Shown: positions 1 through 64,000 of the stretch, piece after piece
Layout of the letters: each line of letters starts with the position of its first letter
How positions within the stretch are numbered: the stretch's first letter is position 1
NCBI GenBank assembly: GCA_966251135.1
Contig: CBINKC010000003.1
Location: forward strand, 9,139 to 73,138
DNA from: an uncultured Burkholderiaceae bacterium
Lineage (GTDB): Bacteria > Pseudomonadota > Gammaproteobacteria > Burkholderiales > Burkholderiaceae_C
DNA length: 64,000 nucleotides
Direction of reading: 5' to 3'
Notes under the pieces: model-generated
Databases searched by the model: none
What the model was told of the DNA's origin: nothing
The model's input: only the letters and a program-made list of their open reading frames with translations
Translations under genes and position numbers: made by a program

Positions 1-450
1 CACCCGCACCTGCGCCAGATGCTCGGCGCGTGTCGTGGAAGGCCGCCCGGCGGGATGGAGCGGAAAGCCGAAGAACACGAGCGCGCACACGCCGGGCAGC
101 GGTTCGGCGGCCTGGGTCAGGGAGGTCATGCGGGCGCCGAAAGACTTGCCCGCGGCCACCAGCGGAACACCCGGCCACAGGCGCGCGGCCTCGGCCACCG
201 CGGCGCGCACGGTCGCCTGGGCAAGAGGTGGGGGATCGGTGCGCTTGCTGCCTCGTTCCATGTACGGAAAGTTGAAGCGCAGGGTGGCGATGCCCCGCTC
301 ATGCAGCCCCTGGGCGACAGCCGCCATGAAGGGATGCGTCATGCCCGCGCCCGCGCCATGGGCCAGGACCATGGCGGCCCGAGGGTGAGGGGGCGCCGCG
401 GGGAGCGACGAAACGGTGAGGGTGTCGTGGATGGCGAGGGGGTGGGTCAT
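1..450 (-). CDS. Alpha/beta-fold hydrolase (dienelactone hydrolase/KANL3-Tex30-like), 3' end truncated by window edge
   Basis: Not in ORF track (runs off the window). Manual translation: MTHPLAIHDTLTVSSLPAAPPHPRAAMVLAHGAGAGMTHPFM...RFNFPYM...AAGKSFGARM...FFGFPLHPAG. HGAG oxyanion motif and GKSFG nucleophile elbow. Confidence 0.85.
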   Translation of the reverse strand, partial: MTHPLAIHDTLTVSSLPAAPPHPRAAMVLAHGAGAGMTHPFMAAVAQGLHERGIATLRFNFPYMERGSKRTDPPPLAQATVRAAVAEAARLWPGVPLVAAGKSFGARMTSLTQAAEPLPGVCALVFFGFPLHPAGRPSTTRAEHLAQVRV

Positions 451-630
451 GGAAGGAGTGACGCAAGGCGGCAGATGAGGCCCTGCCGGGAACCACGGCT
501 GCTTCGCTGCCCTCTTCAGATGACCGCCGAGAATGCGCGTTGAGCCGGCCTCTCTTACCATGCCCTTTCTACCCGACAGGGCCCCCTCGCAGGAGACCGC
601 GTGGAAATGACATTTCCGAGGGCAGCCCTT

Positions 631-843
631 ATGGCACCATCCTCCCCCCACCCGCGACGTGCGCGCCGCTGGTCGTCCTCGACCTGCGACCCACCTTCGG
701 CATCCGACGCATCTTCGGCGACCCGGCGCCAACCGAACTGTCGCTGTTCCTCGACGTCCCGCGAACTTCGAGTCGGTGTCCCACGCACCGTCGGTGCACG
801 CCGCTGCAGTGGCCCGAACCTTGTTGAGATCGTCGTGACCTGA
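631..843 (+). pseudogene. Internally deleted remnant of a benzoylformate decarboxylase-like ThDP enzyme
   Basis: One frame gives VLDLRPTFGIRRIFGDPAPTELSLFLDVP, resembling the N-terminal FGNPGSTELP motif. Another frame ends GPNLVEIVVT*, resembling the C-terminus. About 210 bp in total, with frameshifts. Confidence 0.55.
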
Positions 844-902
844 AAGCGCGGTACCGTGGCACCTTTCCCCTAGGGCGCGCCCGTACTGCGAAGGAAACCC
901 GC

Positions 903-1925
903 ATGAGTATTCCCCCGCCCTCTTTCGCCCATCGCCGCAAGGCGCTCGCCACCGTCGCCGCCATCGCCGCCGGGGCCTGCATGGGCACACCGTGGCCGGC
1001 CTTTGCCGGCACGCTGCAGGCTCCCGCCGACTGGCCCTCCAAGCCCATCAGGGTGATCGTCAACTTCCCGCCGGACGACGCGGCCGACCAGATCGCACGC
1101 GCCGTGGCCCAGCCGCTGCAGGAAGCGCTGCGGCAGCCGGTGGTCATCGAGAACAGGGCCGGCTCGAGCGGCAACATCGGCGGCGACGCCGTGGCCAAGT
1201 CCGCCCCTGATGGCTACACCCTGCTCATGAGCTCCGGCAGCATGGTCTCGGTCAACCCGCAGCTCTATTCCAAAATGAGCTTCGACCCCGCAAAGGACCT
1301 GGTGCCCGTGGCCGCCGCAGCCCGGGTGCTCGTGTTCCTGGTCACGCGGCCCGACTTCCCGGCCAACAACGTCAAGGAGTTCCTCGCCTACCTGAAGGCG
1401 AACCCGGGCAAGGTGCGCTATGGGTCGACGGGCAACGGCAGCGCATCGCACCTGGCCACCGAGATGATGAAAAGCCAGGCCGGCGTGGATGCCGTTCACG
1501 TGCCCTATGGTGGCGCGGCACCGGCGCTGCAAGGCCTGCTGGCCGGGCAGATCCAGTTCCTGATGGACCCGGGCATCGGCATGCCGCATGTGCAAGGCGG
1601 CAGGCTCAAGCTGCTGGCCATCGGCAGCCCGCGGCGCTCGCCGCTGTTTCCCAACGTGCCCACTCTCGACGAGGCCGGGCTCAAGGGCTTCGACGCCGAC
1701 ACCTTGTTCGGCTTCTACGCGCCGGCCGGCACGCCGCAGAAGATCATCGAGCGGCTCAATTCCGAGATCAACCGCATCCTGATGACGCAGCCGGTACAGG
1801 ACCGCATCCATGCGCTGGGCGGCGCACCCGCGCCGATGACACCGGGCGAACTCGCGGCGCGCGCACGGGAGGACTCCATGCGCTTCAGCGCCCTCATCAA
1901 GGCACGCAAGATCGCCGGCGATTGA
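903..1925 (+). CDS. Bug/TctC tripartite tricarboxylate transporter substrate-binding protein
   Basis: WPSKPIRVIVNFPP, VVIENRAGSSGNIG, APDGYTLL, HVPYGGAAPAL motifs; signal-like N-terminus. Confidence 0.93.
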   Translation: MSIPPPSFAHRRKALATVAAIAAGACMGTPWPAFAGTLQAPADWPSKPIRVIVNFPPDDAADQIARAVAQPLQEALRQPVVIENRAGSSGNIGGDAVAKSAPDGYTLLMSSGSMVSVNPQLYSKMSFDPAKDLVPVAAAARVLVFLVTRPDFPANNVKEFLAYLKANPGKVRYGSTGNGSASHLATEMMKSQAGVDAVHVPYGGAAPALQGLLAGQIQFLMDPGIGMPHVQGGRLKLLAIGSPRRSPLFPNVPTLDEAGLKGFDADTLFGFYAPAGTPQKIIERLNSEINRILMTQPVQDRIHALGGAPAPMTPGELAARAREDSMRFSALIKARKIAGD

Positions 1926-1944
1926 TATCGCCGGCCGCGCATCG

Positions 1945-2424
1945 ATGAAGACACTGCCACGCGGCTTCACGCTGATCGAGATGATCGTCGTGCTTGCCAT
2001 CATCGCCATCCTCGCCACGATCGCCATGCCCAGCTTCCAGGCGAAGCTGGTGCGAGACCAGATCATCGAAGCCGCCAAGCTGGCGGAAGTCGCCAAGGGG
2101 CCCGTTGCGAACATGTGGCGCGACACGCAGACACTACCGCGCGACAACGAAGCTGCGGGCCTGCCGGTCGCGGACAAGATCGTCAGCACCTGGATCAGTT
2201 CGCTGGCGGTGGAAGATGGTGCGATCCATCTCACGTTCGGCAACCAGGCCAACGCGGCCCTCAGGGGCCGTCACCTCACGTTCCGGCCGGCGGTGGTCGA
2301 CGATGCGCCCATCGTGCCGGTCTCGTGGGTCTGCGGGCAAGCAAAGGCGCCCGAAAAGATGGTGGCCATGGGCGTCGACAAGACGGACGTGGAATCGAGA
2401 TTCCTGCCTTTGAACTGCCGCTGA
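1945..2424 (+). CDS. Type IVa pilin
   Basis: Class III signal RG|FTLIEMIVVLAIIAILATIAMP; C-terminal Cys pair (WVCG...LPLNCR). Confidence 0.9.
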   Translation: MKTLPRGFTLIEMIVVLAIIAILATIAMPSFQAKLVRDQIIEAAKLAEVAKGPVANMWRDTQTLPRDNEAAGLPVADKIVSTWISSLAVEDGAIHLTFGNQANAALRGRHLTFRPAVVDDAPIVPVSWVCGQAKAPEKMVAMGVDKTDVESRFLPLNCR

Positions 2425-2480
2425 AGGCCCTGCGCGCTGGCCACGCCGCATTCATTCACACCTTCTGGCGCATCAGCTCG

Positions 2481-3128
2481 TCATCCTCCCGGCATCGCAA
2501 GCAAGAGGCTCGCCCCACCCGCAACCAGCAGGCTCATCGCCCACACCGTGTCGAGGTTCAGCCAGCCGCGCTTGAGGTGTCGCAGGCCCAGGTAGCGGTA
2601 CACCAGCCACGCACAGGTGAGCCCCATGCCCATCATCGCGACCGTGTGCACCAGCGACACGGCCAGCGCGGTGGATAGGCCGCCAGCCATGAGGCTCGAC
2701 GCGCCGGCCGCAGCCTCGCACAGGCCGAGCGCGAAGGGCAGCAGCATGATCCCGGCGCCGTGTGCCGTGGCGATCACGAACGACCACCACAACAGCTGCG
2801 TCGGGCGGATGCGTGCCAGCCAGCGCGGGTGGCGGCGCTGCACGAGCCGGTAGGCGCCGAAGGCGATCACCACCAGCGCGGCGCCGATGCGCACGGGTCG
2901 CTGCCACACCGCCGCCATGGCCAGCACGCTGAAGGGCAGCAGCACGAGGCCCATCGCCAGGAAGTGGCCGGCAGCCAGCGGCAGCACGGTGGCCACGACC
3001 GCGCCGGCGCGGCGCTCGCTCAAACCGTTGGCCACCGCCAGCGGCCAACCCATGGCGGGATTCAGGCCGTGGTAGGCGCCCAGGCCGGCCACCGCCCACC
3101 ACAGCGCCGCAGTGCTGCCTTCGCCCAT
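2481..3128 (-). CDS. Conserved membrane protein linked to SBP56 (multi-TM, His-Gly motifs)
   Basis: About 6 hydrophobic segments; YHGLNPAMGWPLAVA and ATAHGAGIML motifs; start re-assigned to ATG at 3128, 25 bp after the SBP56 stop. Confidence 0.75.
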   Translation of the reverse strand: MGEGSTAALWWAVAGLGAYHGLNPAMGWPLAVANGLSERRAGAVVATVLPLAAGHFLAMGLVLLPFSVLAMAAVWQRPVRIGAALVVIAFGAYRLVQRRHPRWLARIRPTQLLWWSFVIATAHGAGIMLLPFALGLCEAAAGASSLMAGGLSTALAVSLVHTVAMMGMGLTCAWLVYRYLGLRHLKRGWLNLDTVWAMSLLVAGGASLLLAMPGG

Positions 3129-3153
3129 CGCAGCTCGGCCCGACCCAGCCCGC

Positions 3154-4560
3154 TCACACCGACGAATAGCAGAACGAGTCGGTCGAGCAGTCGCCGCCTT
3201 CAAGGCGGATCTGGTGGGCGCCGTAATCGGGCCCGAAGTCGATGAAGAAGCCGGGCTCCAGGCTCAGGCCACCCCCAGGCTGAGCGCGGCACATGACCTG
3301 GGCGCCGGACACGCCCGCCGGATAGAACTGCGTGTCCCAGCGGCTGTAGAGGCCGTTGGTGAAATACACGCGCTCGCCGTCGCGGCTGACCTCGGTCATC
3401 TGCGGCCCGCCAGCGAACGGCCTGCCGCTTGGATGCACGTCGTGCCTGGCGATGCCACCCACGCGCACGCTGCCGGTGAGCTTGGGCTGCATCGGGTCGG
3501 TCACGTCGTACTGGCGCAACTCGCCCGTGCCCCAGCAGGCCACGTACAGGAAGCGGTCGTCGAGCGTCAGGTCGATGTCGCTCACCAGCGGCGGCACCGC
3601 GCCGAAACCCTGCAGCAAGGGCGGCAGCTGCGACTTGTCCGCCGGCTCGGCCGGGATCGTCGCGGTCTTGCGTGCCTGGAAGCCGCCGTTTTCGCGGTAC
3701 CAGGTCCAGATGGACGCCTCGAGGTTGGTCGTGTCGACGACCACGCCCACGAAGCCGTACTCGCGCGCGGGATCGTGGGCCGGACGCACCTCCAGCGGCA
3801 TCTGGTGGTTGGCGCCCAGGTCGATGGTCTGCAGGTGCTTGCGACCGCGCAGATCCCAGAAGTGCAGGCGATGGCCGTAGCGGTTGGACAGCAGGTCCTC
3901 GGCCACGAGGCCGTTCTCGAACTGCGGTGGCAGGCCCCATTCGCTCGACACCATCCAGTCGCGCGGCAGGTTCCACCAGAAGTCGTAGTGCAGTTGCTGC
4001 GGCCCGCGGTCGATCTCCCACTTGCCGAGGATCTCGAATATCTCGCAGTCGAGGATGAACACACCCGGCGGTCCCTGGGTGCCGTAGGGCCCGGCACCCC
4101 CCAGCGTGCTGATGTAGATGCCCTCGGGCCCGCAGTGCACGGTGTGCGGCCGCGAATACCCGGTTTTTCGGAACACCTCCTCGGGCTCGATCACCTTGGC
4201 AAGCGTGGGCCGGCGCGGGTCGGGCTGGGTGTCGACGATGTAGATGCGCGACGAGCGGATGCCGGGAATGATCAGGTAGCGCCGGCGCAGGAACGCATGC
4301 CCTGACATGGGCGAGAGCGCCGAGGAGCAGGCGTTCCATCCGAAATGGTGGAACTCGTCGCCGCGGTAGGGCATGTCCAGCCGATGCACCGTCGTGCCGT
4401 AGGTTGGCGAGGCGGGGTCGACGTCGACGACGGCGAGCGCATCGGGGCGCGAGGCGTCGGGCGAGAGCAGCACGGTGTAGGCGATGTGCTCTCGCTCGGC
4501 CTCCATGGCCAGGCGCGGCGAGGCGTGGAAGGTCGGATCGGGGCGTACGGACTCGAGCAT
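3154..4560 (-). CDS. Selenium-binding protein 56 family (methanethiol oxidase-like), cytoplasmic form
   Basis: GDEFHHFGWNACSS, PHTVHC, YDFWW..SSEWG, GGPQM, LYSRWDTQFYP motifs of the SBP56/SELENBP1 family; start at ATG 4560 after an AGGAG RBS; no signal peptide. Confidence 0.9.
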   Translation of the reverse strand: MLESVRPDPTFHASPRLAMEAEREHIAYTVLLSPDASRPDALAVVDVDPASPTYGTTVHRLDMPYRGDEFHHFGWNACSSALSPMSGHAFLRRRYLIIPGIRSSRIYIVDTQPDPRRPTLAKVIEPEEVFRKTGYSRPHTVHCGPEGIYISTLGGAGPYGTQGPPGVFILDCEIFEILGKWEIDRGPQQLHYDFWWNLPRDWMVSSEWGLPPQFENGLVAEDLLSNRYGHRLHFWDLRGRKHLQTIDLGANHQMPLEVRPAHDPAREYGFVGVVVDTTNLEASIWTWYRENGGFQARKTATIPAEPADKSQLPPLLQGFGAVPPLVSDIDLTLDDRFLYVACWGTGELRQYDVTDPMQPKLTGSVRVGGIARHDVHPSGRPFAGGPQMTEVSRDGERVYFTNGLYSRWDTQFYPAGVSGAQVMCRAQPGGGLSLEPGFFIDFGPDYGAHQIRLEGGDCSTDSFCYSSV

Positions 4561-5018
4561 GGGATCTCCTTCGTCACGTGCGGACCGAGGACAGGCGGCC
4601 CTGCTCTGCGGCTCGCCGCGGCCATGCGGCGGATGGCGCGCAAGAAGCGAAAGCGCACCCTGCCGAGCGGCGCGTCGACGCGCCGCGGGCATGTGCTCCA
4701 CGAGAGACGCAGTGAACCGTCCGTGCCCGGCAGATCGAGGTTGAGCAGGCACTGTGAACCTCGCCGCGCGCCGCCGACAGGCGGGAATACCACGGCTTGA
4801 AAACCGCACAAGAGCTTTTCTGCTGGGCAAGCTCGCCGCCACCACCGCGCCCGAGCGCGCCTGATCGCGCCTGATCGCGCCCGATCTTCAGACAAATGGT
4901 TACGTATGACCCCACCGCAGGGGGTTTCCGAGACATCGTGTTGCATTGCACGGTTCATAGCCGCTACCCTGCCGGGCCACGGCCTACCCGGCCGGACACG
5001 CCAACATCCACTCCCCCA

Positions 5019-5702
5019 ATGAAACCCATCGTTCTCGAGCCCTACGGGCATCGACGGCCAGCGCGTCGTGTGCCGCGCTGGCTGGTCTTGCTGGTCACTG
5101 GCGCCGCTGTGGGCGCGGCGGGCGTGCTCGTCATTCAGGATCGCTTCTTGCCCCCCCGGCTCTCGGCACAGGCCACGGCCGAGCTGCGCAGCGCCTACGA
5201 GCAGGCCGACCAGGAGCGGCAGCAGTTGCGGCTGCAGCTGGCCGACGCCACGCAGCGACTGGAAGTCACCTCCGCCGACAAGGCGCGGCTGGCCGACGAA
5301 CTGGCGGCCAGCCGCAGCACCGTGCAAGACCTGCGCGAAGACGTGGCCGCGCTCGTCGAGGTGCTTCCTCCCGATCCGCGTGGCGGCCAAGTGCAGGTAC
5401 GGGCTGCACGCTTCACCACCGGCAGCGGCAAGCTGCAGTACGACCTGGTGCTCTCGCGTGAACGCGGCGCCGCCGGCAAGTCGCTCCAGGGCGTGGTGCA
5501 GTTCGTGGTGGCCGGCGAGCCGGCACGCGGGCGGCCGGCATCGATCGTCACCGACCCCATCGCCATCAACCTGGGCCGCTATGAAAGCGTGCGCGGCGAT
5601 GTGCCGCTACCCGAGAGCTTCCGGCCGCGCCAGACCACCGTGAACGTGCTCGACCGCGCCGGCGGCAACGTGCTGGGCCGGCGCGTGCTCAACATCAAGT
5701 AG
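5019..5702 (+). CDS. Membrane-anchored coiled-coil protein (DUF6776-like)
   Basis: N-terminal TM (WLVLLVTGAAVGAAGVLVI), coiled coil, C-terminal beta domain ending F.PRQTTVNV; high-GC3 ORF. Confidence 0.6.
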   Translation: MKPIVLEPYGHRRPARRVPRWLVLLVTGAAVGAAGVLVIQDRFLPPRLSAQATAELRSAYEQADQERQQLRLQLADATQRLEVTSADKARLADELAASRSTVQDLREDVAALVEVLPPDPRGGQVQVRAARFTTGSGKLQYDLVLSRERGAAGKSLQGVVQFVVAGEPARGRPASIVTDPIAINLGRYESVRGDVPLPESFRPRQTTVNVLDRAGGNVLGRRVLNIK

Positions 5703-5846
5703 GAAGCGCCCGACGCGAGATCGCGGCACGAGACGACGCCCGGCGCCCTGCCCCGCTCCTAAGCTTCATCCACCTTGGCGGCTGTTCATGTGGCGGTGAT
5801 AGGGCTGGTCATGTGGATGAGCCGCCGGTCAACCTGAGGAGCAATC

Positions 5847-6116
5847 ATGAACTTGATCATTTGGCTCGTGGTCGGCGGCCTCGTCGGATGGGTCGCCAGC
5901 ATGCTGATGCGCACGAACGCGCAGCAAGGCCTGTTGCTCAACGTGGTGGTCGGCATCGTGGGCGCCTTCCTCGGCGGCCTCCTGCTGGCGCCGATGTTGG
6001 GCACGGGCACGATCAACAGCAGCGACTTCAGCCTGCCCAGCCTGGGCGTCTCGTTGCTGGGGGCCGTGATCCTGCTGGCCATCGTGAACCTGTTTCGCCG
6101 CGGCAGCATTCGATAG
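5847..6116 (+). CDS. GlsB/YeaQ/YmgE family stress-response membrane protein
   Basis: MNLIIWLVVGGLVGWVASMLM...GLLLNVVVGIVGAFLGG family signature; GAGGAG RBS. Confidence 0.92.
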   Translation: MNLIIWLVVGGLVGWVASMLMRTNAQQGLLLNVVVGIVGAFLGGLLLAPMLGTGTINSSDFSLPSLGVSLLGAVILLAIVNLFRRGSIR

Positions 6117-6197
6117 CCGTTCGTTGATGCGCGCCGGGCCCGGCGGGATCCCCCCCCCGGCCGGGCCTTGTCGCTTTCGTCTGTCCGTCTGTCCGCT

Positions 6198-7160
6198 TCA
6201 ACGAGCCCACGACGAACAGCTGTCGCGTATCGCCTCGGCGAGCAGCGGGACGCAGGACACCACCTTCAGCAGACGGCGCGCCGGGTGACCTGGCGGCAGC
6301 CGGAACGCGGGCACGCTGTCGGTGACCAGCACGTGGTCGATCCCGCCGCCGCCCAGCGTGTCGGCCGGCGATCCAACGAACAGGCCGTGGGCGGCACACG
6401 CCACCACGCGGGTGGCCCCGGCGCGCCGCAAGGCGCGGGCGGCGCGCTGCAGCGTGGTGCCGGTGGCGATGAGGTCGTCGAAAAGCAGCACGGTGGCGCC
6501 CTGCACGTCGCCGGCCACCAGCTCGGTGCCGCCGACCAGCCCCGCGCTGCGGCGCTTGTCCACCATGGCGAAGCCCACCGGCCACTTCAGCGCGCCTTCA
6601 AGATCCTCGCGCCACAGCTGCGCGCGCTTGCTGCCACCCGGATCCGGCGAGGCCACCGCCACGCGCTCGCCCAGCTGCATGGCCTCCACCGCGGGGGTGA
6701 AGACGTGCCGCACATCGAGATGCAGGGTCGGGATTCGAAACGCGTTCTGCAGCGCCGCCGGGTTGTGCGCTTCGAGCACGATGAGCTGCGCGGTGCCCAC
6801 CGCCTCGAACATCTGCGCCACGTAGCGCAGGCCCACCGGGTCGAACGGCTGGGTCTGGCGGTCCTTGCGCGCGTAGGCCAGGTAGGGCACTACGGCTGTC
6901 ACGCGTCGCGCGCCGTGGTCGCGCAGGGCGCCGATGAACATGAGCAGCCGCACGAGCTTGTCGTGCGGGCTGTCGTCGGGCCCGCCGTAGAGCCCCAGCA
7001 CGACATAGCAGTCCTCGCCGCGCGGCTCCACCAGGGGTCGCAGCTTGCGCTCGCCATCCTCGAACACACGCTCCTCGTGCGGCGACACGGTCAGGTCGAG
7101 CTCGTGCGCAAGCGCCTCGCCGAAGCTCGGGTCATTGCGGTCCAGGGCAAAGATCAGCAT
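6198..7160 (-). CDS. prs: Ribose-phosphate pyrophosphokinase (accessory paralog)
   Basis: FEDGE, VPYLAYARKDR, SPDPGG.KRA, VDKRR, DDLIATGTT motifs; start re-assigned to ATG 7160. Confidence 0.88.
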   Translation of the reverse strand: MLIFALDRNDPSFGEALAHELDLTVSPHEERVFEDGERKLRPLVEPRGEDCYVVLGLYGGPDDSPHDKLVRLLMFIGALRDHGARRVTAVVPYLAYARKDRQTQPFDPVGLRYVAQMFEAVGTAQLIVLEAHNPAALQNAFRIPTLHLDVRHVFTPAVEAMQLGERVAVASPDPGGSKRAQLWREDLEGALKWPVGFAMVDKRRSAGLVGGTELVAGDVQGATVLLFDDLIATGTTLQRAARALRRAGATRVVACAAHGLFVGSPADTLGGGGIDHVLVTDSVPAFRLPPGHPARRLLKVVSCVPLLAEAIRDSCSSWAR

Positions 7161-7315
7161 CGCAGCTCCATCGATCGTGTCCCGCCACCGGGTCCATGTC
7201 ACGTATTCCCAACTCACAACACTAGGCCGCACCGCACCGGTCGCCTTGCGCCCCGTCAATCGCCTCACCGCACGGACCCTCTCGCCGCCCCCGCAACGAG
7301 GTGGGGCCGCACCGT

Positions 7316-7356
7316 CTGATGCAGCGCAAGAATGGGCCGCGGGCAAGGCCAAGAAT
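7316..7356 (+). promoter_or_regulatory. FNR/Anr-like box (CTGAT-GCAG-CGCAA) with candidate -10 AAGAAT toward WS/DGAT
   Basis: Box at 7316-7329; -10 at 7351-7356 places the box centre at about -40.5. Confidence 0.45.
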
Positions 7357-7508
7357 CGCGAGTGCAGTGTTTGAAACACCGTGGTGCAAACCGCAGCGAT
7401 GCCCAGCGGCATCGCGAGGATTTGCAACGCTGCCAATGGGGGCGAAGTCGCGGCCCCATAAGTGCCGATCAGTGCGAAACACTGCACTAGTGGTTGGAGA
7501 GATGCGCC

Positions 7509-8834
7509 ATGAGCACCGAAGCGATGAGCCCATTGGACGCTGCCTGGTACCACATGGACGGCGCGGCCAATCCGGCCCTCGTGACCGGCGTGGCCCTCAC
7601 CGCGCAGCCGCTCGACTCCACCCGCACGCGCCACCTCCTTCGGCATCGCCTCCTGCACTTCCCGCGCTTCAGGCAGCGCGTGGTCGAGCAGGGACTGCCC
7701 TTGCCCACCCCGCACTGGGAGGACGTGGCCCACGTCGACATGAACGGGCACGTGCGGCGTGTAGCCCTGCCGGCACCCGGCGACGAGGCCGCCTTGCGCG
7801 CACTTCTGGGCGAGCTCGCCAGCATGCCGCTGGACCGCAGCCGCCCTCTGTGGGACGCCTGGGTCGTGGACAACGTGCAGGGCGGCGGCGCACTGGTGCT
7901 GCGCTACCACCATTGCATCGGCGACGGCCGGGCAATGATGAACGTGGCCGCGCGGCTGTTCGAGCTTGGTGCCGAAGACCGTGTCCGCATGGCCGCGCAT
8001 CCGCAAGCCTCGCCCTCACCGCCCGGCCTGCTCCGGCAAGCGGGACTGCTGCTGGACGGGGCAATAACTCTGGCCAGCGCGCTCGTGAAGTCGCCTGACC
8101 CCGAATCGCCCTTCAAGGGCGACTTCGCGCCCGGCCAGCGCGTGGCCTGGTCCGAGCCGGTGTCCATCGACGACGTCAAGGCCATCGGCGCGGCAAGCGG
8201 CGCGAAGGTGAACGACGTGCTGGTCGCGGCCCTGGCCGGCGCGCTGCGCACCTACCTGCAGCGCCGCGGGCTGGATGCGGACGCCACCACCTTGCGAGCG
8301 ATGGTGCCGGTCGACCTGCGCCCGCCCGAGCGGGGCGGCGAGCTGGGCAACGAGTTCGGGCTGGTGCTGCTGGACCTGCCCGTCCAGGAGCCGTCGGCGC
8401 AGCGCCGCCTGGCGCTCACCCAGTCGCGCATGAGCGCGCTCAAGCAGTCGTCGCAGGCTACGGCCATGCGGCTGCTGCTCGATCTGTTCGGGCGCGGCCC
8501 GAAACTGCTGGAGGACCTGGCCAGCGGCGTCTTCGGCAGCAAGGCGAGCGTGGTGCTCACCAACGTCATCGGCCCTCGGCACGCGGTGCATTTCGGCGGC
8601 GTGCCGGTCGAGCGCCTGATGTTCTGCGTGCCGCACCCTGGCGACCAGCTGGGCATGGGCATCAGCATCATGAGCTACGCCGGAGCCGCCACGCTGACGC
8701 TGCTGGCCGATGCACATCTGGTGCCCGATCCGCACGTGATCGCGCAGGCGTTTCACCACGAGTTCAACGCCATGCGAGCCGCGAGGGTTGTGCCGCGGGC
8801 GTCGCGTCGGCGCGCGTCCACACCGGCGCGCTGA
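7509..8834 (+). CDS. Wax ester synthase/diacylglycerol acyltransferase (WS/DGAT)
   Basis: Catalytic YHHCIGDG (HHxxxDG), LDRSRPLW, KVNDVLVA, MVPVDLR, TNVIGP motifs. Confidence 0.92.
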   Translation: MSTEAMSPLDAAWYHMDGAANPALVTGVALTAQPLDSTRTRHLLRHRLLHFPRFRQRVVEQGLPLPTPHWEDVAHVDMNGHVRRVALPAPGDEAALRALLGELASMPLDRSRPLWDAWVVDNVQGGGALVLRYHHCIGDGRAMMNVAARLFELGAEDRVRMAAHPQASPSPPGLLRQAGLLLDGAITLASALVKSPDPESPFKGDFAPGQRVAWSEPVSIDDVKAIGAASGAKVNDVLVAALAGALRTYLQRRGLDADATTLRAMVPVDLRPPERGGELGNEFGLVLLDLPVQEPSAQRRLALTQSRMSALKQSSQATAMRLLLDLFGRGPKLLEDLASGVFGSKASVVLTNVIGPRHAVHFGGVPVERLMFCVPHPGDQLGMGISIMSYAGAATLTLLADAHLVPDPHVIAQAFHHEFNAMRAARVVPRASRRRASTPAR

Positions 8835-8837
8835 TCC

Positions 8838-8867
8838 GGTGTCCTGTCCGGACCGCGACAGGACACC
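8838..8867. other. Intergenic 11-bp perfect hairpin (ggtgtcctgtc / gacaggacacc)
   Basis: Lies immediately after the WS/DGAT stop; no U-tract, so more likely an mRNA stabiliser or processing site than a terminator. Confidence 0.5.
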
Positions 8868-8921
8868 CGTGGGTGCCGGCGACCGAGCGCCGGTTGTTTG
8901 TTCGTCAGTCCGAGGGGAATC

Positions 8922-9389
8922 ATGAAGTCCGAGCTGATACTCATCGCGAACTCGACCGAGGCGCGATTTTTCATCCGCAAGCCAGGCCAGGAGCGCTTGA
9001 CATTCCTGGAAACGCTGGAGCATCCCGAAGGCCGGCTCAAGGCCTCCGAGCTGGGCGACGACCGACCCGGCCACGGCAGCAGCGACCAGCGCCCCGGCGG
9101 TGTGCCGTTCACACCGCGCACCGACCCACACCACAAGGCGCACCTGCAGTTCGCCCACCGCCTGGCCGACCGCATCAATGAGCTCATGGCTGACGGCAGC
9201 CTCGGCGGCATCATGCTCTTCGCCTCGTCGCCCTTCCTCGGCGAGCTGAAAGCGGCGATGAGCGCGGCCGCGCAGAAGGCGGTGCACGCCACAGCGGACG
9301 TGGACCTGACCGCGGTGCCCGCAGGAGAACTCAACGCGCGATTGGGCGAAGAGCTGAGGCAGCGCGGCCGCGCTGCGGGACAGTCCTGA
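8922..9389 (+). CDS. Host attachment protein family (baeRF/AtsE-like)
   Basis: ILIANSTEARFF, LEHPEGRLKASELGDDRPG, FASSPFLGELK family pattern. Confidence 0.85.
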   Translation: MKSELILIANSTEARFFIRKPGQERLTFLETLEHPEGRLKASELGDDRPGHGSSDQRPGGVPFTPRTDPHHKAHLQFAHRLADRINELMADGSLGGIMLFASSPFLGELKAAMSAAAQKAVHATADVDLTAVPAGELNARLGEELRQRGRAAGQS

Positions 9390-9434
9390 CTGCCAGTCCC
9401 CTCTGCCGCGAGGCGGAGGACCGTGGCGCCTGCG

Positions 9435-9854
9435 CTACCCGGAAGTCCGTGATCCAGCGCGGGCGCCGTTGCGGCGCGCCGGCGCGCGCTTGGGCGCAGC
9501 CCTGCCCGCGCTGCGATGCGCCTTCATCACTTGCTCCAGCCCTTCGGCGGTGCCTCGCAGAACCTGCTGCACAGCCTGCAGCACCAAGCCGCCGATGTCA
9601 CGCGCGACGAGCACGGGCTCCTGGGTGGAGACCTTCGCAAGCGCCGTTTCCAGCGTCTGCGACACCATGCGCCGAACCACCTTCGCGATCTCGCCCTCGA
9701 TGGCTTGCAGCTCCTTCATGGTGGCCGCGATCTCGCGCTTGAGCACCCGCATGTCCGGGCTGCGCGCGGAGCTTGCGCGTGTGGTGGTCGCCGCCTTGCG
9801 CCGTGCGGTGCCCGCCGTGGAGGTGCCCGTCGTCGATCTGGATGCAGTGGCCAT
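9435..9854 (-). CDS. Hypothetical helical protein with basic low-complexity termini (DUF6781-like)
   Basis: GAGGAG RBS; amphipathic helical core (EIAATMKELQAIEGEIAKVVRRMV...LRGTAEGLEQ); Arg/Ala-rich tails. Confidence 0.6.
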   Translation of the reverse strand: MATASRSTTGTSTAGTARRKAATTTRASSARSPDMRVLKREIAATMKELQAIEGEIAKVVRRMVSQTLETALAKVSTQEPVLVARDIGGLVLQAVQQVLRGTAEGLEQVMKAHRSAGRAAPKRAPARRNGARAGSRTSG

Positions 9855-9928
9855 GAAAACTCCTCGTGCAGTTGCAGACGTTCAGACATGGAAGCGCGAA
9901 CCGGGAAACGCAGGCTGCGCTCCTACCG

Positions 9929-9970
9929 ACACTAGGCGTGCGCCTGCCTATTTGGATTGATGCGCGTCAG
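9929..9970 (-). promoter_or_regulatory. FNR/Anr-like box (TTGAT-GCGC-GTCAG on +) with -10 TAGTGT on the minus strand
   Basis: Box at 9957-9970; -10 at 9934-9929 places the centre at -41.5 (class II spacing), upstream of the 9854 gene. Confidence 0.6.
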
Positions 9971-10115
9971 CCGCAAGACACCGGCCCTGGCAAGGTCTCG
10001 CCGTGTCGCGCATCCGCCACGGCGCTTACACGGCAAACACGATGACTCCTACCATGAGTCGCGCCGGCTGGGGCGCCAGCCAGCACCTTCATGGTCAACA
10101 ACAGGAGTACCGACA

Positions 10116-10688
10116 ATGAAACGCTTCATCGCCACCGCGGTTGCTCTCACCGGCATGGCCTTTTCCGCGAGTGCATTGGCCCAGGGCTACGTCGGTGTGT
10201 CAGCCGGCCGCTCGCGCATCGACCTCGACTGCGCCGGAACCACGAGCTGTGATCGCACCGACACCGGCGCCAAGATCTTCGGCGGCTACATGTTCATGCC
10301 GAACTTCGGTGCGGAGATCGCCTACTACGATCTGGGCAAGGCGGAGGTCACCGGTGTGGATTCCACATTGGGCACAGTGACCGGCTCGCTGCGTGGCAAG
10401 AGCTTCGGCGTCTTCGGCGTAGCCGCCGCGCCATTCGGACCGTTCTCCGTGTTCGGCAAGCTGGGAGCCGTGTCGACCAAGGCGGAGGTCGAGGCCAGCT
10501 CGGCGTCGCTGGGCCTCGGCGGCAGCGACTCCGAGCGCAAGACGAATCTGGGATGGGGCCTGGGCGCCTCCTACGAGTTCACGAACAACATCGGCGTGCG
10601 GGCCGAGTTCGAGCGGATACGCGTCGAGTTCGCCGACGACAAGGACGACGTGGATCTCATCACCCTCGGCGTGCATTACCGCTTCTGA
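10116..10688 (+). CDS. Outer-membrane beta-barrel protein (OmpA-like transmembrane domain)
   Basis: Signal peptide ending ALA; GAKIFGGYMF.PNFGAEIAYYDLG; C-terminal GVHYRF (BAM signal). Confidence 0.88.
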   Translation: MKRFIATAVALTGMAFSASALAQGYVGVSAGRSRIDLDCAGTTSCDRTDTGAKIFGGYMFMPNFGAEIAYYDLGKAEVTGVDSTLGTVTGSLRGKSFGVFGVAAAPFGPFSVFGKLGAVSTKAEVEASSASLGLGGSDSERKTNLGWGLGASYEFTNNIGVRAEFERIRVEFADDKDDVDLITLGVHYRF

Positions 10689-10730
10689 GCAGGCCAGGCC
10701 GGCCGGCTACAGCGCGCTCGCCATGCGCCG

Positions 10731-11336
10731 TCACGAACCGTTCTGGCCGCCCGGCGTCTTCTTCGCAGGCACCGGTCTGGCGCGAGGCAGCGGCGGCATG
10801 AGCACCTCGCCGTTCGGGCCCCATTCCACATGGGTGATGCCGGGTTCGATGTCCTCCAGCCGGCGGCGCTCGGCCTCTTCCGCGCCGAGCTCGCCGCGGT
10901 GCACCCGCATCGCGTCCGCGAGGGTGCGTTGTTCTCGCAGCGCCCGCGCGTGGCTCAATGCCGCCTGCACGTGCTCGATCACCTGTTCCGTCTGCCAGGG
11001 TTTGACGAGGTAACGGAACACCCCCACGTCGTTGACGGCCCGCATCACCGTCTGCAATTCGCACGAGGCACTGAGCACCATGCGCACGGCATGCGGCTGC
11101 AGCGCCGACAGGCGGCGCAGGAACTCCAGGCCGTCGAGCTGCGGCATACGGTAATCGCACAGCACGGCGTCCCAGCGCCGCTGCCCGGCCAGCGCGATCG
11201 CCTGTAGCGGATCGCACTGGGCGTCGATACGCAGCGAGCAGCCGAAGTGCTGCCGCAGCAGGCGCTGCAGCGCCGCGATGACATGGGGTTCGTCGTCCAG
11301 AAGCAGCAGGCGCGCTAGATCGGTGTCGGTGGTCAT
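10731..11336 (-). CDS. Response regulator (REC plus short C-terminal extension)
   Basis: LLLDDE, VLCDYRMP, MVLSA, YLVKPW. Confidence 0.9.
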   Translation of the reverse strand: MTTDTDLARLLLLDDEPHVIAALQRLLRQHFGCSLRIDAQCDPLQAIALAGQRRWDAVLCDYRMPQLDGLEFLRRLSALQPHAVRMVLSASCELQTVMRAVNDVGVFRYLVKPWQTEQVIEHVQAALSHARALREQRTLADAMRVHRGELGAEEAERRRLEDIEPGITHVEWGPNGEVLMPPLPRARPVPAKKTPGGQNGS

Positions 11337-11338
11337 GG

Positions 11339-12670
11339 TCAGCTCCTGACGTGCAGAACGAGTTGCAGGCCCTCGCGCCGCTCGTAGTTGCAGATGCGCT
11401 GGATGAGGTCGTAGCTCAGCGCCTGGTCGGCGGCGAGCAGTACCACGCCTTCGGCAGAAACGAAGTCGTGCGCGAGCACCATGCCGGCTTCCAGTTGTCC
11501 GGTCATGAGCAGGCGTGGCGGCGTGAGCGGCCCGGTCCGGGAACGGCGGGCCGGTTCGGTGATCTGCAGGAAGACCTCCAGCACCTCCGGATCGAACTGC
11601 GTGCCGCGCCCGCGTGCGAGCAGCATTCGCGCCTGCTGGAAGCTCAGCGAGGCCACGACGATGTGGCCGAACTGCATGTCGTCGAAGGTGTCGGCCACGG
11701 CGAGGATGCGCGCACCCAGCGGGATCTCCGTGCCGGTGCGGCGATCGGGGTAACCCTGCCCGTCCCAGCGCTCATGGTGCGAGCGCAGCAGCGCGGCCAC
11801 GCGCTGCATGTCATCCAGCGCCATCAACATCTGCTCGCCCAGCACGGGATGCTTTCCGTACTGCGCCTGCTCCTGTGGGCTCATGCGCGGCACCGGCCGT
11901 GCGATGAGCGCATCGGGCATGCCGATGAGCCCGATGTCATGCAGCAGGCCGGCGATGAAGATCTCCTGCACGTCGGAGTCGGGCAGCGCCATGGCCTGCG
12001 CGATGCGCCGGGCGGTCTCGGCCACGCGGCGCGCGTGGCCCACGAGGTGTCCGCCGCGCAGCTCCTGCAGGTTGGAGAAGGCCCTGATCGACGCCAGGTA
12101 GTTCCTCTTCAGCCGCTCATGGGCCTGCGACAGCTCCGCCGTGCGTTCCTGCACGCGCTGCTCCAGGCAGGCGTTCAGCTCGCGCAGCGCCTCGTTCTGT
12201 ACCCGGGTGAGCGCCTCCAGCCGGTCCTTCTCGCGCTGCAAGGCGCTGCGCTCCATCGCCTGCCGCACGGCAAGGAACAGCTCGTCGTCGTTCCAGGGCT
12301 TCTCGATGTAGCGCCAGATCTGCCCGCGGTTCACCGCGGCGGCGATCGACGCCACCTCCGCATGGCCTGTCAGCAGCAGCCGTACCACTTGCGGCCAGCA
12401 CTGCGCCACGCGCTCGAGCAGCTGGGCACCGTCCATGCCCGGCATGCGCATGTCCGACACCACCACGTCCACCCGCTCGTGCTCCAGCACTTCCAGCGCC
12501 TGCTCGGCGCCCACCGCGGTGAGCACCTTCCAGCCGCCCCGGCGCAGCAGGCGCCGGAGCGCGGCGAGGATGTTGACCTCGTCGTCGACGCAAAGCAGCC
12601 TGAACTCGCCAGCGTCGTCGCACGGCGCCTGCGCCACGTCATCGGGGACGAGGATCTGCCCGTCCATCAC
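11339..12670 (-). CDS. REC-HD-GYP c-di-GMP phosphodiesterase
   Basis: REC (CVDDE, VVSDMRMP, KPW); HD-GYP motifs GHARRV, LLHDIG, HHERWDGQGYP, AVADTFD. Confidence 0.9.
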   Translation of the reverse strand: MMDGQILVPDDVAQAPCDDAGEFRLLCVDDEVNILAALRRLLRRGGWKVLTAVGAEQALEVLEHERVDVVVSDMRMPGMDGAQLLERVAQCWPQVVRLLLTGHAEVASIAAAVNRGQIWRYIEKPWNDDELFLAVRQAMERSALQREKDRLEALTRVQNEALRELNACLEQRVQERTAELSQAHERLKRNYLASIRAFSNLQELRGGHLVGHARRVAETARRIAQAMALPDSDVQEIFIAGLLHDIGLIGMPDALIARPVPRMSPQEQAQYGKHPVLGEQMLMALDDMQRVAALLRSHHERWDGQGYPDRRTGTEIPLGARILAVADTFDDMQFGHIVVASLSFQQARMLLARGRGTQFDPEVLEVFLQITEPARRSRTGPLTPPRLLMTGQLEAGMVLAHDFVSAEGVVLLAADQALSYDLIQRICNYERREGLQLVLHVRS

Positions 12671-13551
12671 TCTGTCAAGTTTTCGCGCCGCACCGGCAGC
12701 ACCACGCGAAAGGTGGTGCCCCGGCCCAGCTCGCTACGCACATCGATGCGCCCGCCATGCTTCTTGACAATGCCGTACGACAACGAGAGGCCCAGCCCCG
12801 TGCCCTTGCCCACGGGCTTGGTGGTGAAGAACGGATCGAAGATGCGCGACAGGTTCTCCGGTGCGATGCCGCTGCCGTTGTCGCCCACCTCCACCCACAC
12901 CTGATCGCCCTCGGCGCCGGTGCGCAGGGTGATGGTGCCCCGCTCCGCGGTGATGGCATGCGCCGCATTGACGAGCAGGTTGAGGAACACCTGGTTCAGC
13001 TCGGACGCCAGGCACTGCACCTCGGGCAGCGCGCCGTACTGCTTGACGACATCGGCCTTGTACTTGATCTCGTTATTGACGATGTTGAGCGTGGAGTCGA
13101 GCCCGGCGTGCAGGTCGGCCCACTCCCACTCCTGATGCGTCTCCACCCGAGAGAAGTCCTTCAGGTCCTGCACGATCTTGCGCACCCTTGAGATGCCGTC
13201 ACGCGACTGGGACATCAGCGCGGGAATGTCCTCCTTGAGGAAGTCGAGCTCGATGTCCTCGCGCAGCGCCTTCAGCGCCGCTGCGTGTGGCGTGCCGGCC
13301 AGCGAGGGCTCGGCCTTTTCGTAGGCGGCGAGCACCCGGAACACGTCTTCGAGGTATTTCTCCAGCGTGCCGAAGTTGGAGAAGATGTAGCCGATGGGGT
13401 TGTTGATCTCGTGCGCCACACCCGCGGCCAGCTGGCCGATCGACGCCAGGCGCTCGGACTGCAGGGCCTTGGCCTGCGCCTCGGACAGGCGGGCATTGAG
13501 CGCCTTGAGCTCTTCGTTGGCGTGTTGGAGTTCTTCCACGGTCTGGGTCAT
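12667..13551 (-). CDS. Cytoplasmic histidine kinase without a sensor domain
   Basis: H-box VAHEINNP; N-box NQVFLNLLVNA; G1 DNGSGI; F-box FDPFFTTK; G2 GTGLGL; only a short coiled coil precedes the H-box. Confidence 0.9.
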   Translation of the reverse strand: MTQTVEELQHANEELKALNARLSEAQAKALQSERLASIGQLAAGVAHEINNPIGYIFSNFGTLEKYLEDVFRVLAAYEKAEPSLAGTPHAAALKALREDIELDFLKEDIPALMSQSRDGISRVRKIVQDLKDFSRVETHQEWEWADLHAGLDSTLNIVNNEIKYKADVVKQYGALPEVQCLASELNQVFLNLLVNAAHAITAERGTITLRTGAEGDQVWVEVGDNGSGIAPENLSRIFDPFFTTKPVGKGTGLGLSLSYGIVKKHGGRIDVRSELGRGTTFRVVLPVRRENLTE

Positions 13552-13559
13552 CGCATCCC

Positions 13560-14393
13560 CTATGGGTTCAATGCATTGCAAAGGCCGTCCAGCTCCTGCT
13601 CGACGCGCTCGAAGATCTCGCGGCATTGCTCGGCCGACAGGCCCAATCGCATCCATGTGGGCACCGACAACGGCGGCACCGCCTCGCTGGGCAGTCCCGA
13701 CAGGTCGAGCCCATGGGCGATGTTGTCGGCCACATGAACCAAGTCCACGAGGTTCGCCGGCCCCTGCGCCTGGGGGGCATGGTGTTGGCGGATGGCCAGG
13801 ATCACGGGCACCGCGAAGCACCAGTGCTCGGCGATGCATGCACCCAGCTCGCAATGGTCGGTGCCGAGCACGGCCTGCTCGGCCTCGTGCGTGAGGCAGT
13901 CGTGTTCGGCCTGGTAGTGCAGCGTCTGCGCGAACTCGCCGGGGAAATGGCTGGCCAGCGCCAGACGACCGATGTCGTGTACCAGCGCAGCCGTGAACGC
14001 CGTGGCTTCATCCATCTGCAGCACGCGTGCGATGGCCTGCGCGCACAAAGCGCTTCCGATCGAGTGGCGCCAGTGAGCGTCGAAATCGAACCCTTCGCAC
14101 TGGATCCTCGGGAAGCGACCCGCCACGGCCGCCGCGGCCAGCGCGCCGCTGAGCGTGCGCAGCCCCAGCACGTTGATCCCGTCGCGTATCGAGCCCACCC
14201 GGCCTGCGACACCGTAGAAGGAGCAGTTCGCCAGGCGCAGGGTCTTGGCCGCCAGCGCCTCGTCCTGGGAGATCTTGAGCGAGAGCTGGTCCACTGCCAC
14301 GTCGTCTCGCTGCAGGGCGAGCAGCACCTCGGTCAGGACCCGCGGCAGCGGCGGCAACTCGCGCACACGGTCGATGAGTGCGTCGGCTTTCAT
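13560..14393 (-). CDS. HDOD domain protein
   Basis: LPPLP, DEALAAKTLRLANCSFYG, HWRHS, ALVHDIGRL, DHCELGACIAEHW; start re-assigned to ATG 14393. Confidence 0.9.
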   Translation of the reverse strand: MKADALIDRVRELPPLPRVLTEVLLALQRDDVAVDQLSLKISQDEALAAKTLRLANCSFYGVAGRVGSIRDGINVLGLRTLSGALAAAAVAGRFPRIQCEGFDFDAHWRHSIGSALCAQAIARVLQMDEATAFTAALVHDIGRLALASHFPGEFAQTLHYQAEHDCLTHEAEQAVLGTDHCELGACIAEHWCFAVPVILAIRQHHAPQAQGPANLVDLVHVADNIAHGLDLSGLPSEAVPPLSVPTWMRLGLSAEQCREIFERVEQELDGLCNALNP

Positions 14394-14602
14394 GGCGCCA
14401 CCTCCCGGTACTGCATCAGCAGGGTCAGCAGCGGGTGCGACTGTCCCTGGCGCAGCGTGTGGCGAAACAGCCACCGCAGCCGCGTCGCGACGGCGGCCGC
14501 CGCGGGTAGCAGCAGTTCGGGACCGGGACCGGGACCGGGACCGGAACCGGGATCGAGACCGAGACCAGGGTCAGGGTCTCGGTCTGTACTCGTCGTTGTC
14601 AT
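14390..14602 (-). CDS. Small protein with a Gly-Pro low-complexity N-terminus, overlapping the HDOD start
   Basis: GGAG RBS; 4-bp overlap with HDOD; C-terminal RLRWLFRH...LLTLLMQYR helix. Confidence 0.5.
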   Translation of the reverse strand: MTTTSTDRDPDPGLGLDPGSGPGPGPGPELLLPAAAAVATRLRWLFRHTLRQGQSHPLLTLLMQYREVAP

Positions 14603-14670
14603 TGGTACTCCCTTGTCGGTTCTCTTTGTCTGTCAGAGCAAATGAGATCCTTCTGTGTGCGTCTCGCCTT

Positions 14671-17586
14671 TCAGTCTGGCGGCACCTCCACGCTGACAGG
14701 CGTCATCAGGAGCAGCTTGCCGCGCGAGTGGGAGCCGCCACTGATGACTCGGCAGGCAGCGCGGTAGCGGTGCCCGGCAAGATCCACGTTGCGGTAGATG
14801 CCGTCGCCGGTTCGCCACAGCGCACACAGTGCAGGCGGCAAGGCCTCCTGCGCCTCGCGGCCGAGCAAGGCAGCGCCGGGGGGCAGCAACACCTCCGCAT
14901 CGCGGTTGACGAAGGCGATCAGGCCGTCGGTGTCGAATCCGATGATGGGCGCGGGCAGGTTCTCCAGCACCTCGCGTGCACCGGCGGCGCGGCCCTCCTC
15001 AAGACTGGTCTGCTCCCGTTGCAGGGCCAGCAGGCGCTGCAAACGCTCGTTGACGTTGGCCAGTTCCCCGTTCGCCTGATGCAGCTCGCGATTCAGGCGC
15101 CGGTTCTCGTCGGCCATGCCCTTCTGCCGGAACGCCTCCTCGATGTGGGCGTGCAGCCTCTCGTCGTCCCAGGGCTTGGTGAGGAACTTGTAGATCGCCC
15201 CCTCGTTCACCGCGTCCGTGATCGACTGCAGCTCGGTGTAGCCCGAGAGCACCATGCGAACGGTGTCGGGGTACAGCGCCTTCGCGCGACGCAGGAACTC
15301 CACGCCGGTCATGCCCGGCATGCGCTGGTCGGACACGATCACGTCCACCTCCACCTCCGCCAGGCGCTGCAGTCCCTCGGCCCCGCTGTGGGCCGTGACG
15401 ATGTGGTAGCCGTCGCGACGCAGCAGGCGCTTGAGCGCGGCCACGACGTTCTCTTCGTCGTCGACCAGCAGCAGCGTGCGGCGCCGCTGATGGCCGTGGA
15501 CGAAGCGCTCGGGCAGCTTGCGCCTCTCGGCGAGCATCGCCTCCAGGTCGCTCGCGCAGACCGGCGGGCTGAAGAAGTCACCCTGCATTCGGTCGCATCC
15601 GTTGGCCAGCAGCAGCGCCAGTTCACCTTCGGTGCTCACGTGGGAGGCCGACACGCGCATCTGCAGGCTGTGCGCGAGGGTGATGACCGCCCGCGTCAGC
15701 GAGACGTCGGCCGGCGTCGACGTGACGTCGTGCACGAACGAGCGGTCGATCTTGATGACATCGATCGGCAGGCTGCGCAGATAGCTGAGGTTCGAATAGC
15801 CGGTGCCGAAGCTGCCCAGCGCAATCTCCATGCCCAACGCCCTCAGTTCACCCAGCGCGCGCGCGGCGTGCGCGACATTGGCCGCCAGCATGCTTTCGGT
15901 GACCTCGAGCCCCAGGCGGGAAGGCTCCACTCCACTGTCCTGGACGATGGCCTGCACGCGCTGCGCGACATCAGGCTGCTCCAGCTGGCGCGGCGAGAGG
16001 TTGAGCGACAACCGCAGCGGCGCTTGCCCGGCCCGCTGCCAGACCACGCTTTGCCGACACACCTGGCGCAGCATCCATTCGCCCAGCGCCACGATGGACC
16101 CCGTCTGCTCGGCCACGGGCATGAACTCGGTGCTCGGCACGACACCGAGCACCGGGTGGTGCCAATGCACCCGCACTTCGGCACCGATCACCTCGCCGCA
16201 CTGCAGGTCGACCTGGGGCTGGTAATGCAGCGTGAGCTCGCCGCGCTCGGCTGCATGGCGCAGGCCCGATTCGACAGCCAGGCGGCGTTGCGCACGCAGG
16301 TTGGCTTCGGCAGTGAAGAAGACCGCGTGCCCAGGCGCGCTTTCCGCGGCAAGATGCATCGCCGCCTGCGCTGCCTGCAGCAGCTCCTGCGGCGAGCGGC
16401 CGTCATGAGGGAAGCCAGCGACGCCACAGCTGCAGGTCAGGTCCAGCTCGGTGCGGCCGAGTCGCTCCGGCTCGGCCAGCGCCTCCTGCACGGCCTGCAC
16501 ACGCGAGAGCACCAAGGGTTCCGCGCTACCAAGGATGGGGTCGAGCAGCAGTGCGAACTCGCCCTCTCCCAAATAGGCCAGCATCTCCTCGCTGGTGCAG
16601 ACCCGCTTGATGCGCGCGGCCAGCGCCGCCGTCAGTGCGTCGGCGGCCGCATAGCCGGCCGAGCGCCTCACTTGCTCGACCTGTTCGATGCGCAGCGCAA
16701 CCAGCGCCAGGGATCCGAAGTCGCGCGAGGCGGCATGGATGGCCTCGTCGACCCTGTCGAGCAGCCGTACGCGGTTGGGCAGCCCGGTCACCTCGTCGTA
16801 GTTGACCAGCTCCTCGACGCGGCTCTCGGCCTCGCGCTGGGAGGTGATGTCCTGCAAGATGGCCACACCGCGCGGCTGCCGCATATCGGCCACCTCCAAC
16901 ATGCCACGGTGGAGCACGACCCGTCGCCTGCCGTCGCCACACACCATGCGATGCTGGAACTCGAAAGGCTCGCCGGGCACCGCGCCGCGCCAGATCGACA
17001 GCACGTAGCGGCGCTCGTCGCGAGGCACCCAGCGCAGCACCACACGCGGCGACTGCGGCTCATGCCTCGGCGGCAAGCCGAGCAAGTCCCACAACCCCGT
17101 CGAGAGGGTCAGGCGGAAGCCGGGGGCGCAGCCGATCTCGACCAAACCGCTGCGGCACAGCGCCTCCGTCTGCGCAAGCATGCGGGCCCGCCATTCGGAC
17201 AGGCGCAGCGCACCCTGCAACTCGCTGATGTCCGTGACGGTGATGAGCTCGCAACGCTCGCCGCCGAACACAACCTGCTGGGCCACCACCCGCGCATCGA
17301 ACAGACTGCCGTCCTTGCGGATCGCGCGGAAGTCGCAGGGAACCGAGGGCACGCCGGCCGGCCGCCATCGGAGCAGCCGGTCGATCCATGCCCGGTCATC
17401 CGGATGGACGGTCGCCCACTGCGGCAGCGCGAGCATCTCCTGCGGCGTGTATCCGTGCATCGCCGCCATCCGAGCATTGACGAACTTCGATCCCCCGAGG
17501 CGGACCACGGCGACACCGGCCTCGACACGGTCCAGCAGAGTCCGGAAAGCGTCGCCGGACTCGGGTGGGATGAGCGACTTCGACAT
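14671..17586 (-). CDS. PAS-PAS-GGDEF(degenerate)-EAL(degenerate)-REC-PAS signalling protein
   Basis: DEVTGLPNR, GEGEF in place of GGDEF, YQPQVDL, EVR in place of EAL, GSFGTGYS in place of DDFGTGYS; intact REC (VDDE, SDQRMP, KPW). Confidence 0.88.
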   Translation of the reverse strand: MSKSLIPPESGDAFRTLLDRVEAGVAVVRLGGSKFVNARMAAMHGYTPQEMLALPQWATVHPDDRAWIDRLLRWRPAGVPSVPCDFRAIRKDGSLFDARVVAQQVVFGGERCELITVTDISELQGALRLSEWRARMLAQTEALCRSGLVEIGCAPGFRLTLSTGLWDLLGLPPRHEPQSPRVVLRWVPRDERRYVLSIWRGAVPGEPFEFQHRMVCGDGRRRVVLHRGMLEVADMRQPRGVAILQDITSQREAESRVEELVNYDEVTGLPNRVRLLDRVDEAIHAASRDFGSLALVALRIEQVEQVRRSAGYAAADALTAALAARIKRVCTSEEMLAYLGEGEFALLLDPILGSAEPLVLSRVQAVQEALAEPERLGRTELDLTCSCGVAGFPHDGRSPQELLQAAQAAMHLAAESAPGHAVFFTAEANLRAQRRLAVESGLRHAAERGELTLHYQPQVDLQCGEVIGAEVRVHWHHPVLGVVPSTEFMPVAEQTGSIVALGEWMLRQVCRQSVVWQRAGQAPLRLSLNLSPRQLEQPDVAQRVQAIVQDSGVEPSRLGLEVTESMLAANVAHAARALGELRALGMEIALGSFGTGYSNLSYLRSLPIDVIKIDRSFVHDVTSTPADVSLTRAVITLAHSLQMRVSASHVSTEGELALLLANGCDRMQGDFFSPPVCASDLEAMLAERRKLPERFVHGHQRRRTLLLVDDEENVVAALKRLLRRDGYHIVTAHSGAEGLQRLAEVEVDVIVSDQRMPGMTGVEFLRRAKALYPDTVRMVLSGYTELQSITDAVNEGAIYKFLTKPWDDERLHAHIEEAFRQKGMADENRRLNRELHQANGELANVNERLQRLLALQREQTSLEEGRAAGAREVLENLPAPIIGFDTDGLIAFVNRDAEVLLPPGAALLGREAQEALPPALCALWRTGDGIYRNVDLAGHRYRAACRVISGGSHSRGKLLLMTPVSVEVPPD

Positions 17587-17716
17587 GCTGCATCTCCCTG
17601 CTCACCTCGGCGTCAGACTGCCACCGCCCGCGTGTCCGGCCTGAAGGTCGTGTAGGTCGTGTAGGTCGTGAAGGCTTGCATGAGCTGGGCCACCGGATGC
17701 GTCAACCGCCTTGCGT

Positions 17717-19273
17717 TCATGCGCAAACTTCGCTGGTGGACGCGATCCTGAAGATCCGCACCGCGTCGACCATCTTGCCGGCTTGCTGCTTCAGACTGTC
17801 CGCAGCCGCGGCACTCTGCTCGACCAGCGCCGAGTTCTGTTGCGTCACCTGGTCGAGTTGGGAGACCGCCTGGTTGACCTGCCCGATGCCGCTCGTCTGC
17901 TCGGTCGTCGCGCTGCTGATCTCATCGATCAGATCGGTCACGCGCTGGACCTGCAGCACGATGTCGCTCATGGTCGACCCGGCGTCGCCGACCAGGCGAG
18001 CGCCCGTTTCCACGCTCGCGACGCTCGCACCGATCAGCGTCTTGATCTCCTTGGCCGCCTGCGCCGAGCGCTGAGCCAGCGCCCGCACCTCCGAGGCCAC
18101 CACCGCGAAGCCGCGTCCCTGTTCGCCTGCACGCGCTGCTTCAACGGCTGCGTTCAGCGCAAGGATGTTGGTCTGGAAGGCAATGCCGTCGATGGTCCCG
18201 ATGATGTCGGAGATCTTCTTCGAGCTGTCCGAAATGGCCTGCATCGTGCTCACCACCTCGGCCACCACGGCCCCTCCCTTGGTGGCTGCCGCGCTGGCCG
18301 AGCTTGCCATCTGGGCGGCGCTGCGTGCCGTGTCGGCATTGTTCTTGACCGTCGCGTTGAGCTGCTCCATCGACGCGGCCGTCTGCTGCAGGCTCGATGC
18401 CTGCTGCTCGGTGCGCCGGCTGAGGTCGGCGTTGCCGGCGGCGATCTCGGTGGAGGCGATCTCGACCGCTTCTGCCGCCTGGCGAATGTTCTGCATCGTG
18501 CGCCCAAGGTCTCGGTTCACCGTGACCAAGGCTTTGAGCAGCCGGCCGACTTCGTCGTGCGACTCCACCCTGATCTGCCGTGACAGGTCGCCCTCGGCCA
18601 CCGCCTGAACCACCTCGACAGCCTGCGTCAATGGGTGCGCGATGCTTTTCTGGATCAGCCAGGCCACCACGACGCCGGCCAGCAGCCCGGCGACGGACAA
18701 CCCGACGATCATGGTCACCGCACGGTGGTAGGACGCATTGGCCTGCTCGTCACGGATCTTGGACGCCCGCTGGATCGATTCGACCACGTGCTCCAATGCC
18801 TCGATATGCGCGGCCTGTGCGGGCCTGACTTCTTCGCGCATCACCTGGGCGGCGCCCGCCATGTCATCTCCCATCGACCGGTCGATCGCCTTGGCCATCG
18901 GCGCCTTGAGAGCCTCCAGCATGACCGCTGTCTTTTCGAGCGCGGTCTTGACCTCCGGCTCGATCGGCATGGCCGACAGCGTCGCGAGGGTCCGGTCGTA
19001 CTCCGCCCGGTCCTTCTTCATGCGATCGAACTCCTTCTTCTTGTAGGCCACGTCGTCTTGCATCAATGCATCGCGCAAGGCCGTTCCCTGGGCGCGGGCC
19101 AGGTCGCGCATCGCATTGGCAAGGCGCTCCGGGGCCTCGCCCGTCACCGCCTCCAGGTCGCTCTTGATGGCGGACAACCTGCTGAGCGAAATGGCGCTGA
19201 CGAGCACCATGAGCGCAAGGACGATTGCGAAACCACCAACCAGGCGCACACCAACATTCAGATTCTTGAACAT
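17717..19273 (-). CDS. Methyl-accepting chemotaxis protein (four-helix-bundle sensor, HAMP)
   Basis: Two TMs, [38 protein letters not shown] hairpin tip. Confidence 0.96.
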
Positions 19274-19340
19274 GGTTTCTCCGTAGCACCGCCTCTGCCA
19301 GGCGGATGCATTTCGCTTGATGCCGAGATCGCGGCGCCGT

Positions 19341-19895
19341 TTACTTGACGCTCACGCCGGCGTGCAGCACGCCAATGGCCTTGCCGCTGTCCATCACCGG
19401 TGCAGCAACGTGCACGCTGGGGATCTGCGTCGTGGGATCCGGCTTGATGTTGTCCGCAGCCCAGGCCTGCCCCTTCATCGGCTGGATGAACACGGGCTGG
19501 TTGCTGTTGTTGAAGAGCAGCGGACGAACGCTCGCGCCCACGAGGTTGCCGCCGTGGTCGCGCAACACGATCTTGTTGACCGCGGAGTCGGCCTGCTCCC
19601 ACTTGGCGATCTGGGCGCTGATGTTGGTGGTCAGCACCGCCTTGACCGGCGGGGCACCCTCTTCAAGATCGATCCACTTGCCGTTGTTCATGCCGCCCGC
19701 CCCTCGCACATTGGCTTCGCGTACGGCCGCCAGGACGCTGGGATCGGCCGCGAGTTCGGTCAGGCGCTTCTTCGCCTTCTCGACCTTGGCCTGCACATCC
19801 GCCGGAAGATCGTTTGCCGCAGCCGGGGCCACGAGGCAAGCGCATGTGACAAAAGACGCAGCCATCAGCTTGGCCGCATGTGACAGATAGGTCAT
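19341..19895 (-). CDS. Stand-alone periplasmic PDC/Cache-like protein
   Basis: Signal peptide (...APAAA); helix followed by PAS-like strands [12 protein letters not shown] and [23 protein letters not shown]; no TM or output domain. Confidence 0.65.
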
Positions 19896-20183
19896 GGTGA
19901 TTCCCTTTTCATTGGTTCTTGGTGGAAATGGCGTGGGTCGCCTGCTACGGCCTGCCATGTCATACGTGAACTGGCCGTCGTGCGGGGTATCGGCGCCCGC
20001 AAGTACGACTTGAGCGGGTGACCGGAGAGTCGCGCGAAGAGTGACCAATGAGTCGCGCGAAAGTCACTGAATTCCCGCCTGTTCAAGATCGCTGGTAGCC
20101 GATAAAGTCGAAGGGCTTTGGGCCATTGAAGGGAAGCGGACCAAGGCCTGTTCACTATTCCAAGATTCAGAGAGGCACTGCCC

Positions 20184-21197
20184 ATGAAGGTCTTCATGAT
20201 CGGAACCCAGCGTTCCGGCTCCAACTTGCTGCGCCTGATGATCAACCAGGCCCCCTCGATCGCAGCCCCCCACCCACCTCACATACTCGAACGCTTCGCG
20301 CCGCTATTGCCCGCGTACGGCGATCTGAAAGACGAAGCGGCTTTCCAGCGCTTGGTCGACGATGTGGTCCGTCTCGTCGAAGTCAATCCGGTCTCCTGGG
20401 GCGTCGATTTCAATCGTGCAGACATCCGTCGTCGCTGCCGTGACAACAGCCTCGTGGCGGTCTTCGGATCCATCATGGACCGCATGGCAGAGGCCCACGG
20501 CAAGCCGGACTGGATGTGCAAGTCGCTGGCCAATGTGCATTTCCTGCCCGAAATCGAGCACTATTTCCGCGACGATGATGTGCGCTACCTGTACCTCTAT
20601 CGTGACGGACGCGACGTCTGCCTGTCCTTCCTGAAGGCCGTGGTGGGCGAAAAGACGGCCTACCACGTCGCCAAGCAATGGGACACCGAGCAGCAACTGG
20701 CGCTCGAATGCGGACGGCGCGTGCCCTCGTCGCAGTTCCTCGCACTGTCCTATGAAGAGCTGACCAGCAACCCCGAGTCGACCCTGGCCCTGCTGTGTCG
20801 CTGGCTCGGCATTGAGTTCAGCCCCGCCATGCTCGACTTCCACAGTTCGGATGAAGCGAGCAAAACGGCCGCCTCCGGCAAGATGTGGGAAAACGTCAAG
20901 AAGCCCGTGATAGCGACCAATACAAAGAAGTGGCTCACGGGCATGTCGACGGACCAGATCATCGACTTCGAGTCCGTCGCCGGCCGGTCGCTCGAGCAAT
21001 TGGGCTACGAGCTCGAGATCGTCGGCAAGTCGCAGCCCGCACGTGTCTACGATGCCGAGGCACGGGCCCGGCTCGACGCGGAGAATCGGCAGCGCAAGGC
21101 CGCCGTGAGGGAGCAATTGCCTCCCGAAGACCTGGCCGCCCGCAAGCCTCAGGAAGACCTTCTCGCATCCATCCGTTCCCGCATGGTCTGCGCATGA
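20184..21197 (+). CDS. PAPS-dependent sulfotransferase (Sulfotransfer_3 family)
   Basis: 5'-PSB IGTQRSGSNLLR; WMCKS; 3'-PB YLYRDGRDVCLS; SYEELTSNPE. Confidence 0.88.
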   Translation: MKVFMIGTQRSGSNLLRLMINQAPSIAAPHPPHILERFAPLLPAYGDLKDEAAFQRLVDDVVRLVEVNPVSWGVDFNRADIRRRCRDNSLVAVFGSIMDRMAEAHGKPDWMCKSLANVHFLPEIEHYFRDDDVRYLYLYRDGRDVCLSFLKAVVGEKTAYHVAKQWDTEQQLALECGRRVPSSQFLALSYEELTSNPESTLALLCRWLGIEFSPAMLDFHSSDEASKTAASGKMWENVKKPVIATNTKKWLTGMSTDQIIDFESVAGRSLEQLGYELEIVGKSQPARVYDAEARARLDAENRQRKAAVREQLPPEDLAARKPQEDLLASIRSRMVCA

Positions 21198-21204
21198 GGC
21201 CGTC

Positions 21205-22431
21205 ATGAGCGAGATGACCAACGCCGCAGAGTCGAGCGTGATCGACGAGGTGGGGCACCGCCCCACGAAAGGCCGGCTCTTTGCCGATTGCGTCATCCTG
21301 GGCCTGACTGCGTGGGGCGGCTTCATGGCCCTGCTGGCCCAGGCCCAGGAGCGATTCGTCAAGCAAAGGCGGTGGATCGCCGAGAAGGACTTCCTGGACC
21401 TGATCGCGCTGGTCACGATGTTGCCGGGCCCCCAGGCGGTCAATGCCATTGCCGTCATGGGCCATCGACTGGGAGGCTGGAGCGGGTTCGCCGCGGCATT
21501 GACCGGCATCGTGCTGCCTGGGTTCGGCATCATCTTGGCGCTGTGGTTCGGCTACTCGTTCCTCGCGGGTTATCCGGATGTGCTGAGAGCGGTGACCGTG
21601 GGCGTGCTGCCGCCCTTGGCCATGATCCTTGCCCAAGCCGCCTTCAACCAGGCCAAGAAGGCGGCGGCAGGACGCAAGCAGCAGGTCCTGGCGGCCGCTG
21701 CCGCCGTGCTGCTGCTCGTGCTGCCGTTCTGGTCGGCTCCGATCTATGTGCTGGGGTTCGGTGCGCTCGCGTCGCTGCTCTTCCTGCCTGCGCCGAAGCA
21801 CTCGGAGAGTGCGCAGGGCCGTCGCTTGAGGCCACTGGAACTGATGCTGTGCATCGCTCCGGCGGGGCTGGCTGCATTCCAGCTCGCACCGGCACTGCTG
21901 CCCCAGGCGCTGGTGGCCAAGGTCGGGCTTGCCTTCGCGGGCCTCAGCACCACGCTCTTCGGCGGTGGTCTCGTGATGATCCCTTTGCTCGAAGGGCTGC
22001 TCGTCGATCGCCTCGGCTGGCTGGATCACGCGGGCTTCAGCGCCGCTCTGGCGGCCAGCCAATTGACGCCTGGGCCGATTCTGAGCGTTGCCACCTTCAC
22101 CGGCATGCAAGTCGCTGGCATTGCCGGGGCACTGGTGGCCACGATCGCCATCTACTTGCCGACCGCGTTGATGTGTGTCGGTGTCAGCGGCATCACGGAC
22201 CGTCTCAAGGGTTCGCGCTTGTTCCAGCACGCGATGGTCGGTGTGCGCTGCGCGGTCGTCGGCCTCATTGCCGGGGCAGCGATCTCATTGCTGTTGAAGC
22301 TGCCCTTTCAGGCCTACGCCTGGCAAGCGGCGCTGCTGATCGTGGCTTCATATGGAATCGTCTGGCGGCTGAAACAACCGCCATACATCTCCCTGCCCGC
22401 AGGCGCCGCGCTGGCGTGGCTGCTCCTGTAG
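21205..22431 (+). CDS. chrA: Long-chain chromate ion transporter (CHR family)
   Basis: Two homologous halves with WGG..A / FGGG and LPGP / LTPGP motifs; about 11-12 TMs. Confidence 0.88.
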   Translation: MSEMTNAAESSVIDEVGHRPTKGRLFADCVILGLTAWGGFMALLAQAQERFVKQRRWIAEKDFLDLIALVTMLPGPQAVNAIAVMGHRLGGWSGFAAALTGIVLPGFGIILALWFGYSFLAGYPDVLRAVTVGVLPPLAMILAQAAFNQAKKAAAGRKQQVLAAAAAVLLLVLPFWSAPIYVLGFGALASLLFLPAPKHSESAQGRRLRPLELMLCIAPAGLAAFQLAPALLPQALVAKVGLAFAGLSTTLFGGGLVMIPLLEGLLVDRLGWLDHAGFSAALAASQLTPGPILSVATFTGMQVAGIAGALVATIAIYLPTALMCVGVSGITDRLKGSRLFQHAMVGVRCAVVGLIAGAAISLLLKLPFQAYAWQAALLIVASYGIVWRLKQPPYISLPAGAALAWLLL

Positions 22432-22575
22432 GGCAAACGGAAGTTGTTTTGAAACGGCGACAGCACGGCCGGGCACCCTCGTGAGCCCGGCGAGCAGCCG
22501 CTTTCGAGGCAAAGCGGTGCCGCCCGGGGCCGGATGGTCTTTTCCTCCATTGGGGCGTATGGAACCGCCACGCAA

Positions 22576-22682
22576 GCCGGCAACAATCACGCCCGGCCAC
22601 TCCTCCAGTGGCTCCCGCTTCATTCCCTAAGCGGGTTTCGCAATCGCGAAGTTGGCAGCCCCTACGGGGGCTGCTTTTTTCT
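22576..22682 (+). ncRNA. Candidate small RNA: stacked hairpins ending in an intrinsic terminator
   Basis: Stems gccact/agtggc (loop CCUCC), cccgctt/aagcggg (loop CAUUCCCU), ttcgc/gcgaa, then gcagcccc/ggggctgc plus U6. Confidence 0.4.
22655..22680 (+). terminator. Rho-independent terminator
   Basis: 8-bp GC stem GCAGCCCC-TACG-GGGGCTGC followed by TTTTTT. Confidence 0.85.
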
Positions 22683-22820
22683 TCCTCTACGGGGGAACAT
22701 GCCGTGGGGCGGCCGCCGCGAGGGCCCATGCCGGCCAGGTCATCGGCATGACCAGGTCGGGACGGGCCCGCCGGCCCTCCTGCCGGCGTGCGCCCCTACA
22801 CCGTCCAGACGCGCGCTGCC

Positions 22821-23828
22821 TTAATCCGCGGCGACCGCCACATGCCGAAAGAAATCGCTGACAAACGCATCCAGCGCGGCCTCCGGCAGCCGGTCGATTC
22901 CGGCAGCACCACGCCGCCCGTTGCCGCCTGGGTACCGTCGGCAAAGCACATCGGCGCCCTGGGTGCATTTCTCGGCAACGCGCACGCTCACGAGATAGCC
23001 GCCATCGGACCGAGGCGTCAACACGCCGACCGACTTTCCGTGGCCCGAGGCCACCCGCTGGTTGGCCAGCGAGCCTGAAAGACGCCGCGCCCAGGTCTCG
23101 CCGCTCAGCACGAAGACCTCGCCGTGCGGGTCTTGCGCTGTGGGCTGAATGGAGGTCAGCCGCTGTTGATCGTCTTCGTACCCTGCGTGCAGCAGCGCGT
23201 ACTCCTCCGCCTGCGCGATGAAGTCGAAAGGGTTCTCGAATCGATGCACCGACGCATAGAGCTGCAGAGGATCGAGATGCAAATCGCCGGTCGCTTCGCC
23301 GTAGGCGTTGTAGTTGAGCAGCATGCCCAGGTGCTGGAGTTGAGCCCTCTGCGACTCGTCGTATCCGCGTTCCTGCGCGAGCGGGCGCGCCACGTTCAGC
23401 AGGTTGTCGCCGAACGCACCGACGATGGCCCAGTCCCTGTAGCGCCCTTGCAGATACCGGTCCACCAACAAGGAAGTGCACACGTCGGCGGCCTGATCGA
23501 TATGAGTGTGCAGGCGCGGATGGTCAAAGAGGCTGTGCGCAGCATGATGATCGAAATACCGCACTTGTCCGCCGCTGTTGAGCAGCTCGCGAACCTGAGC
23601 TTCATTGCGGTCGAAGCAGACGTCGAGAACCGTCACGTCCAATGCTTGACCGCGCGGCAGCCTTTGCAGCAATTCAATGTCGCGTTTGACGCCCGTGACC
23701 AACGTACTGTGGCCAGACTGCGCCATGCGCAACTGGTGGAGAGCACAAATGCCGTCCGCATCGCCATTGAAGACGTCGTAACTCGGCAGGCCGGACGCCG
23801 CCTGCATTGCCAGTTCTTGCTTGCTCAT
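22821..23828 (-). CDS. DHH-family phosphoesterase (candidate pAp phosphatase)
   Basis: DVFNGDADG, VTVLD, YFDHH, GAFGD and C-terminal GGNGRRGAAG (DHHA1-like); 1-bp overlap with cysC. Confidence 0.82.
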   Translation of the reverse strand: MSKQELAMQAASGLPSYDVFNGDADGICALHQLRMAQSGHSTLVTGVKRDIELLQRLPRGQALDVTVLDVCFDRNEAQVRELLNSGGQVRYFDHHAAHSLFDHPRLHTHIDQAADVCTSLLVDRYLQGRYRDWAIVGAFGDNLLNVARPLAQERGYDESQRAQLQHLGMLLNYNAYGEATGDLHLDPLQLYASVHRFENPFDFIAQAEEYALLHAGYEDDQQRLTSIQPTAQDPHGEVFVLSGETWARRLSGSLANQRVASGHGKSVGVLTPRSDGGYLVSVRVAEKCTQGADVLCRRYPGGNGRRGAAGIDRLPEAALDAFVSDFFRHVAVAAD

Positions 23829-24475
23829 TACTGCACCAAGCCGCGCCGGGAGAGAAAGGCCATCAGCAGATCGGCCGATTGCTGGGGCTTGTGCTGACTG
23901 GTGTCGATGCGCAAATCGGGGCTTTCGGGCGGCTCATACGGTGACGAGACACCCGTGAACAACGGAATCAAACCCGCCCGGGCCTTGCTGTACAAGCCCT
24001 TGGTATCGCGGTCTTCGCAGACCTCCAGACTGGTGCTCACATGCACTTCGATGAACCTGCCATCCCCGATGATCGACCTCGCCATCGTCCTGTCCTCGCG
24101 GTACGGCGAGATGAGCGACGCGAACACAATCAAGCCGGCTTCATTCATGAGCGCCGCCACCTCGGCAGTGCGACGGATGTTTTCTTGCCGATCCGACGGG
24201 GTAAACCCCAGGTCTCGATTGAGGCGATGGCGAAGATTGTCGCCATCGAGTACGAAGCTGACCCGCTGTTGGGCAAGGAGTCGTCGCTCCACTTCGTAGG
24301 CCAAGGTCGACTTGCCTGCGCCACTCAGGCCGGTGAGCCATATGGTGGCGGGCCGCTGTCTCAGCACTTGCTCTCGGTGTCCTGCCTGAACATGACCAGC
24401 GTGCCGGAACACGTTGCGTGTATCGACACCGGCGGGCCGCTCGCGGGCCTCCTGCCGCTCAATAGAGTGCTCCAT
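23828..24475 (-). CDS. cysC: Adenylyl-sulfate (APS) kinase
   Basis: WLTGLSGAGKST, LDGDNLRH.LNRDLGF, ENIRR, RDTKGLY.KARAG, FTGVSSPYEPP. Confidence 0.95.
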   Translation of the reverse strand: MEHSIERQEARERPAGVDTRNVFRHAGHVQAGHREQVLRQRPATIWLTGLSGAGKSTLAYEVERRLLAQQRVSFVLDGDNLRHRLNRDLGFTPSDRQENIRRTAEVAALMNEAGLIVFASLISPYREDRTMARSIIGDGRFIEVHVSTSLEVCEDRDTKGLYSKARAGLIPLFTGVSSPYEPPESPDLRIDTSQHKPQQSADLLMAFLSRRGLVQ

Positions 24476-24804
24476 GTCAGGCCTCCCTGCCTGTCATATT
24501 GATATTTGCTTTTTTAACTCAAGCGGCCCGCAGCCTCAATGGAGGGTACCCACCATTGCGCACCGCTCGGACAATGTCGCACCTTTTATTTCACGAACCG
24601 CGAAAAGCGCCACGAACCGAGCAGGTGTGAACGAATCCGACATGCCCGCTCATCACGCCGGAACGTGCCCACTCGGCGCTGCAAATGCTCGCCATAGCCC
24701 GAATACAGCGCTGGGCGAGATTCGTGCAGCCCGAGAGGGCCAGGCTGGACGACAACATCGGCAAGCACCCCGACGCGAGCAGGGGCAGCGGGTGCCAGGC
24801 GCAC

Positions 24805-24835
24805 TTGACGTCCCCACGGTGGCAAGGTCGACAGT
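24805..24835 (+). promoter_or_regulatory. CueR-type MerR promoter of copA
   Basis: -35 TTGACG, 19-bp spacer, -10 GACAGT; overlapping dyad ACGTCCC-N7-GCAAGGT resembles the CueR box ACCTTCC-N7-GGAAGGT. Confidence 0.7.
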
Positions 24836-24862
24836 GGACCGCCCGGGTTCCTGGAGCTTGCC

Positions 24863-27100
24863 ATGCACGAACACCACCACGCCGCACACCACGCTCACGC
24901 CGATGCGCCTGCCGAGGTCCATCGCCGAGCCCCGGCAGAGGCACACGGGCCGAAGCCGCGAGCCCCTGCCGGCCAGGACGTCGAGTACACATGCCCCATG
25001 CACCCCCAGGTGCGGCAGATGGGCCCGGGCAACTGCCCGATTTGCGGCATGGCGCTGGAGCCGGTAGTCGCCATCGCCGGGACAGCGCAGAGCCCCGAGC
25101 TGCGCGACATGACCCGGCGCTTCTGGGTCGGGCTGGCGCTCACGCTGCCGGTGGTCGCGCTGGAGATGGGCGGGCACCTCACCGACCTGCACCAGCGTGT
25201 TGGAGCGCAGGCATCGAATTGGCTACAGTTGCTGTTCGGCACGCCGGTGGTGCTGTGGGCTGGCTGGCCATTCTTCGTGCGAGCATGGTTTTCCGTGCGG
25301 CATCGCAGCCTGAACATGTTCACGCTCATCGCCCTGGGCACCGGGGCGGCGTGGTTGTACAGCATGGTGGGCACGCTGGCGCCCGGCCTGTTCCCGCAGG
25401 AGCTGCGCACGGCCGAGGGCGCGGTGCCGATCTACTTCGAGGCTGCGGCCGTCATCACGGTGCTGGTGCTGCTCGGCCAGGTGCTGGAATTGCGGGCCCG
25501 CGAGAAGACCTCGGGCGCCATCCGCGCGCTGCTCGACCTCGCCCCCAAGACGGCGGTGCGCGTGCGGGCCGACGGGAGCGACGAGACAGTGCCGCTCGAC
25601 GTGGTGCAGGTGGGTGAGCTGCTGCGGGTGCGGCCCGGCGAGAAGGTGCCCGTCGACGGCGAGGTGACCGAAGGCAAGGGCACGGTGGACGAATCCATGG
25701 TGACCGGCGAGCCCCTCCCGGTGGCCAAGGCCGCTGGGTCGACAGTGACCGCGGGCACGCTCAACCAGACAGGCGGCTTCGTGATGCGCGCGCAGAAGGT
25801 GGGCGCGGACACATTGCTCGCGCAGATCGTGCACATGGTGGCCGCCGCGCAACGCAGCCGCGCGCCCATCCAGCGCATGGCCGACCAGGTGGCCGGCTGG
25901 TTCGTGCCGGCGGTGATCGCGGTGGCGGTGCTCGCCTTCGCTGCGTGGCTCGCCTGGGGCCCAAGCCCGGCGTTCTCCTACGCGCTCATCGCCGCGGTGG
26001 CGGTGCTGATCATCGCGTGTCCGTGTGCACTCGGCCTGGCGACGCCCATGTCGATCATGGTGGGCGTGGGGCGTGGCGCGCAACATGGCGTGCTCATCCG
26101 CGATGCCGAGGCGCTGGAGCGTATGGAAAAGGTCGACACGCTGGTGATCGACAAGACGGGCACGCTCACCGAGGGCCGGCCCAAGGTGGTGGCTCTGCAG
26201 TCGAGCCCGGGCTTCGAGGCCAGCCAGGTGCTGCAGAAGCTGGCGAGCGTGGAGCGCGCGAGCGAGCATCCGCTGGCCGCGGCGATCGTCTCCGACGCAC
26301 AAGAGCGCGGGCTTGCACTGTCACCCGTGGAAGACTTCGACTCTCCCGTGGGCAAGGGTGTCACCGGCACGGTCGACGGCGCGCACGTGGTGTGCGGTGG
26401 CCCGAAGTTTCTGGCCGAGCACCATATCGACACTTCGGGCATGAGCGAGGCCGCCGAGGTCGTGCGCGCGAAGGCCGCCACGGTGATCTTCGTGGCCATC
26501 GACGGCCGCCTCGCGGGCCTGGTAGGCATCGCCGATCCCATCAAGCAAAGCACGCCGCAGGCGATCCGAGCGTTGCGCGATCAAGGCATCCGGGTGGTCA
26601 TGCTGACTGGCGATGGCCGCACGACCGCCGAGGCCGTGGGCCGCGAGCTGGGCATCGACGAGGTGGTCGCCGATGTGCTTCCCGAAGACAAGGCTGCAGT
26701 CGTGCAGCGGCTGCGCTCCGAGGGCCTCGTGGTCGCCATGGCGGGCGACGGCGTGAACGATGCACCCGCACTGGCGGCGGCCGAGGTGGGCATCGCCATG
26801 GGCACCGGCACCGACGTGGCAATGGAAAGCTCGGGTGTCACGCTGCTCAAGGGTGATCTGCTCGGCATCGTGCGGGCCAGGCGGCTGTCGCAGGCCACCA
26901 TGCGCAACATTCGCCAGAACTTGTTCTTTGCCTTCGTTTACAACGTGGCCGGCATCCCGCTGGCGGCAGGCGTGCTGTACCCCCTCTTCGGACTCCTGCT
27001 GTCCCCGGTGGCGGCGGCGGCAGCCATGGCGCTGTCGTCGGTGAGCGTGATTGCGAACTCGCTGAGGCTGCGGGTGGCGGGGGTGGAATCAATGGGGTGA
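24863..27100 (+). CDS. copA: Cu(I)-exporting P1B-type ATPase
   Basis: His-rich N-terminus, YTCPMHP..CPICGM metal-binding domain, [29 protein letters not shown]...GIPLA, MALSSV. Confidence 0.96.
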
Positions 27101-27171
27101 CAGGCCGTTCAGGGTACGTCGATTGCTCCAGCGTTTGCACGCCGCCGCGTCCCCATTGAAAGGAATGCTCC

Positions 27172-27510
27172 ATGGCTCACGAGCAATATGCCTCCTGCAT
27201 CCAGGCCTGCAATGCCTGCGCCGACGCGTGCGACCACTGCGCCAGCGCCTGCCTGAAGGAGCAGGACGTGAAGATGATGGCGCGATGCATCGCCCTCGAC
27301 ATCGATTGCGCCGCGGTGTGCCGGCTGGCGGCCGGCTACATGGCCCGCGGTAGCGAATGCGCCCGGCAGGTCTGCAGCTTCTGTGCCGATGTTTGCCAGC
27401 TCTGTGGCGACGAGTGCGCGCGCCACGAGCACGACCATTGCCAGCAGTGCGCCCAGGCCTGCCGCCGCTGCGCCGAGGAGTGCCGGAAGATGGCCTCGGC
27501 CACCTTGTAG
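27172..27510 (+). CDS. Four-helix-bundle copper storage protein (Csp3/DUF326)
   Basis: Repeated CxxxCxxC motifs (CIQACNACADACDHCA...CAQACRRCAEEC); no signal peptide. Confidence 0.92.
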   Translation: MAHEQYASCIQACNACADACDHCASACLKEQDVKMMARCIALDIDCAAVCRLAAGYMARGSECARQVCSFCADVCQLCGDECARHEHDHCQQCAQACRRCAEECRKMASATL

Positions 27511-27578
27511 AAATCCACGCCGGCACACGCTGAGAGCCGGGAACTCCGTGCGCCGCAGATCGGTTCGCTTGCGCGCGC

Positions 27579-27619
27579 TTGATCTGCGTCAGCGCGCGGG
27601 TTGAATCGTCCCCTACCCT
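27579..27619 (+). promoter_or_regulatory. FNR/Anr-like box (TTGAT-CTGC-GTCAG) with -10 TACCCT
   Basis: Box at 27579-27592; -10 at 27614-27619 places the centre at about -40.5; upstream of the small ORF-acs-pdh-ACP operon. Confidence 0.62.
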
Positions 27620-27754
27620 GGGTCTGCAGCGGGAATCCGACACATCCGGCCGATCGCGCATTCACCGCCTGTTGCGCGGCGAAGCATTTCGTTTGCAAGG
27701 CGTTCACCCGCGGGTCATAGCCTGAGGCTCTTCCACTTTGACGGGAGCAGTCCG

Positions 27755-27871
27755 ATGAACAAGCCCACAGACCTATTCGTCCTGGAGGTCGTGATCTCGC
27801 TGGTCAGCGCCGTCCTCATCTCCGCCTTGCTGTTCGAGCCCATCGCCGAGATGGTCCGTGGCTTTTGGTGA
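27755..27871 (+). CDS. Unannotated 38-aa single-TM small protein
   Basis: [38 protein letters not shown]; GGGAG RBS; nearly all codons end in G/C; too short for the ORF track. Confidence 0.65.
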
Positions 27872-27912
27872 GGCTGATCGCCCCGGCCGGCAAGCGCCAT
27901 CGAGGAGTTGCC

Positions 27913-29654
<1,742 letters not shown>

Positions 29655-29658
<4 letters not shown>

Positions 29659-30620
29659 ACCTCACTCCCGAGGAGACCCGCGAGCTGCTGCGGCAGATGC
29701 TGCGCATCCGCCGGTTCGAGGAGGCGTGCGCCGAGCTGTACGGCGCCGGCAAGATCCGGGGGTTCCTGCACCTGTACATCGGCGAGGAGGCCATCGCCGC
29801 GGGCGCCATGCCGGCGCTGCGCGCAGATGACAGCGTGCTGGCCACCTACCGGGAACACGGCCACGCATTGGCGCGCGGCGTGCCCATGAATGCGGTGATG
29901 GCCGAGATGTATGGCAAGCGCGAAGGCTGCAGCGGCGGCCGCGGCGGCTCCATGCACTTGTTCGACGCGACCCGGCGCTTCTACGGCGGCAACGCCATCG
30001 TCGCTGGCGCGCTGCCCGTGGCCGCGGGCTTCGCGCTGGCCGAGCGCATGCGCGACACCGACCGCATCGCGGCCTGCTTCTTCGGCGAAGGCGCGGTGGC
30101 CGAGGGCGAGTTCCACGAAACGGCCAACCTCGCCGCCCTGTGGCGGCTGCCGCTGCTCATGCTGTGCGAGAACAACCTCTACGCCATGGGCACCGCCATC
30201 GAGCGCTCCGAGTCCGACACCGACCTGTGCGCCAAAGCCGAGAGCTACCGCATGCAGGCCGCCTCGGTGAATGGCATGGACGTGCTCGCCGTACGCGACG
30301 CCACCCGTCGCGCCACGGCCTACGTGCGCAGCGGCGAAGGGCCGCTGTTCCTGGAGCTGCGCACCTACCGCTTCCGCGCGCACTCGATGTTCGACCCCGA
30401 GCTCTACCGCGCCAAGGACGAGGTCGAGGCATGGAAGCAGCGCTGCCCCATCCGCTCGCTCACGGAGCGCGCCGAGGAGGCCGGCATCTCCATCGAGCTG
30501 CCCGCGCTGGAACGCGAGATCGCCGAGGAGCTGGCCACCGCCATCGCCTATGCGGAGGCTGGCACGCTGGAGCCGGTGGGCACGCTCACGCGCCACGTCC
30601 TGGCCGAGGCGCCGTCATGA
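29655..30620 (+). CDS. pdhA: Pyruvate dehydrogenase-like E1 alpha subunit
   Basis: [31 protein letters not shown]...ENN ThDP motif, [11 protein letters not shown]; ATGA overlap with acsA. Confidence 0.9.
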
Positions 30621-31591
30621 GAACAACCTACCGCGATGCCTTGCGCCAGGGCCTGCGCACCGCCCTGCAGTCCGATCCGCGCGTGTTCCTCATGGGCGAG
30701 GACGCCGGCCGCTACGGCGGCACCTACGCCGTGAGCAAGGGCTTTCTTGAAGAGTTCGGCGACGCCCGCGTGCGCGACACGCCGCTGTCGGAATCGGGCT
30801 TCGTGGGCTGCGGCATTGGCGCGGCGATCAACGGCATGCGGCCCATCGTCGAGGTGATGACGGTCAACTTCAGCCTGCTGGCGCTGGACCAGATCGTCAA
30901 CAACGCGGCCACGCTGCGCCACATGTCGGGCGGGCAGTTCGGCGTGCCGGTGGTGATCCGCATGACCACGGGTGCCGGCCGGCAGCTGGCGGCGCAGCAC
31001 TCGCACAGCCTGGAGGTCTGGTATGCCCACGTGCCCGGGCTGCGCGTGCTCGCGCCGGCCACGCTGGAAGATGCACGCGGCATGCTGCTGGCGGCGCTGC
31101 GCTGCCCCGACCCGGTTGTCATCTTCGAGCACGCGATGCTGCTCAATGTGGAGGGCGATCTCGAAGGCGAGCCGGCGCTGGTGGACATCGACCACGCCTT
31201 GGTGCGCCGCTCAGGACGCGACCTGAGCCTCATCACCTATGGCGGATCGCTGCCCAAGTGCCTGGCAGCAGCCCAGGAGCTGGGCGCGGCCGGCATCGAG
31301 GCCGAGGTGATCGACTTGCGCAGCCTGCGCCCGCTCGACACCACCGGGCTGTGCGCCAGCGTGCGTCGCACGCGGCGTGCCGTGGTGGTGGACGAGGGCT
31401 GGAAGACCTGCGCGCTGGCCGCCGAGATCATGGCCACCCTGGTCGAGCAGGCCTTCTACGACCTGGACGCGCCGCTGGCGAGGGTGTGCAGCGCGGAGGT
31501 GCCGATCCCCTATCCCAAGCACCTGGAAGACGTGGCCCTGCCCAGCGTGCCGCGCATCGTGCAGGTTTCGCGCGAGGTGGTGCAGCGATGA
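30617..31591 (+). CDS. pdhB: Pyruvate dehydrogenase-like E1 beta subunit
   Basis: [43 protein letters not shown]. Confidence 0.9.
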
Positions 31592-32748
31592 TCGAACTGC
31601 GCATGCCTTCGTTCGGTGCCGACATGGACAACGCCGAGTTCGTGAAGTGGAACGTCGAGCCCGGCCGGCCCGTGCGACGCGGCGAGATCGTCGCCGTGGT
31701 CGAGACGCAAAAAGGCGCCATCGATGTGGAAACCTGGCAGGACGGCACCGTGGCGCGGCTGATCGCCGAGCCGGGGCAGCGCATTCCGGTGGGCCAGCTG
31801 CTGGCGGTGTTCGCGGGAGAGGGTGAAGACTGGCGGGCCGTTGCGGCGGTGGCACCCGCTGCAGGTGCTGAACCGGCCGCGGCCGCGCCCACTCCGACCC
31901 CGGCCTCAGCGGCGCCAGGACCTGCCGTGCCCGCGGGCGAGGCGGCGCCGATACGGGCATCGCCGGCCGCCCGCAAGCATGCGGCCGAGCTGGGCGTCGA
32001 CCTGGCGCGGCTCGCCCGCCGCAAGGGTGTGGAGCCGATCACCCTCGAAGACGTGGAACGCGCCGCCGCCACGGCCACATCGCCCACCGAGAGCATGCGC
32101 GCAGCGATTGCCGCCGCCATGGCCCGCTCCAAGCGCGAGATCCCGCACTACTACCTGGGCACCGAGCTGAACGCCGAGGGCGCCTTGCGCTGGCTGGAGG
32201 GCTACAACGCCCGGCGGCCGGTGACTGAACGGGTACTGTTCGCCGCGCTCGCAATGAAGGCCATCGCCAGGGCCGTGCCCGAGGCGCGGCAGCTCAACGG
32301 CCGCTATGTCGATGGCCGCTTCGATCCCTCCAAGGCCGTGCACCTGGGCGTGGTCACTGCGCTGCGCGGCGGCGGCCTGGTGGTGCCCACTGTGCATGAT
32401 GCCGATCGGCTCTCGCTGCCTGATCTCATGGCCGCGCTGCGCGAGGCGTTGTCGCGCGCTCGCAGCGGAAAGTTGCGCAGCTCCGACCTGGCCGATTCGA
32501 CCCTCACCGTCACCAACCTCGGCGATCTCGGCTGCGACACCGTCTATGGCGTGATCTACCCGCCACAGGTGGCGCTGGTGGGCCTTGGGCGCGTGATGCC
32601 GCGTCCGGTGGTGCAAGACCAGCTCGTGGTCGCGGCCCGCACCATCCACATCACCCTGGCCGCCGATCACCGCGCCAGCGACGGCCTCATCGGCGCATCC
32701 TTCCTGGCCGCAGTGCGCGAACGGCTATCGCATCCGGAGGATCTGTGA
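31588..32748 (+). CDS. pdhC: Dihydrolipoamide acetyltransferase E2
   Basis: Lipoyl domain (VETQKG), E3-binding domain (ASPAARKHA), catalytic TNLG and DHRASDG. Confidence 0.88.
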
Positions 32749-33035
32749 GCACCGTCACCCAGACCATCCGCCAGGCGATCATCGACGCCGTCCTGCAGAT
32801 TGCGCCCGAGGCCGATTTCGCGCGAGTGGATGCGAAACGTTCGCTGCGCCAGCAACTGGACATCGACTCTTTCGATTTCCTCAATCTGCTGATCGACCTG
32901 CACGCCAGGCTGGGGGTAGAGATCCCCGAGGCGGATTACGCGAAAGTGGACACGCTGGAGGCGATGGAGGGGTATCTGGCGGCGCGGGGCTCCGAAGGCG
33001 AGCGCTGGTTCGCCGTGATGTCGTCGCGTGCGTGA
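32745..33035 (+). CDS. Acyl carrier protein
   Basis: LDIDSFDFLNLL phosphopantetheine-Ser motif, GVEIPE; GTG start overlapping the E2 stop. Confidence 0.88.
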   Translation: MSTVTQTIRQAIIDAVLQIAPEADFARVDAKRSLRQQLDIDSFDFLNLLIDLHARLGVEIPEADYAKVDTLEAMEGYLAARGSEGERWFAVMSSRA

Positions 33036-33040
33036 CGCCA

Positions 33041-33282
33041 TTCGGGCTGAGCTTGTCGAAGCCCCTTGCCCGCCTGCGCAGGCCCTTCGACAAGCTCAGG
33101 GCGAACGGGACCGCCGTAGTCCTCTACACCGTTCGGGCTGAGCTTGTCGAAGCCCCTCGCCCACCTGCGCGAGCCCTTCGACAAGCTCGGGGCGAACGGG
33201 ACCGCCGTGGTCCCCTACACCGTTCGGGCTGAGCTTGTCGAAGCCCCTCGCCCACCTGCGCGAGCCCTTCGACAAGCTCAGG
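33041..33282. repeat. Tandem REP-like palindromic repeats, 91-bp period (2.7 copies)
   Basis: Units start at 33041, 33132 and 33223; each has arms ttcgggctgagcttgtcgaag / cttcgacaagctcagggcgaa. Confidence 0.9.
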
Positions 33283-33302
33283 ACAGCAGTGACACGGGAA
33301 AG

Positions 33303-33749
33303 CTACTTGACGACGAGCACCGGCATCTTCGCGAGCGACAGCACGTGCGAGGTCTGGCTGCCCAGGAGCGCCGAAGCCGCCGCGCCCCGCCCTCGCGACG
33401 CCATGACGATGAGATCGCAACCCTCAGACTCCGCGTGGCGCACGATCTCCTCATACGGGTAGTCGCTCACCGCCACCCGCGGCTCCACGCGGGCCTTCGC
33501 CGGGACCTGCCGCTGCAAAATCTCCTGCAGCCGCTCACGACCGCCCTGCGCAAGCTGCCCGCGCAGTGTGTCCAGGTTCGGGCCGTTGGAGAACACCGCC
33601 CCGACCACATCATGCGTGCCGTAGTCGGGCACCACCATCAACGCCGTCACGCGCGGCGCACCGCAAGCGGCCGAGAGCCGCAGCGCCGCAGCAACCGCCT
33701 TGTCGGCGAGCGCGGAGCCATCCGTCGCGACGAGGATGTGCTTGAACAT
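33303..33749 (-). CDS. Universal stress protein
   Basis: MFKHILVATDGS, DLIVMASRGRG...LLGSQTSHVL. Confidence 0.93.
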   Translation of the reverse strand: MFKHILVATDGSALADKAVAAALRLSAACGAPRVTALMVVPDYGTHDVVGAVFSNGPNLDTLRGQLAQGGRERLQEILQRQVPAKARVEPRVAVSDYPYEEIVRHAESEGCDLIVMASRGRGAAASALLGSQTSHVLSLAKMPVLVVK

Positions 33750-33753
33750 GTGC

Positions 33754-34197
33754 CTACTTCACCTGCAGTCGGTTGATGTACTCCAGCAGCGCGAGGATGC
33801 GGGCTCGCACATACGCCTCAGGATCGTAGGGCACATCGATGTAGTACTCCGCCGCCTGCACGCGATAGTCCTGTCCCCATATGGGCATGTCGCGCGCACC
33901 GTGCGAAGGCACGTTCGCACCTTCGATCACCTCGTACAGCCGGCTCATCGGAAAGACACCGTTGTTGTTCTTTGTGAGCACCGTGAGGTCGGGTGGGGCC
34001 TTGCGCAGCAACTCAACGACAAAGCCCTTGCCTTTGCCGTCCGTGCCGTGGCAGGCGGCGCAGTTCGACTCGAATTCGCGCTTGCCGAAATCGACCCGCA
34101 CATCCCGCGACTGCGCCTGCGCTCTGGGCTGGGCCGGCGCCGCTGCGCTGACCACCACGCATAGCGCCCCGATCGCCACCGTCGAAGCAGTGCCCAT
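33754..34197 (-). CDS. Periplasmic monoheme cytochrome c
   Basis: Signal peptide; CAACH heme motif; HGARDMPIWG with distal Met. Confidence 0.88.
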   Translation of the reverse strand: MGTASTVAIGALCVVVSAAAPAQPRAQAQSRDVRVDFGKREFESNCAACHGTDGKGKGFVVELLRKAPPDLTVLTKNNNGVFPMSRLYEVIEGANVPSHGARDMPIWGQDYRVQAAEYYIDVPYDPEAYVRARILALLEYINRLQVK

Positions 34198-34309
34198 ACA
34201 ACCTCCACGCAGTGATTCGAGAAGGCGCGTCATGAACGACGCCGCCTGTCAGCTTTCGCCACCCTCGCGCCGTGCCGCAACAAGCATGCGCGGTGGTCGA
34301 AAACCCGAC

Positions 34310-34323
34310 TTGATGCTACGCAA
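34310..34323. promoter_or_regulatory. FNR/Anr-like box TTGAT-GCTA-CGCAA
   Basis: Sits between divergent cytochrome c-USP and kinase-like genes; candidate minus-strand -10 CATGCT at 34288-34283 (centre about -40.5). Confidence 0.5.
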
Positions 34324-34415
34324 GGCATGGCGTTCTTACTCTGCCCCGCTACTGCAGCCGTGCGGAAGCCGCCCGGGCCATTTCCGCTCGTGCGCGACCC
34401 GCGCAAGCACTTGTC

Positions 34416-35525
34416 ATGCGTGGCACCATGCACAGGTTCCCCAAGATCCAGCCTCCGCATGCCGCCCCACGCGCCATGACGCCCCCTTCCACCGCACTGC
34501 CTGCCGCCGAGGCCCTGCCGGGGCTCGATGCCAAGGTGCAGTTCCTGCGCACGCCGGCCGCCCACCAGGGACTCGTGACGCAGGTGTTGTCCATCGAGAC
34601 CCACATGTCATGGGTGTTCCTTGCCGGCAACCACGTGCTCAAGCTGAAGAAGCCCGTGCGCCTTCCCTACCTCGATTTCTCCACCGTTCAGGCGCGTGAG
34701 TTCGACTGCCGCGAAGAGGTGCGCCTCAACGCCCGGCTGGCTCCCGGCGTGTATCTGGGCCTGCGCGCGCTGCAATGGCACCAGGGCTGCTTCGCGCTGC
34801 TGCCACCCCAGGCGCTGCCCGCACCTGGGCATACCGTGGACTGGCTGGTACTCATGCAGCGCCTGCCCGATGCACGCATGCTGCATCACCTGGCCCGCCA
34901 GGGCTGCGTGCAGGAAACCGAGGTGGATGAACTGCTCGCGCGACTCGGCGCCTTCTACCGTGGCGCCACCCGCGTGGGCGTGACCGCCGACGAGATGCTC
35001 ACCAGGCTGCGACGCGAGCAGGCCGTCACGCGCGACGTGCTGTTGCGCCCGCAGTTCAGCGTGAGCGACGCGGCCCGCGCCCTGGAAGGTATGGACCGCG
35101 CACTGTGCCGGCACGCCGGCCTGCTGGCCGAACGATGCGCGCACGGCCACATCGTCGACGGCCACGGCGACCTGCGCCCCGAACACGTTTGCCTGGTCCA
35201 GCCGCCAGTGGTCATCGACTGCCTCGAATTCAACGCACAGCTGCGGCAGGTCGATCCCGTCGACGAACTGGCTTTCCTGGGCCTGGAGTGCGCGATGGCC
35301 GGCGCCCCGTGGATCGGCCCACGGCTGATCCACGGCCTGGCGCTGTACCTTGGCGACCGGCCCGCACCGGAACTCATCGCGCTGTACACCGCCCAGCGCG
35401 CCCTGCTGCGCGCACGACAGGCCCTTGCCCACCTGCTCGATCCCACGCCGCGCACGCCTGCAAAGTGGGCGCCGCTCGCGCAGGAGTACGTACAACGGGC
35501 GCTAGTGCAGTGTTCGATGCTGTAA
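34416..35525 (+). CDS. Aminoglycoside-phosphotransferase-like kinase (N-terminal domain of the bifunctional APH/AAA family), stand-alone
   Basis: IETHMSWVFL, KLKKPV...LDFST, EVRLN.RLAP, DGHGDLRPEH, IDCLEFN...D.VDELAFL; no C-terminal P-loop; true start may be 34428 or 34476. Confidence 0.75.
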   Translation: MRGTMHRFPKIQPPHAAPRAMTPPSTALPAAEALPGLDAKVQFLRTPAAHQGLVTQVLSIETHMSWVFLAGNHVLKLKKPVRLPYLDFSTVQAREFDCREEVRLNARLAPGVYLGLRALQWHQGCFALLPPQALPAPGHTVDWLVLMQRLPDARMLHHLARQGCVQETEVDELLARLGAFYRGATRVGVTADEMLTRLRREQAVTRDVLLRPQFSVSDAARALEGMDRALCRHAGLLAERCAHGHIVDGHGDLRPEHVCLVQPPVVIDCLEFNAQLRQVDPVDELAFLGLECAMAGAPWIGPRLIHGLALYLGDRPAPELIALYTAQRALLRARQALAHLLDPTPRTPAKWAPLAQEYVQRALVQCSML

Positions 35526-35729
35526 GTGGAACATGAAGCCGCAACCGCCCCGGGTGTCAGAGGGCGTCACTTCCTGGGTACCGTGCAGGTCAGTTCGGCG
35601 AGCCCGGCCCGACAAACTTTGCGCTGGTGAGCTGCAGGGACGGCGACGCGATGCACTGTGGCAGCAGCGGCCGGCCCGAGCCCCGGCGTGGCGCAGCCGC
35701 CTTGGACATTGACCGGAAGCGCTCGACGC

Positions 35730-36623
35730 TCAAAACGGCACGACATCCGTTGGGTACTTCCACATGTCCTTCAACAAGTAGCTCATCGGCAATGACAGCA
35801 TTGAATTGCGCGGCGGGATCGGCCTCATGAACCAGCGCTGGTAGAAGACATGCATCTCGCGTGCGTAGATCATGCGCTTCATTTCGTCATCGATGATCTT
35901 CTTAAAGATCGAGTCGTTTTTCGACATCATGATCGCCAGCGCTTCAATGGTCAGGAACTTGCCCACGACCTTGTACTTCGACGGATTGCGTTGCGCTGCA
36001 ATCAGGCCATAGAGCAACACATCGTCCATCACGAAACCGTCGGCCTTCCCTGACGCCACCATATCGAAGGCGCTCGAGTGATCCGCCGCCTCGATGACCT
36101 TGATGCCCAGCAGTCGTTCGCGGTTGACCTGGTCGATGGCTCTCAGCGGCGTGGTGCCCTTGGTCGACACCAGCTTCTTGCCCTCGAACCCGCGCAGGTC
36201 CCTGATGCCACTGTCGGCGCGCACCAGGAACCGGGCCCCGGTGATGTAGTGGGGAACGGTAAAGGCCACCTGCTTGCGGCGCTCGGCGTTGTTCGTGGTC
36301 GAGCCGCACTCGAGGTCCGCCTGGCCTTGCACCACCGCATCGATGCGGTTGGAGGGAGTCACCAACATGTAGTCGACTTCCAAGGTCTTCATGCCCAACT
36401 TGGTGCGCACCACCTCGGCCAGATGCCGGCAGATGTCGACCGCGTAGCCCACCGGCTTCTTTTCCTCGTCCAGATACGAGAACGGGACGGAAGATTCCCG
36501 GTAGGCAATTGTCAACTTCCCGGTCTTTTGGATGCGATCGAGTACTTCACCCGCATGCAGCGAAACTGCGGCCGTGCCGAGCACAAGCCCGGCGAAGATC
36601 CGGGGTACCAATGCGATGCGCAT
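35730..36623 (-). CDS. Amino acid ABC transporter substrate-binding protein (GltI-like), orphan
   Basis: AYRESSVPFSY, ADLECGSTTNNAERRKQVAF, STKGTT, FVMDDVLL; no permease genes nearby. Confidence 0.9.
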   Translation of the reverse strand: MRIALVPRIFAGLVLGTAAVSLHAGEVLDRIQKTGKLTIAYRESSVPFSYLDEEKKPVGYAVDICRHLAEVVRTKLGMKTLEVDYMLVTPSNRIDAVVQGQADLECGSTTNNAERRKQVAFTVPHYITGARFLVRADSGIRDLRGFEGKKLVSTKGTTPLRAIDQVNRERLLGIKVIEAADHSSAFDMVASGKADGFVMDDVLLYGLIAAQRNPSKYKVVGKFLTIEALAIMMSKNDSIFKKIIDDEMKRMIYAREMHVFYQRWFMRPIPPRNSMLSLPMSYLLKDMWKYPTDVVPF

Positions 36624-37209
36624 AGAGGCTCCTTCTCCCGAGAGGTGTTAACAGTGACTTGAGGTGAACTACTCCTTGCACCTGCATGTGACAGCCATGC
36701 GGAACGTGAGCTAGCAAGAAGGGCGCCACCGAGGCGAAGTCTCGCACGGAAGTGCGCAACGTCTGCCCGGTCCACGGGCATTTTCGGGACTTGTTATCGA
36801 TGACGCGGGGCGCCATGCGGCCTGAGACATCAGGAATTCAAGGGAAGAGACCAACCGGCAGATATCGGAAAACTCCAGCCCGCAGAGGTCGGAATTTGAA
36901 CGTCATGTCTAAAAGAGATGAGTCCGGCAGAGATTGGCATTGCGCCTGCACGGCAATGTGATCGAGACTTTTCTCGATTTCAGTGAATTCGTGCTTGATG
37001 CCGATCCAAGTCGCGATGCGAGTTGAATAACGCGTCAGCCTCGCAGGCAAAGCTGCAGGCGATTCGTCGCGAGTCGAACTTTCGGCCGCGGAGCCTTGCA
37101 CTCATCTCGCCGTATGAACCCTGTTGCGGCGGCAGAAGCGGGCGCGCACTGGGCGCGCTCTGGGTCATGGCCGAGATTGCAGCATCGGCGCCACAGCGAG
37201 CGAGGCTCG

Positions 37210-37223
37210 TTGACTTGCGGCAA
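37210..37223 (+). promoter_or_regulatory. FNR/Anr-like box TTGAC-TTGC-GGCAA upstream of ompW
   Basis: About 83 bp before the ompW ATG; a second near-consensus box TTGAT-GCCG-ATCCA lies at 36995-37008. Confidence 0.45.
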
Positions 37224-37305
37224 AACTCACAAAGCCGGGTTCGTTCCCAATTCCCGTCTTGAGGCAGTGCCCTCTTTCTTCTCATGTCAACAGGAACAAA
37301 CCATC

Positions 37306-37908
37306 ATGCAAGTCCGCAAGACAACCGCTCGCGCGATCCTGGCTCTGGCCGCTCTCGGCGGCATCGCTATGCCCGTTGCCGCGCAGGAAAGTCCCTGGCT
37401 CGTGCGGGTGCGCGCCGTCAACCTCGACAGCGCCAACAAGGATTCGACCGGGCTCGACCTCTCGATCAACGACAAGGTGATCCCGGAAGTCGACATCACC
37501 TACTTCCTCACACCCAACCTCTCGGCAGAACTCGTCCTCACGTATCCGCAAAAGCACACCCTCAAGGCGGGCGCCGCCGAGATCGGCTCGCTCAAGCATC
37601 TGCCGCCGACTCTGACGGCGCAGTACCGCTTCACCGGGCTGGGCGCCTTCACGCCGTATGTCGGCGCAGGCCTGAACTACACGCGCTTTTCGAGCGTGAA
37701 CCTGCCGGCCGGCGTGAGCATCGACAAGAACAGCTTCGGCCTGGCCGTGCAAGCGGGCGTGGACGTTCCCCTGAGCAACCAGCTGTCGCTGAACTTCGAC
37801 CTGAAGAAGGTCCAGATCCGCACCGATGTCAGCGCGGGCGGCGCCGAGATCGGCAAGTTCAAGGTCGATCCCCTGCTCGTCGGCGTGGGAGTGGGCTGGC
37901 GCTTCTGA
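37306..37908 (+). CDS. ompW: Outer membrane protein W
   Basis: WLVRVRA, IPEVDITYFLTPNLSAELVLTYPQKH, LPPTLTAQY, C-terminal GVGWRF. Confidence 0.93.
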   Translation: MQVRKTTARAILALAALGGIAMPVAAQESPWLVRVRAVNLDSANKDSTGLDLSINDKVIPEVDITYFLTPNLSAELVLTYPQKHTLKAGAAEIGSLKHLPPTLTAQYRFTGLGAFTPYVGAGLNYTRFSSVNLPAGVSIDKNSFGLAVQAGVDVPLSNQLSLNFDLKKVQIRTDVSAGGAEIGKFKVDPLLVGVGVGWRF

Positions 37909-37953
37909 GCGCTCGCAACCCCACGAGTCTGCCAGTGGTCTGCTCGTGGCCTC

Positions 37954-38433
37954 TTAGCGGCAGCCCATGCTGCCGCAGTGGGTGAGCGCGGTGTCCGGCA
38001 GGCAGCCGGACACTTCGCCGGTCAGGGGGTCGAAGCCCACCTGGGCCATGTGAAACGCCAGGCCGGCATCCATCATCTGCGCGTGGGCGGGGAACCACTG
38101 GGCGAGTTCGCCCAGCAAGATGGACAGCGGCTCGCGACGGTCTTCCTCGCAGGCCAGGCGCAGCACCTCGCGCATCATGTCGAGCACCATGGTGTGCTGG
38201 CGGGCATGGCAGTTGTCAGGCGAGAAGCCGGTGGCGCACATCCAGCGGTCTTCCTGGCCGAAATGCTCGACGGTGTGCTCGAGCAGCCGCTCGAATGCGG
38301 TCAGCACGCGAGCGAAATCGCCTTCATCCTGGGCTCGGTTCACGTCACCGAGCAGTTCGACGAACTCCTCATGCGTGCGGTCCATCTGGGGCTGGTTCAC
38401 CCGCAAAGCTTCGGTCCAGACGAGTGCAGTCAT
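37954..38433 (-). CDS. Hemerythrin-like di-iron protein
   Basis: MD.TH, EHF..E, H..QH, H...MD iron-ligand pattern. Confidence 0.88.
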   Translation of the reverse strand: MTALVWTEALRVNQPQMDRTHEEFVELLGDVNRAQDEGDFARVLTAFERLLEHTVEHFGQEDRWMCATGFSPDNCHARQHTMVLDMMREVLRLACEEDRREPLSILLGELAQWFPAHAQMMDAGLAFHMAQVGFDPLTGEVSGCLPDTALTHCGSMGCR

Positions 38434-38464
38434 GACTTGGCGACTTCAAGCTGAGTAGCCCGGC

Positions 38465-38506
38465 AGGCTAGCGGCCGGGCCGGGCCATGTCCTTGCGATG
38501 GCTCAA
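38465..38506 (-). promoter_or_regulatory. FNR/Anr-like box (TTGAG-CCAT-CGCAA) with -10 TAGCCT for hemerythrin
   Basis: Box at 38493-38506; -10 at 38470-38465 places the centre at -41.5. Confidence 0.6.
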
Positions 38507-38522
38507 GGGGAGCGGGGGCGAC

Positions 38523-38798
38523 TAGTGTCGTGAGTTGGACATACGTGGCATTTCGACGGGCCGAAACGGGGATGAGCGCAAGGCGCACAGCCGGGTCGAT
38601 ACCGGGTGGTATCGACCCGGCTGGGCAACGCGGCGATCGCCCCGTGTCGGCCCGCCCCGTAGGGGTTCGGCCAGATGGCGCCCTCGCGCGACCGTCGAAA
38701 GGGGTCGATACCACCCGGTATCGACCCCTTTCGCCCGCCGCACGATCATCACCATCTGGTCGAATCGAAATGCCACGTATGTCCAACTCACGACACTA
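38523..38798. mobile_element. MITE-like non-autonomous element with 34-bp perfect terminal inverted repeats (TA ends)
   Basis: TAGTGTCGTGAGTTGGACATACGTGGCATTTCGA at 38523-38556 and its exact reverse complement at 38765-38798; two internal 16-17 bp hairpins; no transposase. Confidence 0.75.
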
Positions 38799-39566
38799 CG
38801 CCGGCACGGCGTAATGCGCTTCGCTCAGCAGGTCGATGCCGCAGGGCAGCGTCTGGATCCAGTCGATGAACTCGCCTACCGCCGCGCCCATGATGGGCGA
38901 GCCGTGCTGGGGAACCAGCATGTCGATGCTCAGCTTGCGCACCATCTGCGCCCAGAGCCGCAACACCTTGTTCGACACCATGTAGCGCCGATGGAAGGCT
39001 TCCATGCGGTGCAGCTGGCCGGCCAGCGAGGTGATGGGGCGCTGGGCCTCGGCGCCGGTGCCCATCGACACGCCGAGGTCGCCTGAGAAGAGGATGCGGC
39101 TCGCCGGGTCGTAGAAGTGGAAGTTCCCCTCCGAATGCAGGAAATGCGCCGGCAAGGCGATGAGTTCGCCACGGCCGATGCGGATGCGCATGCCCGCATC
39201 CGGGATGCCGACGATCCGCCCGGCCGTCTTGCCCGGTTTGCAGAAATGTGGAGCGAAGCGCTCCCAGACGCGGGAGATGTAGAGCTTGGCCCCGGTGGTG
39301 GCCGTCATCCAGCGGTCGAGAGAGGCAATGATGTCGGGGTCGGCGTGCGAAGCGAGGATGGCCGACAACTGGTGCGGCGGGAAGTGCCGCGTCATCGACA
39401 GGTACAGATCGGTGTACGCGAGGTTGCCGCCCGGATCGATGATGGCGCCCGTGTCCCCGTTCACGACGAGGAACTGGTTGGACTGCACGGCTTCACCGCC
39501 CTCGTCGCACAGGTCGGTGAACATGAGGCACTGGTGGCCGTCGTAATTGAAAAGTTCGATGGGCAT
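38796..39566 (-). CDS. ODP-like oxygen-binding di-iron metallo-beta-lactamase-fold protein
   Basis: SNQFLV, IIDPGG, SHADPD, AHFLHSEGNF, LFSGD, VPQHG; no flavodoxin domain; start re-assigned to ATG 39566. Confidence 0.8.
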   Translation of the reverse strand: MPIELFNYDGHQCLMFTDLCDEGGEAVQSNQFLVVNGDTGAIIDPGGNLAYTDLYLSMTRHFPPHQLSAILASHADPDIIASLDRWMTATTGAKLYISRVWERFAPHFCKPGKTAGRIVGIPDAGMRIRIGRGELIALPAHFLHSEGNFHFYDPASRILFSGDLGVSMGTGAEAQRPITSLAGQLHRMEAFHRRYMVSNKVLRLWAQMVRKLSIDMLVPQHGSPIMGAAVGEFIDWIQTLPCGIDLLSEAHYAVPA

Positions 39567-39591
39567 CGGGCGCCGGTGTGCAAAGCTGCGC

Positions 39592-39632
39592 ACTGTACGG
39601 AGGGCCCCTGCCTGCGCCTTGCTCCAGATCAA
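39592..39632 (-). promoter_or_regulatory. FNR/Anr-like box (TTGAT-CTGG-AGCAA) with -10 TACAGT for the ODP gene
   Basis: Box at 39619-39632; -10 at 39597-39592 places the centre at about -40.5. Confidence 0.65.
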
Positions 39633-39717
39633 GACCACAGGCGCCATGCGCACGGGCGAACCGCCGACGTGCAGTACTCACGCGGGCCTGGTGCAGCCCA
39701 ACCCCGCCCTGGGGCGA

Positions 39718-40716
39718 TCAGAACTCTTCGGTATCCACCTCCGCCAAGGTGGCGGGGTTGTAGCGCGGGCCGACGACAGTGCGCGGGTTCACGGCGCGTT
39801 CGACGCGTTCCCACTGCTCCGGGGTTAGCCGCACCTGCAGCGCTCCGAGGTTCTCTTCGAGGTGCGCCATGCGTGTGGTGCCCGGGATCGGCACGATGTG
39901 CTCGCCACGCTGCAGCAGCCACGCCAGCGCCAGCTGTGCCAGCGTGCATCCCGCCTCGCGCGCCACGGCCTGCGCCTCGTCGAGCAGGCGCAGGTTGGCC
40001 GCGTAGTTCTCCGGGCTGAAGCGCGGCATGGCGCGCCGGATGTCCTTGGCGGCGAGGTGCCTCACCTCGCGCAGGGCATCGGTGAGAAAACCGCGGCCGA
40101 GCGGGCTGAAGGCCACGTAGGCGATACCCAGCTCGCGACAGGCGGCCAGCGTGCCCAGCTCCGCATTGCGGCTCCACAGCGAATACTCGGACTGCAGGGC
40201 CGCGATGGGGTGCACCGCATGCGCCCGGCGCAGCGTCGCCGTGGAGACTTCGGACAGCCCGACTGCGCGGATCTTGCCCTCGCGCACCAGCTCGGCCAGG
40301 GCACCGACGCTGTCCTCGATGGGCACCTGCTTGTCCCAGCGATGCAGGTAGTAGAGGTCGATCACGTCCGTGCGCAGCCGGCGCAGGCTCGCTTCGCATG
40401 TGGCCTTCAGCGTGGCCGGGCGGCCATCGATCACCCGCCTGCCGTCCACGCCCTGCATGCCGCACTTGCTGGCGAGCGTGAACTGCGATCGATAGCGCGA
40501 CAGTGCGCTCCCCAGCAGTTCTTCATTGGCCCCGAAGCCGTACAACGCCGCCGTATCGAACAGCGTGACGCCCAGTTCCAGCGCGCGCAGCAGCAGCCGC
40601 GCGGCGTCCCCCGGTGCGGGCGGCACGCCGTAGGCATGGCTCAGGTTCATGCAGCCGAGCCCAAGGGCGGATACCTCGATCGGGCCGATGCGTCGGGTTT
40701 TCATCGATGCGGCCAT
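39718..40716 (-). CDS. Aldo/keto reductase
   Basis: LGLGCM, FDTAALYG, LASKCG, IDLYYLHR, IGLSE, AFSPLGRG, IPGTT. Confidence 0.92.
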   Translation of the reverse strand: MAASMKTRRIGPIEVSALGLGCMNLSHAYGVPPAPGDAARLLLRALELGVTLFDTAALYGFGANEELLGSALSRYRSQFTLASKCGMQGVDGRRVIDGRPATLKATCEASLRRLRTDVIDLYYLHRWDKQVPIEDSVGALAELVREGKIRAVGLSEVSTATLRRAHAVHPIAALQSEYSLWSRNAELGTLAACRELGIAYVAFSPLGRGFLTDALREVRHLAAKDIRRAMPRFSPENYAANLRLLDEAQAVAREAGCTLAQLALAWLLQRGEHIVPIPGTTRMAHLEENLGALQVRLTPEQWERVERAVNPRTVVGPRYNPATLAEVDTEEF

Positions 40717-40720
40717 GGCC

Positions 40721-41686
40721 TCACCCTTGCGTGAGCTGCCGTTCCAGCCGGTCCAGCACTTCGTAGCAGGGCAGCACCTGCGCCACGCTGGCGTTGGGTT
40801 CGCGCCTTTCCCGGATCGCGGCGAAAAACTCCCGGTCCTGGAGTTCGATGCCGTTGGTGGAGACATCGACCTTCGAGACGTCGATCTTCTCTTCCTTGCC
40901 GGTGTAGAGATCGTCGTAGCGAGCGATGTAGGTGCCGGTATCGCCGATGTATCGGAAGAACGTGCCCAGCGGCCCGTCGTTGTTGAACGACAGGCTCAAC
41001 GTGCAGATCGCGCCGTTGGCCGCCTTGAGCTGGATCGACATGTCCATGGCGATGCCCAGCGCGGAATGGGAGGGCCCCTGCAACGCATTGGCCTTCACGA
41101 TCGGGCTGCCCACCTGGTAGGCGAAGAGGTCCACGGTGTGCGCCGCGTGGTGCCACAGCAGGTGGTCGGTCCAGCTGCGCGGCTGGCCCAGCGCGTTGGT
41201 GTTCGTGCGACGGAAGAAATAGGTCTGCACGTCCATCTGGTAGACCTGGAACTCGCCTGCCCTAACCCGGCGATGGACCCACTGGTGGCTGGGATTGAAG
41301 CGCCGCGTGTGGCCGCACATGGCCACGAGCCCCGTCTCGCGCTGCATGCGCACCACGTCCTGGGCATCGGCCAGCCGGTCGGCCAGCGGGATCTCCACCT
41401 GCACGTGCTTGCCGGCCTTCAGGCAGGCAATGGCCTGCGAGGCGTGCATCTGCGTGGGCGTGCACAGGATCACCGCATCGACCTCGGACAGGGCCAGGCT
41501 TTCGTTCAGGTCGGTGGTGCAGTGGCGGATGCCGTACTTGCCGGCCACCTCGCGGGTCTGCTCGGGCTGGCGGCTGACAAGCGAGACGACCTCCACGCCC
41601 GCGATGCTGCGCAGGGCGTCGAGGTGCTTCACACCGAACGCGCCCGCACCGGCGAGCGCGACCTTGATCGTGTTCTGGCGGCTCAT
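40721..41686 (-). CDS. ligC: 4-carboxy-2-hydroxymuconate-6-semialdehyde dehydrogenase (Gfo/Idh/MocA)
   Basis: KVALAGAGAFG, HVQVEIP, RRFNPSHQW, WTDHLLWHHAAHTVD; follows ligAB. Confidence 0.9.
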   Translation of the reverse strand: MSRQNTIKVALAGAGAFGVKHLDALRSIAGVEVVSLVSRQPEQTREVAGKYGIRHCTTDLNESLALSEVDAVILCTPTQMHASQAIACLKAGKHVQVEIPLADRLADAQDVVRMQRETGLVAMCGHTRRFNPSHQWVHRRVRAGEFQVYQMDVQTYFFRRTNTNALGQPRSWTDHLLWHHAAHTVDLFAYQVGSPIVKANALQGPSHSALGIAMDMSIQLKAANGAICTLSLSFNNDGPLGTFFRYIGDTGTYIARYDDLYTGKEEKIDVSKVDVSTNGIELQDREFFAAIRERREPNASVAQVLPCYEVLDRLERQLTQG

Positions 41687-41687
41687 G

Positions 41688-42961
<1,274 letters not shown>

Positions 42962-42992
42962 GGTGTTGTCTCCTGCTCCTGTCGATGCGCCT

Positions 42993-43913
42993 TCAGCCGC
43001 CCGCTTCCTCGGGCCAGTACAGGCGCATCGGGTTGTCCACGAGCAGCTTGCGCTGCATCTCGGGCGTGGTGGCGATGTGCGGGATGAAGTCGACCAGCAA
43101 GCCGTCATCAGGCATGTGGTCCTTGAGGTTGGGATGCGGCCAGTCGGTGCCCCACAGCACGCGGTCGGGAAACGCCTCGACCACGCGGCGCGCGAACGGC
43201 ACCACGTCGCGGTAGGGGTTGCGCTCGCCGTGGAGCGCGGGCGGCCCGCTCACCGACAGCCGCTCGGGACAGCTCACCTTGCTCCACACATTGGGGTGCT
43301 CGCGCATGAACTCCAGGAAGAGCGAGAACTCCGGGCCGTCGAGGGGCTGAGTCACATCGGGGCGACCCATGTGGTCGACCACCACGCCGGTGGGCAGCGC
43401 GGTGAAGAAATCCCACAGTTCCGGCAGGTCCTGCGCCTCGAAGTAGATGACCACGTGCCAGCCCCGCTGCGCGATGCGCCCGGCGATCTCCATCAACTCG
43501 TCCTTGGGCGTGAAGTCCACCAGCCGCTTGACGAAGTTGAAGCGCACGCCGCGCACACCGGCGTCGTGCATGGCCTGCAGCTCGGCGTCGGCCACGTCGC
43601 GGCGCACCGTGGCGACACCACGCGCCCGCCCGCCGGAATGCACGAGCGCATCGACCATGGCGCGGTTGTCCGCGCCGTGGCAGGTGGCCTGCACCACCAC
43701 GTTGCGAGCGAAGCCGAGGTGGTCGCGCAGGGCATAGAGCTGCTCCTTGCTCGCGTCGCAGGGCGTGTACTTGCGCTCCGGGGCATAGGGGAACTGCTCG
43801 CCCGGGCCGAACACGTGGCAGTGCGCATCCACCGCGCCGGGCGGCACCTGGAAGTGCGGCTTGCTGGGGTGGGGGGTCCAGTCGAGCCAGCCGGGGGTCT
43901 TCTGGAATTCCAT
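42993..43913 (-). CDS. ligI: 2-pyrone-4,6-dicarboxylate lactonase
   Basis: VDAHCHVFGP, YTPCDA, VQATCHG, DHMGRP, WGTDWPHPN. Confidence 0.93.
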   Translation of the reverse strand: MEFQKTPGWLDWTPHPSKPHFQVPPGAVDAHCHVFGPGEQFPYAPERKYTPCDASKEQLYALRDHLGFARNVVVQATCHGADNRAMVDALVHSGGRARGVATVRRDVADAELQAMHDAGVRGVRFNFVKRLVDFTPKDELMEIAGRIAQRGWHVVIYFEAQDLPELWDFFTALPTGVVVDHMGRPDVTQPLDGPEFSLFLEFMREHPNVWSKVSCPERLSVSGPPALHGERNPYRDVVPFARRVVEAFPDRVLWGTDWPHPNLKDHMPDDGLLVDFIPHIATTPEMQRKLLVDNPMRLYWPEEAGG

Positions 43914-43918
43914 GGCGG

Positions 43919-44845
43919 TCAGTCCTTGTTCGTGCGGACGTGCCTGAGGATGCGGTCGGCCTCGGTGCGCCAGTCGGGGCTGCGCGCGAACTCCTGGCTG
44001 CCGCGCGGGCCGAAGAGCCCCGCGTCGGCAAGATCGGCGACCCAGGCCTGGCGCTCGGCCGTGCCGCTGGCCGACCACGGCTCCAGGCCCGCCTCGCGCA
44101 CGGTCTCGGCCACCTCGCGCACTTCCTCGCTGCGGCGGCGGCCGTGCTCGATCACGCGCTGGAAGAAGTAGGCCGCCTGCTTCTCCCAGTCGATGCCGGG
44201 GAAGGTTTCGGCCAGCGAGGCGATGACCGCATCTTCCACGCCGTAATGGCGCGCCGCCGTGAAGCTCTCGATGACCATGGCCTCCAGGCCCTTGATCATC
44301 ACGCTGCGGCACATCTTGGTGGCCGAGGCCACGCCCAGCTTCTCGCTCGCGACCTTCGCGTCGAAGCCCAGCGCATGGAGGAGCGGCGCCAGCTCGGCCG
44401 CGCCCGCGCCGCCCAGCAGCAAGGGCACGTTGATGCGATACGGCGGAATCGAGGTCATCACCGCCCCTTCGACATAACGGCCGCCCGCGCCATCGATGAG
44501 CGCGGCCGCGCGCTGCTTGGCGCCCGGCGAAGCGGAGTTGAAGTCGAGAAACCAGGCGCCACGCCTTACGGCCGGCGCGCAAGCCTCGGCCACGGGCACG
44601 GCCTGGCTCGCAGTGACCGCAGACACGATGAAGTCGGCACACGAGGCCAGTTCCGCATGCGAGCCCACGAGCGACACGCCGCGCGCACCGGCGTGGTCAT
44701 GCAGCTCACCGGCCTGCGACCCGCCCAGCTTCAGGTCATAGGCACTGACCTGCACGCCTTGCGCACCGAGGTCTTCGGCCAGGATGCGTCCGACCTCGCC
44801 ATAGCCCACGAGGCCCACATGCCATTGCTTGGGGTCGATCGTCAT
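43919..44845 (-). CDS. NAD(P)-dependent oxidoreductase, DUF1932/6PGD-like
   Basis: GLVGYGEVG, DFNSASP, KMCRSVMIKGLEA. Confidence 0.82.
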   Translation of the reverse strand: MTIDPKQWHVGLVGYGEVGRILAEDLGAQGVQVSAYDLKLGGSQAGELHDHAGARGVSLVGSHAELASCADFIVSAVTASQAVPVAEACAPAVRRGAWFLDFNSASPGAKQRAAALIDGAGGRYVEGAVMTSIPPYRINVPLLLGGAGAAELAPLLHALGFDAKVASEKLGVASATKMCRSVMIKGLEAMVIESFTAARHYGVEDAVIASLAETFPGIDWEKQAAYFFQRVIEHGRRRSEEVREVAETVREAGLEPWSASGTAERQAWVADLADAGLFGPRGSQEFARSPDWRTEADRILRHVRTNKD

Positions 44846-44854
44846 CGCGCCCGC

Positions 44855-45538
44855 TCAGTCCATGTAGCGCAGGCCCGCCTTCTCCAGCGGCTCGCGCATC
44901 TTGTACATGTCCAGGCCCAGCACCCCGGAGGCGAGCGTCTCGCGCTTCTGGCCTTCGTTGGCCTCGCGGGTGGTGGCCGCTGCCAGCGCCATGGCCGCCA
45001 GCGCGCGGGGCACGCAGACCACGCCGTCGTCATCGGCCACGATCACGTCGCCCGGCGTGACGAGCGCGCCGGCACACACGACCGGGATGTTCACCGAGCC
45101 GAGCGTCGCCTTGATCGTGCCCTTGGAGCTGATGGCCTTGCTCCACACCGGAAACTTCATCTCGGCCAGGGTGCGGATGTCCCTCACGCCGGCATCGATG
45201 ACGAGTGCGCGTGCGCCGCGAGCCTGGAACGAGGTGGCCAGCAAATCACCGAAGTAGCCGTCCGTGCATTCGGAGGTGACCGCGGCCACGACGACATCGC
45301 CGGGACGGATCTGCTCGGCCGCGACGTGCAACATCCAGTTGTCCCCGGGTTGCAGCAGCACGGTGACCGCCGGGCCCGAAACCTGCGCACCCGCATAGAT
45401 GGGCCGCATGTAAGGCTTGAGCAGGCCGACACGGCCCATCGCCTCGTGCACCGTGGCGCTCCCGAAGCGGGCGAGCGGCCCGGCGATGGCGGCATCCGTG
45501 CGCTGGATGTTGCGGTAGACCACTCCGAGTTCGTACAT
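44855..45538 (-). CDS. ligK: 4-carboxy-4-hydroxy-2-oxoadipate aldolase / oxaloacetate decarboxylase
   Basis: [41 protein letters not shown]. Confidence 0.94.
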
Positions 45539-45539
45539 C

Positions 45540-46565
45540 TCACTTCCCCTTGGCCTTGAGTGCGGCGTCGAGGCGCGGGTAGACCCGCCGCGCGTTGCCC
45601 TCGTAGATCTTGTGGCGCTGCTCGGCATTCATGGCCGACGCCTCGATATAGCGCCGGGTGTCGTCGTAGTGGTGCCCGGTCTCGGGATCGATGCCGCGTA
45701 CCGCACCGATCATCTCGCTGGCGAACAGGATGTTGTCGATGGGGATCACCTTCGTCAGCAGGTCGATGCCCGGCTGGTGATAGACGCAGGTATCGAAGTA
45801 GATGTTGTCGAGCAAATGGTCCTTCAGCAGCGGCTTCTTCAGCTCCTGGGCGAGGCCGCGAAAGCGCCCCCAGTGATAGGGCACCGCGCCGCCGCCATGC
45901 GGAATCACGAACTTGAGGTCGGGGAAGTCCTTGAACAGGTCGCCAGTCAGGCACTGCATGAAGGCCGTCGTGTCGGCATTGAGGTAGTGCGCCCCTGTGG
46001 TGTGGAAGCACGGGTTGCAGCTCGTGCTCACGTGGATCATGGCGGGAATGCGGTACTCGACCATCTTTTCGTAGATGGGGTACCAGTGCCGGTCCGTCAG
46101 CGGCGGCGAGTTCCAGTGGCCGCCCGAAGGATCGGGGTTGAGGTTGATGGCGACGAAACCATACTCATTGACGCACTTCTCCAGCTCCGGGATGCAGGTC
46201 TTCGGGTCCACGCCTGGTGACTGGGGCAGCATGGCTGCGCCGATGAAGTGATCGGGAAAGCGCTGCGACACCCGATAGCACAGCTCGTTGCAGATGGCCG
46301 CCCAGGTGGACGACACCTCGAAGTCGCCGATGTGGTGGGCCATGAAGCTGGCGCGCGGGCTGAACACCGTGAGGTCCGAGCCGCGCTCCTTCATGAACCG
46401 GAGCTGGTTGGCCTCGATGGACTCGCGCAGCTCGTCGTCCGAGATCTTCAGGTCGGCCACCTTGGGCTTCACCGCGGGGTCCTCGATCCCGGCGATCTGC
46501 TGGTGGCGCCAACTCTCCAACGCCTTGGGTGCCGTGGTGTAGTGACCGTGGCAGTCGATGATCAT
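45540..46565 (-). CDS. ligJ: 4-oxalomesaconate hydratase
   Basis: [45 protein letters not shown]. Confidence 0.94.
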
Positions 46566-46609
46566 CGTCGCGGTCTCCAGATGTCGTGCAGGAGGTGTGT
46601 GTTGCAGGT

Positions 46610-47299
46610 TCAGGCAGGCTCCATGCCTTGCCGCCGCTTCGCCTCGGCCGCCTCGGGCGAGGCCATGAAGTCGAGCAGCGCCCGTGCGGCTTCGGGCTGC
46701 GTGGAGGCGGCGCACAGACCGCCCGAGAACGTGGTCAGGATCTCCAGGCCCGGCGGCATGGGGCCGAGCACCTCGATGCCCTCCAGATGCATCAGCTCGC
46801 TGCGCTGCTGGAACCCCAGCTCCACCTCACCGCGTGCCACCAAGGCTCCCACCGGCACGCCGGGCGGGGCCTGCACGATGCGCCCGTGCAGGGTTTCGGT
46901 GATGCCCCAGCGTTCGAAGAGCTCTTGCAGCGCCACGCCACTCGGGCCGGTGGAATAGCCCAGCGTGCGGGCCGCGAGCACGGCGCCACGCAGCGCCTCT
47001 TCGGAGCCGATGTCCGGACGCGGCGCCCCCAGTCGCACCGCGATGGCCACGCCGGAGCGCACCAGATCGGTCTTGCTGTCGCGCCACACGCGGCCGGCGG
47101 CGATGAGCTTGTCGATGGCATCCGAGGCGAGCACGACCACATCGAAAGGCTCGCCAGCCTGCACCCGCCGGGCGGCATCGACTCCGCCTACGGATTCGAA
47201 CGTCACCACCACGCCGCTGCGCCTCTCGCAGGCCCCGGCCAACTCGGCAAGCACCTGGCGCGTGGCCATGGACGAAATGCCGGTGATCCTCGTCGTCAT
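46610..47299 (-). CDS. ModA-like substrate-binding-fold protein lacking a signal peptide
   Basis: ISSMAT..VL, FESVGG, FDVVVLA, RSGVAIAVR.G, YSTGPSG, GFQQRSEL; starts directly with the mature domain. Confidence 0.8.
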   Translation of the reverse strand: MTTRITGISSMATRQVLAELAGACERRSGVVVTFESVGGVDAARRVQAGEPFDVVVLASDAIDKLIAAGRVWRDSKTDLVRSGVAIAVRLGAPRPDIGSEEALRGAVLAARTLGYSTGPSGVALQELFERWGITETLHGRIVQAPPGVPVGALVARGEVELGFQQRSELMHLEGIEVLGPMPPGLEILTTFSGGLCAASTQPEAARALLDFMASPEAAEAKRRQGMEPA

Positions 47300-47574
47300 G
47301 TCGGACTCCGCAACCCCGGCGCGGCGTGGTGCATCGGGGCAGGCCATGGAGGGGGGCTCACCGTCATTCTCGTCAAGTGCTCTGCCAGCGAAGTCGGTGA
47401 GGGGATTCACACAGCGCCAATGCCGCCCCGCCCGCTGCGACCCGAACCTGCCGATGCGCCGTGCCGACCGTCTGTTCCGAGTCGTGCAGATTCCGAGATG
47501 AACCCGGCCACACGCTCGCCGACCTGTTCCGGACCGTCGAGAGCGAACGATGCGAGGACGCAGCACCCCCGGCC

Positions 47575-47730
47575 TCAATCGCTCTTGACGTCGCGAGCCT
47601 TGACGATCGCGGCGTAGCGCCGGCTGTCTTTCTTCAGCTTGCCCTCGCGCACGTGGCTGGTCTTTTTGGTCGGCCATGGGGCCTGCCGAGCGTAGGCACC
47701 GGCGCCCACGATGCCCACTTGTGTACGCAT
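47575..47730 (-). pseudogene. Chimeric deletion scar: flavoprotein monooxygenase (PobA-like) start fused to a Bug-protein C-terminus
   Basis: MRTQVGIVGAG...VREGKLKKDSRRYAAIVKARDVKSD*; strong GAGGAGG RBS just after the upstream Bug stop. Confidence 0.55.
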
Positions 47731-47742
47731 GGCCGTCCCTCC

Positions 47743-48714
47743 TCAGCCGTTCCGCGGCAGGCCCAGCGCCTTGATGAGCCTGGCGTACTTGGCGGTCTCG
47801 TCCTGCTGGAACTTGCGCAGCTGCTCGGGCGTGCTGGCGACCACGGTCACGCCGTCCTTCACCAGCGATTCGCGCAGCTTCGGATCGGCGAAGGCCTTCA
47901 CCGTCTCCTGGTGCAGCCGCTGCACGATTGGTGCAGGCGTGCCCGCGGGCGCGTACAGGCCGAACCACAACAGCACCTCGTAGCCCTTTACGCCCGCCTC
48001 CGACATGGTGGGCAAGTTCGGCACAGCCGGCGAGCGCTCCAGGCTCGTCACTGCCAACGCCTTGAGCTTGCCGGTATTCACCAGCGGCAGCGACAGCGCC
48101 GTGCTGTCGAACAGGATGTCCACGTGCCCGCCCAGCGCGTCCTGCACCGCCTGCGCCGGGCCCTTGGCCGGCACGTGCAGCAGCTTCACACCGGCCATCG
48201 AAACCAGCATCTCGCCCGCGATGTGCCCCGAGGTGCCGATACCGGCCGAGGTGTAGGTGAGCTTGCCGGGGTTGGCCTTGGCCTGCGCGATGAGGTCACC
48301 CACGCTCTTGGCGGGATTCGACGGCTGCACCAGCAGCATGTTCGGCACCTTGGTCAGCAGGCTGACCGGCTCGAAGTCCTTGGCCGGGTCATAGGGCAGC
48401 TTCATCAGGCTCGCGTTGATGGCATGCGACGCATGCGATCCCATCAGGATGGTGTAGCCATCGGGCTGGGCCCTCGCCACGAAGTCGCTCCCGATCGTGG
48501 CGCCAGCCCCGGCCTTGTTCTCCACCACCACGGGCTGCCCCATCGACTCCTGCATCTTCTCGGCCAGCGAGCGGGCGATGCGGTCGGTCAGGCCGCCCGG
48601 TGGAAACGGCACGACGAACTTGATCGGCTTGTCGGGATACCCAGCCGGCGTGGCGTGAGCAGCAGGCAGCAGCGCGGCCAGCACAGAGGCCGCCAGTACG
48701 GTTCTACGCTTCAT
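47743..48714 (-). CDS. Bug/TctC substrate-binding protein
   Basis: YPDKPIKFVVPFPPGG, VVVENKAGAG, PDGYTIL. Confidence 0.93.
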   Translation of the reverse strand: MKRRTVLAASVLAALLPAAHATPAGYPDKPIKFVVPFPPGGLTDRIARSLAEKMQESMGQPVVVENKAGAGATIGSDFVARAQPDGYTILMGSHASHAINASLMKLPYDPAKDFEPVSLLTKVPNMLLVQPSNPAKSVGDLIAQAKANPGKLTYTSAGIGTSGHIAGEMLVSMAGVKLLHVPAKGPAQAVQDALGGHVDILFDSTALSLPLVNTGKLKALAVTSLERSPAVPNLPTMSEAGVKGYEVLLWFGLYAPAGTPAPIVQRLHQETVKAFADPKLRESLVKDGVTVVASTPEQLRKFQQDETAKYARLIKALGLPRNG

Positions 48715-49766
48715 GTGGTCATCTCCTTGGCCTTGGCGCCGGGGCTCTCCTCGGCCGCAGCCATCTGTTCAAGCAGCCGGCGCACGCGCGAGGGCCCGGC
48801 ATCAATGGCCAGCCACGTGTACTGGCGCACGCCCGTGACCTCCTGCTCATGCTGCACGGCGGTGCACATCACGTTGTCTTCGCAGAAGGTCGCGTCCATC
48901 CCCTTGGCAAGCTCCTTCTGGAAATCGGGATCACCCACGCGGAAATTGCGCACGTGCATCCAGAAGAAGTGCGTGGAGTTGTCCGTCTCGGGCGTGAGGA
49001 ACTTGTAGCTGAACGCGCGCAGCCCGCGGTCCATGTTCTCCTCGGTGTGCTCCTGGCCCGCGTCCATGGTCGCCACATCCACCCGCGACACGCAGGGCGC
49101 GAAGTAGTTGTAGTACTGGCAGCGGTCGGTGAGCCCCTTGAAGTTGCCGTGGTTCTGGTCGATGGGCGGCGGCGGCGCGTTGTCGGTCCAGCGCCAGCTG
49201 ACCACGTGGTCGCCTTCCTGCTCCACCTTCACCGGCACGTCGCTTGCGGCCGGGTTGCCGATGGTGCCCACGTGCACGAAGGTGGTGTGCGCGGGATCCT
49301 GCAGGTTCTCGGCGATGTTGAGGTAATCGCAGCCATGCTTCTGGTAGCCGCCGTCGATGACGGCCCAACCCGGCTCGCCGTAGCGCAGCACGCGGTGGAT
49401 CTTGGAGGGATCGGCCAGCGCCGGGTCGCCCATCCAGATCCAGATCGCGTTGTAGCGCTCGGCCACCGGGAAGCTGCGCACTTTCGCGGTGGGCGGGATC
49501 TGCTCCTGACCCGGGATGCGGGTGCACTGGCCCGAGCAGTCGAACACCAGCCCGTGGTAGCCGCACTCCACGGCATCGCCGACCAGCCGGCCCAGCGACA
49601 GTGGTGCGAGCTTGTGCGCGCAGCGGTCGATGAGTGCCGCCGGCGTGCCGTCTTGCTTGCGGTACAGCACGATGGGCTCGTTGAGGATGCGTCGCTTGAA
49701 GAGCGTGCGGCCGACCTCGTGCGACCACGCCGCGACGTACCAAGCGTTCCTGATGAACTTGGTCAC
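48711..49766 (-). CDS. Rieske non-heme iron oxygenase, VanA-like O-demethylase family
   Basis: NAWYVAAW, CAH...CGYHG Rieske ligands, ENLQDPAHTTFVH, EDNVMC. Confidence 0.88.
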   Translation of the reverse strand: MTKFIRNAWYVAAWSHEVGRTLFKRRILNEPIVLYRKQDGTPAALIDRCAHKLAPLSLGRLVGDAVECGYHGLVFDCSGQCTRIPGQEQIPPTAKVRSFPVAERYNAIWIWMGDPALADPSKIHRVLRYGEPGWAVIDGGYQKHGCDYLNIAENLQDPAHTTFVHVGTIGNPAASDVPVKVEQEGDHVVSWRWTDNAPPPPIDQNHGNFKGLTDRCQYYNYFAPCVSRVDVATMDAGQEHTEENMDRGLRAFSYKFLTPETDNSTHFFWMHVRNFRVGDPDFQKELAKGMDATFCEDNVMCTAVQHEQEVTGVRQYTWLAIDAGPSRVRRLLEQMAAAEESPGAKAKEMTT

Positions 49767-49814
49767 AGCTTTACTCCTGATGGCGGTGGCGGGGCGTAGC
49801 GCCCCGCATGGTGG

Positions 49815-50657
49815 TTACGGGCGGTCCGTGAAGGTCACAAGCCCCATGCCGCTGGTCATCGGCGCGTAGTAGTTGCGGTGCACGCGTCGCACCTCGTCCT
49901 TGAGCGCACCGCGCATCACCAGCCACATGATCAGTTCCACGGCCTCGGCCCCGGCGGCGGCCATGATGTCCTTGTGCGTCAACTGGGTAAGCGCCGCCGG
50001 GTCGGTTTCGAGCTTGTCCAGGAAGTCGTTGTCCCACTGCGAGTTCATGTGGCCCATGCGCTCGCCATGCAGTTGGTGCGACATGCCCCCGGTGCCGACA
50101 ATCGCCACGCGTAGGTCCTTCGGGTACGAGTCGACCGCGTCGCGGATCGCCCGGCCCAGCTTGAAGCACCGGGCCGCCGTGGGCAGCGGGTGCAGCAGCA
50201 CGTTCACAACGACCGGCACCACCTTCACGCCCCAGTCCGGCTCATGCGAGAAGAGCAATGGCAGCGGCACCAACAGGCCGTGGTCCACCTTCATCTCCTG
50301 GCACACGGTGATGTCGAACTCGTCATTGATGAGCGACTTGATGATGTGCCACGAGAAGTCCGCGTCGCCCGGCACCACCGGCAGCTTGCGCGGGCCGAAG
50401 CCCTCGTCGCCGACGGCGTACTCGTCGGCCGCGCCGATCGCAAACGTCGGGTACTTGTCGAAGAAGAAGTCCGTGCCATGGTCGTTGTAGACCACGATGG
50501 CCACATCGGGCTTCGCCTCGGTCTCCAGCCATTGCTTGACCGGAACGTAGCCGTCGAAGAGCGGCTTCCATGTGGAGTCGACCTGCTTCTGCGTGTCGTA
50601 CGCGCGACCGATGGAGGGGACATGCGAGCTTCCGATGCCCGCGACGATCTTGCCCAT
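49815..50657 (-). CDS. Second class III extradiol dioxygenase beta subunit (LigB-like)
   Basis: SSHVPSIG, VYNDHG, VDHGLLVP, GGMSHQLHG, AEAVEL. Confidence 0.9.
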   Translation of the reverse strand: MGKIVAGIGSSHVPSIGRAYDTQKQVDSTWKPLFDGYVPVKQWLETEAKPDVAIVVYNDHGTDFFFDKYPTFAIGAADEYAVGDEGFGPRKLPVVPGDADFSWHIIKSLINDEFDITVCQEMKVDHGLLVPLPLLFSHEPDWGVKVVPVVVNVLLHPLPTAARCFKLGRAIRDAVDSYPKDLRVAIVGTGGMSHQLHGERMGHMNSQWDNDFLDKLETDPAALTQLTHKDIMAAAGAEAVELIMWLVMRGALKDEVRRVHRNYYAPMTSGMGLVTFTDRP

Positions 50658-50659
50658 GT

Positions 50660-51037
50660 TCAAACTGCTCCTTTGCCACTGCGCGTCTGGAGGAACTGCT
50701 CCAGCGTCTCGCCGCGTTGTTGCGCGCCCATCGTGTACAGGCCCACGCCGAGGCACTCGGCCACCTTGATCATCAGGTAGACGTTGCCGCCAAGGTCCTT
50801 GATCAGATGCAGCCAATCTTGGCCACGCACGGCCTGCTTCTGCGCTTCGCTCAGGCCGTACTTCGCCATGTACGCTTCCCTATCCGCCTTGAAGGCCTCG
50901 CGGTTCTCGGGCTTGGTCAGTGACATGCACATCTTGTTGAAGGGGTAACCGATCCTCGAACGCGTGTAGTCGAACGGATAGGTGCCCGGGATACCCCAAT
51001 CCTGAGGCTGCATCTCCGGGGACTTGGTCTCTTCCAT
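50660..51037 (-). CDS. Second LigA-like alpha subunit
   Basis: IPGTYPFD, GYPFNKMCMSL, GGNVYLMIK. Confidence 0.88.
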   Translation of the reverse strand: MEETKSPEMQPQDWGIPGTYPFDYTRSRIGYPFNKMCMSLTKPENREAFKADREAYMAKYGLSEAQKQAVRGQDWLHLIKDLGGNVYLMIKVAECLGVGLYTMGAQQRGETLEQFLQTRSGKGAV

Positions 51038-51327
51038 GGTGTCTCCTGTTGTCGTTGCTGAGGAATTGCGGCGACGATCACGCCGCGCCAACGCTGGATC
51101 TCCGCACGCCCGCCCTACCCCGAAAGCAGCCAACGACCAAGGCCAGGATGAGTAGAAATTTCATGGAACCGCGGGGGCAAGGGCGCATACCGCGCGTCTA
51201 TCGCGAGGGCCGCAAACGACGTGCCGAAACGTGACGCAGATCAAGGCCCGCAGCTTAGGGAAAGCGTCTCCCGGCGATAAGCCGGTACCGCGTGGACACA
51301 CTGTCCACCCCGCCGGACAATCTTTCG

Positions 51328-52227
51328 ATGAACTGGGACGACTACGACGTGTTCTGCCGCGTGGTCGAGCAAGGCGGCTTCAGTGCCGCGGGCCGCGCGA
51401 TGGGCCGTCCACGCTCCAGCATCAGCGCATCGGTGATGCGCCTCGAACACGCGTTGCAGACGCGCCTGCTCGAGCGCACCACGCGCCGGCTACGCATGAC
51501 CGAAGCCGGCGAATCGCTCTACCAAACCATGGGGCCGCTCTTCATTCAGCTACGCGAGGCACGCATGGACCTCGCCGCTCAGGAGGGCACCGTCTATGGC
51601 ATTTTGCGCATGGCCTCGCCCTACGAGTTCGCCGCGCATCACCTCGCTGCCGCTGCCTGCCAAGTCCTGGCGTGTCACCCTCAGCTCCACATGCAGATCG
51701 ACATCGAGTACGCGCGGGTGAGCCCGCTAGAGCGGCCCTACGACATCGTCTTCACCTTGGCAGATGTCCAGACACTCACCGCAGGCACGATCGCACGGCG
51801 GGTGTTCTCGCTGCAGCCCGCGGTGTACGCCGCCCCCTCGCTGCTTCAAGGCCGCGAGGCACCCTCAAGGCCGGAAGACCTGAACGACTTCCCGCTCATC
51901 GCGACGTCCACCGAAGTGGAGTGGCGGTTCGTCGGCCCCGGTGGCGAGCCCCACAGCGTCGCCATGGTCTCCCCACGCTTGCGCACATCCAACGCCGGCG
52001 TGCGGCTGCAGGCCGCCGTCGCGGGCATCGGCATCGCCCGCGTCGGCGCGGCGAGCTATGCGGAGCAGGCCGTGCGCGAGGGCCTGCTGCAGCCCGTACT
52101 GCCTAGCTACGCCTGCATGCCGGTGCCTGTGTATGCCCTCTTGCCTGGGCAACGCCACATGCCGGCGAAGGTGCGCGTCTTCCTCGACACGCTGAGCGAG
52201 CGGTTACCAGGGCCGAGCGGGCACTGA
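51328..52227 (+). CDS. LysR-family regulator (CrgA-like), divergent from the second ligAB operon
   Basis: WDDYDVFCRVVEQGGFSAAG...LERTTRRLRMTEAG. Confidence 0.92.
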   Translation: MNWDDYDVFCRVVEQGGFSAAGRAMGRPRSSISASVMRLEHALQTRLLERTTRRLRMTEAGESLYQTMGPLFIQLREARMDLAAQEGTVYGILRMASPYEFAAHHLAAAACQVLACHPQLHMQIDIEYARVSPLERPYDIVFTLADVQTLTAGTIARRVFSLQPAVYAAPSLLQGREAPSRPEDLNDFPLIATSTEVEWRFVGPGGEPHSVAMVSPRLRTSNAGVRLQAAVAGIGIARVGAASYAEQAVREGLLQPVLPSYACMPVPVYALLPGQRHMPAKVRVFLDTLSERLPGPSGH

Positions 52228-52288
52228 TGCGTTGACGCTCGCCCTCTCTTCGGATGCATCAAGCCTTCGCTTTGGGCTGCGGCTCCAA

Positions 52289-52774
52289 TCATGACGAGGT
52301 GGAGGAGCTGTCGGACGGGGCGAGCCGCCGCGCCAGTTCGAGGCGCGCACTCTTGCGCAGTACCGCCTCCTGGTATCGCCGCGCTTGCACCTCGTTGTCC
52401 GGCGCAAGCTCGGGCACCGGCACCGGCCGGCCGCTTTCGTCGATGGCCACCATGGTGAAGTAGCAGCTGTTGACGTGCCGTCGCGCTTGAGTAGGGATGT
52501 TCTCGGCCAGCACCTTGATGCCGACCTCCATTGATGAGCGGCCGGTGTGATTGACCGATGCCAGAAAGGTCACCAGTTCGCCCACATGGATCGGCTGGCG
52601 GAACAGCACCTGATCGACCGAAAGCGTGACCACGTAGCGGCCGGCATAGCGGCTGGCGCAGGCATAAGCCACCTGATCCAAGAGCTTCAACAGCGTGCCG
52701 CCGTGCACATTGCCAGAGAAGTTGGCCATGTCCGGCGTCATCAGCAACGTCATCGTGAGTTCGTGGCGGTCCAC
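52289..52774 (-). CDS. Acyl-CoA thioesterase (hotdog fold)
   Basis: MTPDMANFSGNVHGG, DQVAYACA, TGRSSMEVG. Confidence 0.92.
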   Translation of the reverse strand: MDRHELTMTLLMTPDMANFSGNVHGGTLLKLLDQVAYACASRYAGRYVVTLSVDQVLFRQPIHVGELVTFLASVNHTGRSSMEVGIKVLAENIPTQARRHVNSCYFTMVAIDESGRPVPVPELAPDNEVQARRYQEAVLRKSARLELARRLAPSDSSSTSS

Positions 52775-52872
52775 GGCGCCCTCCCTATGGCAGACATGTT
52801 CGAGCAGGACCTAGTGCCCTGCCCCAACACCGATGCACATCGTACAAAAGGGCCACACGTCGGCCCCCTCGC

Positions 52873-55131
52873 TCAGCGTCCTCCGGTCGCCGTAACCAGG
52901 ATGGTGCCGTTGTCACCCACCAGCCAGCCGGTCAGATCGTCGATGAAGTAGGCGCCGGAGAGCGTGCCGTGGGCGCCGCTGGCCTGCGGTGCCCATGTGA
53001 GGCCGCCGTCGCACGTCTGCAGCACGGCGCCCGCATCGCCCACTGCCCAGCCATTGGCCGGGGAGGAGAAACGCACCGCGCTGAGGTTGGACGTGGTGGC
53101 CCCCCAGCCGACGTGGGTCCATGTGCGGCCGCGGTCGGTGGAGCGCACGATCGTTCCCTGTTCGCCCACGGCAACCGCCACTTGGTCGTCGACGAAGACG
53201 ACGCGTCGCAGGAGCGTGGCCACGCCGGTCGGGCGCGCCTCCCAGGACTCGCCGCCATCGGAGGTGACGAACACGACGCCCGCCATCCCGAGCGCAATAC
53301 CATGCAGCCGGTCGGCGAAGCGCACGGCTTGCAGGGCCTCCAGCGTGTTGGAGCCGGCGATCGGCTGCCAGCTCAATCCTCCATCCACGCTGCGGAAAAC
53401 CCTTTGCTCGTCGGCCCAGGATTGGTTGCTCACGGCCCAGCCATGCGTCGCATCGATGAAGTGGAAGCCCGCGATCGCTCCGATGTCGCCGGACGGGAAA
53501 GACGGGGCAATCCAGCTGAGCCCCTTGTCGTCGGTCCGATAAAGGCTGCTGCCCGCGAGTACCCATCCAGCACTCCCATCGGGCAGGAACTGCAAGTCGC
53601 GCCAGCCCATGTAGGCCCACTGGGGCCTGCTGGCCCAGGTCTGTCCGCCGTCCGAGGTGCGCAGGTTGGTACCGTCCGCCCCGATCGCCAGCCCTTCGCG
53701 CGAATCAAAGAACCAGACGCTGTTGAGCATCGGCATCGGCGTGCCGTTCGGGGAACGTTGCGCCCAATGGATGCCACCGTCTGTGCTGAGGTAGATCTGG
53801 CCTTGCGAGTCCTTGAACTCCAGCACCTGGGCGGCAAGCGCGCGAAGCTGAGTGAGGAACCCGCCATTGGGCGGCACCGGCGTGGAAATCGGACTCCAGG
53901 TTGCGCCGCCGTCGCTCGTGCGGCGCCAGGCATTGCTTCCCCAGCCTGCCCCCGCAATGCCATTGTTGGCGTCGGTGAACTGCATCGAGATCGACACGTT
54001 GTCGATCGGCGCTGCGAACGCTTTCCATGTGGCCCCACCATCGACAGTGCGCAGATGGACCGTACGCGTCACGTAGCTGTTGCCACCGTTCGGATAGCCG
54101 GACTCTTGGCTTACCAGCCATGCGTGCTCGCTGCCGGCGACTTGCAGATCGCCGATCGAGCGGCTCATGCCCTGCTCGAGCACCGGCAGTGCCAGGGCTT
54201 CGGACCATGACGCTCCCGCGTCAGCGGTGCGCATCAGGGACGGTGAACCGTTCCATCCGTACCCCACGGCCCACACCACGCTCGCGCTCGCAGGTACGTA
54301 ACGCTGTACGGAATAGGTGGCGGGCACGCTGATCCGCGACCAATGCGCCCCGCCGTCGGTCGTGACGAGCGGACCCGACCACGAGCTCATCGTCACCCAA
54401 GCGGTTCGGGCATCGCTTGCGCCCAGAGACTGAATCGATTCCGCCGTGCCGATGCTCACCGCCTGCCAGGTGACACCGCCGTCAGAGGTCTTCAGGAGCT
54501 GGCCGTTGGTACTCGCGATCCAGCCGGTCTGTGCATCAACGAAGACGACTCTGGTCAGCGCCAGCTCCGTGCCCGAACGCCGCGCCTGCCAAGTCACGCC
54601 CGCATCATGAGTGGACAGCAGAGTGCCTGCCTCGCCCACAGCCCAGCCGTTGAGGGTGTCGACGTAGGCGGTGTCGTGGATCAGATTGCCCTGCGGAAGC
54701 GGGCGCTGCCAGCACCATCCTCCGAATGTCGTACAGGACTTGTCCTCGACCAGCGCCGTGTCAGTGATGGCGACAGTGGTACTGGCGGTGGTCGATACCC
54801 CCGCCTCATTCGTGACGGTGAGCTGCACGCGTAACAGTCCGGAACGCGCATAGGCATGTACGGGCATGCCGCCCACGCTACTGCTGCCATCACCGAACTG
54901 CCAGACGTAGGTCAGCTTCCCGTCCGGATCACTGGCGTTGTGTGCGAAGGTGACAGCATCGCCTATCGCAATGTGGCCGTTTGGAGCGCTGATGACCAGA
55001 TTGACAGGCAGTGCGGTGGGCCGCGGCGCGGGGACCGCGTCGCCGTCCCCCCCGCCGCCACATGCGGCCAATCCGCCTGACAGTGCCGCAGACAGGAACA
55101 AGTGGCGTACGGCCGCCGACGATATCGACAT
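52873..55131 (-). CDS. Lipoprotein with a PKD domain and many BNR/Asp-box (YCF48-like) repeats
   Basis: Lipobox LAAC; WQFGDG PKD motif; more than 10 repeats of S/T-x-D-G-G-x-T/S-W. Confidence 0.85.
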   Translation of the reverse strand: MSISSAAVRHLFLSAALSGGLAACGGGGDGDAVPAPRPTALPVNLVISAPNGHIAIGDAVTFAHNASDPDGKLTYVWQFGDGSSSVGGMPVHAYARSGLLRVQLTVTNEAGVSTTASTTVAITDTALVEDKSCTTFGGWCWQRPLPQGNLIHDTAYVDTLNGWAVGEAGTLLSTHDAGVTWQARRSGTELALTRVVFVDAQTGWIASTNGQLLKTSDGGVTWQAVSIGTAESIQSLGASDARTAWVTMSSWSGPLVTTDGGAHWSRISVPATYSVQRYVPASASVVWAVGYGWNGSPSLMRTADAGASWSEALALPVLEQGMSRSIGDLQVAGSEHAWLVSQESGYPNGGNSYVTRTVHLRTVDGGATWKAFAAPIDNVSISMQFTDANNGIAGAGWGSNAWRRTSDGGATWSPISTPVPPNGGFLTQLRALAAQVLEFKDSQGQIYLSTDGGIHWAQRSPNGTPMPMLNSVWFFDSREGLAIGADGTNLRTSDGGQTWASRPQWAYMGWRDLQFLPDGSAGWVLAGSSLYRTDDKGLSWIAPSFPSGDIGAIAGFHFIDATHGWAVSNQSWADEQRVFRSVDGGLSWQPIAGSNTLEALQAVRFADRLHGIALGMAGVVFVTSDGGESWEARPTGVATLLRRVVFVDDQVAVAVGEQGTIVRSTDRGRTWTHVGWGATTSNLSAVRFSSPANGWAVGDAGAVLQTCDGGLTWAPQASGAHGTLSGAYFIDDLTGWLVGDNGTILVTATGGR

Positions 55132-55284
55132 GTGGACCCCCCCGAGACGTTGTGCGGCGCATGGTAACGACGGGTAACGTCGATACCTGATGGACAAGCG
55201 CTTCACCCCCGCATACGAGGGGACGTCATGATGCTGTGAGGCCTCACATTCAGCCGACCAAGCGGCTCTTTTCGTGGACGCCAG

Positions 55285-55325
55285 AAAAACCAAACGGGTT
55301 AGCCCCTTGTGAGAGCTAACCCGTT
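55285..55325 (-). terminator. Terminator-like hairpin downstream of tRNA-Pro
   Basis: 11-bp perfect stem aacgggttagc/gctaacccgtt followed by a U-rich tract on the minus strand. Confidence 0.7.
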
Positions 55326-55333
55326 GATTTCAA

Positions 55334-55410
55334 TGGTCGGGGTGGCGGGATTCGAACTCGCGACCCCTTGCACCCCATGCAAGTGCGCTACCAGGCTGCG
55401 CTACACCCCG
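55334..55410 (-). tRNA. tRNA-Pro(GGG)
   Basis: CGGGGTGTAGCGCAGCCTGGTAGCGCACTTGCATGGGGTGCAAGGGGTCGCGAGTTCGAATCCCGCCACCCCGACCA; 77 nt, encoded CCA. Confidence 0.97.
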
Positions 55411-55449
55411 ACGAAGCCTCGCATTATACGGTGGAATTGCGCGCCTCCC

Positions 55450-55905
55450 TCACGAAGTGAGCAGGTCGCGTATGGAGAGCAGTTCTGCCCGCATCTGCGC
55501 CGGTGACAGCTGGGCCCGCGGAGTGGGTTGTGCCAGCGCAGCGGGTATCGGCTCCTCCGCTGTGTGGATGGGAAGATCTTCAATCACCGCACCCATGGTC
55601 ACATCGCGTACCTCCTCGATTCCGGAATCCGGATGGACGCGAGAAAACGACGCAGACTCCAACAGCCGATTTCGCGCGCCGCTGATCGTGAAGCCCTGCT
55701 CGTAGAGCAGCTCGCGGATGCGCCGGATGAGCAGCACCTCGTGGTGCTGGTAATAGCGCCGGTTCCCGCGGCGCTTCATCGGCTTGAGCTGGGTGAACTC
55801 TTGTTCCCAGTAGCGAAGCACGTACGGCTTCACGCCGCACAAATCGCTCACCTCTCCAATCGTGAAGTAGCGTTTGGCGGGGATGGCCGGGAGTGCTTTC
55901 TCCAT
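55450..55905 (-). CDS. MerR-family regulator (ihfA-linked type)
   Basis: [30 protein letters not shown]; conserved position after ihfA. Confidence 0.93.
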
Positions 55906-55940
55906 TGAAATCAACAGCCTCCACCGGGAAAGTTAAGACT

Positions 55941-56312
55941 CTACTCGAACTCTTCGCCCGGTGATATGTCGCCTTGCACAACGCCCTTCAATTTGTGACT
56001 AGCGTGAAAAGTGACAACGTTTCGGGCCTTGATCGGGATGGCCTCGCCGGTACGCGGATTGCGCCCCGGTCGGGGCGCCTTGCGGCGGATGTTGAAGTTG
56101 CCGAATCCCGAAAGCTTCACATCGCGGCCAGACACGAGAGTGGCGTGGATGATGTCGAAGAACGCCTCCACCATGTCCTTGGACTCGCGCTTGTTCAAGC
56201 CGAGTCGCTCGAACAAGAGCTCCGCGAGCTCGGCCTTCGTGAGCGTGGGCGTCTCCAAGCTGGGCAGCACGACACGCGAGCCTGGCTCATCACTGTTGTT
56301 GTCGGTGTCCAC
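55941..56312 (-). CDS. ihfA: Integration host factor alpha
   Basis: [27 protein letters not shown]. Confidence 0.97.
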
Positions 56313-56318
56313 GATGCT

Positions 56319-58733
56319 TCAGCTCCTCAACCGCACGCCCAGGCGCTCGCGCAGCGTCTGGAGCACCTGAGACACCACCCCGTCGATGCGATCGTCCGTG
56401 AGGGTGTTTTCGTCGTCGAGGAGCTCCAGGCGCACAGCCATGCTCCGTTCGCTCGGGGCCATCTCCGCGACGGGCTTGCCCGGCTTGTACACGTCGAACA
56501 GCTGTGCCGAACGCAGCAACGGCGTGGGCGTGGCGCGAACAGCCTCGATGAGCGCGTCGTGAGTCACTGCTTCGCCCGCGATCACCGCAATATCTCGCCA
56601 CACCGCCTGGTGACGTGGCAACGGAACGAACGCGGGCACATCGCGCTCCAGCAAAGCTGCGAGATTGAGCTCGAACACCATTGGCGCGCAAGGCAGTTCG
56701 TACGCCTGGCTCCAGCGCGGGTGCAGTTCGCCGACATAGCCTAGCGTGCGACCGGCCCACTCCACACGTGCGCAGCGGCCCGGATGCAACGCGGGGTGCG
56801 AAGCCGGTACGAAACAAGCCTGCCGCGGCGCGAGCAGCGCCTCGACATCGCCCTTCGCATCGAAGAAGTCGACGAGCCGGTCCTTTTCGCCCCACTGCAA
56901 TGTTTGCGCGCTGCCCCACGCGAGGCCCGCCAGGTACGAGGGCTGGTCCACGCCGGCCACGCCCAGTTCGCCCTCCGTCGCAGCCGGGTCGCGCCGGTAC
57001 ACGCGGCCGATCTCGAACACGCGGACACGCGCAGCCTTGCGCGCCAGGTTGTACCGCAGCACATTGACCAGGCTGCCAATGAGGCTCGACCGCATCACCG
57101 CCAGCGGGCTGGCGATGGGATTGAGCACGCGGATCGGATCATCGTTGCCCGAGAGCTCGCGCTCCCAACGCTCCTCCACGAAGCTGAAGTTGATGGTTTC
57201 GAAATACCCCAAACCGGCCATGAGGTGACGAAGGGCATGCGGGCTACGGCGCCCTTCGGGACGCGGCTGCGCAATCACGGGCGCCAACGGCGCCGTCTCG
57301 GGCAGTTGGTCGTATCCCAGCACGCGAATCACTTCCTCGATCAGGTCTTCTTCCAGCTGCAGGTCGAAGCGCCAGCTGGGTGGTGTGACCAGCAGCTCGC
57401 CCTCGCCTTCGCGACAGGCCAGACCAAGCCGGTTCATCACGCCGGCACACTGCGCCTGGGAGATGGGCATACCGATCACTTTGGCGGCACGCGCCACACG
57501 CAGCCTGACGGGCTTGCGCTCGGGCAGCGCAGCGATCTGGTCGTCAATCGGGCCGACCTGCCCGCCGCAGATATCTACGATGAGCTGCGTGATGCGCTCG
57601 ATGTGCTCTACGGTGGTGGCGGGGTCGACGCCGCGCTCGAAGCGGTGTCCCGCGTCAGTGGAGAAATTGAACCGCCGCGAACGCCCGGCCACCGCTTCCG
57701 GCCACCAAAAGGCAGCCTCGACGTAGACGTTCCGGGTATCGTCGGACACCGCAGTGCGTTCTCCACCCATGATGCCGGCCAGCGACTCGACCGCTTCACC
57801 GTCAGCGATCACACCTACGGTCTCGTCGATCTCAATGGTGTTGCCATTGAGCAGCTCCAAGGACTCACCCCTGCGCGCCCATCGAACGGCAAGACCGCCG
57901 CGGATCTTGTCGTAATCGAAGATGTGGGACGGCCTGCCCAACTCGAACATCACGTAGTTGGAAATGTCGACCAGCGCCGACACCGAACGCTGCCCGCAAC
58001 GCTGCAGCCGTTCGACCATCCACGGCGGCGTCTTCGCCTTCGTGTCGACGTTGCACACAATCCGACCGGAAAATCGACCGCACAGGTCGGGGGCCTCGAT
58101 CTTCACGCGCAGCTTGTCGTCATGCGCCACCGCCAGCCGTGGGAACGACGGTTGCTTGAGCGGCGCGCCGGTGAGTGCGGCCACTTCGCGAGCGATGCCG
58201 TAGACGCTCAGGCAGTGACCCAGGTTGGGCGTGAGCTTGAGCGTGAAGAGCATGTCGTCGAGCGACAGGTGCTCGCGCACGTCCTGGCCCACAGGGGCTT
58301 GCGCGCCCAGCACGAGCAGCCCCGCATGGTCTTCGGAGAGCTGGAGCTCGCGCGCCGAGCACAGCATGCCCTGGCTTTCCACGCCGCGCAGCTTGCCGAG
58401 CTTGATCTGGAACGCCTTGCCGTCTTCGCCGGGCGGCAGTTCGGCACCGACCAGCGCCGTGGGCACCTTGATTCCCGACCGCACGTTCGCCGCACCGCAG
58501 ACGATCTGCAGTGGCGTGTCGCGCCCCACATCGACGCGACACACCGTGAGGCGGTCGGCGTTCGGATGACGCTCGGTCGATAGCACATGGCCCACCACCA
58601 CGTGGGTGAAGGGCGGCGCCACCGGGCGCATCTCCTCCACTTCCATACCCGACATGGTGAGCAGTTCGGCCAGTTCGACGCTGGAAAGGGACGGGTCGCA
58701 GAACTCCCGCAACCAGGACTCGGGAAATTGCAT
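56319..58733 (-). CDS. pheT: Phenylalanine--tRNA ligase beta
   Basis: MQFPESWLREF, HPNADRL, TPNLGHCLS, FERGVD; follows pheS. Confidence 0.98.
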   Translation of the reverse strand: MQFPESWLREFCDPSLSSVELAELLTMSGMEVEEMRPVAPPFTHVVVGHVLSTERHPNADRLTVCRVDVGRDTPLQIVCGAANVRSGIKVPTALVGAELPPGEDGKAFQIKLGKLRGVESQGMLCSARELQLSEDHAGLLVLGAQAPVGQDVREHLSLDDMLFTLKLTPNLGHCLSVYGIAREVAALTGAPLKQPSFPRLAVAHDDKLRVKIEAPDLCGRFSGRIVCNVDTKAKTPPWMVERLQRCGQRSVSALVDISNYVMFELGRPSHIFDYDKIRGGLAVRWARRGESLELLNGNTIEIDETVGVIADGEAVESLAGIMGGERTAVSDDTRNVYVEAAFWWPEAVAGRSRRFNFSTDAGHRFERGVDPATTVEHIERITQLIVDICGGQVGPIDDQIAALPERKPVRLRVARAAKVIGMPISQAQCAGVMNRLGLACREGEGELLVTPPSWRFDLQLEEDLIEEVIRVLGYDQLPETAPLAPVIAQPRPEGRRSPHALRHLMAGLGYFETINFSFVEERWERELSGNDDPIRVLNPIASPLAVMRSSLIGSLVNVLRYNLARKAARVRVFEIGRVYRRDPAATEGELGVAGVDQPSYLAGLAWGSAQTLQWGEKDRLVDFFDAKGDVEALLAPRQACFVPASHPALHPGRCARVEWAGRTLGYVGELHPRWSQAYELPCAPMVFELNLAALLERDVPAFVPLPRHQAVWRDIAVIAGEAVTHDALIEAVRATPTPLLRSAQLFDVYKPGKPVAEMAPSERSMAVRLELLDDENTLTDDRIDGVVSQVLQTLRERLGVRLRS

Positions 58734-58754
58734 GGCTGTTGGATGCCGCGTTGA

Positions 58755-59798
58755 TTACTTGAACTGGCCGAGGAACCGCAGATCGCCCTCGAAGAACAGG
58801 CGCAGGTCGCTTACACCGTAGCGCAGCATGGTGAGGCGGTCGGGCCCCATGCCGAAGGCGAAACCGATATGGCGCTCAGGGTCGAGCCCGAAGTTGCGCA
58901 CGACGTTGGGGTGCACCTGACCCGAGCCCGCCACCTCCAGCCAGCGGCCCTTGAGCGGGCCATGGCCGAAGGCGATGTCGACCTCAGCCGACGGCTCCGT
59001 GAACGGGAAGAACGAGGGCCGAAACCTCAGCTCGAGGTCCTCGGTCTCGAAGAACTCACGGAAGAAGCTCTTGAAGACGACCTTCAGGTCCTTGAAGCTC
59101 ACGTTCTCGCCCAACCACAGCCCTTCGCACTGGTGGAACATGGGCGAATGGGTTGCATCGCTGTCCACCCGATAAGTGCGCCCCGGCGCGATGACGCGGA
59201 TCTCGGGCATGGGGTCGCGCCCGGCATGCCGGGCCGCGTGGGCCCGGGCATAGCGCACCTGCATGGGCGAGGTATGGGGACGCAGGTTCAGCCAGCGGCC
59301 TTCCGCATCCTTCATGTCCACATAGAACGTGTCCTGCATCGAACGCGCGGGATGGTTCTCCGGGTTATTGAGCGCCGTGAAGCTCATCCAGTCGGTCTCG
59401 ATCTCGGGACCGTCGGCCACGTCGAAACCCATGGACCCGAAGATCTGCTCGATGCGCTCCATGGTGCGCGACACGGGATGCAGGGCCCCGGAGCCACGTT
59501 GGCGGCCCGGCAGGGTGACATCGAGCGCCTCGGCCTGCAGTTGCCGCTCCAACTCGGCCTCGGCCAGAGCCTGGCGGCGTTCGTTCAGCGCGGCTTCCAC
59601 CTGCTGCTTGGCCGCGTTGATGAGCGCGCCACGAGACCTCTTCTCCTCAGGCGGGAGCGCACCCAGCGCCTTGAGCAGCTCGGTCACGCGACCGGCCTTG
59701 CCGAGGTAGCGCGCCTTGGCGTTTTCCAGCTCGGCCGGCGTCGGCGCCCGCGCGAAGTCGGCTTGCGCGTCATGCACCAGTTGATCGAGGTCGTTCAT
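58755..59798 (-). CDS. pheS: Phenylalanine--tRNA ligase alpha
   Basis: [33 protein letters not shown]. Confidence 0.98.
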
Positions 59799-59807
59799 CG
59801 GATTCAC

Positions 59808-59838
59808 AAAAACAAAAGGCCGAACGGACGTCGGCCTT
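59808..59838 (-). terminator. Terminator-like hairpin just upstream of pheS
   Basis: AAGGCCGA-N7-TCGGCCTT followed by TTGTTTTT on the minus strand. Confidence 0.6.
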
Positions 59839-59909
59839 GGAAGCTTGCCCCAGACTTGCGACCGGGACGCATCGCACGCAGAGCTCTTGCGAGCCCTGCG
59901 TGCGAGACA

Positions 59910-60266
59910 TCAAGCGAGCTGGGCCTTCACCTTCTCGACGATGCTGCCAAAAGCGGCAGGATCGTGCACTGCCATGTCAGCGAGCACCTTGCGGTCGATG
60001 TCGATCGACGCCTTCTTCAGGCCGGCCATGAACTTGCTGTAGGTGAGCCCCATGCTGCGGGTCGCGGCGTTGATACGGGCGATCCAGAGCTGGCGGAACA
60101 CGCGCTTGCGGGTACGGCGATCGCGATAGGCATATTGCCCAGCGCGCATGACCGCTTCCTTGGCGATGCGGAATACGTTCTTGCGGCGACCGCGGAAACC
60201 TTTGGCGAGTGCGAGGACTTTCTTGTGGCGGGCTCGGGCGGTGACGCCACGTTTGACGCGAGGCAT
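59910..60266 (-). CDS. rplT: 50S ribosomal protein L20
   Basis: [18 protein letters not shown]. Confidence 0.99.
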
Positions 60267-60294
60267 TGATCTTCTCCTTCAGTTCAGAAGCGGG

Positions 60295-60498
60295 TCACAA
60301 ACCGGCGAAGGGCAGCATCTGCGCGACGTGCCCCATGTTGGTCTCGTGCACGGCGACTGCGCCGCGAAGCTGGCGCTTGGTCTTCGTGGACTTCTTGGTG
60401 AGGATGTGGCGCTTGTACGCCTGGCCCCGCTTGACGGTGCCGCCCGGACGAACGCGAAACCGCTTGGCCGCGCTCTTCTTGGTCTTCATCTTGGGCAT
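60295..60498 (-). CDS. rpmI: 50S ribosomal protein L35
   Basis: [14 protein letters not shown]...KRHILTKK. Confidence 0.98.
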
Positions 60499-60645
60499 GA
60501 CTGCTCCTTTGTGATTTGCGCTGCAGGCGCCGGCAAGGCTTGCCGTCTTGTTGGCCTTCAGACGCTTCTCTCCAGCAGACCGGCGACCAGACCGAGACTG
60601 CTGAGACTTCGGGGCGCTGCTGCCTGTGCAGGCACCCAACAACCC

Positions 60646-61194
60646 TTACTTCCGCTTCGGGGCCAGCACCATCACCATCTGGCGCCCTTCGAGCTTCGGC
60701 ATGTTCTCCACGACGGCCACATCCGCCAACTCGTCGCGGATGCGTTCCAGGAGGCGCATGCCGATATCCTGGTGAGTGATCTCACGGCCTCGATACCGAA
60801 GGGTCACCTTGCCCTTGTCGCCGTCTTCCTCGATGAAGCGACGCAGATTGCGCATCTTGATCTGATAGTCACCCTCGTCCGTACCTGGACGGAACTTGAC
60901 TTCCTTGACCTCGATGATCTTCTGCTTGGCCTTGGCTTCCGCTGCACGCTTTTGCTCCTGGTACTTGAACTTTCCGTAGTCCATCAAGCGGCACACCGGG
61001 GGGACGGCCGCGGCGGCGATCTCGACGAGGTCAACGTCCAGATCCCCCGCCATGCGCAGCGCCTCCTGCAAGGGAACGATGCCCAGGGCCTCGTTGTCCA
61101 CACCGTTCAGGCGGACTTCCGATGCTGTGATTTCGCGGTTGAGCCGATGCTTGCGCTCGACATTCGGAATACGGCGGTCAGCAAAAGTAGCGAT
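60646..61194 (-). CDS. infC: Translation initiation factor IF-3 (non-AUG ATC start)
   Basis: Frame extends upstream of the ORF-track start to ATC GCT ACT TTT ([15 protein letters not shown]), preceded by GAAAGG; [15 protein letters not shown]. Confidence 0.95.
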
Positions 61195-61277
61195 GGTTAG
61201 AACCTTTCAGCGGAACCCAAGGCCCTTGGATTCCCAAACGATGATGACTGCGCGCCTGGCCACCTACACGGCCAAGA

Positions 61278-63197
61278 TCACACCTTGTGGGCGATGTCGC
61301 TGGTGATCTTCGCCTGGAAGGTTGCCAGGCTGATCACACCCAGGTCCTGGTTGCCCCGGGCACGCACCGCAACGGCCCCGCTGGCCTTCTCCTTGTCACC
61401 AACCACGAGGAGAAACGGAACCTTCTGCATCGAATGCTCGCGGATTTTATAGGTGATTTTCTCATTCCGCAAATCGGATTCCGCTCTAACCCCTTGTTTT
61501 TGAAGCGTTTTCACCACTTCAATGGCATATTCGGATTGATTTTCGGTGATGTTGAGAACCATCACCTGCACAGGAGCCAGCCACACCGGCAAGGCACCTG
61601 CGTGCTGCTCGATGAGGATGCCGATAAAGCGCTCGAGTGAACCGACAATCGCGCGGTGCAGCATGACCGGCGTGCGCCGGTCACTGTTCTCGGCCACGTA
61701 CTCCGCACCCAAGCGGCCAGGCATGGAGAAATCGACCTGGATGGTGCCGCACTGCCACTGGCGCCCGATGGCATCCTTTAGCGTGTACTCGATCTTGGGG
61801 CCGTAGAAAGCCCCCTCGCCCGGCGAGATGGTGAAGTCACAGTTCGAGGCCTTGAGGCTTTCGACAAGCGCAGCCTCGGCCTTATCCCACACCTCGTCGG
61901 AGCCGATGCGCGCGCTGGGACGCGTGGCGACCTTGTAGATGATGTCGGCGAAACCGAAGTCCTTGTAGACCTGTTGCAGGAGTGTCGTGAAGGCCACGCA
62001 CTCGGACAGGATGTGGTCCTCTGTGCAGAAAATGTGGCCGTCATCCTGCGTGAAACCGCGCACGCGCATGAGGCCATGCAGGCCGCCGGTGGGCTCGTTG
62101 CGGTGGCATTGGCCGAACTCACCCAAGCGCAGCGGCAGGTCTCGATAGCTCTTGATGCCCTGCTTGTAAATGAGCACGTGCCCCGGACAGTTCATCGGCT
62201 TGAGCGCGTAATCGCGCTTTTCCGACTCCGTGGTGAACATGTTCTCCCGGTACTTGTCCCAGTGTCCTGTCTTTTCCCACAAGGTCCGGTCGAGCAGCTG
62301 CGGTCCCTTCACCTCCTGGTAGCCGTTGTCGCGGTACACCGCACGCATGTACTGCTCCACCTGCTGCCACACCTGCCACCCGCGCGGATGCCAAAACACG
62401 ACACCCGGCGCATGGTCGTCAATGTGGAACAGGTTGAGTTCGCGGCCCAGGCGGCGATGGTCCCGCTTTTCGGCCTCTTCGAGCTGATGCAAGTAGTTCT
62501 GCAGATCCTCCTTGCTGGCCCAGGCCGTGCCATACACCCGTTGCAACATCTCGTTGCGATGGTCGCCTCGCCAGTAGGCGCCTGCCACCTTCATGAGCTT
62601 GAAGTGCCTGAGCTTGCCGGTGTTGGGAACATGCGGGCCGCGACACAGATCCTCGAACCTGCCCTCGCGGTAGAGCGAGACGTCCTCACCCGGCGGGATG
62701 CTTGCCACGATCTCGGCCTTGTACTTCTCGCCCATGTCGCTGAAGTAGGCCACCGCCTCATCGCGAGACAGCACTCGGCGCTGGACCTTCTCATCCTTCT
62801 TGGCCAACTCTGCCATCTTGGCCTCGATGTCAGCCAGATCCTCGGGCGTAAAGGGCCTCTTGTACGCGAAGTCGTAATAGAAGCCGTTCTCGATGACCGG
62901 CCCGATGGTCACTTGGGCATCGGGGAAGAGTTCCTTGACCGCGTAGGCCAGCAGGTGGGCCGTGGAGTGACGGATGATCTCCAGGCCTTCGGGATCCTTG
63001 TCGGTAAGGATGGACAAGGCGGTGTCGCGGTCGATGCAGAAGCTCGTGTCGACGATGCGGGCGGAATCACCCTGCCCGATGCGCCCGGCAATGGCCGCCT
63101 TGGCCAAGCCGCTTCCGATGGATTGCGCCACCTCGGCCACCGTCACTGGGCCGGGGTACTCGCGGCGGGAACCGTCGGGTAGTTGGATCGCGATCAT
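61278..63197 (-). CDS. thrS: Threonine--tRNA ligase
   Basis: [40 protein letters not shown]. Confidence 0.99.
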
Positions 63198-63217
63198 GGA
63201 AGCTCCGAAAGGCAAAC

Positions 63218-63243
63218 AAAAAAGCGCGGGACAAGCCGCGCTT
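63218..63243 (-). terminator. Attenuator terminator in the thrS leader
   Basis: AAGCGCGG-N6-CCGCGCTT followed by a U-run, 20 nt before the thrS ATG. Confidence 0.78.
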
Positions 63244-63282
63244 CTTGAGGGAAAGGGGAACGTCGAAACGAGCTGCGGCCAG

Positions 63283-63330
63283 CTACACCCGGGTGCGCCG
63301 GGGGGTAGTTCGCGGTGTCATAACCGACAT
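63283..63330 (-). CDS. thrS leader peptide [15 protein letters not shown]
   Basis: 15 codons including 4 Thr (ACA, ACT, ACC, ACC); GAAAGG upstream; stop 40 nt before the terminator stem. Confidence 0.72.
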
Positions 63331-63412
63331 GCCTTTCTCGCCCTTGTTTATGAAGCGGCCATTGTATGTCAAGGCCCTACGCGCATTAGCGCCTTGCTCC
63401 TGACAGTCGGCG

Positions 63413-63949
63413 TCATCGCGTCTTGATGACGCCGCAGGCGATGCGCGCGCCGGAATTGCCGGTCGGCTGGGTCTTGTAGTCGTCGGAGTCGGCGTGGACG
63501 ATGACGCCGCGGCCGATCAGGTCGGCCGGACCGGATCCGACACTGACGCCGGACAGGACAAATCGGACATCGGCCACTCCGTTCGCGTCGGCTTTCAGCG
63601 CCGGCATGTCCCCGGCGTGGTGCTCGGCATGCTGAGGACCGTGCGGCTTGCCTATGGGATTGAAGTGCCCACCGGCACTGGTGCCGTCGCCGCTGGAACA
63701 GTCGCCCTTCTCGTGCACGTGGAAGCCGTGCTCCTGATTGGGCTTGAGGCCGGTCACCCGGGCCATCACTAGCACGTTTGATCCTTGTTGCTCGAAGCTC
63801 ATGGTGCCCGCGGCCTGATTGCCGCGGGTAGGCTCCAGAACTGCGACGGCGGACGACCCGCTGCCGTGCATCTGCATGTGCCTCGGGCTGCCGCAGCCGG
63901 CGAGCGAGACGATGGCGGCCACAGCGGCCAGGAGAGCGAAAGGCTTCAT
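63413..63949 (-). CDS. sodC: Cu/Zn superoxide dismutase (lipoprotein)
   Basis: Lipobox LAGC; HGFHVHEKGDC, GGHFNP, HHAGD, IVHAD, GARIACGVI. Confidence 0.97.
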   Translation of the reverse strand: MKPFALLAAVAAIVSLAGCGSPRHMQMHGSGSSAVAVLEPTRGNQAAGTMSFEQQGSNVLVMARVTGLKPNQEHGFHVHEKGDCSSGDGTSAGGHFNPIGKPHGPQHAEHHAGDMPALKADANGVADVRFVLSGVSVGSGPADLIGRGVIVHADSDDYKTQPTGNSGARIACGVIKTR

Positions 63950-64000
63950 GTAATCTCCTTCGGGTGTTATTCGGCCCGGAGACGGGCGGCGCGATATTAG

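Follow-up and report, generated by a model that had tools for sequence, protein, structure and literature searches.

Box-bearing transcription units

The window analysed here, a 64,000-nucleotide stretch of a soil Burkholderiales genome, contains eight promoters with FNR-like boxes that are spread over 32 kb. Seven of these boxes, at 7316, 9957, 27579, 34310, 37210, 38493 and 39619, had been picked out in the initial annotation; all seven 14-mers are present at these positions, all are intergenic by Pfam and gene calls, and they lie 1 to 3 bases away from TTGAT-N4-ATCAA. A composite scan revealed an eighth box of the same type at 7246, 5' of a PRPP-synthetase-like (prs-like) gene. The units are listed below; distances are from the box centre and bit scores from the independent PWM described in the next section.

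6198-7160, minus: ribose-phosphate diphosphokinase (PRPP synthetase)-like gene (Pfam, NCBIfam); ATG at 7160 taken as start codon by inspection of the sequence
7219-7224, minus: -10-like TAGTGT, prs-like gene, 28.5 bp; predicted start ~7212
7246-7259, minus: box TTGACGGGGCGCAA, prs-like gene, 14.6 bits
7316-7329, plus: box CTGATGCAGCGCAA, WS/DGAT-Host_attach operon, 11.9 bits
7351-7356, plus: -10-like AAGAAT, WS/DGAT operon, 28.5 bp; predicted start ~7363
7509-8834, plus: WS/DGAT (Pfam)
8898-9389, plus: Host_attach/baeRF12 protein (Pfam)
9435-9854, minus: 139-aa protein with a helical core and basic, low-complexity ends; no family match
9929-9934, minus: -10-like TAGTGT, gene 9435-9854, 29.5 bp; predicted start ~9922
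9957-9970, minus: box, CTGACGCGCATCAA towards gene 9435-9854 (TTGATGCGCGTCAG on the plus strand), 13.0 bits
27579-27592, plus: box TTGATCTGCGTCAG, acs operon, 11.3 bits on the plus and 13.5 on the minus strand
27614-27619, plus: -10-like TACCCT, acs operon, 28.5 bp; predicted start ~27626
27755-33035, plus: small ORF followed by the acs operon (Pfam, NCBIfam, start codons)
27755-27871, plus: possible 38-aa membrane ORF preceding acs
27913-29658, plus: acs (this and the next four by Pfam and NCBIfam)
29655-30620, plus: PDH E1 alpha
30617-31591, plus: PDH E1 beta
31588-32748, plus: PDH E2
32745-33035, plus: ACP
33303-33749, minus: universal stress protein, USP (Pfam, gene calls)
33754-34197, minus: cytochrome c (Pfam, gene calls)
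34283-34288, minus: -10-like CATGCT, cytochrome c-USP side, 28.5 bp; predicted start ~34276
34310-34323, no strand assigned: box, TTGATGCTACGCAA on plus, TTGCGTAGCATCAA on minus; 15.7 bits in plus orientation
34476-35525, plus: 349-aa kinase-like protein, in some sources an aminoglycoside phosphotransferase family enzyme
37210-37223, plus: box TTGACTTGCGGCAA, ompW, 17.1 bits
37306-37908, plus: OmpW family outer membrane protein (Pfam, gene calls)
37954-38433, minus: bacteriohemerythrin (Pfam, NCBIfam)
38465-38470, minus: -10-like TAGCCT, hemerythrin, 29.5 bp; predicted start ~38458
38493-38506, minus: box TTGAGCCATCGCAA, hemerythrin gene (TTGCGATGGCTCAA on the plus strand), 12.3 bits
38796-39566, minus: ODP-family di-iron metallo-beta-lactamase-fold protein (Pfam, gene calls)
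39592-39597, minus: -10-like TACAGT, ODP, 28.5 bp; predicted start ~39585
39619-39632, minus: box TTGATCTGGAGCAA, ODP gene (TTGCTCCAGATCAA on the plus strand), 20.7 bits, the top PWM match of the window

The five genes from acs to ACP are linked through 4-bp overlaps, and this cassette is kept across phyla, in the majority of 80 genomes; the small ORF between the box and acs is not conserved. For gene 9435-9854, the earlier label 'DUF6781-like' is unsupported in Pfam, even at E <= 1. A box with a single mismatch also lies at 36995, without a clear target.

At six of the seven originally listed boxes, the hexamers that had been proposed (AAGAAT, TAGTGT, TACCCT, CATGCT, TAGCCT and TACAGT) are present 28.5 or 29.5 bp from the box centre, towards the named gene, which places the centre at -40.5 or -41.5. 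A TTGAT-N4-ATCAA box centred near -41.5 is the class II geometry of E. coli FNR and P. aeruginosa Anr. At ompW there is no canonical -10 at class II distance, only the weak candidate CCCAAT at 37246-37251. At 34310 the target is ambiguous and may be cytochrome c-USP, the divergent kinase-like gene or both: the box scores highly only when read towards the kinase-like gene, on which side no -10 lies at class II distance, but the -10 at the correct spacing is found on the cytochrome c side.

Enrichment and an independently learned motif

With up to 2 mismatches, TTGAT-N4-ATCAA matches the window 20 times against 7.7 expected, a number reached in none of 100 shuffles; TTGA-N7-CAA matches 9 times against 2.75 expected, again with 0/100 shuffles. 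As a control, the CRP consensus TGTGA-N6-TCACA showed no enrichment in the window (13 matches, 18.4 expected). Four sites, three of those originally listed and 7246, have 3 mismatches in 10 to the strict FNR consensus, and at up to 3 mismatches the window holds 139 matches.

We also learned the motif de novo by EM from 148 non-redundant regions upstream of acs and ODP orthologues, all from other genomes. The result, TTGA[C/T]-N4-N[T.69/G.22]CAA (16.7 bits, in 64% of input sequences), is the same CRP/FNR-family box that had been suspected from the window alone. Scanned with this foreign-trained PWM, the window gives 14 matches of at least 12 bits where 4.0 are expected. All eight sites fall within the 13 top-scoring matches, and among the 13 best distinct sites 9 are intergenic, compared to 12.8% expected from the intergenic share of the window (binomial P = 4e-6). 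The class II placement recurs in orthologous promoters: TANNNT stands 28.5 or 29.5 bp from the box centre in 57/86 and almost nowhere else, and in 44 of 54 ODP orthologues taken alone.

The half-sites show two recurrent variants, xGCAA and GTCAG, and the single de novo motif covers both, with T or G at the variable position. The GCAA half-site, one of the recurrent right-half deviations noted previously, agrees with the published FixK2 consensus; the boxes fit a FixK2-type TTGA/C-N6-T/GCAA better than the strict FNR/Anr consensus.

Conservation in relatives

In a close relative with ~86% DNA identity (loci L168, L172 and L175), box half-sites and -10 hexamers are 108/112 identical (96%), compared to 760/942 (81%) for other intergenic positions (Fisher P = 5e-6). 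The prs-like box is identical in L172, where TAGTGT is kept although the spacer differs. The same locus has CTGACGCAGCGCAA for the 7316 box, with AAGAAT kept, and TTGATGCGCATCAG (1 mismatch) for the 9957 box, with TAGTGT kept and the spacer 1 bp shorter. The 34310 box is identical in L175, where CATGCT reads CAAGCT; in L168, the ODP box is identical and the ompW box is TTGATTTGCGGCAA.

Such boxes recur, in non-syntenic contexts, at more distant orthologues of six gene families: hemerythrin, WS/DGAT, ODP, acs, prs-like and kinase-like. The hemerythrin box is kept in L168, L170 (Aquincola), L171 (Piscinibacter) and L178, and its -10 region GCTAGCCTG in the first three, with TAGGCT in L178; in Aquincola, Piscinibacter and one further genome, box and -10 persist beside unrelated neighbours. 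Operons behind boxes with a correctly spaced -10 hold WS/DGAT orthologues in L173, L174 and L179, and prs-like and kinase-like orthologues in L176 and L177; kinase-like orthologues adjoin NAPRTase and prs-like genes in such operons. Many proteobacterial acs orthologues carry TTGAY-N4-RTCAA upstream. The distance from the 27579 box to the acs start, ~330 bp compared to an orthologue median of ~106 bp, counts against the regulon reading given below.

A box with up to 2 mismatches occurs at the equivalent position in ~45/80 metagenomic ODP loci. Metatranscriptome contigs of related organisms cover these genes thinly, and three reach beyond the predicted ODP start, by 42 to 83 nt on its upstream side; the metatranscriptome therefore gives no support.

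A probable FNR-branch regulon and its alternatives

No CRP/FNR regulator gene is encoded within the 64-kb window, in keeping with the original idea of a regulator located elsewhere. In L173, a CRP/FNR-family gene with an ESVSR helix immediately precedes acs, and WS/DGAT and USP genes are nearby. Some regulators adjoining acs cassettes elsewhere have a Cys cluster and some do not; the L173 regulator and two others beside acs cassettes lack the FNR Cys cluster.

Taken as a whole, the data are probably best explained by eight class II activator sites for an FNR-branch regulator encoded outside the window. The eight boxes, centred ~41 bp upstream of the predicted starts, would be bound by a dimeric CRP/FNR-family activator of FNR/Anr, FixK or Dnr type whose recognition helix reads E--SR. 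Most probably at low oxygen, the bound dimer would overlap the -35 region and bring RNA polymerase to promoters with a -10 but no usable -35. It would switch on the PRPP-synthetase-like gene, WS/DGAT and Host_attach, the small protein at 9435-9854, the acs-PDH(E1 alpha, E1 beta, E2)-ACP operon, cytochrome c and USP, perhaps the divergent kinase-like gene, OmpW, hemerythrin and the ODP di-iron protein. The sites, their spacing to -10 elements, their enrichment and their conservation in relatives are observed, and from these we infer the identity of the regulator and activation by the sites. A single regulator, oxygen as the signal and the start sites are proposed by analogy with the lxa, Anr, FixK2 and Accumulibacter FNR regulons.

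The sites could instead be genuine CRP/FNR-family sites that answer to a signal other than oxygen or to several regulators. A haem-based Dnr/NnrR-type nitric-oxide sensor might, for instance, act on the GCAA-type boxes (hemerythrin, ODP, OmpW, prs-like, WS/DGAT), with a different paralogue acting on the TCAG-type boxes (9957, 27579). Several Anr-related paralogues exist in Burkholderia (PMC3721108), and the two half-site variants and the acs-adjacent regulators lacking the Cys cluster would fit such a reading. So would the CGCAA half-site kept in hemerythrin orthologues (TTGCG-N4-CGCAA in L178), the gas-binding kind of di-iron protein to which hemerythrin and ODP belong, and the NnrS adjoining the hemerythrin gene in L179. 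However, one de novo motif, in agreement with the single FixK2 consensus, spans both variants, the 7316 site unites them, Pfam finds no denitrification genes in the window, and the gene families agree with oxygen-limitation regulons. We consider this alternative, whether in signal or in number of regulators, rather unlikely.

It is much less likely that only ODP, hemerythrin, acs, prs-like and WS/DGAT have working boxes, those of OmpW, 9957 and 34310 being kept merely through the closeness of the relative. The ~86% identical genome is indeed the sole orthologous comparison for these three, and OmpW lacks a good -10; yet the independent PWM gives them 13.0 to 17.1 bits, they are correctly placed 5' of OmpW, USP and cytochrome c families that are Anr/FixK2 targets or lxa members, and their L172 and L168 versions are nearer the consensus, not further. 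Chance matches or ordinary sigma-70 promoter parts without a dedicated regulator are already disfavoured, and we give them hardly any weight. TTGAC and TTGAT do resemble a -35, and the 3 mismatches at several sites and the 139 loose matches would suit chance, but the TTGA half-site lies ~29 bp rather than 17 bp from the -10 and the second half-site CAA is kept at fixed spacing. Enrichment, intergenic bias, selective conservation and recurrence 5' of distant orthologues also speak against this.

Given a common FNR/FixK-type box at the activating position in eight promoters, the box-bearing units very probably amount to a low-oxygen stress regulon of an ordinary kind, known from Burkholderia, Pseudomonas and Bradyrhizobium. 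The earlier proposal is supported as to CRP/FNR-family boxes, their class II position and one set of stress and low-oxygen genes whose regulator is encoded elsewhere; it had missed the prs-like target and had named only cytochrome c-USP at 34310.

Comparison with known regulons

The M. tuberculosis DosR dormancy regulon is a hypoxia programme with a WS/DGAT triacylglycerol synthase (tgs1), USPs and a phosphoribosyltransferase-type gene. This is a functional analogy only and not a family relationship: DosR is a LuxR-type response regulator, and its DNA motif is unrelated to that of the window.

For the lxa locus of B. cenocepacia, with its Anr-like motif (Sass et al. 2013, PMC3721108), control by Anr-related CRP-family regulators has been proposed. 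Shared features are a Burkholderiales host, many intergenic TGA-N6-TCA boxes across tens of kb, and USP, cytochrome c and storage-polymer genes among the targets. However, lxa is a compact 50-gene block with six USPs, Hsp20, PHA genes, ackA-pta and its own CRP-family regulators (PMC3721108), whereas the window has one USP and no regulator, carries WS/DGAT, acs-PDH-ACP, OmpW, hemerythrin and ODP, and intersperses its box-bearing units with unrelated operons (c-di-GMP signalling, chemotaxis, sulfation, copper export).

P. aeruginosa Anr targets include the microoxic hemerythrin Mhr (mhr), OprG (oprG; OmpW family) and USPs (PMC13086522), and the Accumulibacter FNR regulon contains uspA and hemerythrin (PMC6446978). 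Unlike the strict Anr/FNR consensus, every window box is 1 to 3 bases off. The FixK2 system of B. diazoefficiens is alphaproteobacterial and FixLJ-driven, and no FixLJ or FixK gene was identified here; the CTGA/TCAG variants at 7316, 9957 and 27579 also fall outside its published consensus. Nevertheless, that consensus accommodates the GCAA half-sites of the window, neither FixK2 nor the L173 regulator adjoining acs has an Fe-S cluster, and the box-associated FixK2 targets, one of the boxes being TTGACCTAGCGCAA, comprise among others USP, host attachment protein, Hsp20 and cytochrome c (PMC9104804).

Gene content of the window

The window (64 kb, 67% G+C) has its closest protein counterparts in Aquincola, Piscinibacter, Ideonella and Aquabacterium (Rubrivivax-Leptothrix group, Burkholderiales), and soil and rhizosphere metagenomes hold DNA that is near-identical to it. 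We based the gene map on Pfam and NCBIfam matches, independent gene calls on 99%-identical contigs and start codons. The gene at 9435-9854 had been described as DUF6781-like, a label we rejected, as neither Pfam nor NCBIfam gives a match.

Genes and gene groups of the window (coordinates, strand and identity)
6198-7160, minus: PRPP-synthetase-like gene
7509-8834, plus: WS/DGAT
8898-9389, plus: Host_attach
9435-9854, minus: 139-aa protein without family
10116-10688, plus: OmpA-like beta-barrel
within 10731-27510, mixed: response regulators, HD-GYP, histidine kinase, HDOD, PAS-GGDEF-EAL, MCP, sulfotransferase
within 10731-27510, mixed: chromate transporter, APS kinase, copper P-type ATPase, DUF326
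27913-33035, plus: acs, PDH E1 alpha, E1 beta, E2, ACP, with 4-bp overlaps at the joins
33303-33749, minus: USP
33754-34197, minus: cytochrome c
34476-35525, plus: 349-aa kinase-like protein
35730-36623, minus: solute-binding protein
37306-37908, plus: OmpW
37954-38433, minus: hemerythrin
38796-39566, minus: ODP

Between the box-bearing units lies a conserved signalling cluster (10731-19273: response regulator, HD-GYP response regulator, histidine kinase, HDOD, PAS-GGDEF-EAL-REC and MCP) that is syntenic in L172, a contig of one relative. No box was found in this cluster, which could provide a c-di-GMP and chemotaxis link to the same conditions as the box-bearing units. Elsewhere, 3154-4845 encodes an SBP56 family protein (selenium-binding protein / methanethiol-oxidase family, E = 2.5e-177) adjoining DUF6776 and Transgly_assoc genes.

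Boxes at class II distance from -10 elements

The initial annotation had placed FNR/Anr-like boxes at 7316, 9957, 27579, 34310, 37210, 38493 and 39619. We found all seven there, all of them intergenic, and the boxes depart from strict TTGAT-N4-ATCAA (core TTGA-N6-TCAA) by 1 to 3 mismatches. The -10-like hexamers named for six of them (AAGAAT, TAGTGT, TACCCT, CATGCT, TAGCCT and TACAGT) are likewise present, each an xAxxxT lying 28.5 or 29.5 bp from the box centre towards the nearest gene. A composite scan of the window, which sought a box with at most 3 mismatches followed by a -10 at class II distance, returned 19 matches. Six of the seven listed sites were among them, together with an additional one at 7246-7259 (-), TTGACGGGGCGCAA + TAGTGT, that lies 52 nt 5' of the PRPP-synthetase-like ATG and shares a divergent intergenic region with the WS/DGAT box. 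Class II spacing, with no separate -35, is thus seen at 7/8 sites, the exception being OmpW, where the sole -10 candidate, CCCAAT, is non-canonical. Since a -10 element occupies -12 to -7, the predicted box centres fall at -40.5 or -41.5. Transcription is accordingly predicted to begin near 7212(-), 7363(+), 9922(-), 27626(+), 34276(-), 37258(+), 38458(-) and 39585(-).

The acs box (27579) is unusually distant from acs, and at 34310 the good orientation of the box faces the kinase-like gene and the -10 is on the cytochrome c-USP side. The public RNA found consists of assembled metatranscriptome contigs from the rhizosphere (related organisms; low depth, unstranded), which offered no usable ends for start sites; three contigs reach 5' of the point where ODP transcription is predicted to begin.

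Of all matches in the region, TTGATGCCGATCCA at 36995-37008 (1 mismatch) comes closest to the strict FNR consensus. Its surroundings, a less G+C-rich stretch of about 400 bp separating ompW from the solute-binding-protein gene, fail to align to the SBP3 locus of the relative (L175); with no gene at a sensible distance downstream, we regard the box as an orphan. The box at 51231-51244 (-), TTGATCTGCGTCAC, is almost identical to the acs box and lies 48 bp 5' of a LysR-family gene and also upstream of a divergent LigB/VanA aromatic-degradation operon; it was rejected as a class II promoter, the -10 being absent at that distance. The OmpA-like beta-barrel gene has TTCATGGTCAACAA (10088-10101) immediately before its ribosome-binding site; the conserved counterpart in L172 is TTCATGGTCAATAA.

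Enrichment and an independently learned motif

In the window, the strict consensus occurs 20 times with at most 2 mismatches (7.7 expected), and TTGA-N7-CAA 9 times (2.75 expected), with 5/9 at the box-bearing promoters. To avoid circularity, we learned a motif from other genomes only. An acs protein scan of species-representative genomes yielded 80 loci and an ODP protein scan of metagenome contigs another 80; expectation-maximisation from random 16-mer seeds was then run on 148 non-redundant upstream regions. The resulting motif, TTGA[C/T]-N4-N[T 0.69/G 0.22]CAA, carries 16.7 bits and is present in 64% of the 148 regions. In the orthologous promoters, TANNNT stands 28.5 or 29.5 bp from the motif centre in 57/86 and almost nowhere else, which is class II geometry.

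A weight-matrix scan of the window with this motif gave 14 matches of at least 12 bits where 4.0 were expected. Nine of the 13 best distinct sites are intergenic (P = 4e-6), in a window of which 12.8% is intergenic.

Scores of the eight boxes under the independently learned motif
39619: 20.7 bits
37210: 17.1 bits
34310: 15.7 bits
7246: 14.6 bits
27579: 13.5 bits
9957: 13.0 bits
38493: 12.3 bits
7316: 11.9 bits

The recurrent deviation of the right half-sites, also noted initially, is real: a proximal xGCAA occurs at six sites and TCAG/CTGA at three (GCAA only at five boxes, TCAG only at two, both at 7316). The xGCAA half-site fits the FixK2 consensus of Bradyrhizobium diazoefficiens, TTGA/C-N6-T/GCAA (PMC9104804), to which 5/8 sites conform exactly (7246, 34310, 37210, 38493 and 39619). 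The remaining boxes (7316, 9957 and 27579) carry CTGA/TCAG at one end and have no exact fit; this variant, outside the FixK2 consensus, is also seen in relatives. The GCAA variant is kept across species at the hemerythrin promoter and recurs at the WS/DGAT promoters of two more distant loci, L174 (Ideonella) and L179. Together, these sequences suggest that the predicted box of this lineage has a relaxed, FixK2-like form with T/G at the fourth-last position, so that half of the sites would escape a scan based on the strict FNR consensus.

Conservation in relatives

A relative from one JGI sample (contigs L168, L172 and L175) is syntenic with the window at 83 to 89% DNA identity. Box and -10 are kept at 7/7 promoters on its contigs, a set without the acs promoter, and at two of them its boxes are nearer consensus (TTGATGCGCATCAG for the 9957 box, TTGATTTGCGGCAA for that of ompW). 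Over six alignable intergenic regions, 108/112 positions of the box half-sites and -10 elements are identical, versus 760/942 other positions (Fisher P = 5e-6).

Boxes also stand upstream of orthologues farther afield, so that conservation extends to the regulon. Hemerythrin orthologues of Aquincola sp. S2, Piscinibacter terrae and one further genome retain TTGA(G/C)CCA(C/T)CGCAA or TTGCGATAGCGCAA, followed by GCTAGCCTG or TAGGCT as the -10 region, with divergent spacers and gene order lost. Contigs carrying the exact hemerythrin protein were useless for footprinting, being 99 to 99.8% identical to the window. WS/DGAT orthologues occur in three kinds of operon, namely 'unknown'-WS/DGAT-USP (L173, a more distant locus), Hsp20-WS/DGAT (L174) and USP-WS/DGAT (L179). 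Two boxes lie upstream in L173, and in L174 and L179 the box has a downstream -10 (TAGACT or TAAACT) at a distance of 28.5 bp. A box with at most 2 mismatches is present at the equivalent position in about 45/80 ODP loci, and about 40% of acs loci, essentially the proteobacterial ones, have a box. For the other target families, too few homologues were found in these 160 loci.

Kinase-like and PRPP-synthetase-like genes recur together in operons with a box in front; NAPRTase, CBS proteins, a ribosome hibernation factor and Lon accompany them there. The 349-aa kinase-like family is very large (>7900 matches at E <= 1e-30) and without a Pfam model. The family of the gene at 34476-35525 repeatedly adjoins that of the PRPP-synthetase-like gene at 6198-7160 (loci L004, L176, L177, L028 and L078), and in L176 it is also beside NAPRTase. 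This repeated adjacency suggests that these stress loci share a conserved module for the salvage of nucleotides or NAD.

Insertions and repeats near the boxes

The ODP stop codon is separated from the hemerythrin promoter by a MITE-like insertion of 276 bp (38520-38795) that has palindromes inside it and terminal inverted repeats of 63 nt. L168 lacks this insertion and has only 88 bp between the two genes, and the 99%-identical contigs differ by about 64 bp at this insertion. A second small insertion, of about 139 bp, lies in the WS/DGAT leader (7357-7495), immediately 3' of the predicted transcription start; it is bounded by a 19-nt inverted repeat (7354-7372 / 7477-7495), and L172 has 15 bp instead. 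Between ACP and USP, a tandem array (33041-33282) absent from L175 comprises 2.7 copies of a 91-bp palindrome-containing unit, GCTGAGCTTGTCGAAGC...CTTCGACAAGCTCAG. This array has the highest depth in the rhizosphere metatranscriptome contigs, evidently because the repeat is common to many organisms.

The putative regulator

The possibility that TTGAC is simply a sigma-70 -35 element was rejected because of the spacing. We also weighed cAMP-type CRP/Vfr boxes as an alternative identity, using TGTGA-N6-TCACA as a negative control. This consensus is not enriched in the window (13 matches versus 18.4 expected) and is absent from the eight promoters save for a chance overlap at 37216. The low-oxygen FNR-type regulon proposed in the initial annotation is instead supported by sequence and comparative genomics, and the putative mechanism is class II activation by a regulator of the FNR branch. 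By analogy with characterised systems, low oxygen is most likely the activating condition.

As anticipated, no CRP/FNR regulator is encoded in the 64-kb window (tblastn). In L173, a 248-aa CRP/FNR-family gene lies 11 bp upstream of acs, clustered with USPs and WS/DGAT; its product matches the Fnr profile from position 38 on and has an ESVSR recognition motif, without an N-terminal cysteine cluster. Regulators near acs cassettes in other genomes all have ETVSR, with C-X2-C-X5-C in L015, C-X2-C-X7-C in L013 and no cluster in L062 and L069. The E--SR motifs are constant in relatives, which makes the family branch of the putative regulator clear, and as the cysteines vary, its sensor in this host could be of either type; an NO-responsive Dnr/NnrR-type regulator, or several paralogues, may act at the sites. 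What the window spreads out is found in compact form, within 12 kb, in L173 (1-12177): two USPs, the CRP/FNR-family regulator, acs-PDH-ACP, a histidine kinase whose gene is preceded by a TTGACTCAGATCAA box, a GGDEF protein and the 'unknown'-WS/DGAT-USP operon.

The acs-PDH-ACP cassette

The cassette at 27913-33035, acs (PRK04319 type)-E1 alpha-E1 beta-E2-ACP without an E3 gene, is translationally coupled in the window. Its order is the same in most of 80 genomes (L001-L080; Acs identity 63 to 78%) from Proteobacteria, Acidobacteriota, Planctomycetota, Nitrospirota, Chloroflexota and Myxococcota, and no description of it was found in the literature searched. The small ORF 5' of acs (27755-27871) is not conserved in any fetched locus. 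To our knowledge, neither WS/DGAT nor an acs-PDH-ACP set without E3 is usually linked to oxygen limitation in Gram-negative bacteria. One could imagine, although we think it unlikely, that a FixK/Dnr-like regulator without an Fe-S cluster drives a dormancy-like programme in which the E3-less PDH operon, which also holds the acs-type ligase and a dedicated ACP, and WS/DGAT jointly deposit neutral lipid. Under hypoxia the lipid would serve as a sink for carbon and electrons, and the programme would be the Gram-negative equivalent of DosR-tgs1. If true, acs-E1 alpha-E1 beta-E2-ACP would be an uncharacterised low-oxygen metabolic pathway.

Comparison with known systems

Our analysis provides a testable, well-supported regulon assignment for about 17 genes of a rhizosphere Burkholderiales bacterium, including members without known function (the Host_attach, 139-aa and 349-aa kinase-like proteins). 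The closest precedent is the lxa locus of Burkholderia cenocepacia, where a TGA-N6-TCA motif occurs at 17 intergenic points, low oxygen induces expression 2- to 240-fold, USPs, cytochrome c551, a cation ATPase and PHA genes are among the cargo, and Anr-related regulators have been proposed (PMC3721108). Unlike lxa, a contiguous block with its own CRP-family regulators and multiple USPs, the window has one USP and box-bearing units parted by unrelated operons; given this interspersion and the lack of a regulator, it is not an lxa-type block. Genes that depend on FixK2 and carry its box in B. diazoefficiens include those for USP, host attachment protein, Hsp20 and cytochrome c (PMC9104804), Anr of Pseudomonas aeruginosa controls the hemerythrin Mhr and the OmpW-family OprG (PMC13086522), and the Accumulibacter genes that carry FNR motifs, among them uspA and one for a hemerythrin, increase in anaerobic conditions (PMC6446978). 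Because the same families recur in the lxa, FixK2, Anr and Accumulibacter FNR sets, the window's predicted regulon is of a known kind; it is otherwise as expected, and its novelty is low.

Follow-up and report, generated by a model that had tools for sequence, protein, structure and literature searches.

We wondered how a gene cluster for protocatechuate 4,5-cleavage might pass 4-oxalomesaconate (OMA) on to the hydratase LigJ when no gene for the PrpF-family isomerase LigU/GalD stands beside it. The OMA step is termed a keto/enol 'tautomerisation' for PmdU and GalD; for LigU it is termed a 1,3-allylic isomerisation to 2-keto-4-carboxy-3-hexenedioate, the LigU product being (3Z)-KCH. A preliminary description of the window, by which we mean the whole 64-kb stretch of DNA analysed here, had pointed to a ModA-like protein encoded directly upstream of ligJ and suggested that it might be a non-homologous isomerase filling this hole in the pathway. 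We explored this idea by searching the window for the genes of the pathway, by relating the ModA-like gene to named genes of other bacteria, by following it through further lig and gallate clusters and by modelling its product.

The operon and the gap before LigJ

The gene in question occupies positions 46610-47299 on the minus strand, where an open reading frame running from ATG to TGA encodes 229 amino acids and is preceded by a GGAG about 8 nt 5' of the ATG. It stands first in an operon on that strand and is followed by ligJ, ligK, a DUF1932 gene, ligI, ligA, ligB, ligC and an aldo/keto reductase gene, in this order. Between its stop codon (46612-46610) and the ATG of ligJ (46565-46563) lies a spacer of 44 bp (46566-46609), just the distance that had been described, with a GGAG about 11-14 nt before the ligJ start. 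A scan between 39500 and 47900, which says little in DNA of such high GC content, found no promoter-like sites, and terminator-like sites were fewer than in shuffled sequence.

The six lig genes named in the preliminary description were all recovered by Pfam or NCBIfam matches, each on the minus strand. The putative 4-oxalomesaconate (KCH) hydratase gene ligJ/pmdE (45540-46565; 341 aa) matched Amidohydro_2 at E 1.1e-58; it shares 81-88% identity with the gene occupying the pmdE position in Comamonadaceae loci and 64% with Sphingobium fldW, which is annotated as '4-oxalomesaconate hydratase'. The scores of ligK (44855-45538), ligA (42548-42961) and ligB (41688-42542) lay well above the respective cut-offs, with 411.7 bits against 304.5 for TIGR02798 (ligK_PcmE), 221.6 against 108.6 for TIGR02792 and 582.9 against 317 for PRK13366, and ligB also matched Pfam LigB at E 1e-81. 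The predicted 2-pyrone-4,6-dicarboxylate hydrolase gene ligI/pmdD (42993-43913) belongs to Amidohydro_2 as well (E 7.2e-62), and the length of its product, 306 aa, is the same in the gene call on a near-identical contig. ligC/pmdC (40721-41686) would encode a CHMS dehydrogenase of the Gfo/Idh/MocA type (Pfam GFO_IDH_MocA and OxRdtase_C, E 1e-93). The aldo/keto reductase gene behind it (39718-40716, minus strand; Aldo_ket_red, E 1.6e-76) follows ligC in many related loci and is also present in the pcm operon of Arthrobacter keyseri.

A PrpF gene was absent from the window. We used E. coli YbhH as a probe, which matches the crystallised LigU at E 2.7e-93 and is therefore sensitive for the PrpF family, and tblastn with it returned no PrpF gene in the 64 kb even at E ≤ 10. 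Likewise, LigU itself (the sequence of PDB 6p3j, which is 100% identical to the protein of Novosphingobium sp. KA1 and is not that of SYK-6) gave no match in the window at E ≤ 1e-3. ModB and ModC homologs were not detected in the window at E ≤ 1e-3 either, in line with the earlier statement that the ModA-like gene has no permease or ATPase genes for company.

The operon holds one further gene with no assigned pathway step, which encodes a protein of 308 aa with NAD_binding_2 and DUF1932 domains (43919-44845, minus strand; DUF1932 at E 4.7e-19). We considered it as a candidate for the missing isomerase and rejected it, because it is an NAD-binding-domain protein and has orthologs of at least 60% identity in only 18 of 80 related loci.

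Relation to Comamonas PmdU

Kamimura et al. reportedly described pmdU of Comamonas sp. E6 in 2010 (AEM 76:8093) as the gene of an "OMA tautomerase", an activity known to us through the title of that work and through later listings. The contigs of Comamonas testosteroni carry, in this order, genes for an SBP_bac_11 protein of 230 aa, an MFS transporter, an Amidohydro_2 protein, an RraA protein, a second Amidohydro_2 protein, LigA, LigB and a GFO protein. The supplement of a study on C. testosteroni KF-1 lists CtesDRAFT_PD1892 as pmdU, "OMA tautomerase", and the study assigns the following tags to pmdK (PD1893), pmdE (PD1894), pmdF (PD1895), pmdD (PD1896), pmdAB (PD1897 and PD1898) and pmdC (PD1899) (Wilkes et al., 2023; PMC10154247). 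For Comamonas sp. E6, Table S6 of another study gives PmdU as GAO68739.1, again as 'OMA tautomerase', next to PmdD (GAO68735), PmdF (GAO68736) and PmdE (GAO68737) (PMC12314914). The eight-gene order of C. testosteroni maps one-to-one onto the KF-1 tags PD1892 to PD1899, and the E6 accessions fit it too. Because the published order of tags and accessions matches the gene order, it follows that the SBP_bac_11 gene would be pmdU, an identification that rests on this match. According to the KF-1 data reported, pmdU is induced by log2 4.7-5.8 (26- to 55-fold) on 4-hydroxybenzoate, vanillate and terephthalate, as are the other pmd genes (PMC10154247).

Along its entire length, the window protein shares 64% identity with the product of the gene that opens the C. 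testosteroni pmd operon, and it has the same conserved motifs. Judged by this identity together with the common motifs, the window gene is therefore most likely orthologous to pmdU, with which the pmdUKEFDABC operon of Comamonas begins, and we refer to it and its homologs as pmdU-like. The nearest match in a genome is 84% identical and belongs to a metagenome-assembled genome of an uncultured Burkholderiaceae bacterium.

In the protein collection searched, neither the name PmdU nor the accession GAO68739.1 was found for any member of the family. Members are called "substrate-binding domain-containing protein" or "molybdate ABC transporter..." there, and one is a "ProX protein" (Q9AQI3, Pseudomonas straminea).

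Linkage to ligJ and probable displacement of LigU/GalD

A role next to LigJ is also suggested by the neighbourhood of the gene in other genomes. We scanned one genome per species and obtained 80 loci from Burkholderiales and Rhodocyclales, 69 of which had enough downstream sequence to be evaluated. Of these 69 species, 63 had a co-directional ligJ gene downstream of the pmdU-like gene, 59 of them within 300 bp, and the gaps cluster around 35-50 bp. The same neighbours were found on plasmids, with ligJ no more than about 7 kb from the pmdU-like homolog (at least 44% identity) in 35/35 records. The linkage of pmdU-like genes to ligJ reaches beyond Proteobacteria: besides Methylobacterium, the plasmid records cover Streptomyces, Pseudarthrobacter Sphe3 and the pcm operon of Arthrobacter keyseri.

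If PmdU-type proteins did the work of LigU, the two should not be needed in the same cluster, and the preliminary description had proposed to look for such an anti-correlation and had taken routine co-occurrence as evidence to the contrary. No PrpF gene was found with YbhH and LigU (tblastn) in about 90 loci carrying a pmdU-like gene (1.3 Mb in total). We also fetched 18 ligJ-centred plasmid loci out of 149 plasmid records with a ligJ-like gene; six held only a pmdU-like gene, five only a PrpF-type ligU and seven neither (for the most part records truncated at one end or ligJ paralogs that have diverged), and none held both. The predicted anti-correlation was thus seen, and co-occurrence was seen in none of the loci examined. 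The two genes even take the same place. In Paraburkholderia caribensis a PrpF gene annotated "4-oxalomesaconate tautomerase" sits directly 5' of ligJ, the slot of the pmdU-like gene in the window, and a PrpF gene is likewise found directly 5' of ligJ in Ralstonia and Cupriavidus.

Gallate clusters narrow the choice further. In Burkholderia multivorans and Caballeronia they consist of genes for gallate dioxygenase and an MFS transporter, ligJ, ligK and the pmdU-like gene, which in B. multivorans adjoins a tannase gene, and tblastn revealed homologs in the same order in Paraburkholderia phymatum. Cleavage of gallate leads to OMA directly, so that an isomerase, a hydratase and an aldolase are all that is still needed. 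As far as gene content tells, the pmdU-like gene is the only candidate for the missing isomerase step in these minimal clusters. Within the clusters examined, these distributions support the view that the pmdU-like gene stands in for PrpF-type LigU/GalD and does not act alongside it. The suggestion of a non-homologous isomerase at the LigU step thereby gains support from PrpF exclusivity, the shared slot and the relation to PmdU. The idea was right and is not new, as the literature has known it since 2010 as PmdU.

A re-lined ModA fold and its relation to known systems

Against Pfam, the window protein matched SBP families only, with SBP_bac_11 at E 1.2e-47 covering residues 8-227 (profile positions 4-227). 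Since the match begins at residue 8, a leader peptide has no room. Homologs, of which public data hold thousands, are nearly all 226-233 aa long and share a common start residue, so that the short N-terminus is real and an export signal is absent; the N-terminus of the window protein also aligns to residue 1 of mature ModA. The protein is thus predicted to be cytoplasmic, in agreement with the earlier remark on a ModA-like protein lacking a signal peptide. At a mean column identity of 74%, the PmdU-type family is under strong purifying selection.

An AlphaFold2 model of the window protein is two-lobed (pLDDT 95.5, pTM 0.89). Its closest solved structures in Foldseek were ModA-type molybdate-binding proteins (TM 0.84-0.86, probability 1.00, 15-21% identity), and when the PDB was searched by sequence, all matches were ModA proteins (E ≥ 7e-8), with no solved PmdU among them. 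The modA models scored below their cut-offs, with 35.6 bits against 62.5 for TIGR01256 and 18.2 against 253 for PRK10677. E. coli ModA, in which Ser12, Ser39, Ala125, Val152 and Tyr170 hold the molybdate (1AMF, mature numbering), was aligned to 53 members of the family that range from Comamonadaceae to Arthrobacter. The five positions are occupied by Ala, Gly, Ser, Gly and Gln in all 53 members, the position of Tyr170 being Gln165 of the window protein. The five most conserved segments of the family (ISSMATR 8-14, SVGGVDAA 36-43, YSTGPSG 115-121, PGVPV 146-150 and GFQQxSE 162-168) coincide with the five ligand-binding cleft loops of ModA. Arg14, Arg45 and Arg140 are invariant, Glu168 is the sole invariant acidic residue, and no Cys, His or Lys is kept throughout the 53 members. 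The cleft thus seems to have been kept and re-lined with a Ser/Thr-rich surface, three arginines and Glu168, which would suit a tricarboxylate. LigU has a published Lys/Cys pair; as the family has no invariant Cys, His or Lys, its chemistry need not resemble that of LigU.

The same structural data could be read otherwise. All structural neighbours of the model in the PDB are transporter components, with no enzyme among them, and the protein might be a non-catalytic cytoplasmic ligand-binding protein that buffers or channels PDC, OMA or another tricarboxylate, or senses it for regulation, with OMA isomerising spontaneously or through a PrpF enzyme from another genomic locus. The binding-protein fold itself and the lack of invariant residues recalling the Lys/Cys pair of LigU would agree with this, and our analysis covers 64 kb of the genome. 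We nevertheless consider it improbable, as the tables of both studies give the Comamonas ortholog the name of an enzyme, 'OMA tautomerase' (PMC12314914, PMC10154247), as pmdU-like genes never accompanied PrpF in the lig and gal clusters examined and share its operon slot, and as the minimal gallate clusters offer no other candidate for the missing step.

A second possibility is raised by the 6 of the 69 evaluable species in which a close homolog (65-74% identical) has no ligJ downstream, for example in Pseudorhodoferax, where it lies beside tctAB. Some of these ligJ-unlinked homologs perhaps act on another substrate. The window protein, too, might then be an isomerase of the same family for another tricarboxylate, such as cis/trans-aconitate, with OMA as a side activity only, a reading helped by the tricarboxylate transporter genes tctAB next to such homologs and by a binding-protein-derived aconitate isomerase on record (cited as Yuhara et al., 2015). 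For the window protein this would be quite a surprise to us: ligJ neighbours its gene and 63 of the 69 evaluable orthologs, pmdU is induced by aromatic substrates in the KF-1 data reported (PMC10154247), and the first and second pocket motifs are different in those relatives that carry a signal peptide. Another substrate is possible for the few ligJ-unlinked homologs and unlikely for the window gene.

Finally, a genuine molybdate or tungstate ModA, or the decayed remnant of a mod transporter that came to lie beside lig genes by chance, can practically be dismissed: databases and several papers do label homologs 'molybdate ABC transporter substrate-binding protein' and there is weak similarity to PDB ModA (E about 1e-7, TM 0.84), but four defining features of a true ModA fail, in that the signal peptide is missing, modB and modC are absent from the window (and modB from the roughly 90 loci as well), the TIGR01256 score is below the cut-off and Ser12, Ser39 and Tyr170 are invariantly replaced, while strong purifying selection and a ligJ linkage conserved across phyla do not fit a remnant.

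We therefore favour, with considerable confidence, the reading that the window gene is a pmdU ortholog and that its product is a cytoplasmic ModA-fold enzyme converting OMA for LigJ in place of PrpF-family LigU/GalD. Orthology, operon position, mutual exclusivity with PrpF, the fold and the loss of the ModA ligands are observations of this analysis; for the enzymatic activity of PmdU we rely on the literature listings. A ModA-fold scaffold of the class II periplasmic-binding-protein type would have been turned into an enzyme, losing on the way its signal peptide, the transporter components that go with it and the residues that hold molybdate. OMA would reach it from PDC through LigI, or directly from gallate dioxygenase, and would be turned into the form that LigJ hydrates, which is the job that the unrelated PrpF-family LigU/GalD does in sphingomonads, pseudomonads, Ralstonia and Cupriavidus. 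Arg14, Arg45 and Arg140, together with Ser/Thr-rich loops and helix N-termini, may bind the carboxylates in the inter-domain cleft, and Glu168 or a bound water might relay the proton.

These relations matter for annotation. Reconstructions that seek only PrpF-type ligU/galD will leave a step empty in Comamonadaceae, Rhodocyclales, many Burkholderiaceae and Micrococcaceae, a step that the PmdU-type protein fills. In RefSeq, JGI and Pfam the labels go no further than "substrate-binding domain-containing protein" or "molybdate transport system substrate-binding protein"; most members, among them those of actinobacterial pcm/pca operons and of the gallate clusters in Burkholderia, carry annotations as molybdate transport proteins, and a Pseudarthrobacter paper of 2021 drew a homolog as an "ABC-type molybdate transport system" gene. 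The name PmdU, if propagated, would correct thousands of entries. Beyond annotation, the family would be a clean example of a binding-protein scaffold made into an enzyme and, with PrpF, of non-orthologous displacement in an identical operon slot.

The aconitate isomerase of Pseudomonas sp. WU-0701, which acts on an unsaturated tricarboxylate, is reported to be periplasmic and to bear a likeness to molybdate-binding proteins. The preliminary description had mentioned an enzyme of this kind, and this is borne out in part: the isomerase is cited as an enzyme with a non-catalytic ancestor (Yuhara et al., 2015, FEBS J 282:4257). We tentatively suggest, with more doubt than conviction, that ModA-like binding proteins might have given rise to a broader, so far unrecognised class of cofactor-free isomerases acting on unsaturated tricarboxylates, with the PmdU-type proteins as one of its branches. 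The 'orphan' homologs next to tctAB and the aconitate isomerase of the periplasm would belong to this class as well, and its members would use an Arg/Ser/Thr-lined cleft with a single carboxylate (Glu168), unlike the Lys/Cys pair of LigU.

Among known systems, E. coli ModA (PDB 1amf/1wod) shares the class II binding-protein fold (TM 0.84, rmsd 2.7 Å) and Pfam SBP_bac_11 with the window protein. The identity is only 15-21%, however, and the window protein lacks a leader peptide and modBC, has Ala, Gly and Gln for Ser12, Ser39 and Tyr170 and is three residues shorter in the loop before the third ligand segment. The WU-0701 aconitate isomerase is reported to be periplasmic, whereas the window protein is predicted to be cytoplasmic. 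Cyclohexadienyl dehydratase PheC of Pseudomonas aeruginosa is likewise cited as an enzyme on a periplasmic-binding-protein scaffold (Tam and Saier, 1993); it differs from the window protein in its descent from amino-acid-binding proteins, its reaction and its periplasmic location. LigU/GalD/FldA, the PrpF-family (4E)-oxalomesaconate delta-isomerases (PDB 6p3h, 6p3j, 6p3k), would share the pathway step with the window protein and, in P. caribensis, Ralstonia and Cupriavidus, the position directly 5' of ligJ. In contrast, LigU has a PrpF/diaminopimelate-epimerase-like fold of about 360 aa and no relation in sequence or fold to the window protein. Comamonas PmdU is alike in length (230 aa against 229), at 64% identity, in lacking a signal peptide, in being encoded by the first gene of a protocatechuate 4,5-cleavage operon and in the same five conserved pocket motifs. 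The operons themselves differ, in that the MFS gene pmdK lies between pmdU and pmdE in Comamonas whereas ligJ comes after 44 bp in the window, where in turn ligK and ligI are separated by an extra DUF1932 gene and ligC is followed by an aldo/keto reductase gene.

Relatives of the PmdU-like protein and a possible further recruit

Close homologs of the PmdU-like protein (65-67% identical) are also encoded at about 10001-10690 in loci L083-L087 and L073 (Pseudorhodoferax and a Burkholderiaceae MAG), and no lig genes were found within 10 kb of them. In L084, the neighbors of the homolog are a divergent tctA/tctB pair, a gene for a beta-lactamase-family protein and a LysR regulator gene. These homologs may act on another substrate, or the lig genes may be located elsewhere.

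In more distant relatives (P0183, P0210, P0234, P0254, P0269, P0272 and P0280; 39-44% identical), a clear signal peptide is present at the N-terminus. These proteins have kept the YS(S/T)GPSG and GFQQxSE cleft motifs, and ISSMATR and SVGGVDA are replaced. Judged by sequence, these seven proteins are a predicted periplasmic sister group of the PmdU-like family, and they may be aconitate-isomerase-like enzymes or true binding proteins.

A further binding-protein-like recruit may stand next to a LigJ-type hydratase on plasmids of Phyllobacterium and Rhizobium (L102, 9108-9968; L108, 9084-9953). There, a 286-aa gene annotated as 'phosphate ABC transporter substrate-binding protein', whose product had no Pfam match at E<=0.001, immediately precedes a ligJ paralog (64-66% identical), and genes for an alcohol dehydrogenase, a RraA-family protein and an alpha/beta hydrolase come next.

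Naming of homologs and of the LigU structure

The annotation of homologs has not been reached by the PmdU function. The Pseudarthrobacter Sphe3 homolog, drawn within the PCA 4,5-cleavage gene cluster, was named pcaT, 'ABC-type molybdate transport system' (PMC8431788), and the 'Pseudomonas straminea' (ochraceae) homolog (UniRef Q9AQI3) was deposited under the name ProX. As for LigU, the PrpF-family isomerase, the crystallized protein of PDB 6p3j, '(4E)-oxalomesaconate delta-isomerase', matches a gene of plasmid NC_008308.1 from Novosphingobium sp. KA1 at 100% sequence identity; the structure is therefore that of the KA1 enzyme and not of the SYK-6 enzyme.

Genes accompanying the PmdU-like gene in the window

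Directly upstream of the PmdU-like gene lies a second gene set on the minus strand (47743-51037), which comprises a ligA-like gene (50660-51037), a ligB-like gene (49815-50657; top NCBIfam model PRK13365), a VanA-like Rieske oxygenase gene (48711-49766) and a Bug/TctC binding protein gene (47743-48714), with a divergent LysR regulator gene on the plus strand (51328-52227). No VanB-type reductase gene was seen adjoining the set. In composition, the set is similar to systems through which methoxylated or gallate-type substrates feed into OMA or PDC.

Within the lig operon, a gene for a 308-aa NAD_binding_2 and DUF1932 protein lies between ligK and ligI (43919-44845, minus strand). Of 80 related loci, 18 have an ortholog with at least 60% identity, and so does the Diaphorobacter plasmid operon. 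In Sphingobium, a more distant relative annotated as '6-phosphogluconate dehydrogenase' adjoins ligJ.

An aldo/keto reductase gene (39718-40716, minus strand) follows ligC, an arrangement common to many related loci. In the Arthrobacter keyseri pcm operon, an aldo/keto reductase gene and then the PmdU-like gene form the 3' end.

Follow-up and report, generated by a model that had tools for sequence, protein, structure and literature searches.

A LigAB-like dioxygenase gene pair encoded with a reductase-less VanA-like Rieske oxygenase: a recently trimmed operon with a possible role in catabolism of gallate-type aromatics

The 64,000-nucleotide stretch of Burkholderiaceae DNA analyzed here (the window) contains, directly upstream of its canonical protocatechuate 4,5-cleavage genes, an operon that encodes a second and diverged two-subunit extradiol dioxygenase (LigA2B2), a VanA-like Rieske oxygenase and a TctC/Bug solute receptor. 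The explanation we favor, and consider somewhat probable from sequence comparisons, is that LigA2B2 cleaves gallate and perhaps also 3-O-methylgallate, that the Rieske enzyme is an O-demethylase that would supply this substrate and that its electrons would come from a VanB-type reductase encoded at a distance. The operon would thereby channel gallate-type products of lignin degradation into the adjoining protocatechuate pathway.

Operon organization, deletion scars and hydroxylase linkage

Pfam and NCBIfam searches together with refined coordinates gave five intact genes, and bore out the preliminary description of a LysR gene diverging from ligA2, ligB2, the Rieske gene and a Bug gene. The lysR gene (51328-52227, plus strand) encodes a 299-residue LysR-type transcriptional regulator having HTH_1 and LysR_substrate domains. 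The other four are on the minus strand: ligA2 (50660-51037), which encodes the 125-residue small (alpha) subunit of the second class III extradiol dioxygenase; ligB2 (49815-50657), which encodes its catalytic (beta) subunit of 280 residues; the gene of the VanA-like Rieske non-haem iron oxygenase (48711-49766; 351 residues, Rieske and VanA_C domains), which has no adjacent reductase gene; and tctC (47743-48714), which encodes a periplasmic solute receptor of 323 residues. Only 2 nucleotides separate ligA2 and ligB2, and the Rieske gene and tctC share an ATGA overlap and are translationally coupled. The four genes are a real operon. As had also been described, the module is upstream of and co-directional with the canonical genes, a minus strand block (40721-47299) composed of pmdU (46610-47299), ligJ (45540-46565), ligK (44855-45538), a DUF1932 gene (43919-44845), ligI (42993-43913), ligA (42548-42961), ligB (41688-42551) and ligC (40721-41686). 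Of these, ligI was concealed within an open reading frame of 549 residues and was located by GC3 frame analysis.

The window operon arose recently by deletion from a longer one. The closest relatives (92-97% identity) all have the gene order ligA2-ligB2-Rieske-tctC-PCAH-tctC, PCAH being a PobA-type protocatechuate hydroxylase. Where the relatives have an intact 391-residue PCAH plus tctC, comparison revealed in the window a scar (47575-47730, minus strand), a 51-codon chimeric reading frame in which the ribosome-binding site and first 11 codons of PCAH are followed by the last codons of tctC. A second remnant, a tctC stub of 28 codons (51078-51164, minus strand), lies in the lysR-ligA2 spacer; it begins like the signal peptide encoded by tctC of locus L031, and the 3' coding end of the deleted tctC is still present ahead of ligA2. 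Hence, part of the 290-bp interval previously taken as promoter region is a gene stub. In loci L031 and L115 a LysR gene is divergent from pmdU; this gene, too, has been lost from the window. PCAH persists in a relative of 97% identity, which dates its deletion as recent, and therefore the low dN/dS values (0.10-0.17) are no proof of continued use of the trimmed operon.

The hydroxylase linkage extends well beyond these relatives. In a sample of 80 public loci encoding LigB2 proteins of 60-95% identity, a PobA-type gene was directly downstream of the LigA2B2-family genes in 39, and these hydroxylases had the clade F signature (Val/Ile199, Trp201, Met210, Phe385). The PobA genes at L072 and L067 encode exactly WP_028601822 and WP_130361895, proteins shown to convert protocatechuate to gallate and thus to be protocatechuate 5-hydroxylases (PMC10770758). 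That study called the physiological role of clade-F PobA unknown, suggested an antioxidant role and left gene neighbors unmentioned. Among the clade-F proteins (XaPobA, PDB 8JQO; OtPobA of Ottowia thiooxydans; PkPobA of Pigmentiphaga kullae), the published OtPobA and PkPobA are encoded directly 3' of LigA2B2-family genes, whereas the window holds only the PCAH stub. The same genes are present in the cultured strains P. kullae DSM 13708, O. thiooxydans DSM 14619 and Eoetvoesiella caeni DSM 25520.

The LysR protein, which may regulate the operon, is weakly similar to AaeR/YafC. Its identity is 86-87% to the L031 ortholog but only 20% to the Eoetvoesiella LysR, and beyond the closest relatives the module does not keep this regulator. 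A perfect palindrome, GTGGACA-N3-TGTCCAC (51292-51308), overlaps a predicted lysR promoter and is a candidate operator. Its L031 version is ATGGACA-N3-TGTCCAT, in which the dyad is preserved through a change on both arms. A previously noted CRP/FNR-like box, TTGATCTGCGTCAC, was found at 51231-51244 (minus strand) with two mismatches to TTGAT-N4-ATCAA, and the motif class is over-represented in the window (20 observed versus 7.7 +/- 2.6 expected). The 13-mer TTGATCTGCGTCA occurs again at 27579 and four times in the genome, versus 0.04 expected. However, the box is unconserved in L031, the nearest relative (three mismatches), and could not be aligned elsewhere.

The Rieske oxygenase, its reductase and the solute receptor

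The Rieske center ligands Cys49, His51, Cys68 and His71 (the CXH...CXXH motif) and the 2-His-1-carboxylate iron site (His160, His165 and Asp297) are intact, and the VanA_C domain matched PF19112 with an E value of 1e-42. The best PDB matches were GdmA (7QWT) and DdmC, and the best relatives in the PDB are O-demethylases. In L112, L113 and L114 a VanB-type reductase gene comes before the gene of a Rieske homologue (53-59% identity). At L112 (59% identical) the downstream operon genes are frmA and fghA by NCBIfam assignment, the genes of formaldehyde detoxification, and L114 (53% identical) has the same Pfam pattern of a Zn-dehydrogenase plus an esterase. Together the PDB relatives and the frmA/fghA operons support aryl O-demethylation as the predicted chemistry. 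It is unlikely that the enzyme is a plain vanillate demethylase because the genome has a canonical vanAB-gntR cluster and the two VanA-like proteins are only 35% identical.

The 64,000-nucleotide window lacks a VanB-type reductase, in agreement with the preliminary description, and all five NAD_binding_1 matches in the genome are on other contigs. The only class IA reductase of the genome (FNR-like with a C-terminal Fer2 domain) is encoded on contig C13 beside the canonical vanA and a GntR gene. In the orthologous operon of L032 a VanB-type reductase gene directly follows the Rieske gene and its product is 61% identical to the distant VanB of our genome; the latter is the candidate partner. 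The L032 reductase and the homologue operons favor the general idea, put forward from the window sequence, of a peripheral funnel having a specialized two-subunit dioxygenase, a demethylase-type Rieske enzyme and a reductase in trans. The substrate, proposed only as a methoxylated or otherwise substituted aromatic, is narrowed by comparative genomics to a gallate type (a 5-substituted protocatechuate), one of the options originally listed.

The co-encoded TctC matched PF03401 (E = 3e-84, 283 bits) and has an N-terminal signal peptide (N terminus MKRRTVLAASVLAALLPAAHA, read directly from the sequence), as expected of a TctC/Bug receptor. Its relatives in the PDB include terephthalate-binding proteins, and the tctA genes are on other contigs.

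Rieske orthologs (61-90% identity) are linked to LigA2B2 genes from two separate clades, and all of the Rieske-linked loci except the window have a nearby PobA-type hydroxylase that lacks Tyr201 and Tyr385, being either of clade F or of a Val199/Asn201/Phe385 type. Therefore, the Rieske enzyme could act before the hydroxylase rather than in parallel with it. In such a linear route the Rieske enzyme would yield protocatechuate or its precursor by demethylating a guaiacyl-type acid (isovanillate, veratrate, 4-methoxybenzoate or vanillate), and the ancestral PCAH would have made gallate for LigA2B2. Following loss of PCAH, LigA2B2 would be left without a dedicated supply and the Rieske product would pass to canonical LigAB. 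The gene order Rieske-tctC-PCAH suits such a route, as does the recency of the PCAH deletion. However, the genome already has vanAB, the Eoetvoesiella Rieske gene is followed by ligI rather than ligC, and in the relatives the Rieske and PCAH genes each have their own tctC, which suggests two separate external substrates. We regard the linear route as unlikely, although it is the alternative that survives best.

The LigA2B2 dioxygenase

LigA2 matched PF07746 (E = 2e-30) and LigB2 matched PF02900 (E = 6e-70), and the adjacency of genes encoding LigA small-subunit and LigB catalytic domains identifies a class III two-subunit extradiol dioxygenase. Residues His12, His60 and Glu241 of LigB2 align with the Fe(II) ligands His12, His61 and Glu242 of LigB, and His194 and His126 align with the catalytic residues His195 and His127. 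The claim that these subunits are clearly diverged from LigA and LigB proved correct: identity to the canonical pair of the window is 47% for LigB2 and 41% for LigA2. The best NCBIfam model for LigB2 was PRK13365 (446 bits, cut-off 299). PRK13366 gave 337 bits, a score above its cut-off but second to PRK13365, and LigA2 scored 81.6 on the PCA_ligA equivalog TIGR02792, under the cut-off of 108.6. On TIGR02792 and PRK13366 the canonical LigA/LigB pair of the window scored 220 and 583. By alignment Leu100 of LigA2 occupies the position of LigA Phe103, and this residue is leucine in 80 of 80 family members, whereas the canonical LigA of the window retains the phenylalanine. Phe103 sets the C5 selectivity of LigA, and the F103L, F103V, F103T and F103H mutant proteins have higher turnover of gallate and 3MGA (PMC10094722).

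The gene neighborhoods also set this family apart. A full-length ligC gene was found within 10 kb of LigA2B2-family genes in none of 83 loci, whereas canonical ligB and ligC adjoin in two other genomes as well as in the window; the ligC of the window follows canonical ligB, not ligB2. Neighbors at several family loci are ligI, pmdU or ligJ/ligK. LigA2B2 departs from the canonical LigAB/PmdAB class in the TIGR02792 score, the second rank of PRK13366, the replacement of Phe103 by leucine and the lack of ligC linkage. It also departs from the GalA/DesB class: LigA2B2 is encoded by two genes rather than as a single polypeptide, the score on NF009904 (GalA/DesB) was 364.5 bits, under the cut-off of 412, and DesB Glu377', which binds OH-5 of gallate, is absent from LigA2, which has Ile90 there in an alignment of modest reliability. 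Neither NCBIfam nor PDB scores separated a LigB-like from a DesB-like assignment of LigB2; in the HMMER search of the PDB LigB and DesB scored equally.

These properties bear on a reading of LigA2B2 as a redundant protocatechuate 4,5-dioxygenase, with the entire module duplicating the function of the canonical route. Such duplication would agree with conservation of every catalytic residue, with the PRK13366 score of LigB2 and with some activity of Novosphingobium aromaticivorans LigAB2 on protocatechuate (PMC8091115). Moreover, the LigB2 clade of the window (7 rows) is apart from the 38-row PCAH-linked clade, and its sister clade is linked to conventional PobA (Tyr201/Tyr385), the product of which is protocatechuate; conventional PobA is found beside sister-clade and Alphaproteobacteria relatives (L004, L092 and L034). 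The counter arguments are the 0/83 ligC linkage, the family-wide leucine, the failure of LigA2 to reach the equivalog cut-off and the finding that an enzyme turning protocatechuate into gallate is encoded alongside half of the family. Functional duplication thus seems improbable to us. Slightly less probable still is that the substrate is 5-chloro-, 5-methyl- or 5-carboxy-protocatechuate or a xenobiotic methoxy- or N-methyl-aromatic acid and the gallate link is incidental, a reading that fits the great diversity of VanA-like oxygenases (dicamba, toluenesulfonate, guaiacol) and Glu94 of LigA2, a residue unique to the window clade, but not the repeated occurrence of PCAH and LigA2B2 in one operon nor an adjoining lower pathway that takes only OMA, PDC or CHA.

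Proposed route and comparison with known systems

In the gallate scheme we favor, LigA2B2 would be a class III extradiol dioxygenase specialized for 5-substituted protocatechuates, gallate being the likeliest and 3-O-methylgallate possibly a second. TctC would import a methoxylated derivative of gallate (3-O-methylgallate and/or syringate), which the Rieske aryl O-demethylase would convert to the dioxygenase substrate, its electrons being provided by the VanB-type reductase whose gene accompanies vanA on the other contig. The cleavage product, 4-oxalomesaconate (or PDC via CHMOD), would then enter the reactions of PmdU, LigJ, LigK and LigI, which are encoded just downstream, and the LigC step would be bypassed. 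In the ancestral operon the clade-F PobA would have provided a further supply of gallate from protocatechuate before the recent trimming.

Several known systems resemble parts of this scheme. LigAB of Sphingobium sp. SYK-6 (PDB 1B4U) and PmdAB of Comamonas, like LigA2B2, have two subunits encoded in alpha-then-beta order with conserved iron ligands and catalytic histidines, at identities of about 47% (beta) and about 40% (alpha). LigA2B2 differs from them in its PRK13365 subfamily, in having leucine for alpha subunit Phe103, in never having ligC next to it and in often being encoded with a gallate-forming hydroxylase. DesB/GalA (PDB 3WKU) catalyze the reaction proposed here, gallate to 4-oxalomesaconate, and LigB2 resembles DesB in its C-terminal stretch, as LigA2 does in its LGxG motif, but DesB/GalA are single fused polypeptides and LigA2B2 has two subunits and Ile90 in place of Glu377'. 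N. aromaticivorans LigAB2 (Saro_1233/1234), which prefers gallate to 3-O-methylgallate and protocatechuate in vitro (PMC8091115), is by description likewise a second diverged LigAB paralog; unlike for LigA2B2, no Rieske or PCAH neighbor has been reported for it. The syringate operon of Pseudomonas sp. NGC7, vanA1B1-mgaAB-mgaC-mgaD (PMC12314914), resembles that of the window in encoding a VanA-type Rieske O-demethylase together with a two-subunit LigAB-like dioxygenase, in NGC7 for a syringate-derived catechol, but the NGC7 operon includes a dedicated reductase as well as a GntR repressor and a CHMOD hydrolase. By published identities, the only basis of this comparison, MgaA is GalA-like and shares only 21% identity with LigA, as against about 40% for LigA2, which suggests that MgaAB and LigA2B2 are from different lineages.

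A broader proposal can be put forward only tentatively, as we judge it slightly less likely to be right than wrong. The PRK13365 LigA2B2 proteins may be an unrecognized two-subunit gallate dioxygenase that, together with clade-F PobA, forms a bypass from protocatechuate through gallate to 4-oxalomesaconate without LigC or LigI. The linked reductase-less Rieske enzyme may supply the same node as a new O-demethylase of 3-O-methylgallate/syringate, and the window operon would be in mid-trimming and fusing to the pmd operon. Catabolism of syringyl lignin and of gallate is poorly mapped beyond sphingomonads and Pseudomonas. In the bioconversion of lignin to PDC, bottlenecks are the O-demethylases that depend on oxygen and the enzymes that cleave the ring of 5-substituted protocatechuates. 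If true, the proposal would give a function to a widespread LigAB subfamily, would provide a metabolic context and physiological role for the natural protocatechuate 5-hydroxylases described in 2023 and would define a new VanA-like demethylase subfamily that uses a shared reductase.

Operon layout, deletion history and regulatory sites

The five-gene feature recognized in the preliminary description, upstream of and co-directional with the pmd/lig genes, is real. A lysR gene (51328-52227, plus strand) is divergent from four minus-strand genes: ligA2 (50660-51037, 125 aa), ligB2 (49815-50657, 280 aa), the gene of a Rieske/VanA_C oxygenase (48711-49766, 351 aa) and tctC, which encodes a TctC/Bug receptor (47743-48714, 323 aa). 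The gap between ligA2 and ligB2 is 2 nt and the Rieske and tctC genes share an ATGA overlap. On the same strand, downstream of tctC, come pmdU, ligJ, ligK, a DUF1932 dehydrogenase-like gene, ligI, ligA, ligB, ligC and an aldo-keto reductase gene. The window (GC content ~0.61-0.71 in 2-kb windows) is from a Burkholderiales-type genome, and its nearest public contig is a MAG, 'uncultured Burkholderiales bacterium'.

The ligI gene (PDC hydrolase; 42993-43913, minus strand), the true start of which is the ATG at 43913, was recognized by a GC3 frame plot; a longest-ORF listing misses it, as it is buried in a spurious 549-aa ORF. Between ligK and ligI of this protocatechuate 4,5-cleavage operon lies the DUF1932/NAD_binding_2 dehydrogenase-like gene (43919-44845, minus strand), which is kept in relatives (91% in the close relative L031; also present in locus L115). 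The top PDB match of its product is an uncharacterized protein, 4EZB.

The window operon is a deletion derivative of ligA2-ligB2-Rieske-tctC-PCAH-tctC, where PCAH denotes a gallate-forming protocatechuate 5-hydroxylase of PobA clade F. This order, followed by the pmd genes, was found in all of the nearest relatives: L031 (95% LigB2 identity), a JGI contig (97% Rieske identity), and L115 and L116 (92%). A lysR gene divergent from pmdU is also present in L031 and L115. The 443-bp spacer after the window tctC opens with the PCAH ribosome-binding site and first 11 codons (MRTQVGIVGAG), which a chimeric ORF of 51 codons (47575-47730) joins to the final codons of the second tctC, and the lysR-ligA2 spacer keeps the start and end of another tctC (51078-51164). 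The WYL regulator, glyoxalase and pmdU-proximal LysR of L031 are missing from the window (47300-47574 versus L031 positions 13408-15579), and no ortholog of the WYL regulator or of that LysR was found elsewhere in the assembly. Read-through from ligA2, or a different regulator, may be what the pmd operon relies on now. The loss of PCAH was recent, since a 97%-identical relative still has the gene, and the five genes that remain have a low dN/dS (0.10-0.17 versus L031), which therefore mostly reflects time before the deletion.

Orthologs of the window LysR were found in the closest relatives only, and LysR orthology across loci was rejected owing to 20% identity to the LysR of the Eoetvoesiella locus. 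A perfect palindrome, GTGGACA-N3-TGTCCAC (51292-51308), overlaps a predicted lysR promoter and is preserved in L031 despite changes on both arms. The CRP/FNR-like box reported earlier, TTGATCTGCGTCAC, differs from the FNR consensus at two positions and belongs to a real, over-represented motif class, but this particular site is degraded in L031. That the motif class is real follows from site counts above expectation: 20 FNR-like sites of the two-mismatch class in the window versus 7.7 +/- 2.6 expected, 10 perfect TTGAT-N4-ATCAA boxes genome-wide versus ~0.5, and four exact genome-wide copies of the 13-mer TTGATCTGCGTCA versus 0.04, the 13-mer recurring at 27579 with unrelated flanks. TTGAT-N4-GTCA was found three times versus 0.22 expected, a pattern picked post hoc from data already seen. 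FNR-type boxes, strongly over-represented overall, include those at window positions 9957, 27579 and 51232.

The LigA2B2 family and its linked hydroxylases

LigA and LigB form a textbook pair. As the preliminary description stated, LigA2 and LigB2 have diverged from the canonical proteins (41% and 47% identity, respectively); ligB2 and canonical ligB are the only two LigB-type genes of the genome. LigB2 belongs to NCBIfam subfamily PRK13365, and its scores to LigB (1B4U) and to the gallate dioxygenase DesB (3WKU) are equal, so a LigB-like versus DesB-like call from NCBIfam and PDB scores was dropped.

We surveyed the LigB2 family by scanning one genome per species, which gave 80 loci encoding proteins 60-95% identical, and used tblastn with a set of window proteins to annotate the flanking regions. 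A PobA-type flavoprotein gene lies immediately 3' of ligB2 in 39 of the 80 loci, and its product carries Val/Ile199, Trp201, Met210 and Phe385, the clade-F PobA signature. The L031 copy is closest to PDB 8JQO (583 bits), and the products of the L072 and L067 genes are identical to WP_028601822 (Ottowia thiooxydans) and WP_130361895 (Pigmentiphaga kullae), respectively. Katsuki et al. (PMC10770758) showed that both of these, like XaPobA, favor protocatechuate as substrate and form gallate; they gave the physiological role of these hydroxylases as unknown, and their text names no dioxygenase or gene cluster. Our literature search found no later paper on such a role or cluster.

Full-length ligC was found within 10 kb in 0 of 83 loci; ligI-like, pmdU or ligJ/ligK genes adjoin the LigA2B2 genes in several loci instead, which makes a LigA2B2 product requiring CHMS dehydrogenase unlikely. 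Canonical ligB and ligC adjoin each other in the window, as they do in two further genomes. The P. kullae genome encodes three LigB2-family paralogs and two LigJ orthologs (63-65%); its best LigC match is only 41% and canonical LigB is absent from it. This gene set fits a ligC-independent route into 4-oxalomesaconate.

Phe103 of LigA governs the substrate's C5 side; turnover of gallate and 3-O-methylgallate is better in the F103L/V/T/H mutants (PMC10094722). The aligned residue of LigA2 is Leu100, which is Leu in all 80 relatives and Phe in the canonical LigA of the window. In DesB, Glu377' binds OH-5 of gallate, whereas LigA2 has Ile90 at the aligned position, which would count against a strictly DesB-like enzyme. 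Residue-level discrimination among protocatechuate, gallate and 3-O-methylgallate was abandoned: PCAH-linked and PobA-linked LigA2 proteins showed no clean split, because the GLY.MGAQ.RG motif is common to both.

In a maximum-likelihood tree of the family, window LigB2 falls in a well-supported (100/95) clade of seven rows, and the Rieske gene lies directly 3' of ligB2 in all seven. The PCAH-linked sequences, 38 in number, group in a different clade. The Pigmentiphaga loci belong to it; in them the window Rieske (61-66%) and TctC (57-61%) proteins have orthologs encoded just upstream, across a MarR gene. The Rieske gene is thus linked to LigA2B2 of two separate clades. In Hydrogenophaga this Rieske gene lies within 7 kb of ligA-ligB-FAD monooxygenase genes. 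The Zn-dehydrogenase gene 3' of PCAH in Pigmentiphaga was considered as a formaldehyde dehydrogenase and dropped (184 bits versus a cut-off of 637).

Two further PobA types accompany family members. One clade (Val199, Asn201, Leu210, Phe385; loci L001, L002/L066, L032 and L033), which therefore lacks both substrate-activating tyrosines, is always near a ligA2-ligB2-Rieske operon, ~3-4 kb upstream of ligB2, with an AraC gene beside it in L001 and L002/L066. The other (Ala199, Phe201, His385) lies beside ligA2-ligB2 in three gammaproteobacterial MAGs. In L075 and L093 it is immediately 5' of these genes and on their strand, and ligB2 is followed by a distantly related Rieske gene (21-22% identity); in L078 it lies ~2.6 kb upstream, on the other strand.

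The Rieske oxygenase and its reductase

The Rieske ligands (Cys49, His51, Cys68, His71) and iron ligands (His160, His165, Asp297) of the window oxygenase are intact. The window indeed encodes no VanB-type reductase: a genome-wide NAD_binding_1 search gave five genes, none of them there. A genome-wide domain search found only two VanA_C genes, that of the window and vanA on another contig, C13, which is followed by genes for a 323-aa FNR-like/Fer2 reductase and a GntR regulator. The two oxygenases are only 35% identical.

In the orthologous operon of L032 (a MAG) a VanB-type reductase gene directly follows the Rieske gene, its product being 61% identical to C13 VanB, and such a gene precedes those of Rieske homologs (53-59% identity) in Cupriavidus, Halomonas and Comamonas. 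The Cupriavidus operon (L112) continues with S-(hydroxymethyl)glutathione dehydrogenase and S-formylglutathione hydrolase genes by NCBIfam, and the closest solved structures to the window oxygenase are the O-demethylases GdmA (7QWT) and DdmC. From these reductases, neighboring genes and structural likenesses it is reasonable to infer that the Rieske enzyme is a demethylase with a VanB-type reductase supplied in trans. Genomes sampled from the same order contained no Rieske ortholog of >47% identity and so gave no gene context.

The operon common to L112 and the Comamonas sp. locus L114 is a putative demethylase system. It opens with genes for a LysR and a VanB-type reductase; these are followed by genes for a Rieske oxygenase (53-59% identity to that of the window), a 333-340-aa protein without a Pfam family, a Zn-dehydrogenase and, last, an esterase. 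The final two genes are frmA and fghA by NCBIfam in L112, and L114 has the same Pfam pattern. Comamonas oxygenases may share a reductase, a point given no evidential use here; a paper on regulation in Comamonas contained nothing on it.

Functional reading

As gallate is what the linked enzymes have in common, we read LigA2B2 as a probable gallate-type dioxygenase, possibly also accepting 3-O-methylgallate. Such acceptance would explain why ligI follows the Rieske gene in Eoetvoesiella, since the CHMOD formed by 3-O-methylgallate cleavage cyclizes to PDC. The Rieske protein would be an O-demethylase making the LigA2B2 substrate from 3-O-methylgallate or syringate, with C13 VanB as its putative electron donor. 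Two published systems serve as precedents: in Pseudomonas sp. NGC7 the vanA1B1-mgaAB operon (PMC12314914) pairs a Rieske enzyme with a dioxygenase, and LigAB2 of N. aromaticivorans prefers gallate in vitro (PMC8091115).

The main rival retains this role for the dioxygenase but has the Rieske enzyme act ahead of the hydroxylase that was lost. A protocatechuate-cleaving LigA2B2 also remains a rival reading, because the window's LigB2 clade has a sister group with linkage to conventional PobA (Tyr201/Tyr385).

The peripheral aromatic funnel first proposed was broadly right but incomplete. The operon is a variant of enzyme kinds already known.
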